Made by a program: the position numbers and the translations under genes
Shown: piece after piece, positions 1 to 30,860 of the stretch
Position numbering within the stretch: position 1 is the first letter of the stretch
How the letters are laid out: each line of letters opens with the position of its first letter
NCBI GenBank assembly: GCA_964358115.1
Contig: CAYHNY010000002.1
Location: 1-30,860, forward strand
DNA from: an uncultured Planctomycetales bacterium
Lineage (GTDB): Bacteria; Omnitrophota; Gorgyraeia; Gygaellales; Profunditerraquicolaceae
Length of the DNA stretch: 30,860 bases
Reading direction: 5' to 3'
Notes under the pieces: generated by a model
The model's database searches: none
What the model saw: only the letters and a program-made list of their open reading frames with translations
Told to the model about the DNA's origin: nothing

Positions 1-40
1 CCATGATCAACTCGATTAACGTAAAACCTTTCTTATTCAT
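1..40 (-). CDS. Type IV pilin-like protein (prepilin), 5' end only; runs off the window
   Basis: Reverse complement of 1-40 reads MNKKGFTLIELIM: class III signal peptide with basic leader, G|F cleavage site and Glu at +5. A strong SD (GGAGGTGA, 46-53) precedes the ATG. Not in the ORF track because it is truncated. Confidence 0.9.
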   Translation of the reverse strand, partial: MNKKGFTLIELIM

Positions 41-45
41 TTTAC

Positions 46-53
46 TCACCTCC
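46..53 (-). promoter_or_regulatory. Shine-Dalgarno site of the prepilin gene
   Basis: Minus strand GGAGGTGA, 5 nt before the ATG at 40, within a longer GGAGGGGAGGTGA purine run. Confidence 0.8.
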
Positions 54-90
54 CCTCCAGATTGGATTCTTTATTTCTACCTATATAAAT

Positions 91-109
91 AAGCAAAAAA
101 CATGCCAAA
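91..109 (-). promoter_or_regulatory. Sigma54 (RpoN) -24/-12 promoter for the prepilin gene
   Basis: Minus strand TTTGGCATGTTTTTTGCTT, with exact GG-N10-GC spacing (GG at 106-105, GC at 94-93). Close match to TGGCACG-N4-TTGCW; lies downstream of an NtrC-family activator gene. Confidence 0.88.
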
Positions 110-168
110 TCTAGTTTTTTGGTGTAATTTTTTTATCTTAATTACTTAAAACAGTTTAACTATATAAT

Positions 169-181
169 TATCAATGAGTTA
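169..181 (+). promoter_or_regulatory. Candidate IHF binding site
   Basis: TATCAATGAGTTA matches the WATCAA-N4-TTR consensus exactly. It sits in a very AT-rich spacer between the sigma54 promoter and the putative enhancer. Confidence 0.6.
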
Positions 182-247
182 TATAATATGGTTTTTATTA
201 TTTTTATGCCTATTTATCTTTATTAACCTTTTAAAAAACTCTTTTCT

Positions 248-284
248 GCGTAATATTCACGCTGAGTGTGTAAACAATTACTCA
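248..284. promoter_or_regulatory. Candidate upstream activator (enhancer) sites for the NtrC/PilR-like protein; two imperfect palindromes
   Basis: GCGTAA-TAT-TCACGC (248-262) and GTGTAA-ACAA-TTACTC (268-283, nested in TGAGT...ACTCA), about 140-180 bp upstream of the -24 element. Could alternatively be RNA hairpins at the operon end. Confidence 0.4.
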
Positions 285-1660
285 CTTAAATTATGCTCTT
301 TCATTTTGTTATAAAGGGTCTTACGGCTGATCCCCAACTCCTTGGCTGCCGAGCTACAATTGCCCTTATTTTTAGCTAAAGCCTGCTGGATCAGCTGCTT
401 TTCGATTTTGCCGGTAGCCCCCTTGACTGCTTCCGATAAAGAAATGTAGTTACCCATATCCGTCAAATCAATATCCTTAGGGGCCAGGGCTTCGGCTACC
501 AGCGGAGCTAAGCTTTCTTTTGAAAGTATATTTGCCGTCTCAAGCACGATAGCCCGTTTTAAGATATTTTCCAGCTCCCGGATATTTCCTGGCCAGGGAT
601 AGTTGACCAGCAATTCCAAGGCCTCAATAGAGATGCCTTCAATTGAACGATTCAGCTCCTGGTTAAACTTCTGGATAAAATATTCCAAAAGCAGCGGGAT
701 ATCTTCGCGGCGTTTACGCAATGGCGGCAGATATATAGAAATAACATTTATGCGGTAATATAAGTCTTCGCGGAACCTCTTTTCTCTCACCTCGGTAAGC
801 AAGTCCTTATTGGTAGCGGCGATAATGCGCACATTCACGGGCACAGTCTTTGTCCCTCCCAGCCGCTCAATCTTCTTCTCTTCCAAAACCCTCAAAAATT
901 TAGCCTGCAAAACCAGGCTCATATCCCCGATTTCATCCAGGAAGATCGACCCGCCGTTGGCCTGCTCAAACTTTCCGGGCTTGGCTTCTTTGGCGTCGGT
1001 AAAAGCCCCCTTCTCATAACCGAATAATTCACTCTCAAGCAGCGTCTCCGGGATCGCAGAACAGGTAATGGGGACAAATGGCCTATTCTTGTAAGGGCTG
1101 CAGGCGTGGACAGCTTCGGCTATCAGCTCCTTGCCCGTGCCGCTTTCTCCCAGAACCAGCACCGTAACATTGCTTTCGGCAACCTTTAAAATAAAGCGTC
1201 GGATCTGCCGTATAGCCGGGCCTTCGCCGATCAGCTCTTTAAAAGGAAAAGAGCTGAGAGAATCCAGGTTATCCGGCCCAACCTTATGCCTCTCTACCGC
1301 CTGCCGCACGGTTAAACGCAGATGGGATAAATCAAAAGGCTTGGTGAAATAGCTAAAAGCCAGTTCGCCTATTTTTTCTATATCTACGTTTTCCTTGCCG
1401 TAAGCAGTAAGGACAATAGGATAGATCTTCGGGTTGATGGCGTTAATCTTGATCAAAGTCTCGATGCCGTTTAGGTTAGGCATACGCACGTCCATAATCA
1501 CTCCGGCAAAATCTTCTTTACTAACCCTTTCAATTGCCTCTTTGCCGTCCTTAGCCGTAACCACATTGTATCCGTCTTTTTTTAAAGCTTCAGAAATGGC
1601 AAAACGCATTGCGGTATCGTCATCAACTACAAGTATAGAATTATTATTCTTTTCGCTCAT
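278..1660 (-). CDS. Sigma54-dependent response regulator, NtrC/AtoC family (PilR-like by context)
   Basis: Receiver (VVDDD, GVIMDVRMP, FTKPF); AAA+ domain with Walker A GESGTGKE, ESELFGYEKGAFTDA, Walker B IFLDEI, FREDLYYR, WPGNIREL; Fis-type HTH AAKELGISRKTLYNKM. Confidence 0.96.
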   Translation of the reverse strand: MSEKNNNSILVVDDDTAMRFAISEALKKDGYNVVTAKDGKEAIERVSKEDFAGVIMDVRMPNLNGIETLIKINAINPKIYPIVLTAYGKENVDIEKIGELAFSYFTKPFDLSHLRLTVRQAVERHKVGPDNLDSLSSFPFKELIGEGPAIRQIRRFILKVAESNVTVLVLGESGTGKELIAEAVHACSPYKNRPFVPITCSAIPETLLESELFGYEKGAFTDAKEAKPGKFEQANGGSIFLDEIGDMSLVLQAKFLRVLEEKKIERLGGTKTVPVNVRIIAATNKDLLTEVREKRFREDLYYRINVISIYLPPLRKRREDIPLLLEYFIQKFNQELNRSIEGISIEALELLVNYPWPGNIRELENILKRAIVLETANILSKESLAPLVAEALAPKDIDLTDMGNYISLSEAVKGATGKIEKQLIQQALAKNKGNCSSAAKELGISRKTLYNKMKEHNLSE

Positions 1661-1661
1661 C

Positions 1662-2693
1662 TTAAGACCTTTCAGGCAGAGTTATGATAAAACTGGTGCC
1701 TTTTGATTTCTCGCTTTTTACTTCCATTAAACCCTGATGCGATAAAATAACCTGCTGGGAAACGGTTAACCCCAACCCGGTATTGGCATCCTTGGTAGTA
1801 TAAAATGGCTCGAATATCTTGTCTATGTCCTTTTCGTCTATACCAGTTCCGGTATCGGAAAAAGTAATCCGGATATTGCCGTTTAAGTGCCCTGTGCTTA
1901 TTTTAAGCGTTCCTCCTTCCGGCATAGCATCATAGGCGTTGAGAATGATGTTTAAAAAAGACTGTTTTAATTTATCGGGATAGCCTGAGATTATCGACGG
2001 CAGGCCGTCCGTCTTTCTGATAATTTTTATCTTGGCCGCCCTGGGTTCAAACTTGGCTAAAGCCAGGATTTCATCAAGCAGGGCGTTAATATCCGTCTTC
2101 TCTTCTCTTAGCTCCTTCGGATTTCCGGAACAAAGACCTAAAAACCTGTTGATTGTTCCTTCTAGCCTTTCTATTTCACCAAGGATCACCCGGGTATATT
2201 CTTTTTTTGGCTCGCCGGGATTAAAATCTTCGTCGATTAGATTAACCAATCCCTTGATCGAACCCAACGGATTCCTTAGCTCGTGTGCTACTCCCGCCGC
2301 CATCAATCCCAAAGAGCTTAAACGCTGGAACAATTCCTTTTTTCTCTGCGCCAGCAAAGAAAATTTAGTCTTGTCCAAAGAAGAAAATAATTCCTCGATT
2401 TCCCGTTCGAAATAGGCAGGGCGTTTCTTAACTTCTGAATCGGCCTGCGTTAAGTTTTGACTAGCCGCAGCCAATTCTTGAAGCGGCACCATAAGCGCAT
2501 AGGCTAACGCCAAACCCACCACAAAAGATAACAGTGTAGAGAGAAAAAGGTATATTTTTAAGGCATTAAGGGTTTGCGCTAAATCCGCCAGATTTGGTAT
2601 GCTGTAAAGAAAAACCAATCCTGAACCGGCTACAACCAGGGTAATTAAAAGAGGGATAGCAAAGACAAGGCGGATGGCAATATATTTCTTCAT
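1662..2693 (-). CDS. Membrane sensor histidine kinase, NtrB-type (PilS-like by context); 2 TM with a very short loop, HAMP-like linker
   Basis: Two N-terminal hydrophobic helices; H-box VAHELRNPLG; N-box LNIILNAYDAM; DTGTGI; FEPFYTTK; GLGL. Confidence 0.93.
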   Translation of the reverse strand: MKKYIAIRLVFAIPLLITLVVAGSGLVFLYSIPNLADLAQTLNALKIYLFLSTLLSFVVGLALAYALMVPLQELAAASQNLTQADSEVKKRPAYFEREIEELFSSLDKTKFSLLAQRKKELFQRLSSLGLMAAGVAHELRNPLGSIKGLVNLIDEDFNPGEPKKEYTRVILGEIERLEGTINRFLGLCSGNPKELREEKTDINALLDEILALAKFEPRAAKIKIIRKTDGLPSIISGYPDKLKQSFLNIILNAYDAMPEGGTLKISTGHLNGNIRITFSDTGTGIDEKDIDKIFEPFYTTKDANTGLGLTVSQQVILSHQGLMEVKSEKSKGTSFIITLPERS

Positions 2694-2695
2694 TC

Positions 2696-5257
2696 TTATG
2701 ACTTATCTAGCGGCAGGATAAAGCTGAACTTACTGCCTTTTCCCCAGCTGCTTTCCGCCCAGATCCTGCCTTTATGACGGCTAATGATCTCTTTGGCCAG
2801 ATTCAGGCCTAAACCTAAACCGCTAAATTTTTCTTCCTTTGTGCTGGTTTCGGCAAAGCGGCCGAATATCTTATCCATGTCAACGGCAGGAATCCCTTTG
2901 CCGGTATCTTCTACGCTCACACAGACAAAATCCGTAGGCTTCTTATGCTCATCAAGGTATGGCGCTGCGCGCACCGTGATCAGGCCGTTGCGGGAGGTGG
3001 CTTTTAAGGCATTGCTCAAGAGGTTAGCCAAAACTAAATTGATCTTTTCTTTATCCGCGCTAACCTCTAAAATGCTTCTGGGCAAATCTTTTTTTAAAGA
3101 GAGTGACTTTTCTTTTGCCAAGAGCTCAAAATTCACTAAGCTGTTTTCAATAAGCGAAACCAGGTCAAACTTAAGCAGATTTAGCTGCAAACCTTGCTCG
3201 GCTTCCTTGATGCTGACCACCGCATCGATACTGCGCTGCAGCCTCTCTGAGCTCTCTTTAGCCTGAAGAAGCAGCCTCTTTTGTTCTTCGCTTAAGCCCC
3301 CTGCGGTTTCACCGAGCAGCAATATCAGGCTATCCTGCAAGGTGACTAAGGGATCCTTTAAGTGCGCGGATACCCGGCCGACAAAATCATTTTTCGTTTT
3401 CTCTAATTCTTTCTGCTTGGTTACATCCGAAAGCACGAAAAGCATGCCAATGGTCTTGCCGTTTTCGTCTTCAACCACGGTGGTAGAGGCCTTGATCGCA
3501 TCTTTGGTATTACTGTTAGGGCTGGACAACTCCACATTGGCAGCGCCTGCGCCGGAGCCTCTTCTGACTAAAGCTAACAGATGCTCATCTTTTAGCTGCT
3601 CTAAAATAGGCTTGCCCACCATATTTTCCTTAGAGATACCTAAGAGGTCTTCGGCTGCCCGGTTCATCAGCATAACTTTTTCTTCTTTATCCACTACTAC
3701 CACTCCGGATGAAAGCTCATGCAATAACTTATTAGCCCGCTCTAAGTCCTGGCCCATTTCCTTATTTTGCTCAAGCAATTCCTTAGTCGCATCGCGAACG
3801 CGGATATTAATGATTTCCTCGGCCTTCTGGGCGATATTGCGCAAATCCTTTAACTCTTTTTTAGAGATCACTACTTCATCCGGCTTAAGGTTTAATTTCT
3901 CTGTTTCCGCAGGCGGGGCCTCCTCTTTTTTACGCAATGCTTCCAGCTCTTCTTTGAGAACTACTGCTTCTTCGGGTTTAACCTCGACTTCTTTAACCGC
4001 GGCCTGCCGTGCTTGTTGCGTTTTTAACTTCTGCTCAAATTCCATGAGGCGCCGCAACTCTGCTATGGGAATCTCTATTTTTTTCTCAATAATAGGCATA
4101 TCTTTGATCTTTTCCAATGCCTGATCAAAATCTTTATCTTTAAGGATAGACTCTTGTTTCAGCCGCTGCGCAAGCGCAGGCATGATTTTATCCCTCTCTT
4201 CATTGGATTCGAAGGTCTTCTGGACAATTGCGGCCAGGGCATCCGCCGACTTTTTCTTGGCGTGGTTAAATTTATTAATAATCATATTGATTTTCAGCTT
4301 TTCCACATATTGCGAGACAATGGTGCCTAAGGCCTCGGAGGTCTTTAAGTTATCCGGGCTTCCTGCGCCTATAGCCAGCAGTTCTTCCTGAACCCGTTTT
4401 CCTATCTCTGCCATTAATACCGAAAGGTCTTTTCTTAAAGAGTCTCCTTCGCGTTCAAGCAGGTCTAATAGCCAACCGCCCAATTTTTGCATAACTGAAG
4501 ACAGGTTGTTAACCTGACGGCCGACATCGATAAGCTGAGTGGCAGTGCGCTTAGGGTTGCGCTCTAACTCTTGAAGTAACTTCTTCTCATCCAGTTCGGC
4601 GCTCAAATCTTCGATCTCGCCCAGCAAGAAACGCAGGAAAACCTTGTATAAGGTTTCCTTTCGCACTTTCATGGCCGCAAGGTAGTCGGCCCTGCTTGGA
4701 GCAATCCCTTCGCTTTCTTTAGTCCCGCCGGCTTTTAGCCCTTCTTCAGCCGAAACGATAACCTCATCATCGCCGATGCGGGCATAATGCACTTTTTCTA
4801 ACTTTATATGGGGTATTTTTTCAGGGATAAGCAGGATAGTGATTCCGCCCTTTGCTTCAATGGAATCTTCCTTCATGGAAAATACATTTAAAAAAGTATT
4901 CAACTCTTCAAAGGGGATGCCTTCAAAAAAGGTCAAGGCATCTATCTTTAATTTTTTAAAATTGGTAAAGAAGCGGGCTATCGAGGGATTAGCTAAATCC
5001 AAAACCTTGTCTTCAACCAGCAGCCTGTCTTCGACCATGCCGAAAGGTATCTGGTGCTTTCCGGATAAAATCTTAGTTAAGGCCGCATAAGCATTATCTG
5101 CAAACTGCTTAATCAGGGGATGGCCTGAGTGATAGAGCGAGTACTGAATTGTAGCCAGGTTGATGGCTTTGATAAATTCCTCAAAGCCGGTAAGTACCGG
5201 GGCCTGGAAAGCGCCCGAAGGCTGCACTTGAGGCTGTGGTTCAGGGGTATCGGCCAT
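2696..5257 (-). CDS. Large cytoplasmic atypical PAS histidine kinase-like protein (helical N-terminal region, coiled coil, PAS, degenerate HisKA, HATPase_c)
   Basis: PAS (SGVVVVDKEEKVMLMNRAAEDLLG...VLSDVT); DHp reads VSAHLKDPL instead of VSHELRTPL; HATPase NLLSNA, DTGKGI, GLGLGL, WGKGSKFSF. Confidence 0.85.
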   Translation of the reverse strand: MADTPEPQPQVQPSGAFQAPVLTGFEEFIKAINLATIQYSLYHSGHPLIKQFADNAYAALTKILSGKHQIPFGMVEDRLLVEDKVLDLANPSIARFFTNFKKLKIDALTFFEGIPFEELNTFLNVFSMKEDSIEAKGGITILLIPEKIPHIKLEKVHYARIGDDEVIVSAEEGLKAGGTKESEGIAPSRADYLAAMKVRKETLYKVFLRFLLGEIEDLSAELDEKKLLQELERNPKRTATQLIDVGRQVNNLSSVMQKLGGWLLDLLEREGDSLRKDLSVLMAEIGKRVQEELLAIGAGSPDNLKTSEALGTIVSQYVEKLKINMIINKFNHAKKKSADALAAIVQKTFESNEERDKIMPALAQRLKQESILKDKDFDQALEKIKDMPIIEKKIEIPIAELRRLMEFEQKLKTQQARQAAVKEVEVKPEEAVVLKEELEALRKKEEAPPAETEKLNLKPDEVVISKKELKDLRNIAQKAEEIINIRVRDATKELLEQNKEMGQDLERANKLLHELSSGVVVVDKEEKVMLMNRAAEDLLGISKENMVGKPILEQLKDEHLLALVRRGSGAGAANVELSSPNSNTKDAIKASTTVVEDENGKTIGMLFVLSDVTKQKELEKTKNDFVGRVSAHLKDPLVTLQDSLILLLGETAGGLSEEQKRLLLQAKESSERLQRSIDAVVSIKEAEQGLQLNLLKFDLVSLIENSLVNFELLAKEKSLSLKKDLPRSILEVSADKEKINLVLANLLSNALKATSRNGLITVRAAPYLDEHKKPTDFVCVSVEDTGKGIPAVDMDKIFGRFAETSTKEEKFSGLGLGLNLAKEIISRHKGRIWAESSWGKGSKFSFILPLDKS
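3839..4085 (-). repeat. Three degenerate internal peptide repeats in the large kinase
   Basis: KPDEVVISKKELKDLR, KPEEAVVLKEELEALR and the weaker KIEIPIAELRRL, each followed by a charged helical stretch. Confidence 0.55.
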
Positions 5258-5264
5258 TTTATAT

Positions 5265-6839
5265 TTAGCTTTCTTTGGTTAAAAAATTATGGTAAATTTC
5301 GGGTATATCCAGAACAAGGCAAATCCTTGCCTCAGGCAAAATTGCCGCGCCGCATAAATATTTCACCTTGCCCAGCAAATTGCCGAAGCTTCTCAATAAA
5401 AGCTGCCTTTCTTCTAAGATCTCATCGACAATCAATCCCATATATCTGCCCGCGCATTGCGCGATCATCACCGCTTCTTGAGATTTATTTTCTTGATGCG
5501 TAACCGGCAAATTTAAGAATTTTTCTAATTTTACTACGGGGACAAGGGAATTGTCAATCCTTAAAGTGAAAAACCCGTCTTTTCCCAGGATATCCGCCGG
5601 GTTAACCTTTAAGTTCTTATGCGCGAAGGGAATCGGAATGGCAAAAAACTGCCCGCCGGACTTAAGCAAAATGCCTGAGGTCATGCCGATCGTCAGCGGC
5701 AAGGAAAATATGAATCTAGTGAACTTATGCTCGCAAGATTCAATCTCAACAGTTCCCGATAATCTTTCGATATTGTCTCTGACCGCATCCAGGCCCACCC
5801 CTCTTCCTGAAAGCGTATCTACCGAAACCGAAGAGCTAAAACCGGGCAACAATATTAAGCGCAGGATTTGCGACGGAGTCATATGCAGGAGCTGCTCCTC
5901 TGTAACCAATTTCTTTTCTAAGGCTAATCTTTGGACCATCTCCGGGTCGATACCCCGTCCGTCATCTTCTATGGTGATAAATACCCGGTTGGCTTTTAAG
6001 CTCGCGCTGATCTTAATGCTCCCCTTTGCCGGCTTATTTAAATTTATGCGCTCCTGCGGCATCTCAATACCGTGCCTGACGGCATTATTGACGGTATGTA
6101 TAAGCGCAGCCTTGACTTCTTCGGCAATAAGCTTATCTATGCCTACGGAGCCTAGCCCCAACGATACCTCAGCTTCTTTTTTCTCTTTAACCGAGATATC
6201 CCGGATCATTCTGGGAAAATCCTCAAGTAAAACCGATAAAGGCGCCAGGCGCAGACGGTTCAAGTTCCCCTGCACCTGCTCCATCAGGCTGGCTAATCGG
6301 TCCTGATTCTCAGCTAATCCCTTTATTAAAGAGTTTAAACCGGCTTTCAATTCTTCGCTGATATCCTTGACCTTCAAGACGCCTTTTAGGGCCTCTAAAT
6401 TTTGATTAAACCGGCTAACTTCTTCGTTTATATACCAGCTAAGTATAGAAAGCTTATCCATTCTGGCAAGGGGAACTCTTAATAGCTCTTCCTGCTTATG
6501 TATAACCTTTTCCTCCTTACCTAAATCCTCAATTGATTTCTTTAAAGAGTCGAGCTTGTCGAATACGCTGTTGATCATCTGCGTAGCAGCCGCTTCTTGC
6601 GCCCCGGGTAAACCCGCCAAAATATCCTCCAGGCCATGCGCCATCCGGCTTATATCTTCCAAGCCTAACATCCGGGCTGAGCCCTTGATGGTATGCGCGG
6701 CGCGCTTTAGCTCGGAGATTATCTCGGGGTCAGCTTTATTTTTTTCAAATGCCAAAAGCTCCCGGGTGATATCGCGGATACGCCCGTAAGTCTCTTCTTT
6801 GAAAAGAGGCAGAAATTTACTTTTATCAAACTCTTCCAT
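5265..6839 (-). CDS. cheA: Chemotaxis histidine kinase CheA, compact (P1-P3-P4-P5; no P2, no receiver)
   Basis: HPt AHTIKGSARMLG; P4 HTVNNAVRHGIE, EDDGRGID, ILLPGFSS, SGRGVGLD; C-terminal CheW-like P5 (GLIVDEIL, CGAAILPEARICLVLD). Confidence 0.93.
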   Translation of the reverse strand: MEEFDKSKFLPLFKEETYGRIRDITRELLAFEKNKADPEIISELKRAAHTIKGSARMLGLEDISRMAHGLEDILAGLPGAQEAAATQMINSVFDKLDSLKKSIEDLGKEEKVIHKQEELLRVPLARMDKLSILSWYINEEVSRFNQNLEALKGVLKVKDISEELKAGLNSLIKGLAENQDRLASLMEQVQGNLNRLRLAPLSVLLEDFPRMIRDISVKEKKEAEVSLGLGSVGIDKLIAEEVKAALIHTVNNAVRHGIEMPQERINLNKPAKGSIKISASLKANRVFITIEDDGRGIDPEMVQRLALEKKLVTEEQLLHMTPSQILRLILLPGFSSSVSVDTLSGRGVGLDAVRDNIERLSGTVEIESCEHKFTRFIFSLPLTIGMTSGILLKSGGQFFAIPIPFAHKNLKVNPADILGKDGFFTLRIDNSLVPVVKLEKFLNLPVTHQENKSQEAVMIAQCAGRYMGLIVDEILEERQLLLRSFGNLLGKVKYLCGAAILPEARICLVLDIPEIYHNFLTKES

Positions 6840-6845
6840 TTGTCT

Positions 6846-8390
6846 TTAATCTAACTTAAACTCGCCTATAGCCTGTTTTAACTGATGGGAAAAAGCCTCT
6901 ATCTGCTGGCTTAAGCTTTCGATCCCCTTAGTTTGAGAGAGGGATTCCTGGCTTAACCCCTGTATATAAACGATAAGTTTTACTGCATCGGAAAAAAGCC
7001 TTTGCTGCTCTTCTATGGCAGAGTATATCTGCAAGGCCAAGGCATTAGTTTCTGCGGTAACGCGGTCGATCTTCTCGTTAGTGCCTTTTATCCTGGTAAT
7101 AAGCTCCAGGTCTTGTTTTATCTCGCTATTTCCGGCATCGGCAAAAGAAACCATGCCGCGGATATCTTCCTGTATCTGGCCGATCATCTTACGGATCTCG
7201 GTAGTGGCTTCCTGGGAACGCTCGGAAAGCCTGCGCACTTCTTTGGCTAAAGCCCCCAGCCCTTCAGGTGCTTCAAACTTATTTACTTCAATGTTAAAAT
7301 TTAAAGCCAGCATATCTATTTTCTTAGAAATTTCCTCTATCCAATCCAGGATCTTATTGATGGACCGGGATTTACCCTCCAGTACCTGGACCTGCTTAAT
7401 AAGCGAATCCATTTTTTCTTTTACCCGGTCTATGCCTGCGACGATTTGAGCCGCCACATCTTTGCCTTCATGAGTAAATTGCGCGCTCATCTTAAGGCTC
7501 CGGGTAGCCTCTTGAGAGCTCCTGGCTACTTCGCTGGCCGTATTCCTTAAATTTTCTATTACCGCACCTGCCTCGTTGATCTGGGAGGCCTGGCGCAGGT
7601 TGATCTCAGTCTGGGCTTGAGAAATCTCCTTCATCTTGTGGCTGCTTTCGACTAGCCTGCCGCCCACCTCCTTGACCCCGCGCATAAGCTCGGCTAAATT
7701 AATCAGCATCTGATTAAAGGCCCTGGCTAAATCGCCTATTTCATCGTGCTTCTCGATATTCAAACGCTGGGTAAGGTCGCCTTTTAATTCCGACAGCGCG
7801 GTAGTGACCCGGGTAATCTTTTGCAGAGGCTGCCTGATGCTATGATTAACGTAAGATATGGATAAGGCCACTCCTAAAACCAGGACAAAGGTCAAAATCA
7901 CTAAAGCGGCGATAGAAACCCGCTGGGACTTATAGGGCGAAATGGATTTTTGGCGGAACTCTACCTGCGCATCCTTGACTAATACATCTAATGCTAATAG
8001 CATATTGTCTATTTTATAAATATTTCTTGAGACATCAGGGTAATAAAGCTGGCTGACCATGGTTTTCAGGATATTTTCTTTATTTATTTTATCGGCTAAA
8101 CTAAAAGAGTGTTCGCGGATAAAATTCAGGGTTGTCTCAGCCTGCTGTTTCAAGACTTCCAGGTAGGCGGAAACGCTTGGGGCATCATTGGCAATGAATG
8201 CCGAACGCCCTTTTAGAAGGTTAGAGCGCATATCCTCAAGCTGGATAACCAGATTGGTCTGATTGATAATCTCATAAGAACTACGGCTGGCCTTATCAAT
8301 GCCCCAGATGCCGATTAAGCCCATGACTACAAAACCCGGATATAAAATAAGCAGCAACAGGGCTATCTTCTTAGCAATAGTCAATCGCAT
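6846..8390 (-). CDS. Methyl-accepting chemotaxis-like receptor (TM, ~125 aa sensor, TM, HAMP, signalling domain with divergent tip)
   Basis: Start revised to the ATG at 8390 (MRLTIAKK), 1 nt after the upstream stop. HAMP GDLTQRLNIEKHDEIGDLARAFNQM; tip MLALN...EVRRLSERSQEATTEI. Confidence 0.88.
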   Translation of the reverse strand: MRLTIAKKIALLLLILYPGFVVMGLIGIWGIDKASRSSYEIINQTNLVIQLEDMRSNLLKGRSAFIANDAPSVSAYLEVLKQQAETTLNFIREHSFSLADKINKENILKTMVSQLYYPDVSRNIYKIDNMLLALDVLVKDAQVEFRQKSISPYKSQRVSIAALVILTFVLVLGVALSISYVNHSIRQPLQKITRVTTALSELKGDLTQRLNIEKHDEIGDLARAFNQMLINLAELMRGVKEVGGRLVESSHKMKEISQAQTEINLRQASQINEAGAVIENLRNTASEVARSSQEATRSLKMSAQFTHEGKDVAAQIVAGIDRVKEKMDSLIKQVQVLEGKSRSINKILDWIEEISKKIDMLALNFNIEVNKFEAPEGLGALAKEVRRLSERSQEATTEIRKMIGQIQEDIRGMVSFADAGNSEIKQDLELITRIKGTNEKIDRVTAETNALALQIYSAIEEQQRLFSDAVKLIVYIQGLSQESLSQTKGIESLSQQIEAFSHQLKQAIGEFKLD

Positions 8391-8391
8391 A

Positions 8392-9207
8392 TTAAAGCTT
8401 CCTTTCTTGGAATAAACTGTAAGCCTGGTCCAGGGTAAGCCTGACCACATCATTCGGGTCAATATCGGTAAATTCCGCACCGGTATGGAATTCATTATCT
8501 TCCAATGAAAAAGCCCTTGACCAGACCACCCTGGCCTTAGCAAATACCGGGCGGCTGTCACAGGGTATAATTATTTTTAAATCTATGGTTTTATTTACTT
8601 CTAAGGGTTTATCCATAATCAGCCTTATCCCCGTAGCGCTAAAATCATATACCTTGACGTTCTGCCAGTTGCCCGGGCCAGACATATGCTGGACGGCTAT
8701 ATGGTCGGGGATACGCTGCGCCCTTCTTTTATCCTGATTAATATTTTTATCTGCCGATGCCGGAATAATTATTTCTTCTTCAACGGACTTACGCAGCAGG
8801 AGCCCCAAAATAAATAGGTTACACGATAAAGGCACCAGAAGTATCACTACCAGTATTACAAATAGCAAGGTCCCGGCCGCAATAATCAAGGTAAGCAGGA
8901 ACAAAAACAGGTTAAAAACAACCAGGTTAGTCAAAAGGCCCCTGATGCCGGAAATGTCTTTACGCGAAATAAAAAAAACTCCAAAGGTAAAAGAAGTAAG
9001 AAGCGAGAAAACTGCCAGCAAAGAAATGGAGGCCCCGGGCAGATGGGTAATCCTAAATTTTAAAAAGTAAGCGGTAAGGTAGAAAAGGATGAGAAAAAAG
9101 AAAATCAACAATAACGCGTTGATAAAAGCGCCGGCCTTCTTATTTTTTATACTTTTCAAGTATTCCGCCTTTGGGGGTTCCACGGACTTTAGCTCAGGGG
9201 GCTTCAT
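8392..9207 (-). CDS. Membrane protein (~4 TM) with C-terminal PilZ domain
   Basis: Start probably at 9207 (ATGA overlap with the cheW stop); the track start is 9225. Four hydrophobic segments, then PilZ motifs RRAQR and DFSATG, ending GAEFTDI. Confidence 0.85.
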   Translation of the reverse strand: MKPPELKSVEPPKAEYLKSIKNKKAGAFINALLLIFFFLILFYLTAYFLKFRITHLPGASISLLAVFSLLTSFTFGVFFISRKDISGIRGLLTNLVVFNLFLFLLTLIIAAGTLLFVILVVILLVPLSCNLFILGLLLRKSVEEEIIIPASADKNINQDKRRAQRIPDHIAVQHMSGPGNWQNVKVYDFSATGIRLIMDKPLEVNKTIDLKIIIPCDSRPVFAKARVVWSRAFSLEDNEFHTGAEFTDIDPNDVVRLTLDQAYSLFQERKL

Positions 9208-9554
9208 CTTTGAAAATCTTCCCATTTTATCATTCGCAGGCTGCCGGGCAGCTGGTCTTGCCCGATAAATTCTATCTCGCCTTCCACCGATAAGGCTAAT
9301 TTCTCATCCAGCTTTTGCAGGATAATAATGCTTTTGCCGATTGTTTGTTTTTGGCCCTGGGGGTTAAAAAATTTACTTGCTGAGACGACCGGCAAAATAT
9401 CCGTTTCAAAGCTGATCACCCCCGATATGTAATCTTTTGCGAAGGGTAAATAAGTAACGGCGCAATCGCCGCCGATGATCTGATAGATATCCTCGGCCTT
9501 TATGCCATAAAGGGCATCGCCCACAGAGAAACCGACGATTTCTTTATTCAACAC
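9204..9554 (-). CDS. cheW: CheW-like adaptor, short and divergent
   Basis: GTG start; FSVGDALYGI..EDIYQII and LPFAKDYISGVI...ILPVV match the CheW pattern; located in the MCP/CheA cluster. Confidence 0.8.
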   Translation of the reverse strand: MLNKEIVGFSVGDALYGIKAEDIYQIIGGDCAVTYLPFAKDYISGVISFETDILPVVSASKFFNPQGQKQTIGKSIIILQKLDEKLALSVEGEIEFIGQDQLPGSLRMIKWEDFQR

Positions 9555-9918
9555 TGCCCTTTCCTCCGGAAACCACCTTTTCCAATGCGTCCAAATTAAA
9601 AGGCTTGGTCATGTAAAAAGAGGCTCCGAGGTTAAGCGCCTCTTTTACGATAAATTCGTCTTTTATCGCCGTAAGCATGATAACCTTTACATCCTTATTG
9701 ATTTCTTTGGCTATCCTTAAAACCTCTATGCCGTTTAACCCCGGCATGAAAATATCTAAAATCAGGACATCGGGCTTTTCTTTGTTCAGTAAGTCCAGCG
9801 CTGCGCCGGCTTCGCAACAAGTAAAAACAACGTAGCCTTTATCCCGGAAATACTTTCTTAAGCTGTTACAGATATCCGGCTCATCATCCACCACTAAAAT
9901 CTTCTTTTGCACCAACAT
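9544..9918 (-). CDS. Single-domain response regulator (CheY-like)
   Basis: VVDDE, VLILDIFMP, MLTA, MTKPF: all canonical receiver residues present. Confidence 0.93.
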   Translation of the reverse strand: MLVQKKILVVDDEPDICNSLRKYFRDKGYVVFTCCEAGAALDLLNKEKPDVLILDIFMPGLNGIEVLRIAKEINKDVKVIMLTAIKDEFIVKEALNLGASFYMTKPFNLDALEKVVSGGKGSVE

Positions 9919-9919
9919 T

Positions 9920-11575
9920 TTATCCTCCTTGCGGCAAGTAAATAATAAAAGTCGTGCCTTTGCCTATCGTGCTGGACACGTCTATCCAACCACCCAGGGA
10001 CAGAATGATCTGGTTTGAAATAAATAGCCCTAAGCCTATGCCCTTCATCTTGGTGGTAAAAAAAGGCTCAAAGATGGCCCTTAAGTTTTCCTGATAGATG
10101 CCTTTTCCGCTATCGCTAAACCTTATGCCGATAAACTTATCTTTTACCTCCGCGCTGATCTCGAGGCTGCCTCCTCCAGGCATCGCCTGATGGGCATTGA
10201 CGATAAGGTTTAAAAAAACCTCTTCGATTTCCGAAATACTGGCTGTAACTTTGGGCATATTTTTAGGCAGGTTTTTAATCACCTGGATGCGGTCTAACTT
10301 AATGCTATGGCTAACCAGCTTTAAGGTCTCTTCTATCGCCGCATTCAAGTCTACGAGCTCATCCTTCTTCTTCCTGGGGCGGCAAAAATTCAACAGCCTC
10401 TCGATAATCTCCGATATGCGCTCAGACTGTTTAACGATAACGCGCGAAGATTCCTGGAGCTCCTGGCCCCGCTCTTTTTTCAAAATATACTGCGCTTCCG
10501 CGGAGATGACTGCCAGGGGGTTGCGCACTTCATGGGCCATCCCGGAAGCAAAATAACCCAGGGCCCCCATTTTCTCGGACTGGATCAGCTCGTTATACAA
10601 TTTATCCTTTTCAATGGCGCTGGCTAAATAATTAGCCAGGGTCATCACAAACTCCAGGTCCTCTTCATTAAAGCCCGTCTTAGGCTGGTTGCGGTTAAGG
10701 TTTAAAACCCCTTTTAACCTGTCTCCTGCTATAAGCGGCACGGAAATGCTGGAGCTGATATTGCTGCGGCTGGCTAAATGCGCGAATAAGGGATATTTAT
10801 CCAATCCTCCGGAAAGAAGCAGCGGTTTTTTATGCTGGGCGACCCATCCAGCGATGTTTTCCCCCATATCAACCACCGAATCCTGAGCGATTTTCTGGGC
10901 TATGCCGAACGAAGATACGATGCGTAACTTATTCTCTAAGAGGTCCAGGATCATTAAAGAACCTGAATCAATATCCATCAGCTTAAGGCAGACATTCATA
11001 ATCTGTTGGCAAAGCTCCTCCCGGCCGACCACCTTAAAAAGCTTGTTGCTGAGTTCAAAAAGCGAGCCCAGGCGCAGAGCCAGGATCCTGGATTTACGCA
11101 GCTCCTCATCCAACAAATCATTGACCAAAGACAAGATTTCTTCCTGCGAAGGGATAAGCCCGGATATATTCTTGGCTTCTTTGCCCTGTATCAATTCCTG
11201 GATGCGGCTTAAAAGGACCTTAAACCCCGGTTCATTGCTGAGTATATCTTTGTTTAAGTAATCCTCTGCCCCCGAATCCTTGCCCCAGAGCACATCCTCC
11301 TTTTCCATCTTTACCGTTAACATAATGATGGGAATATCGGAAGTAACCTTGTTACGCTTCAGAAAACGGCAGGCCTGGTAACCTTTCATCCTGGGCATAG
11401 TGATATCTAAAATAAGCAAATCCGGAGATTCCGCGTAGGTCTTTTCTATGGCCTCTATTCCGTCTGAGGCTAAGGTAACCTGAAAACCTTCTTTTTCCAG
11501 AAAACCCTTTAAGATTTCCCTGGCCGTAGGGCTATCATCGGCGACTAATATCTTCTTCTGCGCATGTTCGGGCAT
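9920..11575 (-). CDS. Cytoplasmic hybrid histidine kinase (REC-GAF-HisKA-HATPase)
   Basis: N-terminal receiver (VADDS, LILDITMP); GAF (GENIAGWVAQHKKPLL, SISVPL..GVLNL, FNEEDLEF); H-box MAHEVRNPL; NLIVNAHQAM; FEPFFTTK; GIGLGL. Confidence 0.93.
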   Translation of the reverse strand: MPEHAQKKILVADDSPTAREILKGFLEKEGFQVTLASDGIEAIEKTYAESPDLLILDITMPRMKGYQACRFLKRNKVTSDIPIIMLTVKMEKEDVLWGKDSGAEDYLNKDILSNEPGFKVLLSRIQELIQGKEAKNISGLIPSQEEILSLVNDLLDEELRKSRILALRLGSLFELSNKLFKVVGREELCQQIMNVCLKLMDIDSGSLMILDLLENKLRIVSSFGIAQKIAQDSVVDMGENIAGWVAQHKKPLLLSGGLDKYPLFAHLASRSNISSSISVPLIAGDRLKGVLNLNRNQPKTGFNEEDLEFVMTLANYLASAIEKDKLYNELIQSEKMGALGYFASGMAHEVRNPLAVISAEAQYILKKERGQELQESSRVIVKQSERISEIIERLLNFCRPRKKKDELVDLNAAIEETLKLVSHSIKLDRIQVIKNLPKNMPKVTASISEIEEVFLNLIVNAHQAMPGGGSLEISAEVKDKFIGIRFSDSGKGIYQENLRAIFEPFFTTKMKGIGLGLFISNQIILSLGGWIDVSSTIGKGTTFIIYLPQGG

Positions 11576-11577
11576 CC

Positions 11578-12135
11578 CTACTCCTTTTTAGGAAAATACC
11601 TCTTCATAAAATCTTCTAATGATTCCTGCTGGTTTTCAATAACATAGGCGCCGTCTTTCATCTGGGGCAAGTCTGCGACATCCGGATATTTGTTTTGCAC
11701 TTCGTTGAGCGTATCCTTTTGCTTTTGCACCATCTGCAACAGCACTTTGTTGTCCATAATCAGGCTATAGTAGGCCAAGGACTGCCGGATGGCAATCCTC
11801 AACTCTTCGTCGCTCCAGGGCTTGGAGATAAACCTGTACACGCCGCCTTCGTTAATCGCCTGAATTGCCACCTGCACATCGGCATAGCCGGTAAGAAGGA
11901 TGCGCACGGTGTCGGGATAAAGCTCTTTGACTTCTTTCAATAGGTCGAGCCCATTCATCTGCGGCATCCTCTGGTCGCTGATGATCAGAGATACTACGGT
12001 ATGCTCCATTATACCCTTTACCTCACGGGGATTATTCAAGGTGAGAATCGTATAGTTTTCGTTTCTCAGCAGGCGCTTAAAAGAACTCAGGATATTCTCT
12101 TCATCATCCACAAACAAAATAGTATGCTGGCGCAT
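11578..12135 (-). CDS. Response regulator with ~60 aa C-terminal coiled-coil extension
   Basis: FVDDE, IISDQRMP, LLTGY, ISKPW; tail DNKVLLQMVQKQKDTLNEVQNKYP...DGAYVIE. Confidence 0.9.
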   Translation of the reverse strand: MRQHTILFVDDEENILSSFKRLLRNENYTILTLNNPREVKGIMEHTVVSLIISDQRMPQMNGLDLLKEVKELYPDTVRILLTGYADVQVAIQAINEGGVYRFISKPWSDEELRIAIRQSLAYYSLIMDNKVLLQMVQKQKDTLNEVQNKYPDVADLPQMKDGAYVIENQQESLEDFMKRYFPKKE

Positions 12136-12161
12136 TTTTTAAAACCTCCGGTTTTTTATCT

Positions 12162-12494
12162 TTACGCCTTCTCGATTCTCTCTTTTATGCGTTCGGCAAT
12201 CCCGGCAAAAACAATGCCCATTCCCGCAGGGCGAATTTCATGCTCGCTTACCTTAATCGGCTCACCGGATGACCAAGCAACCATACCTTCAGTACATATT
12301 TTATCACTTAGATCAAGAAAATAAAATTCCAATTTTGTTTTTGCGCCGGGAGGATCAACTACCTCTGTTTGAATAAACATGCCTCCTGCGCTTATATTTT
12401 TACCGTTACGCAGAAGAAAGAATCTTTCGCTGGCATAATCTACGGGAAAATCTAAAACTATCCTTTTGTGCTTTCTTCTTTCTTGGATCTCCAT
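12162..12494 (-). CDS. Stand-alone PilZ domain protein (putative c-di-GMP receptor)
   Basis: RKHKR (RxxxR) and NISAGG ((D/N)xSxxG), GMFIQT, GMVAWS, GMGIVF. Confidence 0.88.
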   Translation of the reverse strand: MEIQERRKHKRIVLDFPVDYASERFFLLRNGKNISAGGMFIQTEVVDPPGAKTKLEFYFLDLSDKICTEGMVAWSSGEPIKVSEHEIRPAGMGIVFAGIAERIKERIEKA

Positions 12495-12495
12495 C

Positions 12496-15057
12496 TTAAG
12501 ACCTCCCCTTTATCGGTATGCTGATAATAAAAGTGCTGCCCTGGCCTAATTTGCTGAACACCCTTATTTCTCCCTCATGTTTTCTGATAATCTCGTGGGT
12601 TATCGACAGGCCCAAGCCTGTTCCTTTTCCCGGGTCTTTGGTAGTATAGAAAGGCTCAAATATCCGGCTTAAGACCTCATCGGACATGCCTGCTCCGGTA
12701 TCGGAAATTTCAATAATGACATTATCCTGTTTTTCGCTGGTCCTGATGGTAATGGTACCGTGTTGGGCAATGGCATCCACGGCATTGACGATGATGTTGG
12801 TAAAGGCCTGAGTTAAATCCTGAGGATAGCACGGTATCTGTGGGAGTGGCGCGAATTCCTTAACCACATCTGCCTTATATTTTATCTCATTCCAGAGCAT
12901 CCTTAATGTGGACTCTATGCAGGCGTTGATATCGGCATAGGTCTTATCTACCTTTTCGGCGTGAGAGAAAACTCTAAGATCCTGGATAATGCCCTTTATC
13001 TTGTTTATTCCTTCTTTTGTCTCAGATATTAGATTTGGCATGTCTTTGAGAAGAAATGAAAAATCCTCCTGCTCCTTTAGCCGGTCAAGCTCCTGGATCG
13101 CTGCCTCAACATCGCTAAGCCTGCCCTCCTTTAAAAGCAGGGCGTAGCGGTGATAGGCCTGCATTATTTGAAGTAAAGCTGATACGTATTTATCCAGCGT
13201 AGAAATGTTGCTCAAGACATAGCCCATGGGGTTATTTAATTCATGGGCGATACCGGCGACCAGCCGGCCCAGAGAAGCCATCTTTTCCGACTGAACCAAA
13301 TGCACCTCGGTTGCCTTAAGCTTTATATATGCGTCATTTAAGCTGTTCTGGGTAAACAGGCGTTCTTCTTCAATCCCGATTGCGGAAGCCACAACTCTGA
13401 TAAAATTTTTATCTTCTTCGCTGGGGATAAAATCTTTCTGATAGAGCACACACAACGAACCCACGTAATTACCGCAGCATCTAATCGCCTTACCGATATA
13501 AGTCATCAGCTGATAACGCGAGACATTCGAATCAGTCTGCGCATATGCAGTTTGAGGAAGATTGCGCACAATAAAAACTTCATCACTGCCTTTATTAATC
13601 ACTTCATAACAGATATGGCCCTGCGGCTTATCCAGGGGGTTATAATCCGGCGGGGTATGCCATTGCCCTAAAGAATAAAGAAATTCACCTTGCAAGCGGT
13701 TATACAAAGCGTAATCAGCTTGCATAATCTCGCCGCAGACCTCGGTCAAGCGCTTGATATTTTCCGACGGCTCAGAGCCGAAATGCAAAAAACAATCATT
13801 AAGCCGAACCAATCTTTCTTCAAGCCTTTTGCGTTCATCTATTTCTACAACCAGTTTGTCGCAGGAAACAGTGGTTTTCTGCAAATTATCGGCCATGGCT
13901 TCAAAGGCCCTGGCCAAATCTCCTATTTCATCTTTTGTCTTTACACCTGATACGTCTATGTTGAAATTGCTGAGAGAGACATCAGCAACTGCCTTTTGCA
14001 GCAGGCCTAAGGATTTCAGGGAAAGCAAAATAATCGTGCCGATAAAGATAGCGGCACCTGCAGAAATAAGCAGGTAATATAAAATAAAACCTTTTATTTT
14101 AACAATCGGCAGCAAGACTTCATTCTTGTCATTATTCAGCAAGATAATCCAGTTTAAGCCTTTAAAATTCCTGAAGCCGTCTGAATGGACATAGGCAATA
14201 AAAGCCGGCCGGGTGGCTTTACCGTAGCCGGGCTCCATAAAATATCCGCTTGCCCCTTGGATACGCGATAAATAAGGATAACTTTCAAAAAACTTGTGGC
14301 CCAGCCCGTAAATAAACCGGCCTTTATGGTCAAGGATATGAAAACGCGCACCCCTGTATTTTAGTTTTGCCTCTGTCTCGTTGATTATGCCGATGGCTTC
14401 ATCGATGTTCAGGGTTACCTTTACTGCGCCCAGAAAAACGCCGTTTTCATCATTGATACGTAAAGCAAAGTCCGTGGAGTAAATCCCCGAGCTTTCATCA
14501 AGCTCGACATCTCTAACATACAGGCCATTTTTCTTAGCTATCTGCCACCACTCTTCATCGGCTTGATTGTAATCTGTGGTCTTGCCGCTTTGGGCGATAT
14601 TAACGCCATACTTATTAGTAACGAATATCTCCCCGAGGACCTGGTACTTATATTTTTTTTCATAGAAATTAATTAACTCCCTAAGGTTGCCGGATAAAGG
14701 GCTGTCAATCAAATCCCGCATAAAACCGGTTATTTCAGTTTTGGGCGCGGAAACCCATTCCTTATCCATTTCAGCTATGTAGGATTCTTTCAGAGACATA
14801 CTATCAAATCTCTGGTTAGAGTCTTTAAGGGCTAAGATTAAATCCGGAGAGGTCTTGATAAAACTCTCAATGTATTCGATTTTATAATAAACATTGCGGT
14901 CAATATCATCCGAGGTTTTAGAAGCCAGGCCCAACAAATAAGCCCCTATGGATTTTTCCAGCTCATTTTGAGTGAAATAGATAGACAAAGTGCCTGCAGC
15001 AACCATCAGCAAAGAAACTATGGTAAACCCTAAGATTATCTTTGTCTTAATCTTCAT
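12496..15057 (-). CDS. Sensor histidine kinase (TM, Cache-like periplasmic domain, TM, HAMP, GAF, HisKA, HATPase)
   Basis: Cache-like (EIFVTNKYG, DYNQADEEWWQ, FLGAVKV); HAMP DEIGDLARAFEAM; GAF (YIGKAI..VGSLCVL); H-box IAHELNNPM; FEPFYTTKDPGKGTGLGL. Confidence 0.92.
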   Translation of the reverse strand: MKIKTKIILGFTIVSLLMVAAGTLSIYFTQNELEKSIGAYLLGLASKTSDDIDRNVYYKIEYIESFIKTSPDLILALKDSNQRFDSMSLKESYIAEMDKEWVSAPKTEITGFMRDLIDSPLSGNLRELINFYEKKYKYQVLGEIFVTNKYGVNIAQSGKTTDYNQADEEWWQIAKKNGLYVRDVELDESSGIYSTDFALRINDENGVFLGAVKVTLNIDEAIGIINETEAKLKYRGARFHILDHKGRFIYGLGHKFFESYPYLSRIQGASGYFMEPGYGKATRPAFIAYVHSDGFRNFKGLNWIILLNNDKNEVLLPIVKIKGFILYYLLISAGAAIFIGTIILLSLKSLGLLQKAVADVSLSNFNIDVSGVKTKDEIGDLARAFEAMADNLQKTTVSCDKLVVEIDERKRLEERLVRLNDCFLHFGSEPSENIKRLTEVCGEIMQADYALYNRLQGEFLYSLGQWHTPPDYNPLDKPQGHICYEVINKGSDEVFIVRNLPQTAYAQTDSNVSRYQLMTYIGKAIRCCGNYVGSLCVLYQKDFIPSEEDKNFIRVVASAIGIEEERLFTQNSLNDAYIKLKATEVHLVQSEKMASLGRLVAGIAHELNNPMGYVLSNISTLDKYVSALLQIMQAYHRYALLLKEGRLSDVEAAIQELDRLKEQEDFSFLLKDMPNLISETKEGINKIKGIIQDLRVFSHAEKVDKTYADINACIESTLRMLWNEIKYKADVVKEFAPLPQIPCYPQDLTQAFTNIIVNAVDAIAQHGTITIRTSEKQDNVIIEISDTGAGMSDEVLSRIFEPFYTTKDPGKGTGLGLSITHEIIRKHEGEIRVFSKLGQGSTFIISIPIKGRS

Positions 15058-15063
15058 TCTTGG

Positions 15064-15504
15064 TTAATCCTTGTTTTCCTTAAATGTTTTAAACCGGTAT
15101 TTAACCTGGGAAGGCAAAAGGCCTTTTTCAAAATTCGCCAATGTCTCGGCTACCTTGTCCTTTAGCTCCTGCGGGTCAAACGGCTTCATAATATAGTCAT
15201 CGGCTCCGGACTGGATCGCGGAAACTATATGCTCATCATCCACCATGGCCGTTACCATGATTACAGGTACGGTAGCGGTAAGCGGATTCTCCCTGAGCAT
15301 CTTACATATCTGGATGCCGTTAATCCCAGGCATCATAATGTCCATAAGTACAAGGTCGGGTTTTAGAGAGTTGATTTTCTCTATCGCCTCCTTGCTGTTA
15401 GTGACTATTTCGGACTGGTACACCCCTGTCAAAGATAGTATGCGCTCAATAGCAGCGCAGATATTTTTTTCGTCATCAATTATTAATATCTTCTTAGCCG
15501 GCAT
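15064..15504 (-). CDS. Single-domain response regulator with short C-terminal tail
   Basis: IIDDE, VLMDIMMP, MVTA, IMKPF: canonical receiver. Confidence 0.93.
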   Translation of the reverse strand: MPAKKILIIDDEKNICAAIERILSLTGVYQSEIVTNSKEAIEKINSLKPDLVLMDIMMPGINGIQICKMLRENPLTATVPVIMVTAMVDDEHIVSAIQSGADDYIMKPFDPQELKDKVAETLANFEKGLLPSQVKYRFKTFKENKD

Positions 15505-15505
15505 T

Positions 15506-17371
15506 TTATGCTTTTGCCTCCTCTGTGGGTATCCTTATAATAAAGGTTGTGCCTTGCCCCAGTTTGCTGGTTACGTTTATTTCTCCTGCGTGTTTCTTGA
15601 TAATCTCGCGGGCTATTGAAAGCCCTAATCCGGTACCCTTACCCGGATCCTTGGTAGTAAAAAAAGGCTCAAAAAGCCGCGATAAATTCTCCTGCGGGAT
15701 GCCCACGCCAGTATCCGCAATTTCAATAAAGATATTTTTGTCCCTTTCGTAAGTCTTTATGGCGATGGTGCCGTGCTCTCCTATCGCGTCCACGGCATTA
15801 AAAATAAGGTTCATAAAAACCTGGCTTAATTGCTGGGGGTAACAGAGAATGCTGGGAAGCGCAGAAAATTCCTTGACCACATCCACCTTGTATTTAACCT
15901 CATTCCAGAGCACCCTTAAGGTGGATTCGATGCAGGCGTTAATATCAGCCGGGGTCTTGTCTAACTTTTCGGAGCGGGAAAAAACCTTAAGGTCCTGGAT
16001 GATATTTTTCAGGCGCTGCACGCCCTCCCGGGTCTCCGACAAAAGATTGGGCACGTCTTTTAAAATAAATCCAAAGTCTAATTCTTCTTTCAGCTTATCC
16101 AGAGCCGCTTCTTGCGCTGCCGACTCTTCAGAGTTGCCTTCCCGCAACGCAGCACTCTGCTTATGATAGAGCTCCACAACTTTAGACATGGCTGAAATAT
16201 AATTATCAATGGTAGTGACATTGCTCAAAACATAGCTTAGGGGATTATTCAACTCATGCGCAATAGCTGCCGTCATCCGCCCCAGAGAAGCCAGCTTCTC
16301 TGACTGAACCAGTTTGACCTGGGCTTCTCTAAGCTCATCAAAGGATGTCTTTAATTTTAGCTGCGCCTCTTTGCGCTCGGAAATTTCCTGAATAAGCTGT
16401 GCTTTATCCAAAATAGACTTTGATATCAACCGCGATATCTCTCCAAATTCATCTTTTTTATTTTTGAGGCCCGCCAATAAAGAATCTTTTTGAGTAAACA
16501 GGGCTTTTGATATCAAGTCCAAAGGTATATAAAACCAGCTCATGACAATCATAAGCAATATAATCCCTATAATCAAATAAATAGCTATTGTTACGATCAA
16601 ATCTTCTTTATATGCGGTATTAAGCCAGGCAAGCCGAGCAGACTTGAATAAAACGTCAATCTTGCCAACTTGAGAATTATCCCAGCCATTTAAAGAATGG
16701 GATATCTTAATTGTGCCCGTATCCGGGCTAAACCTGCCTTGAGCCGAATCTGATTCTTTCTCTGCAAAATTTTTAGTTACTGTGCCTTCGATTAAATTTC
16801 CAAGTTCAGCGCAATAATCCTTGCTCCATAGCCGCCCGGCAAAAAAGTACCCCTGCGGGTCAGTCTTTCTTTCCGGATCGGCAGTAGCATGGATGGTGGC
16901 GGCGGCTATTTCCATGATACCCTGCCTGGTTTTAATAAAGAAGGTGCGAAAGCGCTCACGGACAAATAACTTAAGGATATCATCTCTGGATAGCGGTATC
17001 TCTTTAAGGCTGCCGTCATGAATATCGTTTACTGAATAAACCAGGGAATTATCCGTTTTGTAGATCCAAACGGCGTTTACTTTGAAAGTGGAGATTACAG
17101 TATCTATATTCTCCTGCGCCCATTTCTTATCCGGGTGCACATTGACAAAATTAACCATATCATCCCAGTATGTATAATCACGGGCTAGCGTTTCCAACGA
17201 TTCTCTTTTAAGGCTTAAGATTTTATTAAAGGCTATTCCCTTTCTCTTGACTTCATCCTTGAACAACGAAAGTAGGATGCGCCTTTCAGAAAACTTCTCT
17301 ATAACAAACCTTGTGGTAAAAATAGTTATGCCGATTAAAAATAAAACAATTAATTTTTTCCTAATATTCAC
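15506..17371 (-). CDS. CHASE4-domain sensor histidine kinase
   Basis: ARDYTYWDDMVNFV is the CHASE4 signature; two TMs; H-box IAHELNNPL; NAVDAI; FEPFFTTKDPGKGTGLGL. Confidence 0.92.
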   Translation of the reverse strand: MNIRKKLIVLFLIGITIFTTRFVIEKFSERRILLSLFKDEVKRKGIAFNKILSLKRESLETLARDYTYWDDMVNFVNVHPDKKWAQENIDTVISTFKVNAVWIYKTDNSLVYSVNDIHDGSLKEIPLSRDDILKLFVRERFRTFFIKTRQGIMEIAAATIHATADPERKTDPQGYFFAGRLWSKDYCAELGNLIEGTVTKNFAEKESDSAQGRFSPDTGTIKISHSLNGWDNSQVGKIDVLFKSARLAWLNTAYKEDLIVTIAIYLIIGIILLMIVMSWFYIPLDLISKALFTQKDSLLAGLKNKKDEFGEISRLISKSILDKAQLIQEISERKEAQLKLKTSFDELREAQVKLVQSEKLASLGRMTAAIAHELNNPLSYVLSNVTTIDNYISAMSKVVELYHKQSAALREGNSEESAAQEAALDKLKEELDFGFILKDVPNLLSETREGVQRLKNIIQDLKVFSRSEKLDKTPADINACIESTLRVLWNEVKYKVDVVKEFSALPSILCYPQQLSQVFMNLIFNAVDAIGEHGTIAIKTYERDKNIFIEIADTGVGIPQENLSRLFEPFFTTKDPGKGTGLGLSIAREIIKKHAGEINVTSKLGQGTTFIIRIPTEEAKA

Positions 17372-19060
17372 TTAAAACTCCATTCTTTCCAGGCGCCTCA
17401 AGCCCCATCTTAAAGGCAGGATACAGCTTAATATGCTTAGCGAACCGACAATAACGCTTACCCATAAAATCCTGAAAAACACCAAGCCTTTGCCTAGCCA
17501 AAGCGCATATCCATGCAACAATAAGAAAGCCTCTGCTAAAATAATCAGGCCTACAAAACCTAAGCTTAAAACCAGAAGCAAGGTGCCGCCGAATCCTGAG
17601 ATAATCACATTGGGGTTATCTTCTTTAAAGTTGGGAAAAGCCGCTCCCAGCCCCACCGAAAGCCCGGAGACTCCTAATGATACGAAAATTGCCGTGATTA
17701 AAGATACCCCTAAAAGCCAGCCTGAAACTCCTAACATTATACCAGAAAAGAACATCAAAAGCACGCTTATTGTTACCGAGACCGAAAAACTTAACAGCCA
17801 CTTTTCAAAAAGCAATTCTTTTAACTTTAAGGGGGCTAAGCCTAAAACCCAGAAGCGCATACCCTCTAAGCTTATGGCCGGAAAAATAAAACGGATATTG
17901 AGCATCGCAGTGGTCAATGAAATTGAGCTTAAATTCAAGAGGCTGATGAGGTTCTTCCAGAAAATAATCTTGAGATTAAACGGCATGGTGCGCAAGTTCA
18001 GAATATAGACAAAGATAAAACCGAAAAATACGGCAAACTGCAGCCATTGCCGGGGGTCGCGAAAAAAAATCTTTATATCTTTCATCAGCATCGCCTGAAG
18101 CGGTTTCTTAAGAAACTTCAGGGATTCAATTATGCGGATCAAGAATTTAGATTTATAAACCCTGGCCTTAAAAGAAAGGCCACTCCTTATCCAGCCGGAA
18201 TAATAAAACCTGCGCCCCAGGGAATCCAGGATCACCGCGCTAAAAAGAAAATTGCTGAGCAAAAGCAAAAGATAAAAAACCGCAACATCAATCTTGTTCT
18301 TTGCCAATCCCAAAGTAGCTAAAGTCAGCCAATAATTGGGCAAAAAGCTCAAATTTATCCAGTCAGTATGGCTTAAAATTTTGTTAAGTATCTGGTAAGG
18401 CAGGGCGGAAGATGCCTTTTGCAGATCGGTTGATCCGCGTAAATACTGAAAAGAAAAAACCAGGGCGATAACAATAATAACCGCCAGCCACCGGAAGAGG
18501 CGCTGCTTAGGAAAGAAACGCACCGCCAGGCAGATAAAGATTGTCCCAATTGCGGCGGCCAATAAAACAAACGGCAGGCTGAAAATAAAAGAAAAAAAGA
18601 AAAATAAAAAGCCTAATTTTTGCACATTGGCGTAAGCCAACAAAAGCGGCAGGACTAAGAACACTACTGACCAAGAAGAGATGAACGCGGATTCTATCGC
18701 CTTGTAGCTAAAAATAGAAACCTGCTCCACCGGCAAGGTAAGCAGGAAACTTACCTCCCGGGAGCGATAAAGGCCGGAATAGGCAGATATAGCGCTTGAG
18801 ATGGCCAGCATAAAAAAGATCGCCGCAAATGCCAACCCCAGGATACGCTCGACGATCAAAAGCCCGACACCCGGAAACATGAGGAGAAAATGAAACCCGT
18901 AATAAAATAAAAAGTATGCCCCTATCCAAAAAATGAAAAGAAAAACAAAGATTACCGTAAGCTTCAAAAACGACTGCCTGCGGATACTTTTAAAAATATT
19001 TTTTAAAACCCGGGCTTGAGTTTTAAGCAGGATCTTGAGAGTTGAGGCTTGAGAAGGCAT
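17372..19060 (-). CDS. Putative ABC exporter permease (large multi-pass membrane protein)
   Basis: Many hydrophobic helices in two halves; motifs KDIKIFFRDPRQW and FPAISLEG; adjacent to an ABC ATPase. Exact start uncertain because of a 38 nt overlap. Confidence 0.8.
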   Translation of the reverse strand: MPSQASTLKILLKTQARVLKNIFKSIRRQSFLKLTVIFVFLFIFWIGAYFLFYYGFHFLLMFPGVGLLIVERILGLAFAAIFFMLAISSAISAYSGLYRSREVSFLLTLPVEQVSIFSYKAIESAFISSWSVVFLVLPLLLAYANVQKLGFLFFFFSFIFSLPFVLLAAAIGTIFICLAVRFFPKQRLFRWLAVIIVIALVFSFQYLRGSTDLQKASSALPYQILNKILSHTDWINLSFLPNYWLTLATLGLAKNKIDVAVFYLLLLLSNFLFSAVILDSLGRRFYYSGWIRSGLSFKARVYKSKFLIRIIESLKFLKKPLQAMLMKDIKIFFRDPRQWLQFAVFFGFIFVYILNLRTMPFNLKIIFWKNLISLLNLSSISLTTAMLNIRFIFPAISLEGMRFWVLGLAPLKLKELLFEKWLLSFSVSVTISVLLMFFSGIMLGVSGWLLGVSLITAIFVSLGVSGLSVGLGAAFPNFKEDNPNVIISGFGGTLLLVLSLGFVGLIILAEAFLLLHGYALWLGKGLVFFRILWVSVIVGSLSILSCILPLRWGLRRLERMEF

Positions 19061-19793
19061 TGATTTGTATGACCTCGCGGGTTAACTTTAAGAAAACTTC
19101 TTCCAGATGGCCGTTGACGCCGCTTTGCTGCCTTAATGTTTCCATGGTCCCTAAGGCAATCAACCTGGATTGGTCAATAATCCCGATGCGGTCCGCAAGC
19201 TCCTCAGCTAAAGGCAGGGTATGCGTGGAAATAAATATCGCCATGCCTTCTTTAGACTTAGCTTTAAGTATATCCTTAACCAGCCGGCTGGAACGGGGGT
19301 CTAGACCCACCATCGGCTCATCGATGAGCATGACTTGCGGCTCATGGATAAGTGCGGCGCACATAATCAGCCTTTGCCGCATCCCGTGCGAGAAATCTTC
19401 GGTGAGATGATCGCGGTGGCTGCTTAATCCGAATAAATCCAGAAGTAGAGCGGCCTTTTTTTCTATATCGCGCGGGCTGAAATTATAAAGCCGGGCAACA
19501 AAATAGAGGAACTCAAAAGCAGTGAGCTTCTCATACAGATAAGGCACGTCCGGCACATAGCTTAATAATTGCCTGGCCTTTAGATAATCCCTGCCTGATA
19601 CATCGTGGCCGCCGACAAGTATCCTGCCTTCGCTAGGCTTAAGCAGGCCTGCCATGAGTTTTATGGTCGTGGTTTTTCCCGCGGCATTCGGCCCCAAAAA
19701 AGCGAAAAGCTCTCCCTTGGGGATCTCCAGGGAAAGCTTATCTACGGCAGTAACCTGGCCGAATTTCTTAGTCAAATTCTGGATGCTGATCAT
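19023..19793 (-). CDS. ABC transporter ATP-binding protein
   Basis: Walker A GPNAAGKTT, signature-like FSHGMRQR, Walker B LIDEPMVGLDP, H-loop STH. Confidence 0.95.
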   Translation of the reverse strand: MISIQNLTKKFGQVTAVDKLSLEIPKGELFAFLGPNAAGKTTTIKLMAGLLKPSEGRILVGGHDVSGRDYLKARQLLSYVPDVPYLYEKLTAFEFLYFVARLYNFSPRDIEKKAALLLDLFGLSSHRDHLTEDFSHGMRQRLIMCAALIHEPQVMLIDEPMVGLDPRSSRLVKDILKAKSKEGMAIFISTHTLPLAEELADRIGIIDQSRLIALGTMETLRQQSGVNGHLEEVFLKLTREVIQINAFSSLNSQDPA

Positions 19794-19823
19794 TTATGCA
19801 ATTTTTGTTCTATACTAGACGAA

Positions 19824-21401
19824 TTAATTGACCCTGACGGCCAGAATCATCATCTTATCCTTAACCTTGGCCTGGTTAAAATGCAGGACATGCTTAAGGA
19901 TGTCTTTGGCTAAATCCTGAGGGCTTAGATCTTCTGCCTGCGATATTGCGGATTTTACCTCTTCTATGCCAAAAAGTTCGCCGCTATTATTTCTTGCCCG
20001 GGTTATGCCGCTATTAAAAAATACCAGGATATCTGATGGCCCTAAAACTACTTCTTCCTGATGGAAAGAGGCGCCGTCGGATATACCCAGAGGCATAGTA
20101 TCATCACTGCCAAGAATATGCAAATCTTTTTTGCCTGCGTTAAAACGGATAATCGGCTCAAACCCGGCGCTGATAAAACGCATTAACCTGAGCTTCGAAT
20201 CCAACTCAAAACAGATCAGATTGATAAAAAGGTCTTTATAAGCCCCGCGCAAAAGTTGATTCAGGCTCTTGGCGGTTATCTCTAAAGAAGAATCCGTGGA
20301 TTGCAGCCTGAAGACTTCAAATAGCTTCTGATAAAACAGCTCCGTGGCCTTGCCTTTGGAAAAGCTGTCGGCCATAATGATACGACAGCGTCCGTCTTTG
20401 TAGTCAATAAAATTGAAGTATACTTTGTTGTTGCTGAGCCTTTGGATGAAGCGCTGCTTAAACCCGAATTCAAAATTGCCTATCCTTTCCGGTATATCGG
20501 GAAAATAAGGCTCTATTTTTCTTATAAAAATACGTATGAGTAAAAATATCCCGATGATAGAAAAAATTAACAGGACAAGGGTGAGAAAATTTAACTTAAG
20601 CCCCCGGAATCTGATGGCGGATAAGTTCATCTGCAAAATGTTGCTTAAGGCCGCTGCCTGCACCCCTGCCTGCGCAGATACGCCAACAATACATATCTTA
20701 TCTTTAAATATCCGCGAGGTGCGGCGGCTTAAGATAAATCTATGGATTTGTTCGGGGCTATAGGCGTTAAAGGCCTTGGTATAATCTTTGGGTAAATCTA
20801 GATAGGCGGTCACATTATCCGCCAGCGGCAATTTAAGTTTGGATGCAGGAATATTTAAATAACCCGTAGCTACCAGCAGGCTTAAAGCAGGATACAGGCG
20901 ATTTTGATAATTAATGCTTAACGGCACCTCCAGTGATTCAGCCTTCTGCCGAAGATTAAGATGGCCTATGCCGCCGGCAACAGAAAATAAATCCGACCAT
21001 AAGGGAACGCTTATTTTATCCGCGTTAAGCATTCCCTTGTCTTCCCAGACACTTACGGGGTCAAATAAAACGCTAAAATAGACATTGCCGGCGTTGCGGG
21101 AATTTTTAACCAACTCCTGATCTGCCCCCTGCGATGTGGCTTCCGGGCAGGCCATAGTAACTACGATTGCCCTGGACCTTAGAGAGGATAAATCCTGAAT
21201 AACCTGAGCCAGGACTCTTCTTTTTTGCCAGGCCCATTCGCCTAATTTTGCTTCTTTGAGTTCGATAATGACTATCTCCTGATTTATATCTTTGGGTTTG
21301 GCAAATACAGGCGGCGATAAAAAAAACAATATCGAGCATACCGCTAATATGCGGATTGTGGTGAAATTTACCCGGGGTTTAAGTTTTACCTTTTCTTCCA
21401 T
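19824..21401 (-). CDS. Membrane protein with CHASE2-like sensor and degenerate PP2C/SpoIIE phosphatase-like domain
   Basis: CHASE2-like (IVIIEL, W..R..LA.VI, ADQELV, GIGHLN, YPALSLLVA); TM; PP2C-like (IMADSFSKG, SAGFEP, MPLGI, GPSDILVFFNSGITRARN..GELFG). Confidence 0.8.
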   Translation of the reverse strand: MEEKVKLKPRVNFTTIRILAVCSILFFLSPPVFAKPKDINQEIVIIELKEAKLGEWAWQKRRVLAQVIQDLSSLRSRAIVVTMACPEATSQGADQELVKNSRNAGNVYFSVLFDPVSVWEDKGMLNADKISVPLWSDLFSVAGGIGHLNLRQKAESLEVPLSINYQNRLYPALSLLVATGYLNIPASKLKLPLADNVTAYLDLPKDYTKAFNAYSPEQIHRFILSRRTSRIFKDKICIVGVSAQAGVQAAALSNILQMNLSAIRFRGLKLNFLTLVLLIFSIIGIFLLIRIFIRKIEPYFPDIPERIGNFEFGFKQRFIQRLSNNKVYFNFIDYKDGRCRIIMADSFSKGKATELFYQKLFEVFRLQSTDSSLEITAKSLNQLLRGAYKDLFINLICFELDSKLRLMRFISAGFEPIIRFNAGKKDLHILGSDDTMPLGISDGASFHQEEVVLGPSDILVFFNSGITRARNNSGELFGIEEVKSAISQAEDLSPQDLAKDILKHVLHFNQAKVKDKMMILAVRVN

Positions 21402-22339
21402 AGCCAGCTGACAATCCTCTTGCGTTGTTCATCAAATTCCGCCACTTCCAACATAGATACGGCAGCAGGCTCCTCAACTTCTGTTTGGGCCTCTTTTAAT
21501 TCAGCCTGCGCATCTTGGGCCTGTCCATATCCAATGATTTTATTCAGCCATAATCCTTTTTTACCTTCCGGGGTTAAGAAACATTTGTATTCTATTGTCT
21601 TAATACCTACGGGCTGAACACTTAAGTGTTGCTGCCTGAAATAATCGCCAAATTCTCTGGCGATAACGAATATCCCGGGCTTTTGGTTAAAATCAACCCC
21701 ATAGGGATATAGCTTTCTTGCTATATCCCGGTTACGCAGCATCAAATCAAAATGCTTCAAAGCCAGCATCCAAATGCCCTCATCGGCCTGAATCGCAACC
21801 TCCATAATCATCGGCTGCCCTGAGTAGCTTGCCCCCAATATATCGATTTTTTCCAGGTCTTTGGATAATTCCACATTCCTATCAATGCACTTCAAGCCGT
21901 CTTCAATATCCTGGAATCTTTCTATAAGCATATCCAGAAGTTCTTTCTTATCCTCCAGGATTATTTCTTTCAGGATAACAATGTCCTTTTCCTGAACCCT
22001 GAATATTTCCTTCCCTTTTTTAGCGTGGATCAGATTGATGATCCGGGAACGGTCAAATCTGCTGATCTGGCTGAATTTAATACCGACCAGATTTTTATCC
22101 GAAAGCTCCTTGCTCCAGGCGACCTTGCCCTGGGTAAATATAGGCTCAAATTCACCGGGGAGGGAAATTTTTAAAGCCATTTCTTCGGGCAGCTCTTTTT
22201 GTTTATCCACCAGAAAACATACCCCGCTTTCAGATATGTCTTTGGCTTTGCCATTCTGCCCTAAGCCTTTTATATCCAAAGACTTATAGCTTAAGTCTAA
22301 GGCTAAATCCAGGCGCCGGTGCTTTCTTTTGTCTTCCAT
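21386..22339 (-). CDS. PilZ domain fused to a NucS/PD-(D/E)XK-like fold, with a C-terminal tail
   Basis: N-terminal RKHRR and DISESG (PilZ). The second domain (EDGLKCIDRNV, IDILG, GQPMIMEV, GIFVIAREF) resembles the NucS C-terminal nuclease fold, judged by eye. Confidence 0.75.
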   Translation of the reverse strand: MEDKRKHRRLDLALDLSYKSLDIKGLGQNGKAKDISESGVCFLVDKQKELPEEMALKISLPGEFEPIFTQGKVAWSKELSDKNLVGIKFSQISRFDRSRIINLIHAKKGKEIFRVQEKDIVILKEIILEDKKELLDMLIERFQDIEDGLKCIDRNVELSKDLEKIDILGASYSGQPMIMEVAIQADEGIWMLALKHFDLMLRNRDIARKLYPYGVDFNQKPGIFVIAREFGDYFRQQHLSVQPVGIKTIEYKCFLTPEGKKGLWLNKIIGYGQAQDAQAELKEAQTEVEEPAAVSMLEVAEFDEQRKRIVSWLWKKR

Positions 22340-22376
22340 TTTTATACCTGCCTCTTTAACCTAATCCTGACAGACA

Positions 22377-23879
22377 TCATTTATACAAGTTTAGCATATT
22401 TATCTTTAATTTTCTAATTAATTTGATGATTTCTACTTGTCTTTCAATGCCGCCTTCCAAAAACCGGATATGCAGGGCAGAAACCCCCTGTTGGCCCAGG
22501 GTAGGGTCAAGCTCTATCCACTTGCCCACGAATACCTTTGGCCAGCTATGATAGTAGAATCTGCCCTTGGAATAAACTAATCCTGTTACAATTTTAGCGG
22601 GTATGCCTGAGGCCCGAGCAAAAGCAACAAATAAATAGGCATGCTCATTGCAATCTCCCTCTTTATTTTCTAACACGCTGATAGCCGAAGGAAGCCCTAA
22701 AGAGGGGATCTTTTTTATTTTTTTAAATACCCAGTCAAAAATTTTTAAAGCGGCTTTCAGGCTATCCTTTTCTTCACCCACGATATCCCGGGCCTGCTGG
22801 ATTATCTTCGGGGCATCAGATTGAATTAAAAATTCCGGCTTAAGAAACTTGCCTAAATCTAAAGCCCGGATAGGCAAGGCCAGAGGGACAAAGCCGGTTA
22901 GCTCTTCCCTGTTTATTATTGCGACGGTACGCTGCGCGGAAGAAAAAACAACTTTTTGCCGGGGGCCGGAAAAATCAAAGGCCCGCAAATCTACCCCTTT
23001 AAGCTCTAATTTAATACCTTTTAACTCCTGCGGCACGCCTATAATCAGATTAGAGGGTATAGATACCGAAGTCAAAATGTCTTTACCTGATGCATCGGCT
23101 GCTGGCATATCCGTGGCTTTGCCTTGAGGCTCTCTGATAATAACCAGGCCCAGCGGGCTTTCCTGCTTCAGGATTTTTCCATCCTGGTCAACCCAGGTTT
23201 TAACGGTTATGCCTTGATAGGAAATTTCTAGCACAAAAACATCTAAACGCTTATTATCCATAAAATATTTTTCTTTACCTAAAAAATTTATGCTGGCGGT
23301 GGAGATACTTAAAGTAAGCGGATCAAAGATCTTGACTGACCGGGACTTAGTTTTGAGCAGCGACTGCAGAAATAAGGAAGGGTTGAGGTTAGAAAAAAGA
23401 GCTACGTCCCGGTCAATGACCATCTCCTGGGTAGTTGCGTCAGGCGGATTAGACAGGGTAAGGTATATTTTATCATCTTGCAGGCGGCCCTTGACATTCA
23501 TTATATAATCGCCGGATTTAAGGCTAAACTGCAGCGCCTGTAAACGTAAGCCCTCATCCAGAAAGGCATTGCCGTTTATTTCTATGGACTTAAGTTCCCC
23601 CAAAACAGGAGCGCTCAAAAAAGTATTATGATAAACAGCATATCCGCCAAGCCCATTGCTATCCTTGCTTAAATCCTTTAAAATAGTGTTGGAATAACCG
23701 ATCTTGCGCTGATTGTAATAGATGCCCATCCAGTCTTCTCTAAAAGGGATTACGGCGGGAGTTTGGACAGGCTGAGCCGGCGCAAGGGCATAATATCTGG
23801 CAACAACCTCTTTTTTGATTAAAAGGACGGCCATCACCAGCCAGAAAATAAATACGCCGAGCTTAATGGTTAGACGCAT
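22377..23879 (-). CDS. Membrane-anchored or exported transglutaminase-like (papain-fold) protein
   Basis: N-terminal hydrophobic segment; catalytic-type triad motifs GDCNEHA (Cys), YHSW (His), WIELDPT (Asp); ARASGIPAK. Confidence 0.9.
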   Translation of the reverse strand: MRLTIKLGVFIFWLVMAVLLIKKEVVARYYALAPAQPVQTPAVIPFREDWMGIYYNQRKIGYSNTILKDLSKDSNGLGGYAVYHNTFLSAPVLGELKSIEINGNAFLDEGLRLQALQFSLKSGDYIMNVKGRLQDDKIYLTLSNPPDATTQEMVIDRDVALFSNLNPSLFLQSLLKTKSRSVKIFDPLTLSISTASINFLGKEKYFMDNKRLDVFVLEISYQGITVKTWVDQDGKILKQESPLGLVIIREPQGKATDMPAADASGKDILTSVSIPSNLIIGVPQELKGIKLELKGVDLRAFDFSGPRQKVVFSSAQRTVAIINREELTGFVPLALPIRALDLGKFLKPEFLIQSDAPKIIQQARDIVGEEKDSLKAALKIFDWVFKKIKKIPSLGLPSAISVLENKEGDCNEHAYLFVAFARASGIPAKIVTGLVYSKGRFYYHSWPKVFVGKWIELDPTLGQQGVSALHIRFLEGGIERQVEIIKLIRKLKINMLNLYK

Positions 23880-23933
23880 CTCTAGAATGCTGCGTTGTTT
23901 AAGAAGGCTGATAAAGAATAGATTAGCTAAAGC

Positions 23934-26075
23934 CTATTTTTTCTTGGCTTCCAGTTCTAAAGAAATACGCTGCCAGCGAATGGCTTCGGCTACATCGCCT
24001 AAATCAATATAGAATTGGCTCAAGCTTGCGGCTGAACGACGGAAGTATTCGTTCTCTGAAACAAGCATCACGAAATATTCGGGGTCGATGTCCAAAGGAT
24101 AACACTGCCCTTTTCTGATACGCAAGAGATTAAAATTACTGAATTTTTTAAACAAGAGATTCAGCTCTTCCTGCTTGTTTAAAACAACAAGGCCCCTGGC
24201 TAGATAGCTCATCACATCCAGCTGATAGGGATTTTTGGCTAATACCATCTGCCAATTTTGTATCGCCTCATCTATAAGCCCCTCCAGCCAAAGCAGCTGA
24301 GCCAGGGAATTGCGCACGTAAAAAATATCGCCTGATTTTAAGGACTCTTCATAGATGCCTTGCGCCGCTGAAATATTCTTTCTCTTCTCGGCGACCTTGG
24401 CCTTCAGCAGGTTAATAAGCAGCCCTATCCCTGAAGTTTTTGATTGCTGGAATTTAAGGCTATCCCACATATTCTCTGCCTTATCCAGCCAGCCTTTAGC
24501 ATAATAAAGACAGCCTAAGGAAATTTTAGCGTTGTAATCCTGAGGTTTATCGCGCAGGCGCTTTTCTAATGTTAAGATCAGAGTATTTATCTTAACCTGC
24601 TTATTTATGTGCGAACTCATTTCGCCATACTGGTCGGATTTTTTATAGTAATAATTTGCTTTTTTAAGGCGGTTGGCCTCATCCTCTAAAAGGGCCCTCT
24701 GATAATATTTCTTGAATTTAAGGCTTTTGTTTTCCTGGATACGATAGGTAATATAATACCTGAGCAGGTAAAAAAGATCGTTCTTGAAGGCGATCTTTTC
24801 AGAAACTGAAGGCGGATTCAGGATATATTTTATTTCCAGGAGCCTTCCCTGCACAAAGGCATCGGCGGGGTTTATCTTAAGCGCCTTTTCGAAATAGTCT
24901 TGCGCATCATCCCAATTCTGCGCTTTAAATAATTCATCGGCTTTTTGAACCAAGGAAACATACTCTCTCTGGGAATTTATCTGAAGCCTCTTGGCATGGT
25001 CAATGAGGATCTGGATCTTATTCAAATCCTCTAGCAGGACAAACCCTTGAGCCTTTTTCCATTCGACAATTGCCCGGAAGTATTCCTCTTTCTTAAAAAA
25101 ATCTTCGCCGCTAAGCAGGTATTCGCGGGCTACAACCGGAATATTTTGCAGGATCTTTGAGACTGCGGACTCAAAATTAGAGGCGTTAATTTCACGGGAT
25201 TCAGAAGCAGGCAGGTCATGAAGGGTCATTTTGCCCCGGGCCTGCGTGATTAGAATAGTGGCCTCTCTGTGAAAAAGGTCAAATACAAACACCTTGCCAT
25301 ATTCCTCGATGGCTTCGTTATAAAGCCCTCTATCCGCCAATGCCTTTCCCCTATTTAGATACCCCTTAATCAAACGTGGAGCTGCCTTATTTATTTCTTT
25401 TTGAATTTTTTTGAAATATTCCGTATCGGAATGCTCGTTTATCAATTTCGTATAACCCGTAAGGAATGATGCGTTATAATATTCCTCCCGGGAAACCATT
25501 TCATGAAGCTGGCGGTAAATGTCTCTGACCGGCGCATCTTTAAACTGGCGCCCATAGAGATGATTGACCAGGGCTGCCAAGCCAATAACTATGGCCAGGC
25601 TTACCCCAAGTATCATCGATGAGGCCGGTAAGGCATAGTTTTTTTCGACAAAATCCGAAGGCTTAAATCTCTGGTGGTAGGGGCGGACAAAAGACATGGG
25701 GTCAGTAAGGCTGACCAGGTCCATCATTTGTTTTTGCAATCGCACATTCTGGTCTAAGGGGACAAGCTTGATCAGCTCGTTTAAATAACCCGCCGCATCT
25801 TTATAGTGCTCTTCCTTAAGGCAGGCTTCAACTTTAAGATGCAGGTCCTCAATAACCTTAAGTTTATCTTCGGCATCTTTTTTTAATTTTTGCGCTTCCT
25901 GATGAGAGCTATCCATCCCTAAAAGTTTGGTTAGCTCTTCGGATGCCTTTGAAAAATCATTATTGACCAGGTAATCTTTGGCGGAAATCAGGTGTTTCTG
26001 GATCTTCTCCCGGCAGGAAATACAAAAATCTTCTTCTAAGGCGACCGCGCTTGTTTTACAGCCCTTGCAGACCAT
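23934..26075 (-). CDS. Bitopic TPR protein with an N-terminal Zn-ribbon-like CxxC..CxxC
   Basis: CKGC...CISC at the N-terminus; TPR-like helices (YNEAIEEYGKVF, WDDAQDYFEKALKINP, DEAIQNWQMVLAKNP); one TM (MILGVSLAIVIGLAALV). Confidence 0.8.
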   Translation of the reverse strand: MVCKGCKTSAVALEEDFCISCREKIQKHLISAKDYLVNNDFSKASEELTKLLGMDSSHQEAQKLKKDAEDKLKVIEDLHLKVEACLKEEHYKDAAGYLNELIKLVPLDQNVRLQKQMMDLVSLTDPMSFVRPYHQRFKPSDFVEKNYALPASSMILGVSLAIVIGLAALVNHLYGRQFKDAPVRDIYRQLHEMVSREEYYNASFLTGYTKLINEHSDTEYFKKIQKEINKAAPRLIKGYLNRGKALADRGLYNEAIEEYGKVFVFDLFHREATILITQARGKMTLHDLPASESREINASNFESAVSKILQNIPVVAREYLLSGEDFFKKEEYFRAIVEWKKAQGFVLLEDLNKIQILIDHAKRLQINSQREYVSLVQKADELFKAQNWDDAQDYFEKALKINPADAFVQGRLLEIKYILNPPSVSEKIAFKNDLFYLLRYYITYRIQENKSLKFKKYYQRALLEDEANRLKKANYYYKKSDQYGEMSSHINKQVKINTLILTLEKRLRDKPQDYNAKISLGCLYYAKGWLDKAENMWDSLKFQQSKTSGIGLLINLLKAKVAEKRKNISAAQGIYEESLKSGDIFYVRNSLAQLLWLEGLIDEAIQNWQMVLAKNPYQLDVMSYLARGLVVLNKQEELNLLFKKFSNFNLLRIRKGQCYPLDIDPEYFVMLVSENEYFRRSAASLSQFYIDLGDVAEAIRWQRISLELEAKKK

Positions 26076-26078
26076 ATT

Positions 26079-27308
26079 TTACACGCCGCTTTGCCTAAAC
26101 AACGCGATCATGTTCCACATAGGCATGAATATAGCTAAAGCCATACCTAATACCACCACACCCAGAACCGCAGTCATCAGCGGCTCGATCATCGTGGTCA
26201 GGTTTTGCACCGAGGTACGCACTTCCAGGTCATAATAATCGGATACCGCTTGCAACATGTCAGAGATAGCTCCGGTTTTTTCTCCGATGGCGATCATATG
26301 CCCTACCAGGGGAGGAAAAATCTTACTGTTCAATATGGAGCCGGCGATGCCCCGGCCGTCAGCTACGCTATGGCGCATAAGCTCTATCTCCTTGGCGATG
26401 ACCACGTTGCCAATAGTAGTAGAGACGATTTCCAGGGTCTTTAAAATAGGCAGTCCGGATTCATTCAAAACATTGAGCATGTTGGTAAACCTTAACATCG
26501 CCACCTTAGTAAAAAGTTTCCCGAACACGGGCAATCTTAACATCAGCGTATCATACTGCCACCTGCCTTGCTGCGTATTGATATAGCGCTTAAAAAGAAA
26601 AACCAGGCCGGCAATCGCCGGCAGCGCAATATACCACCACTTGGTGATAATCTGATTTGCCAAAATCATAACCTGGGTAGGCAGAGGTAACGCGGCATTG
26701 AATCTTGAATACATGGTCGCAAATTTGGGGATAACAAAAACTATCAGAAAGAACGATGCCGCGGTCATGGCCACGACAGTCATAATGGGATAACGCATCG
26801 CGGTCTTGACGTTGGTATCAATCTGCATATCCCGCTCCATCATCTCGGCCAAACGCAATAAAATCTTATCCAGGACACCGCCGGCTTCACCGGCGACTAC
26901 CGAATTAACATATAGCTCAGAAAATATCAAAGGGTATTTATCAATCGCCTGAGAAAGGCTGGCGCCCCCTTCAATATCGGCGATGATCTTTTTCAAAACC
27001 CCGCTAAACACCGGGTTCTCCGCCTGTTCTGACAAGGCCTGAAGCCCGGTGAGAATAGGTACACCGCTCTTAATAATGGTGGCGAACTGCCGCGTAAATG
27101 CCACCAGATGCTGCGCGCCTACTTTTTCTTTTGCTTTAAAGATTCCGCCCAAGCCGCCGGCAGCGGTACCCTGGTCCAGGGCGATAGAAAGAGGCAGAAA
27201 GCCCATGCCGTCTAAGCGCTGCGAGGCCTCGGCTTCGGTTTCAGCTACCAATATACCGGTAACTTCTTTTCCGTTGGGGTCCCTGGCTTTATATTTATAG
27301 CTCGGCAT
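26079..27308 (-). CDS. pilC: Type IV pilus / T2SS inner-membrane platform protein (PilC/GspF/MshG family)
   Basis: FTRQFATIIKSGVPIL, AGEAGGVL, AMRYP, FVIPKF, LRLPVFG, IAIGEKTG, MIEPL, FMPMW. Confidence 0.96.
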   Translation of the reverse strand: MPSYKYKARDPNGKEVTGILVAETEAEASQRLDGMGFLPLSIALDQGTAAGGLGGIFKAKEKVGAQHLVAFTRQFATIIKSGVPILTGLQALSEQAENPVFSGVLKKIIADIEGGASLSQAIDKYPLIFSELYVNSVVAGEAGGVLDKILLRLAEMMERDMQIDTNVKTAMRYPIMTVVAMTAASFFLIVFVIPKFATMYSRFNAALPLPTQVMILANQIITKWWYIALPAIAGLVFLFKRYINTQQGRWQYDTLMLRLPVFGKLFTKVAMLRFTNMLNVLNESGLPILKTLEIVSTTIGNVVIAKEIELMRHSVADGRGIAGSILNSKIFPPLVGHMIAIGEKTGAISDMLQAVSDYYDLEVRTSVQNLTTMIEPLMTAVLGVVVLGMALAIFMPMWNMIALFRQSGV

Positions 27309-27325
27309 AAAAATGCTCCTTTTTC

Positions 27326-28138
27326 TTAAACGCTAAAATCTGCCACTGCCTGCTGGACTATTTGCTTATCCACCGCTGCCGCTTTCTTGCCAAATCCGGA
27401 GAGCAGAGACAAATCGCAGATACGGTTTATGCGCCGGGGGATCCCGGCTGAATTTTCATAGATAAATTTTATCGCCTCGGCAGTAAATATAGATTCGCTG
27501 CCGCCGGCGACTTTCAGGCGGTGCTTGATATATTTTTCCGTATCCTCAGGGCCAAACTTATCCAGATGGCAGCGGATAGCAATTCTCTGCTCTAGCTGTT
27601 TAAGGTTGGAAACCTTATCCTTTAGTTCCGGCTGGCCGCAAAGAATAAGCGTCAGCAAAAAGCGGTCTTCGAGCTGAAAATTAAGCAAAAGTCTCAATTC
27701 CTCAAATATCCGGTCATCCTGAATCACATGCGCTTCATCAATAAAAACTACCGTCTCGCGTCCGTCGCGCATATTATCAATCAAGACATTGTGCAAGATC
27801 TCCAAAAGCGGGTCCGCCATGATCTCGCCGGCCTTAGCCGGCAGGTCCACTGATTTGAGGCTGCGCACGATTGACCTTAAAAGCTCGATATAGCTTACCT
27901 GAGGGTTGGTAATAAAAGCTGCCTTATATTTATCCCCCAGATCCTTTAATATGGCTCTTCCTAAGAGTGTCTTGCCGCAGCCAAAGGTTCCGGTAAGCAT
28001 GCCGGCCCCCATCCTCTCAACAATGCAATAAGTAAGCTTCATCAGCGCGTCTTCGTGCTCGCCGGAAAGATAGAGAAAACGCGGGTCAGGGGTATTATTA
28101 AACGGCTTTTCGTTAAGCTTCCAGTGTTTCTCGTACAT
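27326..28138 (-). CDS. ExeA/MshM-like AAA ATPase (T2SS/MSHA-associated), without a C-terminal peptidoglycan-binding domain
   Basis: MYEKHWKLNEKPFNNTPDPRFLY; Walker A GTFGCGKT; Walker B FIDEAH; GQPEL; QRIAIR; GIPRRINRICD. Confidence 0.92.
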   Translation of the reverse strand: MYEKHWKLNEKPFNNTPDPRFLYLSGEHEDALMKLTYCIVERMGAGMLTGTFGCGKTLLGRAILKDLGDKYKAAFITNPQVSYIELLRSIVRSLKSVDLPAKAGEIMADPLLEILHNVLIDNMRDGRETVVFIDEAHVIQDDRIFEELRLLLNFQLEDRFLLTLILCGQPELKDKVSNLKQLEQRIAIRCHLDKFGPEDTEKYIKHRLKVAGGSESIFTAEAIKFIYENSAGIPRRINRICDLSLLSGFGKKAAAVDKQIVQQAVADFSV

Positions 28139-28155
28139 CTTTTTAAGGCTGTGCT

Positions 28156-29985
28156 TTAGGTTTTCTTGGTCAGCCAGCTGGCGATTCTTTTCTCGTAGTC
28201 ATCGACATCAGCCGGCCTTATTTTAACTTCAGCCTTCTGGGCTTCCTGAACGGGTTGCGATGCGGAAGATATTACCCTCTCTACCTGCATCGCCATATCC
28301 GTCGGCGGCTTGATCTCCACCTTATCTTCGGTGGCCCGGGAAACTTCTTCCCAGGTGGTCAAGCCAGCTAAAACTTTATCCAAACCGTCTTCGCGCAAAA
28401 GCCGCATGCCTTTTTCAACCGCCTTATCGCGAAGCAAAACGGTAGATACCCCCTGCAAGATCATTTCCCTTAATTCATCATCGATCATCATTAATTCATA
28501 AATTCCGGAACGCCCCCGGTAACCTGTTCCTTTGCAACTCGCGCAACCCTTGCCTTGATAAAATTTTAGAGTACCTTTAACTTTCAGGTTTAATTTCTTG
28601 ACCAGGGTCGGCGAAGGGTCATAAGCCTCTTTGCACTCGGGGCAAATCAGGCGCACCAGGCGTTGAGCCATCATGCCGATAGCCGAAGCCGAAATAAGAA
28701 AAGGCTCCACTCCCATATTAACCAAGCGCGTAACCGCAGAAGCTGCGTCATTGGTATGCAGGGTAGAAAATACCAAATGGCCGGTCAAGGCTGCCTGTAT
28801 GGCAATGACTGCAGTCTCTAGGTCTCGGATTTCACCGACCATGATTACATCCGGGTCCTGCCTTAAAATAAAACGCAGGCCATTGGCAAAGGTCAGCCCT
28901 GCCTTAGGGTTAACCTGGGTCTGGCGGATAAGGCCCAAACGGTACTCTACGGGATCCTCAATGGTGATGATATTGCGATCAATGGAATTAATGCGCATCA
29001 GCGAAGAATAAAGCGTAGTGGTTTTACCGGAACCGGTAGGCCCGGTGCTTAAGATTATCCCATAGGGCCTTAAAATCAAATCTTCATACTTCTTTAAAAG
29101 CTCCGGGCTAAATCCCATCTTCTCCAAACCCACCAAAACCCCTGAGGTATCCAAAAGACGTATAACTACATTTTCTCCCGCTACCGTGGGAAAACTGGAA
29201 ACGCGCATATCCACAAGGTGGTTGTCGGTAGTGATTTGGAAATGGCCGTCTTGAGGCAGGCGGCTCTCGGCAATATCCATGCCGCACAAAATCTTGATGC
29301 GGGAAATTATGGGCAGCTCCAGATGTTTAGGCGGAGACGGTATTTCATGCAAAACACCGTCAATGCGGAAACGGATGCGCAGGAATTTTTCGTCGGGCTC
29401 AATATGAATATCGCTGGCCCTGTCATGCACAGCCTGAGTGATAATCAAGTCCACCAGTTTTGCCACCGGAGACTCTTTGGATGTCTCGGCCAACATAGAA
29501 GCGCCAGGCTTTAATGAAACTTCGCCCATCTTCTCGGCTAATTCAGCGGATACGTCTTTCTTTCCGTAAAATTTGTCCAGCGCGCGCTTGATTTCATCCT
29601 CCGGGGCATACACGCATTCTGCCAATAAACCGCTAGAAGCGCCCAACTGGTCAAGCATCATTAGATTTAAAGGATCGGTGGTGGCAATGGTCAGTGAATT
29701 TCTCAGCTTAAAAAGCGGGATGATAGTGTATTTGCGGCACAGCTCTTCCGAGACAATCTCTTTGACTTGCGGATCGATGATGTAATTATCCAGGTCAATA
29801 TAGATAACGCCTTTGCCCTGGGCGTCGATATTATATATTTCATCCTTAGCGACCAGATTCATATCCGAGACAACCTGCAGAAAAGGGACCCGCCTTTTAT
29901 CCACCTCTGACTGAGCCACCTTTATCTGCTCGGGGCTTAATAACCCTTCGTCAACTAAGGCCTGGATTAATTCCTGGTCTTTCAT
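28156..29985 (-). CDS. pilB: Type IV pilus / T2SS extension ATPase (PilB/GspE/MshE family) with a C-terminal extension
   Basis: ASDIHIEP, RFRIDGVL, Walker A GPTGSGKTT, TIEDPVE, LRQDPDVIMVGEIRD, STLHTN, Zn motifs CPEC/CASC, GYRGR. Confidence 0.97.
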   Translation of the reverse strand: MKDQELIQALVDEGLLSPEQIKVAQSEVDKRRVPFLQVVSDMNLVAKDEIYNIDAQGKGVIYIDLDNYIIDPQVKEIVSEELCRKYTIIPLFKLRNSLTIATTDPLNLMMLDQLGASSGLLAECVYAPEDEIKRALDKFYGKKDVSAELAEKMGEVSLKPGASMLAETSKESPVAKLVDLIITQAVHDRASDIHIEPDEKFLRIRFRIDGVLHEIPSPPKHLELPIISRIKILCGMDIAESRLPQDGHFQITTDNHLVDMRVSSFPTVAGENVVIRLLDTSGVLVGLEKMGFSPELLKKYEDLILRPYGIILSTGPTGSGKTTTLYSSLMRINSIDRNIITIEDPVEYRLGLIRQTQVNPKAGLTFANGLRFILRQDPDVIMVGEIRDLETAVIAIQAALTGHLVFSTLHTNDAASAVTRLVNMGVEPFLISASAIGMMAQRLVRLICPECKEAYDPSPTLVKKLNLKVKGTLKFYQGKGCASCKGTGYRGRSGIYELMMIDDELREMILQGVSTVLLRDKAVEKGMRLLREDGLDKVLAGLTTWEEVSRATEDKVEIKPPTDMAMQVERVISSASQPVQEAQKAEVKIRPADVDDYEKRIASWLTKKT

Positions 29986-29994
29986 AAGACATCC

Positions 29995-30375
29995 TTATAT
30001 TTTCAGATACAACTTAACCTTTTCTAAAATAGCGGCGTTATTAAAACGGGAAATTAGTTCTTCCGCGCCGACTTCCTTGGATAAAGACGCGCTCTGTTCA
30101 TCGATATGATGGGCGAGTAAAATCACCGGGATCATTTGATAGCGCTTGTCAAATTTTAAGAGCCGGGATAATTTATAACCGTCTATGGAAGCCAGGCTAT
30201 CTTCAATGATAACCAAATCGGGATGTTGACGGCGCACTTTCTTTAAAGCATCCTGCCCGTCGGAACAAGCGATGACCTCAACGCCGATCAAAAGCTCTTT
30301 TAGGCGCTTGCCGATTGCATCTAAAAATAATGTGTCGGTATCAACGATAAGGATTTTTTTGTTGAGGGTGGTCAT
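29995..30375 (-). CDS. Atypical (pseudo) receiver domain protein
   Basis: Receiver fold pattern (ILIVDTD, DGQDALKKV..QHPDLVII, IPVILL, EVGAEELI), but Glu replaces the phospho-Asp and the conserved Thr and Lys are absent. Confidence 0.82.
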   Translation of the reverse strand: MTTLNKKILIVDTDTLFLDAIGKRLKELLIGVEVIACSDGQDALKKVRRQHPDLVIIEDSLASIDGYKLSRLLKFDKRYQMIPVILLAHHIDEQSASLSKEVGAEELISRFNNAAILEKVKLYLKI

Positions 30376-30779
30376 TTTTTGGCCTTAGGTCTACACCTCA
30401 ATAAGGCTGCTTTAAGGTCTTTCTCCAGATAATCCGCAAGGCTTTTGGCTTGCTCAAGCCTTGCGCTTAAGTATTTATTTGCGTTTTCTGAATTTTGCAG
30501 AGATTCCTGAGTGGACTTAAGAGAGAAACGTTCCTGCTCTAAGTCTGCCTCTAAAGATTTAACTGATTCCTGCAAATCTTTTTTTTCTTTGGCCAGGCTG
30601 CTTCTTTGCGCTTCCATAACTTTAAGGTTGCCTTCTATGTTTAACCGGGCCTGCCTTTCTCTCTTAAGGTCACTGCGCAGGCTGCCCAGGCTTGAGATTA
30701 GCTTTAAGTTTAAAAAAAGCGCTGCCAACAAAAGTGCCGTTATTAATAAAACATTTTTATTCACCTTAATCCCTAACAT
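30372..30779 (-). CDS. Hypothetical membrane-anchored coiled-coil protein
   Basis: GGAGG SD at 30788-30792; N-terminal hydrophobic helix followed by ~100 aa of heptad-like charged sequence; 4 nt overlap with the next gene. Confidence 0.75.
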   Translation of the reverse strand: MLGIKVNKNVLLITALLLAALFLNLKLISSLGSLRSDLKRERQARLNIEGNLKVMEAQRSSLAKEKKDLQESVKSLEADLEQERFSLKSTQESLQNSENANKYLSARLEQAKSLADYLEKDLKAALLRCRPKAKK

Positions 30780-30836
30780 ATTGAAAACCTCCCTGGTGCG
30801 AATTTGAGCACCTTAAGTTTTGGTTTAGCGAAATCC

Positions 30837-30860
30837 TTGATCGAACGCGAGTGAGATCAA
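30837..30860. repeat. Short inverted repeat (REP-like hairpin), probably truncated by the window end
   Basis: TTGATC-GAACGCGAGTGA-GATCAA, located upstream of the first gene. Confidence 0.35.

Follow-up and report, generated by a model that had tools for sequence, protein, structure and literature searches.

Organization of the gene cluster

Does a run of co-oriented pilus and signalling genes that fills a contig represent one type IV pilus control system, and are its non-canonical domains working parts or relics? The window analyzed here (the whole stretch of 30,860 nucleotides) is one entire contig of a 61.6%-complete Omnitrophota metagenome-assembled genome from groundwater, small in assembly size (731 kb); matching runs are from groundwater and aquifers. 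An earlier note had read the stretch as a physically linked pilus regulatory network built largely from degenerate parts. The ORF list and Pfam scans confirm its 25 co-oriented genes (G1-G25), all on the minus strand from 30779 to 278 and overlapping or at most 54 nt apart. Consecutive gaps from G1 to G25 are -4, 9, 17, 17, 3, 54, 37, -16, 30, -38, 0, 1, 6, 1, 26, 2, 1, -11, -22, ~1, 6, 7, 2 and 1 nt, where the ~1 nt between G20 and G21 assumes an MCP start at Met58 (position 8390). Both cluster ends are truncated since the window is the whole contig. Pfam scans and motif reading also bear out the counts of six kinase-type proteins (G12, G14, G17, the CheA G22, G23 and G24), six receivers (G2, G13, G16, G17, G18 and G25) and three PilZ domains (G8, G15 and G20), each of the last with intact RxxxR and D/NxSxxG motifs. 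The reported absence of GGDEF, EAL and HD-GYP domains holds for Pfam scans of the window but is only local, as four GGEEF cyclases, one fused to HD-GYP, are encoded on other contigs.

Inspection of the rest of the genome reveals that co-orientation itself is nothing special: runs of 20-25 co-oriented genes occur on other contigs and are the rule here, and the genome-wide median gap between co-oriented genes is 6 nt. Such a background would suit a chance neighbourhood, in which independent operons lie head to tail in a streamlined, one-strand genome with tiny spacers and share no common network. It is nonetheless unusual that no gap exceeds 54 nt along an unbroken chain of 25 genes, about twice the maximum of 13 on any other contig, and nearly all genes of the block are pilus- or signal-related. 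Promoter-like and terminator-like sites occur in the block at background frequency and are therefore uninformative on this question. Six small near-identical metatranscriptome contigs, for which DNA carry-over is possible, cover G9, G10, the G10/G11 junction, G11, G14 and G21.

Gene order in relatives

A conserved 25-gene order, for which a synteny search was run, did not survive it: the full order occurs in none of 40 relatives, 59 AAA22-anchored loci, 400 phylum genomes or a metagenome scan, and only halves and sub-modules recur. REC-pilB-AAA22-pilC-TPR-PilZ/NucS-CHASE2/PP2C is present in G431 and two other assemblies, G7-G8-G9 in L230, G8-G9 in G028 (away from pilB) and TGase-ABC-ABC_tran_2 in the metagenome contig L207, while most Omnitrophota loci have pilC followed by kinase-PilZ-receiver genes. 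The relative G041 carries both G1-G2-pilB-G4 and MCP-CheA-G23-G24-PilR-pilin, and in it the block's two ends meet, so that the flanks would already have been linked in the common ancestor.

The lack of the full order in every genome searched, together with the occurrence of each module alone in some relative, again fits independent operons. Modules can lie apart, as G8-G9 does from pilB in G028, so a physically linked block is not necessarily a single regulatory network. Against a chance neighbourhood stand the ancestral linkage of the flanks and the ties of modules to the motor through the three PilZ proteins and the PilB-like tail of G8; we regard such a neighbourhood as unlikely. We favor, with some reserve, a reading in which the block is probably the principal locus for type IV pilus assembly and control, formed by a lineage-specific fusion of five or more modules carried separately in relatives. 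That is to say, the regulatory network proposed earlier stands as a pilus-centred signalling cluster in which most odd domains are fixed, and falls as a 25-gene unit of conserved order.

The motor module and the G8-G9 pair

The motor module would comprise the pseudo-receiver G2, PilB, the ExeA/MshM-like ATPase, PilC, the TPR protein and the G8-G9 pair. These genes and G1 are:

30372..30779, minus strand: G1, small membrane-anchored coiled-coil protein (135 aa) without Pfam family
29995..30375, minus strand: G2, pseudo-receiver directly upstream of pilB (Response_reg, 54 bits)
28156..29985, minus strand: G3, PilB-type assembly ATPase with MshEN (T2SSE, 451 bits; MshEN, 67 bits)
27326..28138, minus strand: G4, ExeA/MshM-like AAA_22 ATPase
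26079..27308, minus strand: G5, PilC/GspF platform protein with two T2SSF domains
23934..26075, minus strand: G6, zinc-ribbon, transmembrane and TPR protein (713 aa; TPR families)
21386..22339, minus strand: G8, PilZ (49 bits), NucS-like PD-(D/E)XK (weak NucS_C match) and PilB-like C-terminal helix
19824..21401, minus strand: G9, CHASE2 sensor with PP2C/SpoIIE (87 bits), its ORF overlapping G8

The C-terminus of G1 shares 38% identity with a protein of 308 aa encoded upstream of the G041 orthologue of G2. G2 has Glu for the acceptor Asp, Ala for Thr and Arg for Lys. Orthologues in G041 (49% identity) and G431 (45%) share its acceptor Glu and the loss of Thr, the Lys position varies (Lys in G041, Arg in G2, lost in G431), and remoter receivers at this position are canonical. 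Locked by its Glu, G2 could act as a permanent PilB adaptor.

G3 scores 604 bits against TIGR02538, under the 676-bit cut-off. The MshEN c-di-GMP motif, as defined in PMC5013675, is found in neither strict nor relaxed form in G3 or the 10 orthologues examined. The RLG that the earlier note had listed as degenerate is indeed missing, but its absence is normal in every PilB orthologue examined and so, on the alignments, is the norm for this clade and not a degeneration. With no MshEN binding motif in this PilB clade, the reading of c-di-GMP would fall to the three PilZ proteins; the nucleotide is likely made by the GGEEF enzymes encoded elsewhere. G4 scores 208 bits against TIGR03015, below the cut-off, and homologues 55-70% identical lie between pilB and pilC in ~40 Omnitrophota loci; G6 has a full-length orthologue (36% identity) in the same place after pilC in G431.

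In G8 the NucS-like motif reads E-V-A where ExK is expected. The ExK Lys is missing in four of five members of the PilZ-fusion family, whereas stand-alone homologues retain E-L-K and score above the NucS_C threshold; the best PDB match of an AF2 model of G8 (pLDDT 74.5) is NucS/EndoMS. G9 lacks most metal-binding Asp residues, with the GGD..D, NAGH, TDG and DD motifs lost. NSG in place of TDG and the loss of GGD and NAGH are common to G9 and its G431 and G028 homologues, and the PP2C Asp losses to three family members at 27-30% identity, while a homologue at 22% identity, outside pilus loci, has canonical PP2C motifs. Adjacent and overlapping in G000, G431, G028 and L230, the PilZ-inactive NucS protein G8 and the CHASE2-inactive PP2C protein G9 are seemingly an undescribed conserved pair.

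G3 ends in a C-terminal KRIASWLTKK helix, a tail kept in Omnitrophota orthologues and common to PilB orthologues and the G8 family, of which members P0004-P0007 were recovered with the tail conserved. Over ~11 residues the tail is similar to the C-terminal end of E. coli FtsA, an established membrane-targeting helix. This FtsA-like amphipathic helix may take PilB and G8 to the inner membrane, and G8 with its translationally coupled membrane partner G9 might inform the motor of the c-di-GMP level and of a signal sensed outside the cell by CHASE2. Binding and complex formation throughout are what we infer from motifs.

Transporter-like and kinase-PilZ-receiver modules

A transglutaminase-ABC module may be drawn from three genes:

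22377..23879, minus strand: G7, membrane-anchored transglutaminase-like protein (Transglut_core, 74 bits; Cys-His-Asp intact)
19023..19793, minus strand: G10, ABC transporter ATPase (ABC_tran)
17372..19060, minus strand: G11, polytopic membrane protein, ABC_tran_2 (PF16949, 396 bits)

In L207, a G7 homologue adjoins an ABC ATPase (56% identical to G10) and an ABC_tran_2 protein homologous to G11. The C-terminus of G7 is highly similar in L230, as judged by eye without a computed identity. G11 has a single weak match among the 40 relatives and is 34-38% identical to proteins in four metagenome contigs.

Genes G12-G17 would form an expanded version of the common kinase-PilZ-receiver module:

15506..17371, minus strand: G12, CHASE4 histidine kinase with canonical H-box (Pfam scan)
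15064..15504, minus strand: G13, canonical single-domain receiver (Response_reg, 110 bits; Asp, Thr and Lys present)
12496..15057, minus strand: G14, dCache-HAMP-GAF histidine kinase (Pfam scan)
12162..12494, minus strand: G15, single-domain PilZ in the conserved kinase-PilZ-receiver trio (34 bits)
11578..12135, minus strand: G16, receiver with 60-aa C-terminal extension (Response_reg, 85 bits)
9920..11575, minus strand: G17, receiver-GAF-histidine kinase hybrid (Pfam scan)

The kinase cores of G12 and G14 are 62% identical, and G12 is akin to the short kinase encoded after pilC at most Omnitrophota loci. Orthologues of G15 (33-44% identity) are placed likewise in most pilB loci of Omnitrophota, and those of G16 (39-49%) come after the PilZ gene in relatives. 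The GAF domain of G14 is 45% identical to that of the GGDEF-HD-GYP protein on contig C25.

The Che-like module

Genes G18-G22 suggest a Che-like module in which receptor and CheW share a private interface, with a PilZ protein in the membrane:

9544..9918, minus strand: G18, CheY-like canonical receiver (Response_reg, 103 bits)
9204..9554, minus strand: G19, short CheW (116 aa) without C-terminal strands (profile positions 2-87 of 138)
8392..9225, minus strand: G20, four-TM membrane protein with intact C-terminal PilZ (46 bits), between cheW and the MCP gene
6846..8390, minus strand: G21, HAMP-MCP receptor with rewritten hairpin tip (MCPsignal, 60 bits)
5265..6839, minus strand: G22, CheA with Hpt His present, HATPase and CheW-like domains (Pfam scan)

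The G21 tip, ALNFNIEVNKFEAPEGLG, is kept in the G041 orthologue (54% identity), and the MCP of G013 (26%) is canonical. G22, the sole CheA in the 731-kb assembly, is 47% identical to an orthologue in the same position in G041. Aligned with the canonical CheW proteins of G013 and G014, G19 has SFET in place of NLRG; a search for a G19 orthologue found none, and a search of 5.8 billion proteins matched G20 to itself alone. Because both lack orthologues, the state of G19 and G20 cannot be called fixed.

Transcriptional control and the nature of the machine

The transcription module would run from G23 and a PilS-like kinase through PilR to a sigma54 pilin promoter:

2696..5257, minus strand: G23, kinase-like protein (853 aa) with PAS, shifted H-box, intact ATP-binding boxes and a large N-terminal region without assignment
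1662..2693, minus strand: G24, two-TM histidine kinase (HisKA and HATPase_c), PilS-like in role, paired with the sigma54 activator
278..1660, minus strand: G25, PilR-like receiver, sigma54 AAA+ and HTH_8 activator (Sigma54_activat, 233 bits)
92..107, minus strand: sigma54-type promoter upstream of the pilin gene, TGGCATG-N4-TTGCT, one mismatch to consensus
1..40, minus strand: first codons of a type IV prepilin gene, MNKKG|FTLIELIM, truncated where the contig ends

The PilS/PilR-like pair and sigma54 pilin gene described earlier were thus recovered, with the prepilin start at 40-1 and the sigma54 site at 107-92. The site is the only one of its kind in an intergenic region and is conserved in G041 (TGGCACGGCGTTTGCT, upstream of its pilin gene), where a 120-aa pilin holds the position of the truncated gene. 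Orthologues of G24 (49% identity, same position) and G25 (67%) are present in G041, and the GAFTDA loop variant of G25 is common to orthologues. The H-box of G23 reads SAHLKDPL against canonical SHELRTPL, its His displaced by one residue; the full-length G041 orthologue (52% identity) has SSHIQDPF, and remoter homologues have SHELRTPL. Pilus activity and pilin transcription may be tuned by the Che-like and two-component branches.

The same signalling genes could instead control secretion, if the machine were not a surface type IV pilus but a pseudopilus system, type II secretion-like or other. G3 scores almost equally against GspE and PilB, and G5 scores best against GspF, all below the equivalog cut-offs, PilC included; ExeA-like ATPases are known from type II secretion and MSHA systems, and as many as 11 PilB paralogues occur in a single Omnitrophota genome. 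Major type IVa pilins, however, are classically controlled in just this way, by a PilS/PilR-type pair and a sigma54 promoter immediately before the prepilin gene, and a Che-like system and PilT-like ATPases elsewhere in the genome (one a PilZ-PilT fusion) also speak for a pilus. We consider a secretion system distinctly improbable. Searches of the 61.6%-complete assembly located no rpoN, secretin or prepilin peptidase; rpoN presence is patchy among relatives.

Fixation of the non-canonical domains

All seven motif losses described earlier, in G23, G2, G9, G8, G3, G21 and G19, are present in the sequence. They could be relics under loss in a shrinking genome, or assembly errors, a view that the small genome, the canonical distant homologues in other Omnitrophota and the nearly orphan state of G20 and, at the level of close homologues, of G9 would accommodate. 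Yet all 25 reading frames are intact, the domains retain good scores over their non-catalytic parts (SpoIIE, 87 bits), and independent DNA runs reproduce the sequence. In five cases the odd residues persist in true orthologues only 27-54% identical: the Asp-to-Glu change of the receiver, the losses of the PP2C Asp residues and of the NucS-like Lys, the rewritten MCP tip and the shifted HisKA His. Since these residues are conserved in true orthologues, the 'dead' domains would be old, maintained non-enzymatic parts; most of the non-canonical domains, judging from alignment, are fixed and not decaying. The earlier reading of degenerate parts as non-enzymatic can be kept for G2, G8, G9, G21 and G23, for which reductive decay is largely refuted, and not for MshEN, whose lack of the motif is a clade norm. 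Decay or misassembly is, for the block as a whole, very improbable. Strain variants further show 20 synonymous and 20 non-synonymous changes, a ratio above the ~1:3 expected without selection.

Gene content and packing of the locus

In the ORF list for the window, each of the 25 large ORFs is encoded on the minus strand. Domains were assigned using Pfam, and the genes (G1-G25) are listed here from upstream to downstream.

Genes of the window in the direction of transcription, with Pfam assignments

G1, minus strand, coiled-coil protein
G2, minus strand, receiver
G3, minus strand, PilB with MshEN and T2SSE domains
G4, minus strand, AAA_22, ExeA-like ATPase
G5, minus strand, PilC
G6, minus strand, TPR protein of 713 aa
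G7, minus strand, transglutaminase-like protein, catalytic triad intact on reading of the protein
G8, minus strand, PilZ with a weak NucS_C match
G9, minus strand, CHASE2-SpoIIE
G10, minus strand, ABC ATPase
G11, minus strand, ABC_tran_2 membrane protein
G12, minus strand, CHASE4 kinase
G13, minus strand, receiver
G14, minus strand, dCache-HAMP-GAF kinase
G15, minus strand, PilZ
G16, minus strand, receiver
G17, minus strand, receiver-GAF-kinase
G18, minus strand, CheY
G19, minus strand, short CheW
G20, minus strand, membrane PilZ protein
G21, minus strand, MCP
G22, minus strand, CheA
G23, minus strand, PAS kinase
G24, minus strand, kinase
G25, minus strand, NtrC/PilR-type activator

The counts made in the earlier note hold for the window, with six kinases, six receivers, three PilZ domains and no GGDEF, EAL or HD-GYP domain. 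That note also raised a possible superoperon of ~30 kb. The window is the entire contig C2 of a host assembly (G000; 731 kb, 56 contigs) that is 61.6% complete. Co-orientation of the 25 genes carries little weight as an argument for an operon; a crude ORF call of the genome places 711 genes in 90 strand runs, and runs of 20-25 genes are also seen on six other contigs. The distinctive property of the block within its genome is tight packing. Intergenic gaps in the block range from -38 to +54 nt, and the unbroken chain with gaps of ≤54 nt, a size shared by 73% of co-oriented gaps genome-wide, runs to 25 genes in the window versus 13 for the longest elsewhere. Consensus promoter and terminator scans returned background frequencies and were uninformative.

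Near-identical DNA was found in groundwater and aquifer metagenomes. Six contigs of 164-267 nt from one aquifer metatranscriptome map at ≥99% identity to G21, G14, G11, the G10/G11 overlap, G10 and G9, which is weak evidence for expression and may reflect carried-over DNA. In two DNA runs, strain variants comprise 20 synonymous and 20 non-synonymous changes, a ratio that suggests purifying selection overall, with numbers too few per domain.

Gene order is conserved in sub-blocks

Loci retrieved with the G4-orthologue alignment are overwhelmingly labelled Candidatus Omnitrophota, and the relatives have genomes of 1-2.5 Mb with up to 11 PilB paralogues. Across 40 relatives and 59 G4-anchored loci, the 25-gene order, whose conservation the earlier note had named as a check, is not conserved as a whole. 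Sub-blocks of it are conserved, in genomes G431, G028 and G041 and in metagenome contigs L230 and L207. The common order in the 40 relatives and 59 loci is pilB, the G4-type ATPase gene, pilC, a short kinase, a G15-like PilZ, a G16-like receiver and an MshEN-only protein. Another layout has a PilR gene between the G4-type gene and pilC, with receivers and a canonical G23-like kinase upstream. The MshEN-only protein (~278 aa, with an MshEN-like N-terminal domain as its only domain) ends most Omnitrophota pilB loci, including L117, L121, L122, L125 and L127 of genomes G014, G013, G030, G037 and G019; it lacks the c-di-GMP motif, and the window lacks the protein altogether.

G8 is present in only one other genome among 400 sampled across the phylum, and G11 is absent in the 40 relatives except for one 24%-identical match. 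A pattern search of the genome contigs for the G6 TPR protein returned one unrelated weak match only, G9 was not found in G041-G045, and searches yielded no homologue of G20 and no orthologue of G19.

Tracing P0005, a G8 homologue, led to the first half of the locus in three assemblies, G431 and two others. The order there reads secretin, TPR, small ORF, receiver, PilB (68% identity), G4-type ATPase (70%), PilC (68%), full-length TPR (36%), PilZ/NucS (32%) and CHASE2/PP2C (27%), with housekeeping genes beyond. L230, a contig of 1.4 kb, carries G7-G8-G9 in order with 68% identity for G8, while G028 has the G8-G9 pair remote from pilB. L207 encodes a transglutaminase-like protein, an ABC ATPase (56%), ABC_tran_2 (38%) and a PilZ gene.

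The two flanks of the locus are found in G041, the closest relative. One contig carries a G1-like gene, G2 (49%), PilB (67%) and G4 (85%), and the next carries MCP (54%), CheA (47%), G23 (52%), G24 (49%) and PilR (67%), followed by a 120-aa pilin with TGGCACGGCGTTTGCT 5' of it. At the junction (L224, G041:C21, 1-500, and L223, G041:C9, 1-1032), the G4 orthologue ends near codon 97 and is directly followed, out of frame, by part of an MCP from about codon 158 onward. This arrangement indicates that the ~19-kb middle part of the window is missing there, either by deletion or through an assembly join. The truncated genes at the junction imply, under deletion and join alike, that both flanks already formed one locus in the common ancestor. 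G431 lacks a G21 orthologue, and G041 lacks an orthologous pilC (its best pilC is 33% identical), so no single relative has both halves. Both halves together have so far been seen only in G000.

Non-canonical residues are retained in orthologues

Reading and alignment of the proteins confirmed that the seven motif losses listed in the earlier note (kinase His, receiver Asp, PP2C Asp, nuclease Lys, MshEN RLG, MCP tip and CheW NLRG) are all present, with qualification for MshEN and NucS. Wherever true orthologues exist, for G2, G8, G9, G21 and G23, alignment indicates that the odd residues are kept. Lineage-specific decay or assembly error, which the earlier note had tied to canonical orthologues or a differing gene order, thus fails as a reading of the residues and survives by half for the order, kept only in sub-blocks.

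In G2, the acceptor Asp, the Thr/Ser and the Lys are replaced by Glu, Ala and Arg, while the other five receivers are canonical. The acceptor Glu and the loss of Thr recur in the G041 and G431 orthologues; more distant receivers directly upstream of pilB are canonical. For the motor proteins themselves, the PilB and PilC domains are present, with a TIGR02538 score for PilB of 604 versus a cut-off of 676 and similar scores for the GspE model. PilC models score 315-332 versus a cut-off of 700, and the GspF model is similar. The MshEN c-di-GMP motif consists of tandem 24-residue RLGxx... motifs (PMC5013675). Both strict and relaxed forms are absent in G3, and equally so in the ten orthologues of PilB and the six proteins with MshEN alone that were compared. 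Its absence was therefore wrongly counted as degeneration and is, on this comparison, the normal state of this PilB clade.

The Che-like module contains a CheA (G22) with Hpt, HATPase_c and CheW domains and an HTIKGS motif, and Pfam assigned neither CheB nor CheR among the 25 window genes. The hairpin tip of the G21 MCP, ALNFNIEVNKFEAPEGLG, is not canonical, and its G041 orthologue keeps ALNFNIEV together with a non-canonical tip. G19 is a truncated CheW with SFET in place of NLRG. A reading of the G013 and G014 Che genes as orthologues, by which relatives would be canonical, was rejected, as their identity is only 26-30% and the true G041 orthologue (54% identity) keeps the odd tip.

A PilZ/NucS protein is paired with a CHASE2/PP2C protein

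The initial NucS_C match of G8 fell below threshold. Exhaustive HMMER searches tied residues 120-270 to stand-alone proteins, three of which reach the NucS_C gathering score. For an AlphaFold model of G8 (pLDDT 74.5), the closest PDB structure is NucS/EndoMS, with 5gke and 2vld as the best Foldseek matches (E about 1e-7). Together these results support a predicted NucS/EndoMS fold. Inspection of the D...ExK triad reveals D...E-V-A in G8. The lysine is absent in four of the five fusion-family members; in the fifth, P0007, the lysine is present and the Glu is replaced by His. Among stand-alone proteins, P0017 and P0022 read E-L-K, and two others, P0016 and P0019, deviate from ExK. A literature search for PilZ with NucS returned nothing relevant, and the text of a PilZ review mentions no nuclease or PilT fusions.

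For G9, a word-based protein search returned only G9 itself and one canonical homologue (22% identity) among housekeeping genes; the real family members were reached via the neighbours of G8 homologues. Of the metal-binding Asp residues (GGDxxD, GDVSGxG, TDG, DD), G9 has left only that at the GDV position and one terminal Asp. G9 and its homologues in G431 and G028 have NSG instead of TDG and ED or DK instead of DD, and all three lack the first Asp of GGDxxD and the His of NAGH. P0002, a G9 homologue in an unrelated context, is canonical.

G8 and PilB share a C-terminal tail

The last residues of PilB are ...YEKRIASWLTKKT and those of G8 ...RKRIVSWLWKKR. The shared tail, K-R-[IV]-x-S-W-L-x-K-K, lies in the C-termini of G3 (window 28156-28200) and G8 (21386-21430). 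It is almost invariant in PilB across Omnitrophota orthologues and is present on G8-family members P0004, P0005 and P0007; the G028/P0006 type, remote from pilB, lacks it. The G8 model places the tail as a terminal helix behind a disordered linker. The Escherichia coli FtsA C-terminus, ...KRLNSWLRKEF, is a membrane-targeting amphipathic helix and resembles the tail (K-R-[LIV]-x-S-W-L-x-[RK]-K) at the same extreme C-terminal position, although the tail here sits on a secretion ATPase and a PilZ protein, and the likeness is short and may be convergent. By analogy, PilB and G8 may both be membrane-targeted through the tail helix; alternatively, they may compete for a common docking site.

We put forward with considerable doubt that the conserved G8-G9 pair, coupled in translation, and the Glu-locked G2 form an undescribed pseudo-enzyme switch, in which an extracellular signal via CHASE2 and c-di-GMP would gate pilus extension without phosphoryl transfer or catalysis and G8, via the shared FtsA-like helix, would co-localise or compete with PilB at the membrane.

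Kinases and a putative sigma54-dependent pilin gene

Over 284 residues, the kinase core of G12 (window 15506-16370) shares 62% identity with that of G14 (12496-13350), indicating that the lone short kinase that follows pilC in most Omnitrophota was duplicated locally in tandem. The H-boxes of G12, G14, G17 and G24 are canonical. That of G23 reads SAHLKDPL, and its G041 orthologue (SSHIQDPF) has the same one-residue His shift; the ATP-binding boxes of G23 are intact. An Atlas feature search with its N-terminal 480 residues returned sub-threshold matches only.

G24 has 343 aa and two N-terminal hydrophobic helices, as opposed to the six TM helices of PilS. It adjoins G25, an activator with REC, sigma54 AAA+ and HTH domains. 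A 237-nt spacer before the pilin holds a -24/-12 sigma54 site with one mismatch (107-92). The prepilin start (MNKKG|FTLIELIM; 40-1, minus strand) has a short leader, G|F and Glu5, and the gene runs off the contig. Both the sigma54 promoter and the PilSR-pilin gene order are conserved in G041. In the sigma54-contact loop, all four of the PilR-like orthologues compared read GAFTDA or GSFTDA, and none reads GAFTGA.

rpoN was not found in the 61.6%-complete G000 assembly, nor was rpoB, and rpoN was found in seven of 15 high-quality relatives. A weak Sigma54_DBD match in G010, a family-level relative, lies at G010:C1 ~177737-177880 inside an ORF reported as 68,606 aa, a giant gene. No secretin was found in G000 at this completeness; a secretin lies upstream of the orthologous locus in G431. 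Two further T2SSE ATPases are encoded in G000, on C4 and C14.

Comparison with known systems and proposed working

Pseudomonas aeruginosa offers parallels in PilS-PilR (an NtrC-type activator beside a kinase, with a sigma54 promoter 5' of the pilin), Pil-Chp (a CheA/CheW/MCP/CheY set dedicated to pili) and FimX/PilZ (c-di-GMP linked to PilB). In contrast, all elements here lie in one block, the kinase has two TM helices rather than six, the MCP tip and CheW are non-canonical, and CheB/CheR are missing, as is any ChpA-type multi-Hpt protein; binding motifs are intact in the PilZ domains, and pseudo-enzymes are added.

The Myxococcus xanthus pil cluster is ordered pilB-T-C-S-R-A-G-H-I, with PilZ proteins PixA, PixB and PlpA (PMC8316039). 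It likewise unites PilB, PilC, PilS, PilR, PilA and an ABC transporter, and PilZ regulates T4P motility. The block described here has no pilT, and its ABC membrane partner is PF16949; the Myxococcus locus lacks a Che module, transglutaminase, CHASE2-PP2C and NucS-like fusion. Vibrio cholerae MSHA (MshE, MshM, MshN, MshG; PMC5013675) similarly groups an MshEN ATPase, ExeA-like AAA, TPR protein and PilC-like platform, with the pilus under c-di-GMP control. It differs in gene order and in that the MshEN motif is absent in the whole PilB clade here, leaving sensing to separate PilZ proteins. As in Xanthomonas PilB-PilZ-FimX (PMC8389850), a PilZ protein and a degenerate signalling enzyme would regulate PilB. 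In Xanthomonas, c-di-GMP is bound by FimX, a degenerate GGDEF-EAL protein, and not by PilZ, whereas here the PilZ motifs are intact, the degenerate partners have NucS-like and PP2C folds, and the PilB contact is putative.

From the observed gene content, motifs and motif conservation, we infer a working scheme. Distal cyclases would make c-di-GMP, to be read by G8, G15 and G20, separate PilZ proteins, since PilB would be unable to bind it. G8 would form a membrane complex with G9, whose ORF overlaps its own, and this complex would link CHASE2 input from outside the cell to the motor in a non-catalytic way, and G2 would act as a constitutively 'on-like' receiver and PilB adaptor. Activity may be modulated by the kinase-PilZ-receiver trio, expanded with CHASE4 and dCache/GAF sensors, and by the Che-like set with its co-diverged MCP-tip/CheW interface. 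G23, with its displaced His, sits with G24 and PilR, the latter two probably driving the sigma54 pilin promoter.

The earlier note did not recognise the combination as a described system. The whole locus is not a new category, since each module has a known analogue in the systems compared. What look new are the conserved pair of PilZ-inactive NucS and CHASE2-inactive PP2C, the FtsA-like tail common to G8 and PilB, and the count of pseudo-enzyme folds, fixed long ago, that a single pilus locus contains. The searchable literature yielded no description of these three, by which novelty is not proven.

Omnitrophota are abundant, uncultured, very small-celled and thought to depend on cell contact, with pili as a likely contact organ. 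The locus is an example of pilus-control wiring in a small-genome organism, with long-retained non-catalytic forms of the PP2C, PD-(D/E)XK nuclease, receiver, kinase H-box and chemoreceptor tip. As such, it offers a natural pseudo-enzyme set for studying the repurposing of signalling folds, and the pair and shared PilB tail are testable candidates for new pilus regulators.

c-di-GMP proteins within and outside the locus

All three PilZ domains of the window keep RxxxR and D/NxSxxG (G8, RKHRR and DISESG; G15, RKHKR and NISAGG; G20, RRAQR and DFSATG). The assembly encodes nine PilZ domains, including a PilZ-PilT-like fusion at C14:11507-12889 (+), a 460-aa protein with an N-terminal PilZ (RxxxR and DxSxxG intact) and a PilT-like ATPase, through which c-di-GMP may act directly on the retraction motor. 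G000 also encodes four GGEEF proteins outside the window, one of them a GAF-PAS-PAS-GGDEF-HD-GYP protein of 1023 aa at C25:8272-11343 (+). The GAF domain of G14 (window 13327-13857) is 45% identical to that of the C25 protein, which suggests that c-di-GMP turnover and pilus kinase signalling may respond to a common ligand.

Follow-up and report, generated by a model that had tools for sequence, protein, structure and literature searches.

A chemoreceptor with a divergent hairpin tip in an apparently reduced chemosensory module of Omnitrophota

A chemosensory module and its surroundings

The window considered here, a stretch of 30,860 nucleotides from an uncultured member of the Omnitrophota (contig CAYHNY010000002.1 of assembly GCA_964358115.1), carries a compact chemosensory module on its minus strand, in which genes for a CheY-like regulator, CheW, a PilZ protein, a chemoreceptor and CheA are followed by a PAS kinase and then by a second kinase with a sigma-54 activator. 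The subject of this study is the receptor and its hairpin tip, the textbook invariant of chemoreceptors, which sets trimer formation, the docking of CheW and CheA and the building of arrays. The features are as follows, from the head of the module downstream.

9544..9918, minus strand: CheY-like single-domain response regulator, head of the module (PF00072, 103 bits)
9204..9554, minus strand: short CheW of 116 aa (Pfam profile positions 2-87 of 138, 44.5 bits)
8392..9225, minus strand: membrane protein with a PilZ domain (PF07238, 46.1 bits), between cheW and the receptor gene
6846..8390, minus strand: receptor gene, 514 aa, with TM1, helical sensor, TM2, HAMP and hairpin (Pfam MCPsignal 60.6 bits, cut-off 34.6; HAMP 51.6 bits)
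7692..7847, minus strand: HAMP domain of the receptor, residues 182-233 (Pfam PF00672, 51.6 bits)
7299..7382, minus strand: N-helix next to the tip, residues 337-364, better conserved in the clade than any other block, with the equivalents of Tsr Q374, I377, L380 and N381
7227..7310, minus strand: tip peptide of 28 residues, receptor residues 361-388
7263..7277, minus strand: U-turn proper, F372-E376, the one part of the hairpin that the AF2 model does not make helical
5265..6839, minus strand: CheA, 524 aa, with Hpt, ATPase and P5 domains and without a receiver (Pfam)
5292..5675, minus strand: P5 (CheW-like) domain of CheA, presumed docking partner of the tip (PF01584, 55-58 bits)
2696..5257, minus strand: PAS histidine kinase directly after cheA (synteny in 3/3 genomes)
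278..2693, minus strand: histidine kinase and sigma-54 activator, a PilS/PilR-like pair downstream (profile scan)

Elsewhere the window encodes sensor kinases, a PilB with an MshEN domain and PilC, and it holds three PilZ proteins in all. The open frame of the receptor spans 6846-8561; we take the ATG at 8390 as its true start because it is preceded, at 8 nt, by an AGGAAG motif and because two relatives, P0122 and P0123, align from that methionine at their N-termini. Mis-binning of the contig was considered and rejected, its GC content and tetranucleotide profile being typical of the bin.

Counterparts of the module occur in two further genomes, G587 and G568. Downstream of its receptor, G587 has CheA, a PAS kinase, a kinase and a sigma-54 activator and then a prepilin gene, and the order in G568 is regulator, regulator, CheW, receptor, CheA, regulator and PAS kinase, with no PilZ gene at the corresponding position of the module. 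The PAS kinase of G568 occupies the same position as that of the window and is 33% identical to it over 864 aa, and one of the G568 regulators is 44% identical to a 185-aa regulator encoded at 11578-12135 of the window. All module genes are open in the three genomes, which belong to three different families. Profile scans found no CheB or CheR in any of the three modules, nor any CheR or CheB profile match in the window's own genome (G000, 61.6% complete), and the combination that marks ACF/Wsp-like systems, a CheA fused to a receiver together with CheB and a TPR-CheR in one cluster, does not occur in the window module. Its output is probably the control of type IV pili.

Anatomy of the receptor

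The signalling domain is recognised by PF00015 at 60.6 bits (64.6 bits in the profile scan of the genome), and the sensor has a faint Pfam match to a four-helix bundle. An AF2 model built on a 90-row alignment (mean pLDDT 85.7) places a helical sensor between two membrane helices and, after the HAMP domain, two long antiparallel helices (217-371 and 377-509) joined by a turn at 372-376. Confidence falls below a pLDDT of 50 at residues 373-375, against about 85 in the arms, a drop to be read lightly, the alignment being shallow for this clade.

The arms are symmetric, with 140 residues between the end of HAMP at 233 and E373 and 141 between E373 and the C-terminus; in 95 canonical homologues the distance from the tip glutamate to the C-terminus is exactly 140, a clear mode. 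The best NCBIfam model, that of Pseudomonas aeruginosa CtpM, aligns near gaplessly (140-512 to 186-557), as does the best PDB sequence, P. putida PcaY (6S18; 30-282 to 295-549), while the Escherichia coli Tar model (156-513 to 187-515) has about 29 fewer residues, or roughly four heptads. CtpM and PcaY are, we take it, 40H receptors. Judged by its symmetric arms of about 140 residues, its near-gapless alignment to these two proteins and its excess of about 29 residues over Tar, the window receptor is of the 40-heptad type, with 20+20 heptads and both arms intact. It has in common with CtpM and PcaY the overall architecture of a sensor, a HAMP domain and a hairpin that stops just past the bundle in an F-K/R-L type end.

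The tip and its docking surface

The tip peptide matches the minus strand at 7227-7310 letter for letter. A preliminary description of the locus, made from the letters alone, had the peptide exactly right and its placement slightly wrong: the range 7231-7315 is about 4 bases off, the strand is the minus strand, and frame 1 of that range gives unrelated letters or stops on both strands. That the tip is shorter than usual by one residue, as the same description had it, is borne out by BLAST against 30 other Omnitrophota receptors and by HMMER against PDB sequences, each of which opens a single gap, of one residue, within the R-A-G stretch of the canonical tip. The proposed departure from a near-universal consensus is equally clear, about 17 of some 31 columns conserved at 88% or more (residues 354-389) being altered relative to 82 canonical homologues. 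In these two respects, the short turn and the altered near-invariant columns, the receptor differs from CtpM and PcaY; the consensus itself, an AARAGE.GRGF core of fixed length, is not found in it. In 229 of 232 homologues from two protein searches the spacer from N..IE to EVR is 16 residues long, a length of 15 was seen in the window protein and its orthologue P0122 alone, and a length of 17 in one distant family member alone, P0124.

A frameshift or assembly artefact was rejected on three counts. Four residues of the odd stretch, I, E, E and G, can still be matched to their canonical counterparts, and there is therefore no frameshift pair; a copy of the protein from a second assembly (P0270) has an identical tip and two substitutions, both elsewhere in the protein; and orthologues share the oddity. 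Conservation of the odd tip was checked and does extend to the close orthologues, P0122 and that of G587, so that it cannot be put down to local decay of one gene.

Table 1 of a 2026 review lists, for two array models of E. coli, the receptor residues that lie within 4 Å of CheW or CheA-P5 (PMC13098124). Seven residues of Tsr are common to both models, Q374, I377, L380, N381, V384, R388 and R404 (PMC13098124), and by alignment their equivalents in the window receptor are, in the same order, K357, M360, L363, N364, I367, K371 and R386. Three of these are identical, I367 is the class consensus, two are conservative replacements and one is a real change; Tsr E385 is also retained, as E368. Lysine, the residue now found at the position of R388, is the only replacement there that leaves Tsr with near-normal adaptation (PMC6681711).

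The changes are concentrated at other positions, which in Tsr numbering are A382F, A383N, A386V, A387N and A389F; one residue is lost at 389/390, and beyond it follow G393P and R394E and then F396L, A397G and V398A. On this alignment the N-helix docking face is largely retained, and what has been replaced is the U-turn, the Ala/Gly layer beside it and the opening turns of the C-helix. 'Rewritten', as the tip was at first called, is an overstatement, since six of the seven docking residues are identical or conservatively replaced. Near the turn, bulky residues stand in for alanine at three positions, i, i+4 and i+7, and the C-helix residues that face them are smaller, a swap that may reflect a repacked tip core; the three bulky replacements are not common to P0122.

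A small and fast-evolving clade

Word-index protein searches with the whole protein or with its sensor part returned no orthologue and nothing closer than 29-30% identity, and the relatives were found by an exhaustive HMMER search of 1.84 billion representatives. P0122 (514 aa) is 42% identical to the window receptor over its full length. P0128 (55%) and P0195 (45%) are fragments of a protein encoded in G587 (P0271), which is itself about 54% identical and is cut at the start of its contig. P0123, P0124 and P0131 are more distant and have the same N-terminal sensor, P0124 and P0123 being about 26-29% identical; the gene for P0124 is located in G568, a genome of the same class as the window (NCBI record: Candidatus Omnitrophota bacterium), and with this the phylum is settled. 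The clade comprises five distinct proteins, three of them with genome context, and its CheW is known for only two. Its occurrence is patchy: of 234 genomes in the window's order one carries it, and of 401 sampled across the class three do. Samples of about 400 genomes from the class and about 400 from the phylum yielded no further member, and a scan of metagenomes gave one unrelated receptor only. The tips of these receptors compare as follows, each motif beginning with the Lys/Arg at the position of R388.

Window receptor: KFEAPEGL, turn one residue shorter than canonical
P0122: KIGADEGV, turn one residue shorter than canonical
G587 (P0271): KSEEVSEGF, turn of canonical length
P0124 (G568): RDSETRQGDI, turn one residue longer than canonical
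P0123 and P0131: tip near canonical, turn of canonical length
Canonical receptors: RAGEAGRGF, the reference length

In a maximum-likelihood tree of cytoplasmic domains the five family members form one clade (SH-aLRT 99), which lies inside a larger group, itself well supported, of canonical receptors from Omnitrophota, the type found in genomes G039 and G040, and both the placement and the support hold after removal of 40 tip residues. From the common node, path lengths are 1.9-2.3 substitutions per site within the family against 0.45-1.4 in the canonical sisters: the clade evolves about threefold faster, and the acceleration takes in the whole cytoplasmic domain and not the tip alone. Within the tree the topology is ((window, G587), P0122), which together with the turn lengths implies at least three indel events in five proteins; there are none among the 229 canonical homologues.

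Fast evolution has not become free evolution. Between the window receptor and P0122 the block at residues 337-364 is 79% identical, against 42% in the turn (365-383) and 42% overall, and aligning the two 514-aa proteins takes only one indel pair. On this pattern of identity and length constraint has not vanished, and selection is still acting on the receptors of the clade. The orthologues for which DNA is available are 27-55% identical as proteins, and their synonymous sites are saturated.

Divergence of CheW and the P5 domain

The proteins that would meet the tip have diverged as well. Relative to canonical modules, the odd-tip modules score low for the Pfam signalling domain of the receptor (60.6, 78.6 and 75.9 bits against 134-140), for CheW (44.5 and 26.9 bits in two sequences against 106-123) and for the P5 domain of CheA (about 55, 47 and 31 bits against 69-87 in canonical sister modules). 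The window receptor thus reaches less than half the score of canonical 40-heptad receptors, from which it also differs in that no CheR or CheB was found in its genome.

The alignment of the window CheW to the solved CheW 2QDL (165 aa) covers residues 11-107 of the latter, the C-terminal third of the fold being absent, and the window protein has no NCBIfam match. Where 2QDL reads NLRG it reads SFET, and the conserved arginine is gone; the CheW of G568 has YANG. In E. coli the arginine of this motif (R62) cross-links to receptor V398 and has been implicated in receptor binding (PMC13098124), and the equivalents of both residues are changed in the window proteins. With about a third of its fold missing, the window CheW may be non-functional. 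For the window CheA there is no Pfam match to the dimerisation domain, and the protein shares about 30% identity, from end to end, with the receiver-bearing CheA of the canonical sister modules. These differences fit a joint drift of the three-protein interface, which two CheW sequences cannot prove, and the divergent CheW and P5 would likewise fit a core complex of non-standard build.

Comparison with known systems

The nearest canonical relatives on the tree are the receptors of modules G039:C105 and G040:C22, which comprise CheY, CheW, a binding protein, the receptor, CheA with a receiver, CheB, a second CheW and a TPR-bearing CheR. The core order of regulator, CheW, one inserted gene, receptor and CheA is that of the window, and in these genomes too the receptor is the only one. 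They differ in their canonical tip, full-length CheW, second CheW, CheB, CheR, CheA receiver and short branches. The odd-tip module looks like a reduced derivative of this type, because it has the same core order minus CheB, CheR, the second CheW and the CheA receiver.

A tie between receptor and type IV pilus control recalls PilJ, the Tfp-class receptor of the Pil-Chp system and the best known case to show that a tip variant specific to one pathway can exist. However, the PilJ-type tips, of which there were 14 matches, differ from the canonical one at three positions only and retain the AGE.GRGF core and normal length, and membership of the PilJ class was rejected, there being no match to PF13675, the N-terminal sensor domain recorded for PilJ proteins, no PilJ-specific substitutions in the tip and no ChpA-like CheA. 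The literature searched contained no description of such a tip and no already described class of receptors that has one. That arrays need not be hexagonal is indicated by the atypical (P2, linear) arrays of Treponema denticola, in which geometry departs from the hexagonal where coupling proteins are modified (PMC7666581). There the departure is put down to altered coupling proteins and to the curvature of the membrane.

Explaining the divergent tip

The reading we favour, at odds somewhat better than even, is that the tip, under relaxed constraint, has drifted together with CheW and CheA, in a complex that is dedicated to a single receptor and probably regulates type IV pili. The receptor would be the single input of a reduced module (regulator, CheW, in the window the PilZ protein, receptor, CheA and PAS kinase) that appears to have lost the CheB, CheR, second CheW and CheA receiver which its canonical sisters all keep. 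Pressure for a universal tip would be lowered to pairwise co-evolution because one receptor serves one CheW and one CheA in a module with no methylation machinery. The N-helix face that docks CheW and P5 would then stay conserved, while the U-turn, its Ala/Gly packing layer and the opening turns of the C-helix would drift in sequence and length, with CheW and P5 drifting along. The genomes of G039 and G040 have a single receptor and yet a canonical tip, and the number of receptors alone therefore does not explain the drift, which goes instead with the loss of CheB, CheR, the second CheW and the CheA receiver. On this reading the tip would still bind its own CheW and P5, and the complex would most likely still couple ligand sensing to CheA autophosphorylation and, through CheY-like regulators, to type IV pili. 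Such an assembly would be a small dedicated complex and not part of a mixed, highly cooperative hexagonal array; given the truncated CheW and the changed turn of the window, an altered array geometry or a smaller assembly is plausible.

Much of the same evidence could be turned towards plain decay, in which the module is a dying remnant, receptor, CheW and CheA drift neutrally towards pseudogenes and the tip is damage. Branches about three times longer over the whole cytoplasmic domain, a CheW that is truncated and without its conserved arginine, the failure to find CheB and CheR, the patchy occurrence in order and class and a model least confident at the turn are all as a remnant would have them. 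We nonetheless hold this to be unlikely, for the module genes are all open in three families, synteny is conserved, the arms have kept their lengths and register to the residue, the docking residues are kept, and beside the tip lies a block at 79% identity in proteins that are 42% identical overall.

Readings in which the new tip is an adaptation in itself fare worse still. The preliminary description had suggested insulation from other che systems, that is, tip, CheW and P5 selected to be orthogonal against cross-talk with a co-resident chemosensory system, and the divergence of all three together is what an orthogonal interface would show. Profile scans, however, found receptor, P5 and CheW once each in the window genome and in G568 (89% complete), and one receptor and one P5 in G587 (78% complete), where the CheW region is unassembled. 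The suggestion is thus without support from the three genomes, none of which gave a second MCP, CheW or CheA-P5, all being incomplete MAGs (61.6-89%) in which a second system could be unassembled. The turn, moreover, varies in length between close orthologues in the manner of drift and not of one fixed new specificity, and the main docking residues are unchanged; insulation seems to us very improbable. We give as little credence to a tip remodelled to bind a new partner in place of CheW and P5, with the membrane PilZ protein and the PAS kinase as candidates. The PilZ gene wedged between cheW and the receptor gene, the PAS kinase syntenic in three of three genomes and the bulky residues in place of alanine near the turn would all suit it, but the G568 module has no PilZ gene, P0122 does not share the bulky residues, and CheA and CheW are always kept beside the receptor.

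Implications for chemosensory design

Relaxed, co-drifting constraint can be extended to a bolder proposal, which we consider doubtful, if a little less so than decay: that the clade represents a minimal, non-adapting, one-receptor core outside the trimer-of-dimers and hexagonal architecture, its tip free to change in length, and linked in these ultra-small bacteria to the control of type IV pili and of c-di-GMP. If true, this minimal core would be a new architectural class of chemosensory complex. Here is a natural clade that tolerates repeated one-residue indels of the turn and bulky substitutions in the core with its N-helix docking face fixed, and which may thereby separate two constraints that are otherwise met as one, that on the part which couples the receptor to its kinase and that on a part seemingly kept only where many receptors have to use a common array and a common adaptation system. 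Its members are natural sequences on which this can be tested, and they hint that small-genome Omnitrophota have a chemosensory design of reduced form.

Receptor arms and the short CheW

Conservation along the hairpin of the odd-tip chemoreceptor (P0002) is uneven. In comparison with P0122, its 514-residue orthologue, two arm segments are nearly unconserved: windows of 15 residues there reach 0-13% identity, against 30-50% in the remainder of the arms. The two segments face each other across the hairpin.

Segments of the receptor arms and the neighbouring CheW
about 7461-7535, (-): receptor arm segment, residues 286-310, almost no conservation relative to P0122
about 7011-7100, (-): receptor arm segment, residues 431-460, almost no conservation relative to P0122
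9204-9554, (-): CheW, 116 residues, aligning to residues 11-107 of the solved 165-residue CheW 2QDL

The database's precomputed annotation lists Pfam family PF28544.1 for the receptor (P0002; 6846-8390, minus strand).

Because its alignment to 2QDL spans only residues 11-107 of 165, the CheW of the window appears to lack the C-terminal third of the fold. The stop codon of its gene falls within the region where the next gene, that of the membrane PilZ protein, starts. This PilZ gene fills the slot between cheW and the receptor gene; in canonical Omnitrophota modules (L131, G040:C22; L132, G039:C105) the same slot holds the gene of a periplasmic solute-binding protein.

Affinity of the pilus and chemosensory locus

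PilB-like ATPase matches number 6-12 per genome in G013, G019, G021, G568 and G587 (8 in G587, 12 in G568), all small genomes of 1.8-2.4 Mb, an unusually large complement of pilus or secretion motors.

G587, a genome of the same class but a different family, has a PilB that shares 68% identity with the window's, versus 52-57% for genomes of the window's own family. For RpoC and UvrA, encoded on other contigs of the same genome (G000), the own family is closest: 81-83% versus 75% for G587 in RpoC, and 74-76% versus 68% in UvrA. The affinity of the pilus and chemosensory locus is unlike that of the core genome. The GC and tetranucleotide content of its contig (C2, 1-30860) is typical of the bin. 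This pattern suggests one of two histories: the locus as a whole was transferred from one Omnitrophota lineage to another, or it is a paralogous pilus system that has been patchily retained.

Follow-up and report, generated by a model that had tools for sequence, protein, structure and literature searches.

A conserved C-terminal peptide common to a PilB-type pilus ATPase and a PilZ-domain fusion protein: a candidate membrane tether

The window (the whole stretch of 30,860 nucleotides that was analysed, from an uncultured Omnitrophota bacterium) contains genes of an MSHA-like pilus cluster, together with a gene for a PilZ-domain fusion protein and, translationally coupled to it, one for a CHASE2-SpoIIE protein with two hydrophobic segments (Table 1). 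The PilB translation displays a Walker A motif (GPTGSGKTT) and a tetracysteine zinc motif (CxxC...CxxC), and matches Pfam T2SSE (PF00437) with 451 bits against a cut-off of 24.9 and MshEN with 66.6 bits. Since the TIGR02538 score (603.7 bits) falls below the equivalog cut-off (675.65), we consider the protein a PilB-type ATPase rather than a certified PilB equivalog.

Table 1. Features of the window discussed in the text
Feature	Position	Strand	Basis
PilB/MshE-type pilus extension ATPase, 609 aa, extended C-terminally by ~56 aa	28156..29985	-	Pfam, TIGR02538, tree
PilB linker, residues 552-592, sequence variable	28210..28332	-	AF2 pLDDT ~28-35
PilB tail peptide DVDDYEKRIASWLTKKT, residues 593-609: acidic start, then basic W-L helix (predicted)	28159..28209	-	AF2, orthologues
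ExeA/MshM-like AAA+ ATPase gene, between pilB and pilC	27326..28138	-	Pfam AAA_22, TIGR03015-like
PilC/MshG platform protein	26079..27308	-	Pfam T2SSF, 193 bits
PilZ fusion, 317 aa: canonical PilZ domain, uncharacterised middle domain, linker, tail	21386..22339	-	Pfam
PilZ-fusion linker, residues 268-294 (27 aa), acidic, low-complexity	21458..21538	-	P0005 comparison
PilZ-fusion tail SMLEVAEFDEQRKRIVSWLWKKR, residues 295-317, 23-aa add-on	21389..21457	-	Orthologue comparison
16-nt overlap between PilZ gene end and CHASE2-SpoIIE gene start	21386..21401	-	Read from sequence
CHASE2-SpoIIE (PP2C-like) membrane protein, translationally coupled to PilZ fusion	19824..21401	-	Pfam CHASE2 and SpoIIE

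A previous sequence-only reading of this DNA had described the end of PilB as an add-on, and this is borne out by family comparison. TIGR02538 covers only residues 6-553 of the translation, which ends in ...DVDDYEKRIASWLTKKT*, and untailed PilB paralogues terminate near ...EEVLRVT. The extension begins with a linker for which AF2 predicts no secondary structure (residues 552-590). Its length is 38-43 residues in 13 of 14 aligned PilBs (41 in the window; in the remaining row the script misplaced the end of the core), and its sequence is poorly conserved except for short V-E-x-K motifs. A terminal helix is predicted at residues 591-607, within a model that is poor overall (mean pLDDT 57).

The tail peptide itself is conserved in seven related genomes and at 17 loci of species genomes, the two genome sets being partly overlapping. 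About 17 consecutive residues are near-invariant across PilBs that are 55-59% identical to the PilB of the window, while the adjoining linker is scrambled. The conserved module includes an acidic D/E-F-D/E-E stretch, an invariant lysine on the polar face and a conserved alanine. Tailed PilBs form one fully supported clade of Omnitrophota PilBs (100/100), of which the window PilB is the earliest branch. The tail is carried by a single PilB paralogue per genome out of 10-20, and is absent from all other PilB paralogues whose C-termini were read. The clusters in which tailed PilBs reside encode a PilM-PilN fusion, PilO, a secretin, an exported TPR protein, the ATPase, an ExeA-like ATPase and PilC. 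This gene set, in a different order, is that of the Vibrio cholerae MSHA operon, where MshL is the secretin, MshM the ExeA-like ATPase, MshN the TPR protein, MshE the ATPase and MshG the platform protein (PMC4624765).

The second carrier of the peptide has a PilZ domain (PF07238, 48.6 bits against a cut-off of 22.5) with both RxxxR (R5-K-H-R-R9) and DxSxxG (D34-I-S-E-S-G39) motifs in its 317-residue translation. It thus combines the fold match, (D/N)xSxxG and RxxxR by which PilZ receptors of c-di-GMP are recognised from sequence, and c-di-GMP binding is predicted. The middle domain had been labelled NucS-like; a NucS/EndoMS-like PD-(D/E)xK domain is not supported, as NucS_C (PF01939) scores only 16.3 bits (cut-off 24) and a four-sequence profile searched against PDB reached NucS/EndoMS only at E ~0.6. 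The AF2 model (mean pLDDT 31) is unusable for this domain. After the linker the protein ends in ...AEFDEQRKRIVSWLWKKR*, with a low-confidence AF2 helix at residues 296-315. The only close orthologue found, P0005 (68% identity), keeps the tail, which is 78% identical between the two, compared with 41% for the linker and ~70% for the folded parts; the tails differ by nine synonymous and five conservative changes. The distant orthologues in two genomes, G028 and G036 (34-36% identity in the alignment, 35-38% in the search), have no tail and stop about 23 residues earlier. The gene pair of PilZ fusion and CHASE2-SpoIIE protein is present in both of these genomes as well as on the contig of P0005. 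The PilZ copy of the tail is confined to the window's own narrow lineage and five related genomes carry the motif on PilB only, so that, contrary to what had been proposed, the peptide is not shared within the system generally.

The likeness that drew attention to the two proteins is exact as described: the motif KRIxSWLxKK (28162-28191 in PilB, 21392-21421 in the PilZ fusion) is identical at eight of ten positions and ends one residue before either stop. When the whole assembly (731 kb, 61% complete) was scanned in six frames, the motif appeared in these two open reading frames only; beyond the assembly, PilB orthologues in related genomes conserve the tail. Among ~350,000 stop-anchored pairs of C-termini in the genome, this pair (8/11) shares the top score. 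Nearly all other high-scoring pairs are visibly similar beyond the compared stretch, as paralogues are (an 8/11 pair on contigs C11 and C14 was left out of this inspection). When the last 60 residues of both proteins were compared by BLASTP, only the final 17 aligned (10/17 identical, E=2e-5). Searches of 1.84 billion representative proteins and of 185,579 species genomes revealed no third protein family with the tail.

It might be argued that the likeness reflects chance, a recent DNA duplication or the demands of a downstream ribosome-binding site and start codon, with no function at the protein level. The PilZ gene does overlap its neighbour: its K-R codons, AAGAGG, read like a Shine-Dalgarno run, and the downstream ATG lies within the L-W codons (CTATGG). 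The contig of P0005 has the same CTATGG overlap, with CGC as the arginine codon. Likewise, in most pilB loci the purine-rich S-R-K-K codons stand directly 5' of the next gene. However, in the window pilB is separated from the next gene by an 18-nt spacer. The similarity of the motif DNA, which had also been pointed out, is present but secondary to that of the proteins, since four of the eight residues common to both motifs have different codons in the two genes. Chance is hard to reconcile with a pair that tops the genome's C-termini. In orthologues of PilB the tail residues are unchanged despite many synonymous codon changes, and in both families the tail is better conserved than the linker. 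This conservation pattern in effect refutes an explanation without protein function, which we regard as scarcely credible. As judged from the codons, it is the peptide and not the DNA that is under selection in both proteins. In each of them the motif is a real, selected and portable module at the C-terminus, preceded by a variable linker.

What the module does is less certain. Of the two roles offered by the sequence-only reading, a docking tag or an amphipathic membrane helix, the latter is better supported because the core of the tail matches the E. coli FtsA sequence in register; the helix itself is predicted by AF2 at low confidence. The C-terminus of E. coli K-12 FtsA, read from the genome, is ...GSWIKRLNSWLRKEF*. 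At an equal distance from the stop, the K-R-(L/I)-x-S-W-L-x-K core of both tails is identical to the FtsA end at 6 of 11 positions. According to the genome's own null distribution, at least 6/11 matches occur in about 8 per 100,000 C-terminal pairs. FtsA is no longer targeted to the membrane when its residues 405-420 are removed (bioRxiv 10.1101/2021.01.12.426377). The membrane-targeting sequences of FtsA and MinD likewise lie at the extreme C-terminus, as basic amphipathic helices on flexible linkers, and the tailed proteins repeat this arrangement of folded core, variable linker and putative terminal helix. As the tails are carried by a secretion-superfamily ATPase and a PilZ protein, which are unrelated to FtsA, the resemblance is an analogy rather than homology. 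Nor is it complete: the terminal Phe of E. coli FtsA and its W-I turn further upstream are missing from the tails, which have a conserved acidic stretch that FtsA does not.

Physical properties of the last 11 residues are only partly in agreement with lipid binding. Their net charge is +4 to +5, and their lipid-binding score D (HeliQuest-style, from hydrophobic moment and net charge) is 1.75-2.06, compared with 1.55 for the FtsA sequence. However, the hydrophobic moment (0.35-0.46) is moderate, well below that of E. coli FtsA (0.59-0.84), and at the 68th-87th percentile of the genome's C-termini it is no outlier. Other features also sit uneasily with a lipid target. The acidic stretch, the polar-face lysine and the conserved alanine are not obviously constrained by lipids and resemble specific protein recognition, the linker has a tightly conserved length and V-E-x-K motifs, and a single tailed paralogue among 10-20 PilBs per genome looks like an address tag. 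The helix, moreover, comes from the two poor AF2 models. Given its close resemblance to the membrane anchor of FtsA, the basic, predictedly helical tail on its flexible linker probably holds both proteins at the cell membrane or at a single common site. An FtsA/MinD-like membrane tether is in our opinion the best reading, albeit a tentative one that we hold at somewhat under an even chance.

The main rival takes the tail for a short linear docking peptide whose target is a protein of the pilus machine, such as the ExeA/MshM-like ATPase, PilC (through a cytoplasmic domain), the PilM-PilN fusion or a PilZ protein. Since the PilZ fusion has the same peptide, it would be recruited to the same binding site or compete with PilB for it, and c-di-GMP would be coupled to pilus extension. 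Such a peptide would resemble that of FtsZ, whose C-terminal linker and conserved peptide act as a 'grappling hook' binding FtsA, ZipA and others. Common to both are a variable disordered linker of ~40-50 residues, a conserved peptide of 12-17 residues that starts acidic, has an aromatic-Leu core and ends basic, and, on this reading, a tether role; the tails, however, lack D-I-P-x-F-L and have no sequence relationship to FtsZ. Docking would account for the near-invariance of acidic and polar-face positions next to a scrambled linker, for their retention in the PilZ tail (E-F-D-E, K-R, S/N) and for the single tailed paralogue per genome. By eye, a helical wheel places the hydrophobic residues (F/Y, Y, I/V, W, L) in a narrow stripe. 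Other tailed clusters encode a PilZ protein that has a copy of the N-terminal domain of PilB fused to it, a parallel joining of a PilZ domain and a piece of PilB. As to a specific partner, the ExeA gene, located between pilB and pilC, arises together with the tail at the base of one clade, adjoins 15 of the 17 tailed PilB loci and no untailed PilB, and is lost together with the tail in G019.

The linkage of ExeA to the tail is nevertheless not strict. Nor is that of the TPR protein or the receiver, and all three, put forward earlier as receptors, are for this reason poorly supported. One lineage that keeps the conserved tail (G004 and L066) has lost the ExeA gene adjoining pilB, while G010 has ExeA genes 59-61% identical and PilBs only ~45% identical among the matches listed. 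The small TPR protein adjoining other tailed PilBs has a signal peptide and is therefore exported, and the window's own 713-residue TPR protein was not found next to other tailed PilBs. The receiver gene lies upstream of untailed paralogues as well. PilC (45-53% identity) comes after the tailed PilB at all loci long enough to show it. In general, ExeA, the TPR protein, PilM-N, PilC and PilZ proteins are each present or absent independently of the tail, and tail-less G019 retains all the other cluster genes. That no cluster gene strictly tracks the tail is as a lipid target predicts; docking would also make the in-register match to a proven lipid-binding peptide a coincidence. We consider docking possible but rather unlikely. 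The related proposal that PilZ and PilB compete at a common receptor under c-di-GMP control is possible.

The absence of a receptor gene that follows the tail would also suit a peptide that pairs with itself and so connects one PilB subunit with another, or PilB directly with the PilZ fusion. With an acidic N-terminal end, a basic C-terminal end (D-x-D/E-E, then K-R ... R/K-K-K) and one hydrophobic stripe of apparently heptad-like spacing (F/V19, Y22, I26, W29/L30), two helices could zip together antiparallel, and both presumed partners bear an identical module. This derives purely from the sequence pattern, however, and 17 residues make a short helix. Because most genomes have the tail on PilB only, pairing between PilB and PilZ cannot be the ancestral function. 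Self-pairing thus appears improbable.

Under the membrane-tether reading, the disordered linker and a terminal helix of ~17-23 residues would form a portable C-terminal tether, with the last 11 residues (K-R-I/V-x-S/N-W-L-x-K/R-K) acting as an FtsA/MinD-type membrane-targeting sequence. The Ile, Trp and Leu side chains would reach into the inner membrane, while the Lys and Arg residues that flank them would bind acidic lipid head groups. In MinD and FtsA, single anchors are weak and are strengthened by oligomerisation. Similarly, six weak anchors per PilB hexamer might keep the assembled motor bound to the membrane beside the PilC platform. Related ATPases of the superfamily, EpsE with EpsL and FlaI, are stimulated by acidic phospholipids (PMC6325625).

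In the narrow lineage of the window, the same peptide would have been added to the putatively c-di-GMP-binding PilZ fusion. Its tail would most simply have been copied from pilB, since 12 of 18 residues match the PilB-clade consensus, the acidic part included. The PilZ fusion would have been inserted into the pilus cluster along with its membrane partner, the CHASE2-PP2C-like protein, and the tail could then place a c-di-GMP sensor in the membrane-proximal layer of the motor. Relative to the PilB tail, the PilZ tail has A to V and T/S to W replacements and a higher mean hydrophobicity (0.38 versus 0.23), which may suit a protein whose anchors are fewer than those of a hexamer.

Like MSHA, the tailed-PilB system is tied to c-di-GMP through PilZ and MshEN proteins. 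In Vibrio, c-di-GMP acts via the N-terminal domain of MshE, which is not known to have such a C-terminal tail; the window differs in having a separate PilZ fusion that bears the tail of the motor. A PilZ-domain protein is also linked, physically or functionally, to the type IV pilus PilB motor in the PilZ-FimX-PilB system of Xanthomonas. There, PilB is bound at its N-terminal region by the PilZ protein, which is not known to bind c-di-GMP itself, and, unlike in the window, PilZ and PilB are not known to have a terminal peptide in common. In the window's organism, bL17 and FtsA too have a linker followed by a basic amphipathic peptide at the C-terminus, the end of its FtsA being different from the tails.

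Every large ORF of the window is on the minus strand. Two of them, coding for a PilB-type ATPase of 609 residues and a PilZ fusion of 317 residues, end in the same KRIxSWLxKK peptide (the tail), preceded in each by a linker. Translation of both ORFs showed that the positions assigned to this motif by the sequence-only reading, as well as its eight identical residues out of ten, were exact. A six-frame scan of the genome (731 kb in 56 contigs, an assembly 61% complete) returned the motif only in these two ORFs. When C-termini of this genome were anchored at the stop and compared in ~350,000 pairs, the pair tied for the top score (8 of 11), and nearly all other top-scoring pairs are visibly alike beyond the compared stretch, in the manner of paralogs. 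Another pair of ORFs, of 221 and 184 residues on contigs C11 and C14, also has eight of the last 11 residues in common (KLLEPQENLK and KLKEPAENLK). When the last 60 residues of PilB and the PilZ fusion were compared using BLASTP, only the final 17 could be aligned (10/17 identical, E=2e-5). The two linkers are therefore not detectably related.

Features of the window, of its genome and of related loci (L-numbers) considered in the analysis
Feature	Position	Strand	Remarks
PilB/GspE/MshE-type ATPase (PilB)	28156-29985	-	Pfam T2SSE, 451 bits; MshEN-type N-terminal domain; C-terminus DVDDYEKRIASWLTKKT
PilZ fusion	21386-22339	-	canonical PilZ domain, 48.6 bits, RxxxR and DxSxxG visible, then uncharacterised domain; C-terminus AEFDEQRKRIVSWLWKKR
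PilB linker	28210-28332		
PilZ tail, overlap with next gene	21386-21421		
Receiver	29995-30375		
Chemosensory module and kinases	5265-12494		
Small TPR protein	L065:3627-4280		equivalents upstream of tailed PilBs
MshEN-PilZ protein	L065:10235-11065		equivalents at L063-L079
Untailed PilB of G019	L092:15068-16729		contig C4
Split tail of G035	L010:1346-1447, L076:1670-1834		
Ribosomal protein bL17	L099:1432-2010		own contig C4, ~22280-22858

The C-terminal extension of PilB had been regarded as an add-on, and this is borne out by the PilB model TIGR02538, which stops at residue 553 of 609, and by untailed PilB copies, which finish near EEVLRVT. Related genomes contain ~3-20 PilB-like matches each. 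Inspection of 29 PilB loci in 40 relatives revealed the tail in seven genomes. In one of the seven (G035) it occupies a separate 55-residue frame right after a PilB ORF stopping at about residue 562; either a frameshift or an assembly error has split this otherwise orthologous gene. A pattern built from the aligned tails and scanned against one genome per species (185,579 species) led to 17 confirmed loci, all of them PilB genes and nearly all labeled Omnitrophota. Conservation in PilB orthologs, a check named beforehand, was thus found in both surveys. A word-based search with the PilB tail alone matched only the query itself, as 5-residue words are too specific, and a profile search of PDB with the tail gave nothing relevant.

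The consensus of PilB tails is V-E-V-K-x-S-D-F-(D/E)-E-Y-Q-K-R-(I/V)-A-(S/N)-W-L-S-R-K-K, ending at the stop. K, R, W, L and K are invariant; the linker, by contrast, is scrambled. Its length is nevertheless fixed (38-43 residues) and three short V-E-x-K-like motifs recur in it, (V/I)E(L/I)KP, VEPF(I/L)K and VEVK, so that it is not wholly random; the extension may be partly structured or serve as a spacer of defined length. Codons of the tail vary freely at synonymous sites (CGC, AGA, AGG, CGG and CGT for Arg; CTG, TTA, CTA, TTG and CTC for Leu), so that selection acts on the peptide. In the maximum-likelihood tree the tailed PilBs form a single clade (100/100 support), with the window PilB as its earliest branch. 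The untailed PilB of the related genome G019 is nested within this clade, indicating secondary loss of the tail. At the G019 locus the ExeA-like gene next to pilB is gone along with the tail, and all other cluster genes are kept in order. G019 is therefore a natural deletion variant, useful for probing tail function.

The tail of the PilZ fusion is distributed far more narrowly. A search of 5.8 billion proteins with the fusion retrieved only one near-identical copy and one ortholog of 68% identity (P0005), the latter ending in LSLLEIAEFDEQRKRIVNWLWRKK. Between the fusion and P0005 the tail is 78% identical (nine synonymous and five conservative changes in 23 codons), compared with 41% for the linker and ~70% for the folded parts. 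The P0005 contig also has a transglutaminase gene upstream and a CHASE2-SpoIIE gene downstream with an overlapping start, as in the window. In the window the K-R codons of the PilZ tail (AAGAGG) make up a run resembling a Shine-Dalgarno sequence, 13 nt upstream of the start codon of CHASE2-SpoIIE. This start codon itself falls within the L-W codons (CTATGG), an overlap that the P0005 contig keeps. The distant orthologs in the related genomes G028 and G036, whose identity is 34-36% by alignment and 35-38% by search, are likewise followed by CHASE2-SpoIIE; these proteins end ~23 residues sooner, without the motif. Conservation of the PilZ tail in orthologs, expected by the sequence-only reading, thus holds for P0005 but not for the distant orthologs.

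A tail profile searched against 1.84 billion representative proteins matched only C-terminal fragments of PilB, P0005 and two spurious repeat proteins. In five related genomes with a tailed PilB, PilB was the sole match, and the PilZ-type tail, scanned against metagenomes, had no match outside the window's own population. Taken together, these scans indicate that the sharing of the motif is a lineage-specific event and that only here does the PilB peptide occur on a second protein. The PilZ tail agrees with the PilB-clade consensus, its acidic part included, at 12 of 18 positions (against the PilB of locus L067) and with its own PilB at 10 of 18. Judging by this resemblance, the simplest origin of the PilZ tail would be copying from a pilB gene. 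Since codons differ between the two tails, any such copying was not recent.

The AF2 models of both proteins are poor (mean pLDDT of 57 for PilB and 31 for the PilZ fusion) because the alignments are shallow; in both, a single helix covers the conserved segment (residues 591-607 and 296-315, respectively) after an unstructured linker. The last 11 residues of the tails have a net charge of +4 to +5 and a moderate hydrophobic moment (0.35-0.46), unexceptional among C-termini of the same genome. In HeliQuest-type lipid-binding scores they come close to or surpass the anchor of E. coli FtsA. FtsA provides the most telling comparison. In the E. coli K-12 genome it ends in GSWIKRLNSWLRKEF, sharing with both tails K-R-(L/I)-x-S-W-L-x-K at an equal distance from the stop (6/11 identical), a level of identity that occurs in ~8 per 100,000 random C-terminal pairs. 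Residues 405-420 of FtsA are the membrane-targeting sequence (bioRxiv 10.1101/2021.01.12.426377), and acidic phospholipids strongly stimulate ATPases of the PilB superfamily (PMC6325625). The organism's own FtsA and ribosomal protein bL17 have basic amphipathic C-terminal peptides after linkers as well. The latter, a protein of 193 residues, carries a long Lys/Pro/Glu-rich tail whose end, KQFLGGLRKIFKKERDSL, is a MinD-like basic amphipathic peptide.

The best reading of the tail, which we favor tentatively and with somewhat less than even confidence, is a predicted membrane tether of the FtsA/MinD type. The PilB hexamer would be held at the membrane by six weak anchors, and the PilZ fusion by a more hydrophobic version of the tail (A to V, T/S to W), so that the fusion would lie beside its own membrane partner and the pilus machine. 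The chief rival reading, possible but doubtful in our estimation, takes the tail for a sequence-specific docking peptide. In its favor are near-invariant acidic and polar positions, a narrow hydrophobic stripe, restriction of the tail to a single PilB paralog in each genome and a partial coupling with ExeA. This ATPase adjoins most tailed PilBs and no untailed ones, and in G019 it is gone together with the tail. Even so, ExeA, proposed earlier as a receptor, is not an obligate one: the conserved tail is kept without it in G004 and at locus L066, and in G010 ExeA genes are present (59-61% identical) although the PilB matches listed are only ~45% identical. Other receptors proposed for the tail fared no better. 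The window's TPR protein of 713 residues has no counterpart at other tailed PilB loci; the small TPR protein has a signal peptide there and is thus exported; and receivers similar to the one 5' of pilB also precede untailed PilBs. No gene strictly co-occurs with the tail. At the C-terminus of the exported small TPR protein lies an amphipathic S/E-W-(I/V)-(K/R)-Q-I-K-K-E-L helix, superficially tail-like but with different spacing, which is probably the TPR capping helix.

Pairing of one tail with another, suggested by the bipolar charge pattern, seems very unlikely. We give practically no weight to chance, recent duplication or ribosome-binding-site constraints as the source of the similarity, as they are excluded by the conservation pattern; any explanation at the level of DNA or ribosome-binding site was rejected owing to the synonymous variation in tail codons. 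Two other possibilities, a degradation tag at the C-terminus (a basic ClpX-type motif) and a secretion signal, both leave the conserved amphipathic and acidic parts unexplained. What weight is left falls to mechanisms beyond those considered. An unlikely further reading holds that the tail is a sequence-specific address tag, docking PilB to one site of its own pilus machine or zipping tail-to-tail, and that in this lineage a c-di-GMP receptor acquired the tag and can thereby occupy or gate the site. If true, a type IV pilus would be under second-messenger control through mimicry of the motor's docking peptide, with a parallel in sister genomes, whose PilZ proteins bearing a copy of the PilB N-terminal domain would be a similar case.

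In the current view, pilus and secretion ATPases come to the membrane via partner proteins, PilM/GspL and PilC among them. A lipid anchor or address peptide on the motor itself would, if true, represent a new mode of motor placement, which could matter where 10-20 paralogous pilus motors operate within one tiny cell. Presence of the same 20-residue peptide on a c-di-GMP sensor would be a clean natural case of peptide shuffling that puts a regulator where its likely target is. In the literature searched we found no description of a C-terminal anchor or tail on PilB or another pilus ATPase, and within the reach of these searches its occurrence on a c-di-GMP receptor as well is new. The kinds of components (a C-terminal tether peptide, a PilB motor and a PilZ receptor) are already known, the PilZ copy is narrowly distributed and the leading explanation is an ordinary one. 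A short peptide and a simple prediction make the idea directly testable.

Tailed PilBs reside in an MSHA-like pilus cluster (for the msh operon table of Vibrio, see PMC4624765), which runs from a PilM-PilN fusion, PilO, a small protein, secretin, a coiled-coil protein and the small TPR protein to PilB, followed by an ExeA/MshM-like ATPase, PilC, histidine kinase, PilZ, receiver, MshEN-PilZ fusion and pilin. The window differs in having a receiver-like gene 5' of pilB, as at untailed paralogs, and a block inserted after pilC (the 713-residue TPR protein, transglutaminase, PilZ fusion, CHASE2-SpoIIE and ABC transporter). The MshEN-PilZ protein (~276 residues), a copy of the PilB N-terminal domain joined to a PilZ domain, is encoded by every sufficiently long tailed-PilB cluster except that of the window, where none was found. 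PilZ is thus joined to a piece of the motor in two different ways, through the N-terminal domain copy in sister genomes and through the C-terminal tail in the window. CheR and CheB had no match among the window ORFs scanned; downstream of the pilus genes the window encodes a chemosensory module (CheA, MCP, a PilZ protein, CheW and a receiver) together with several kinases.
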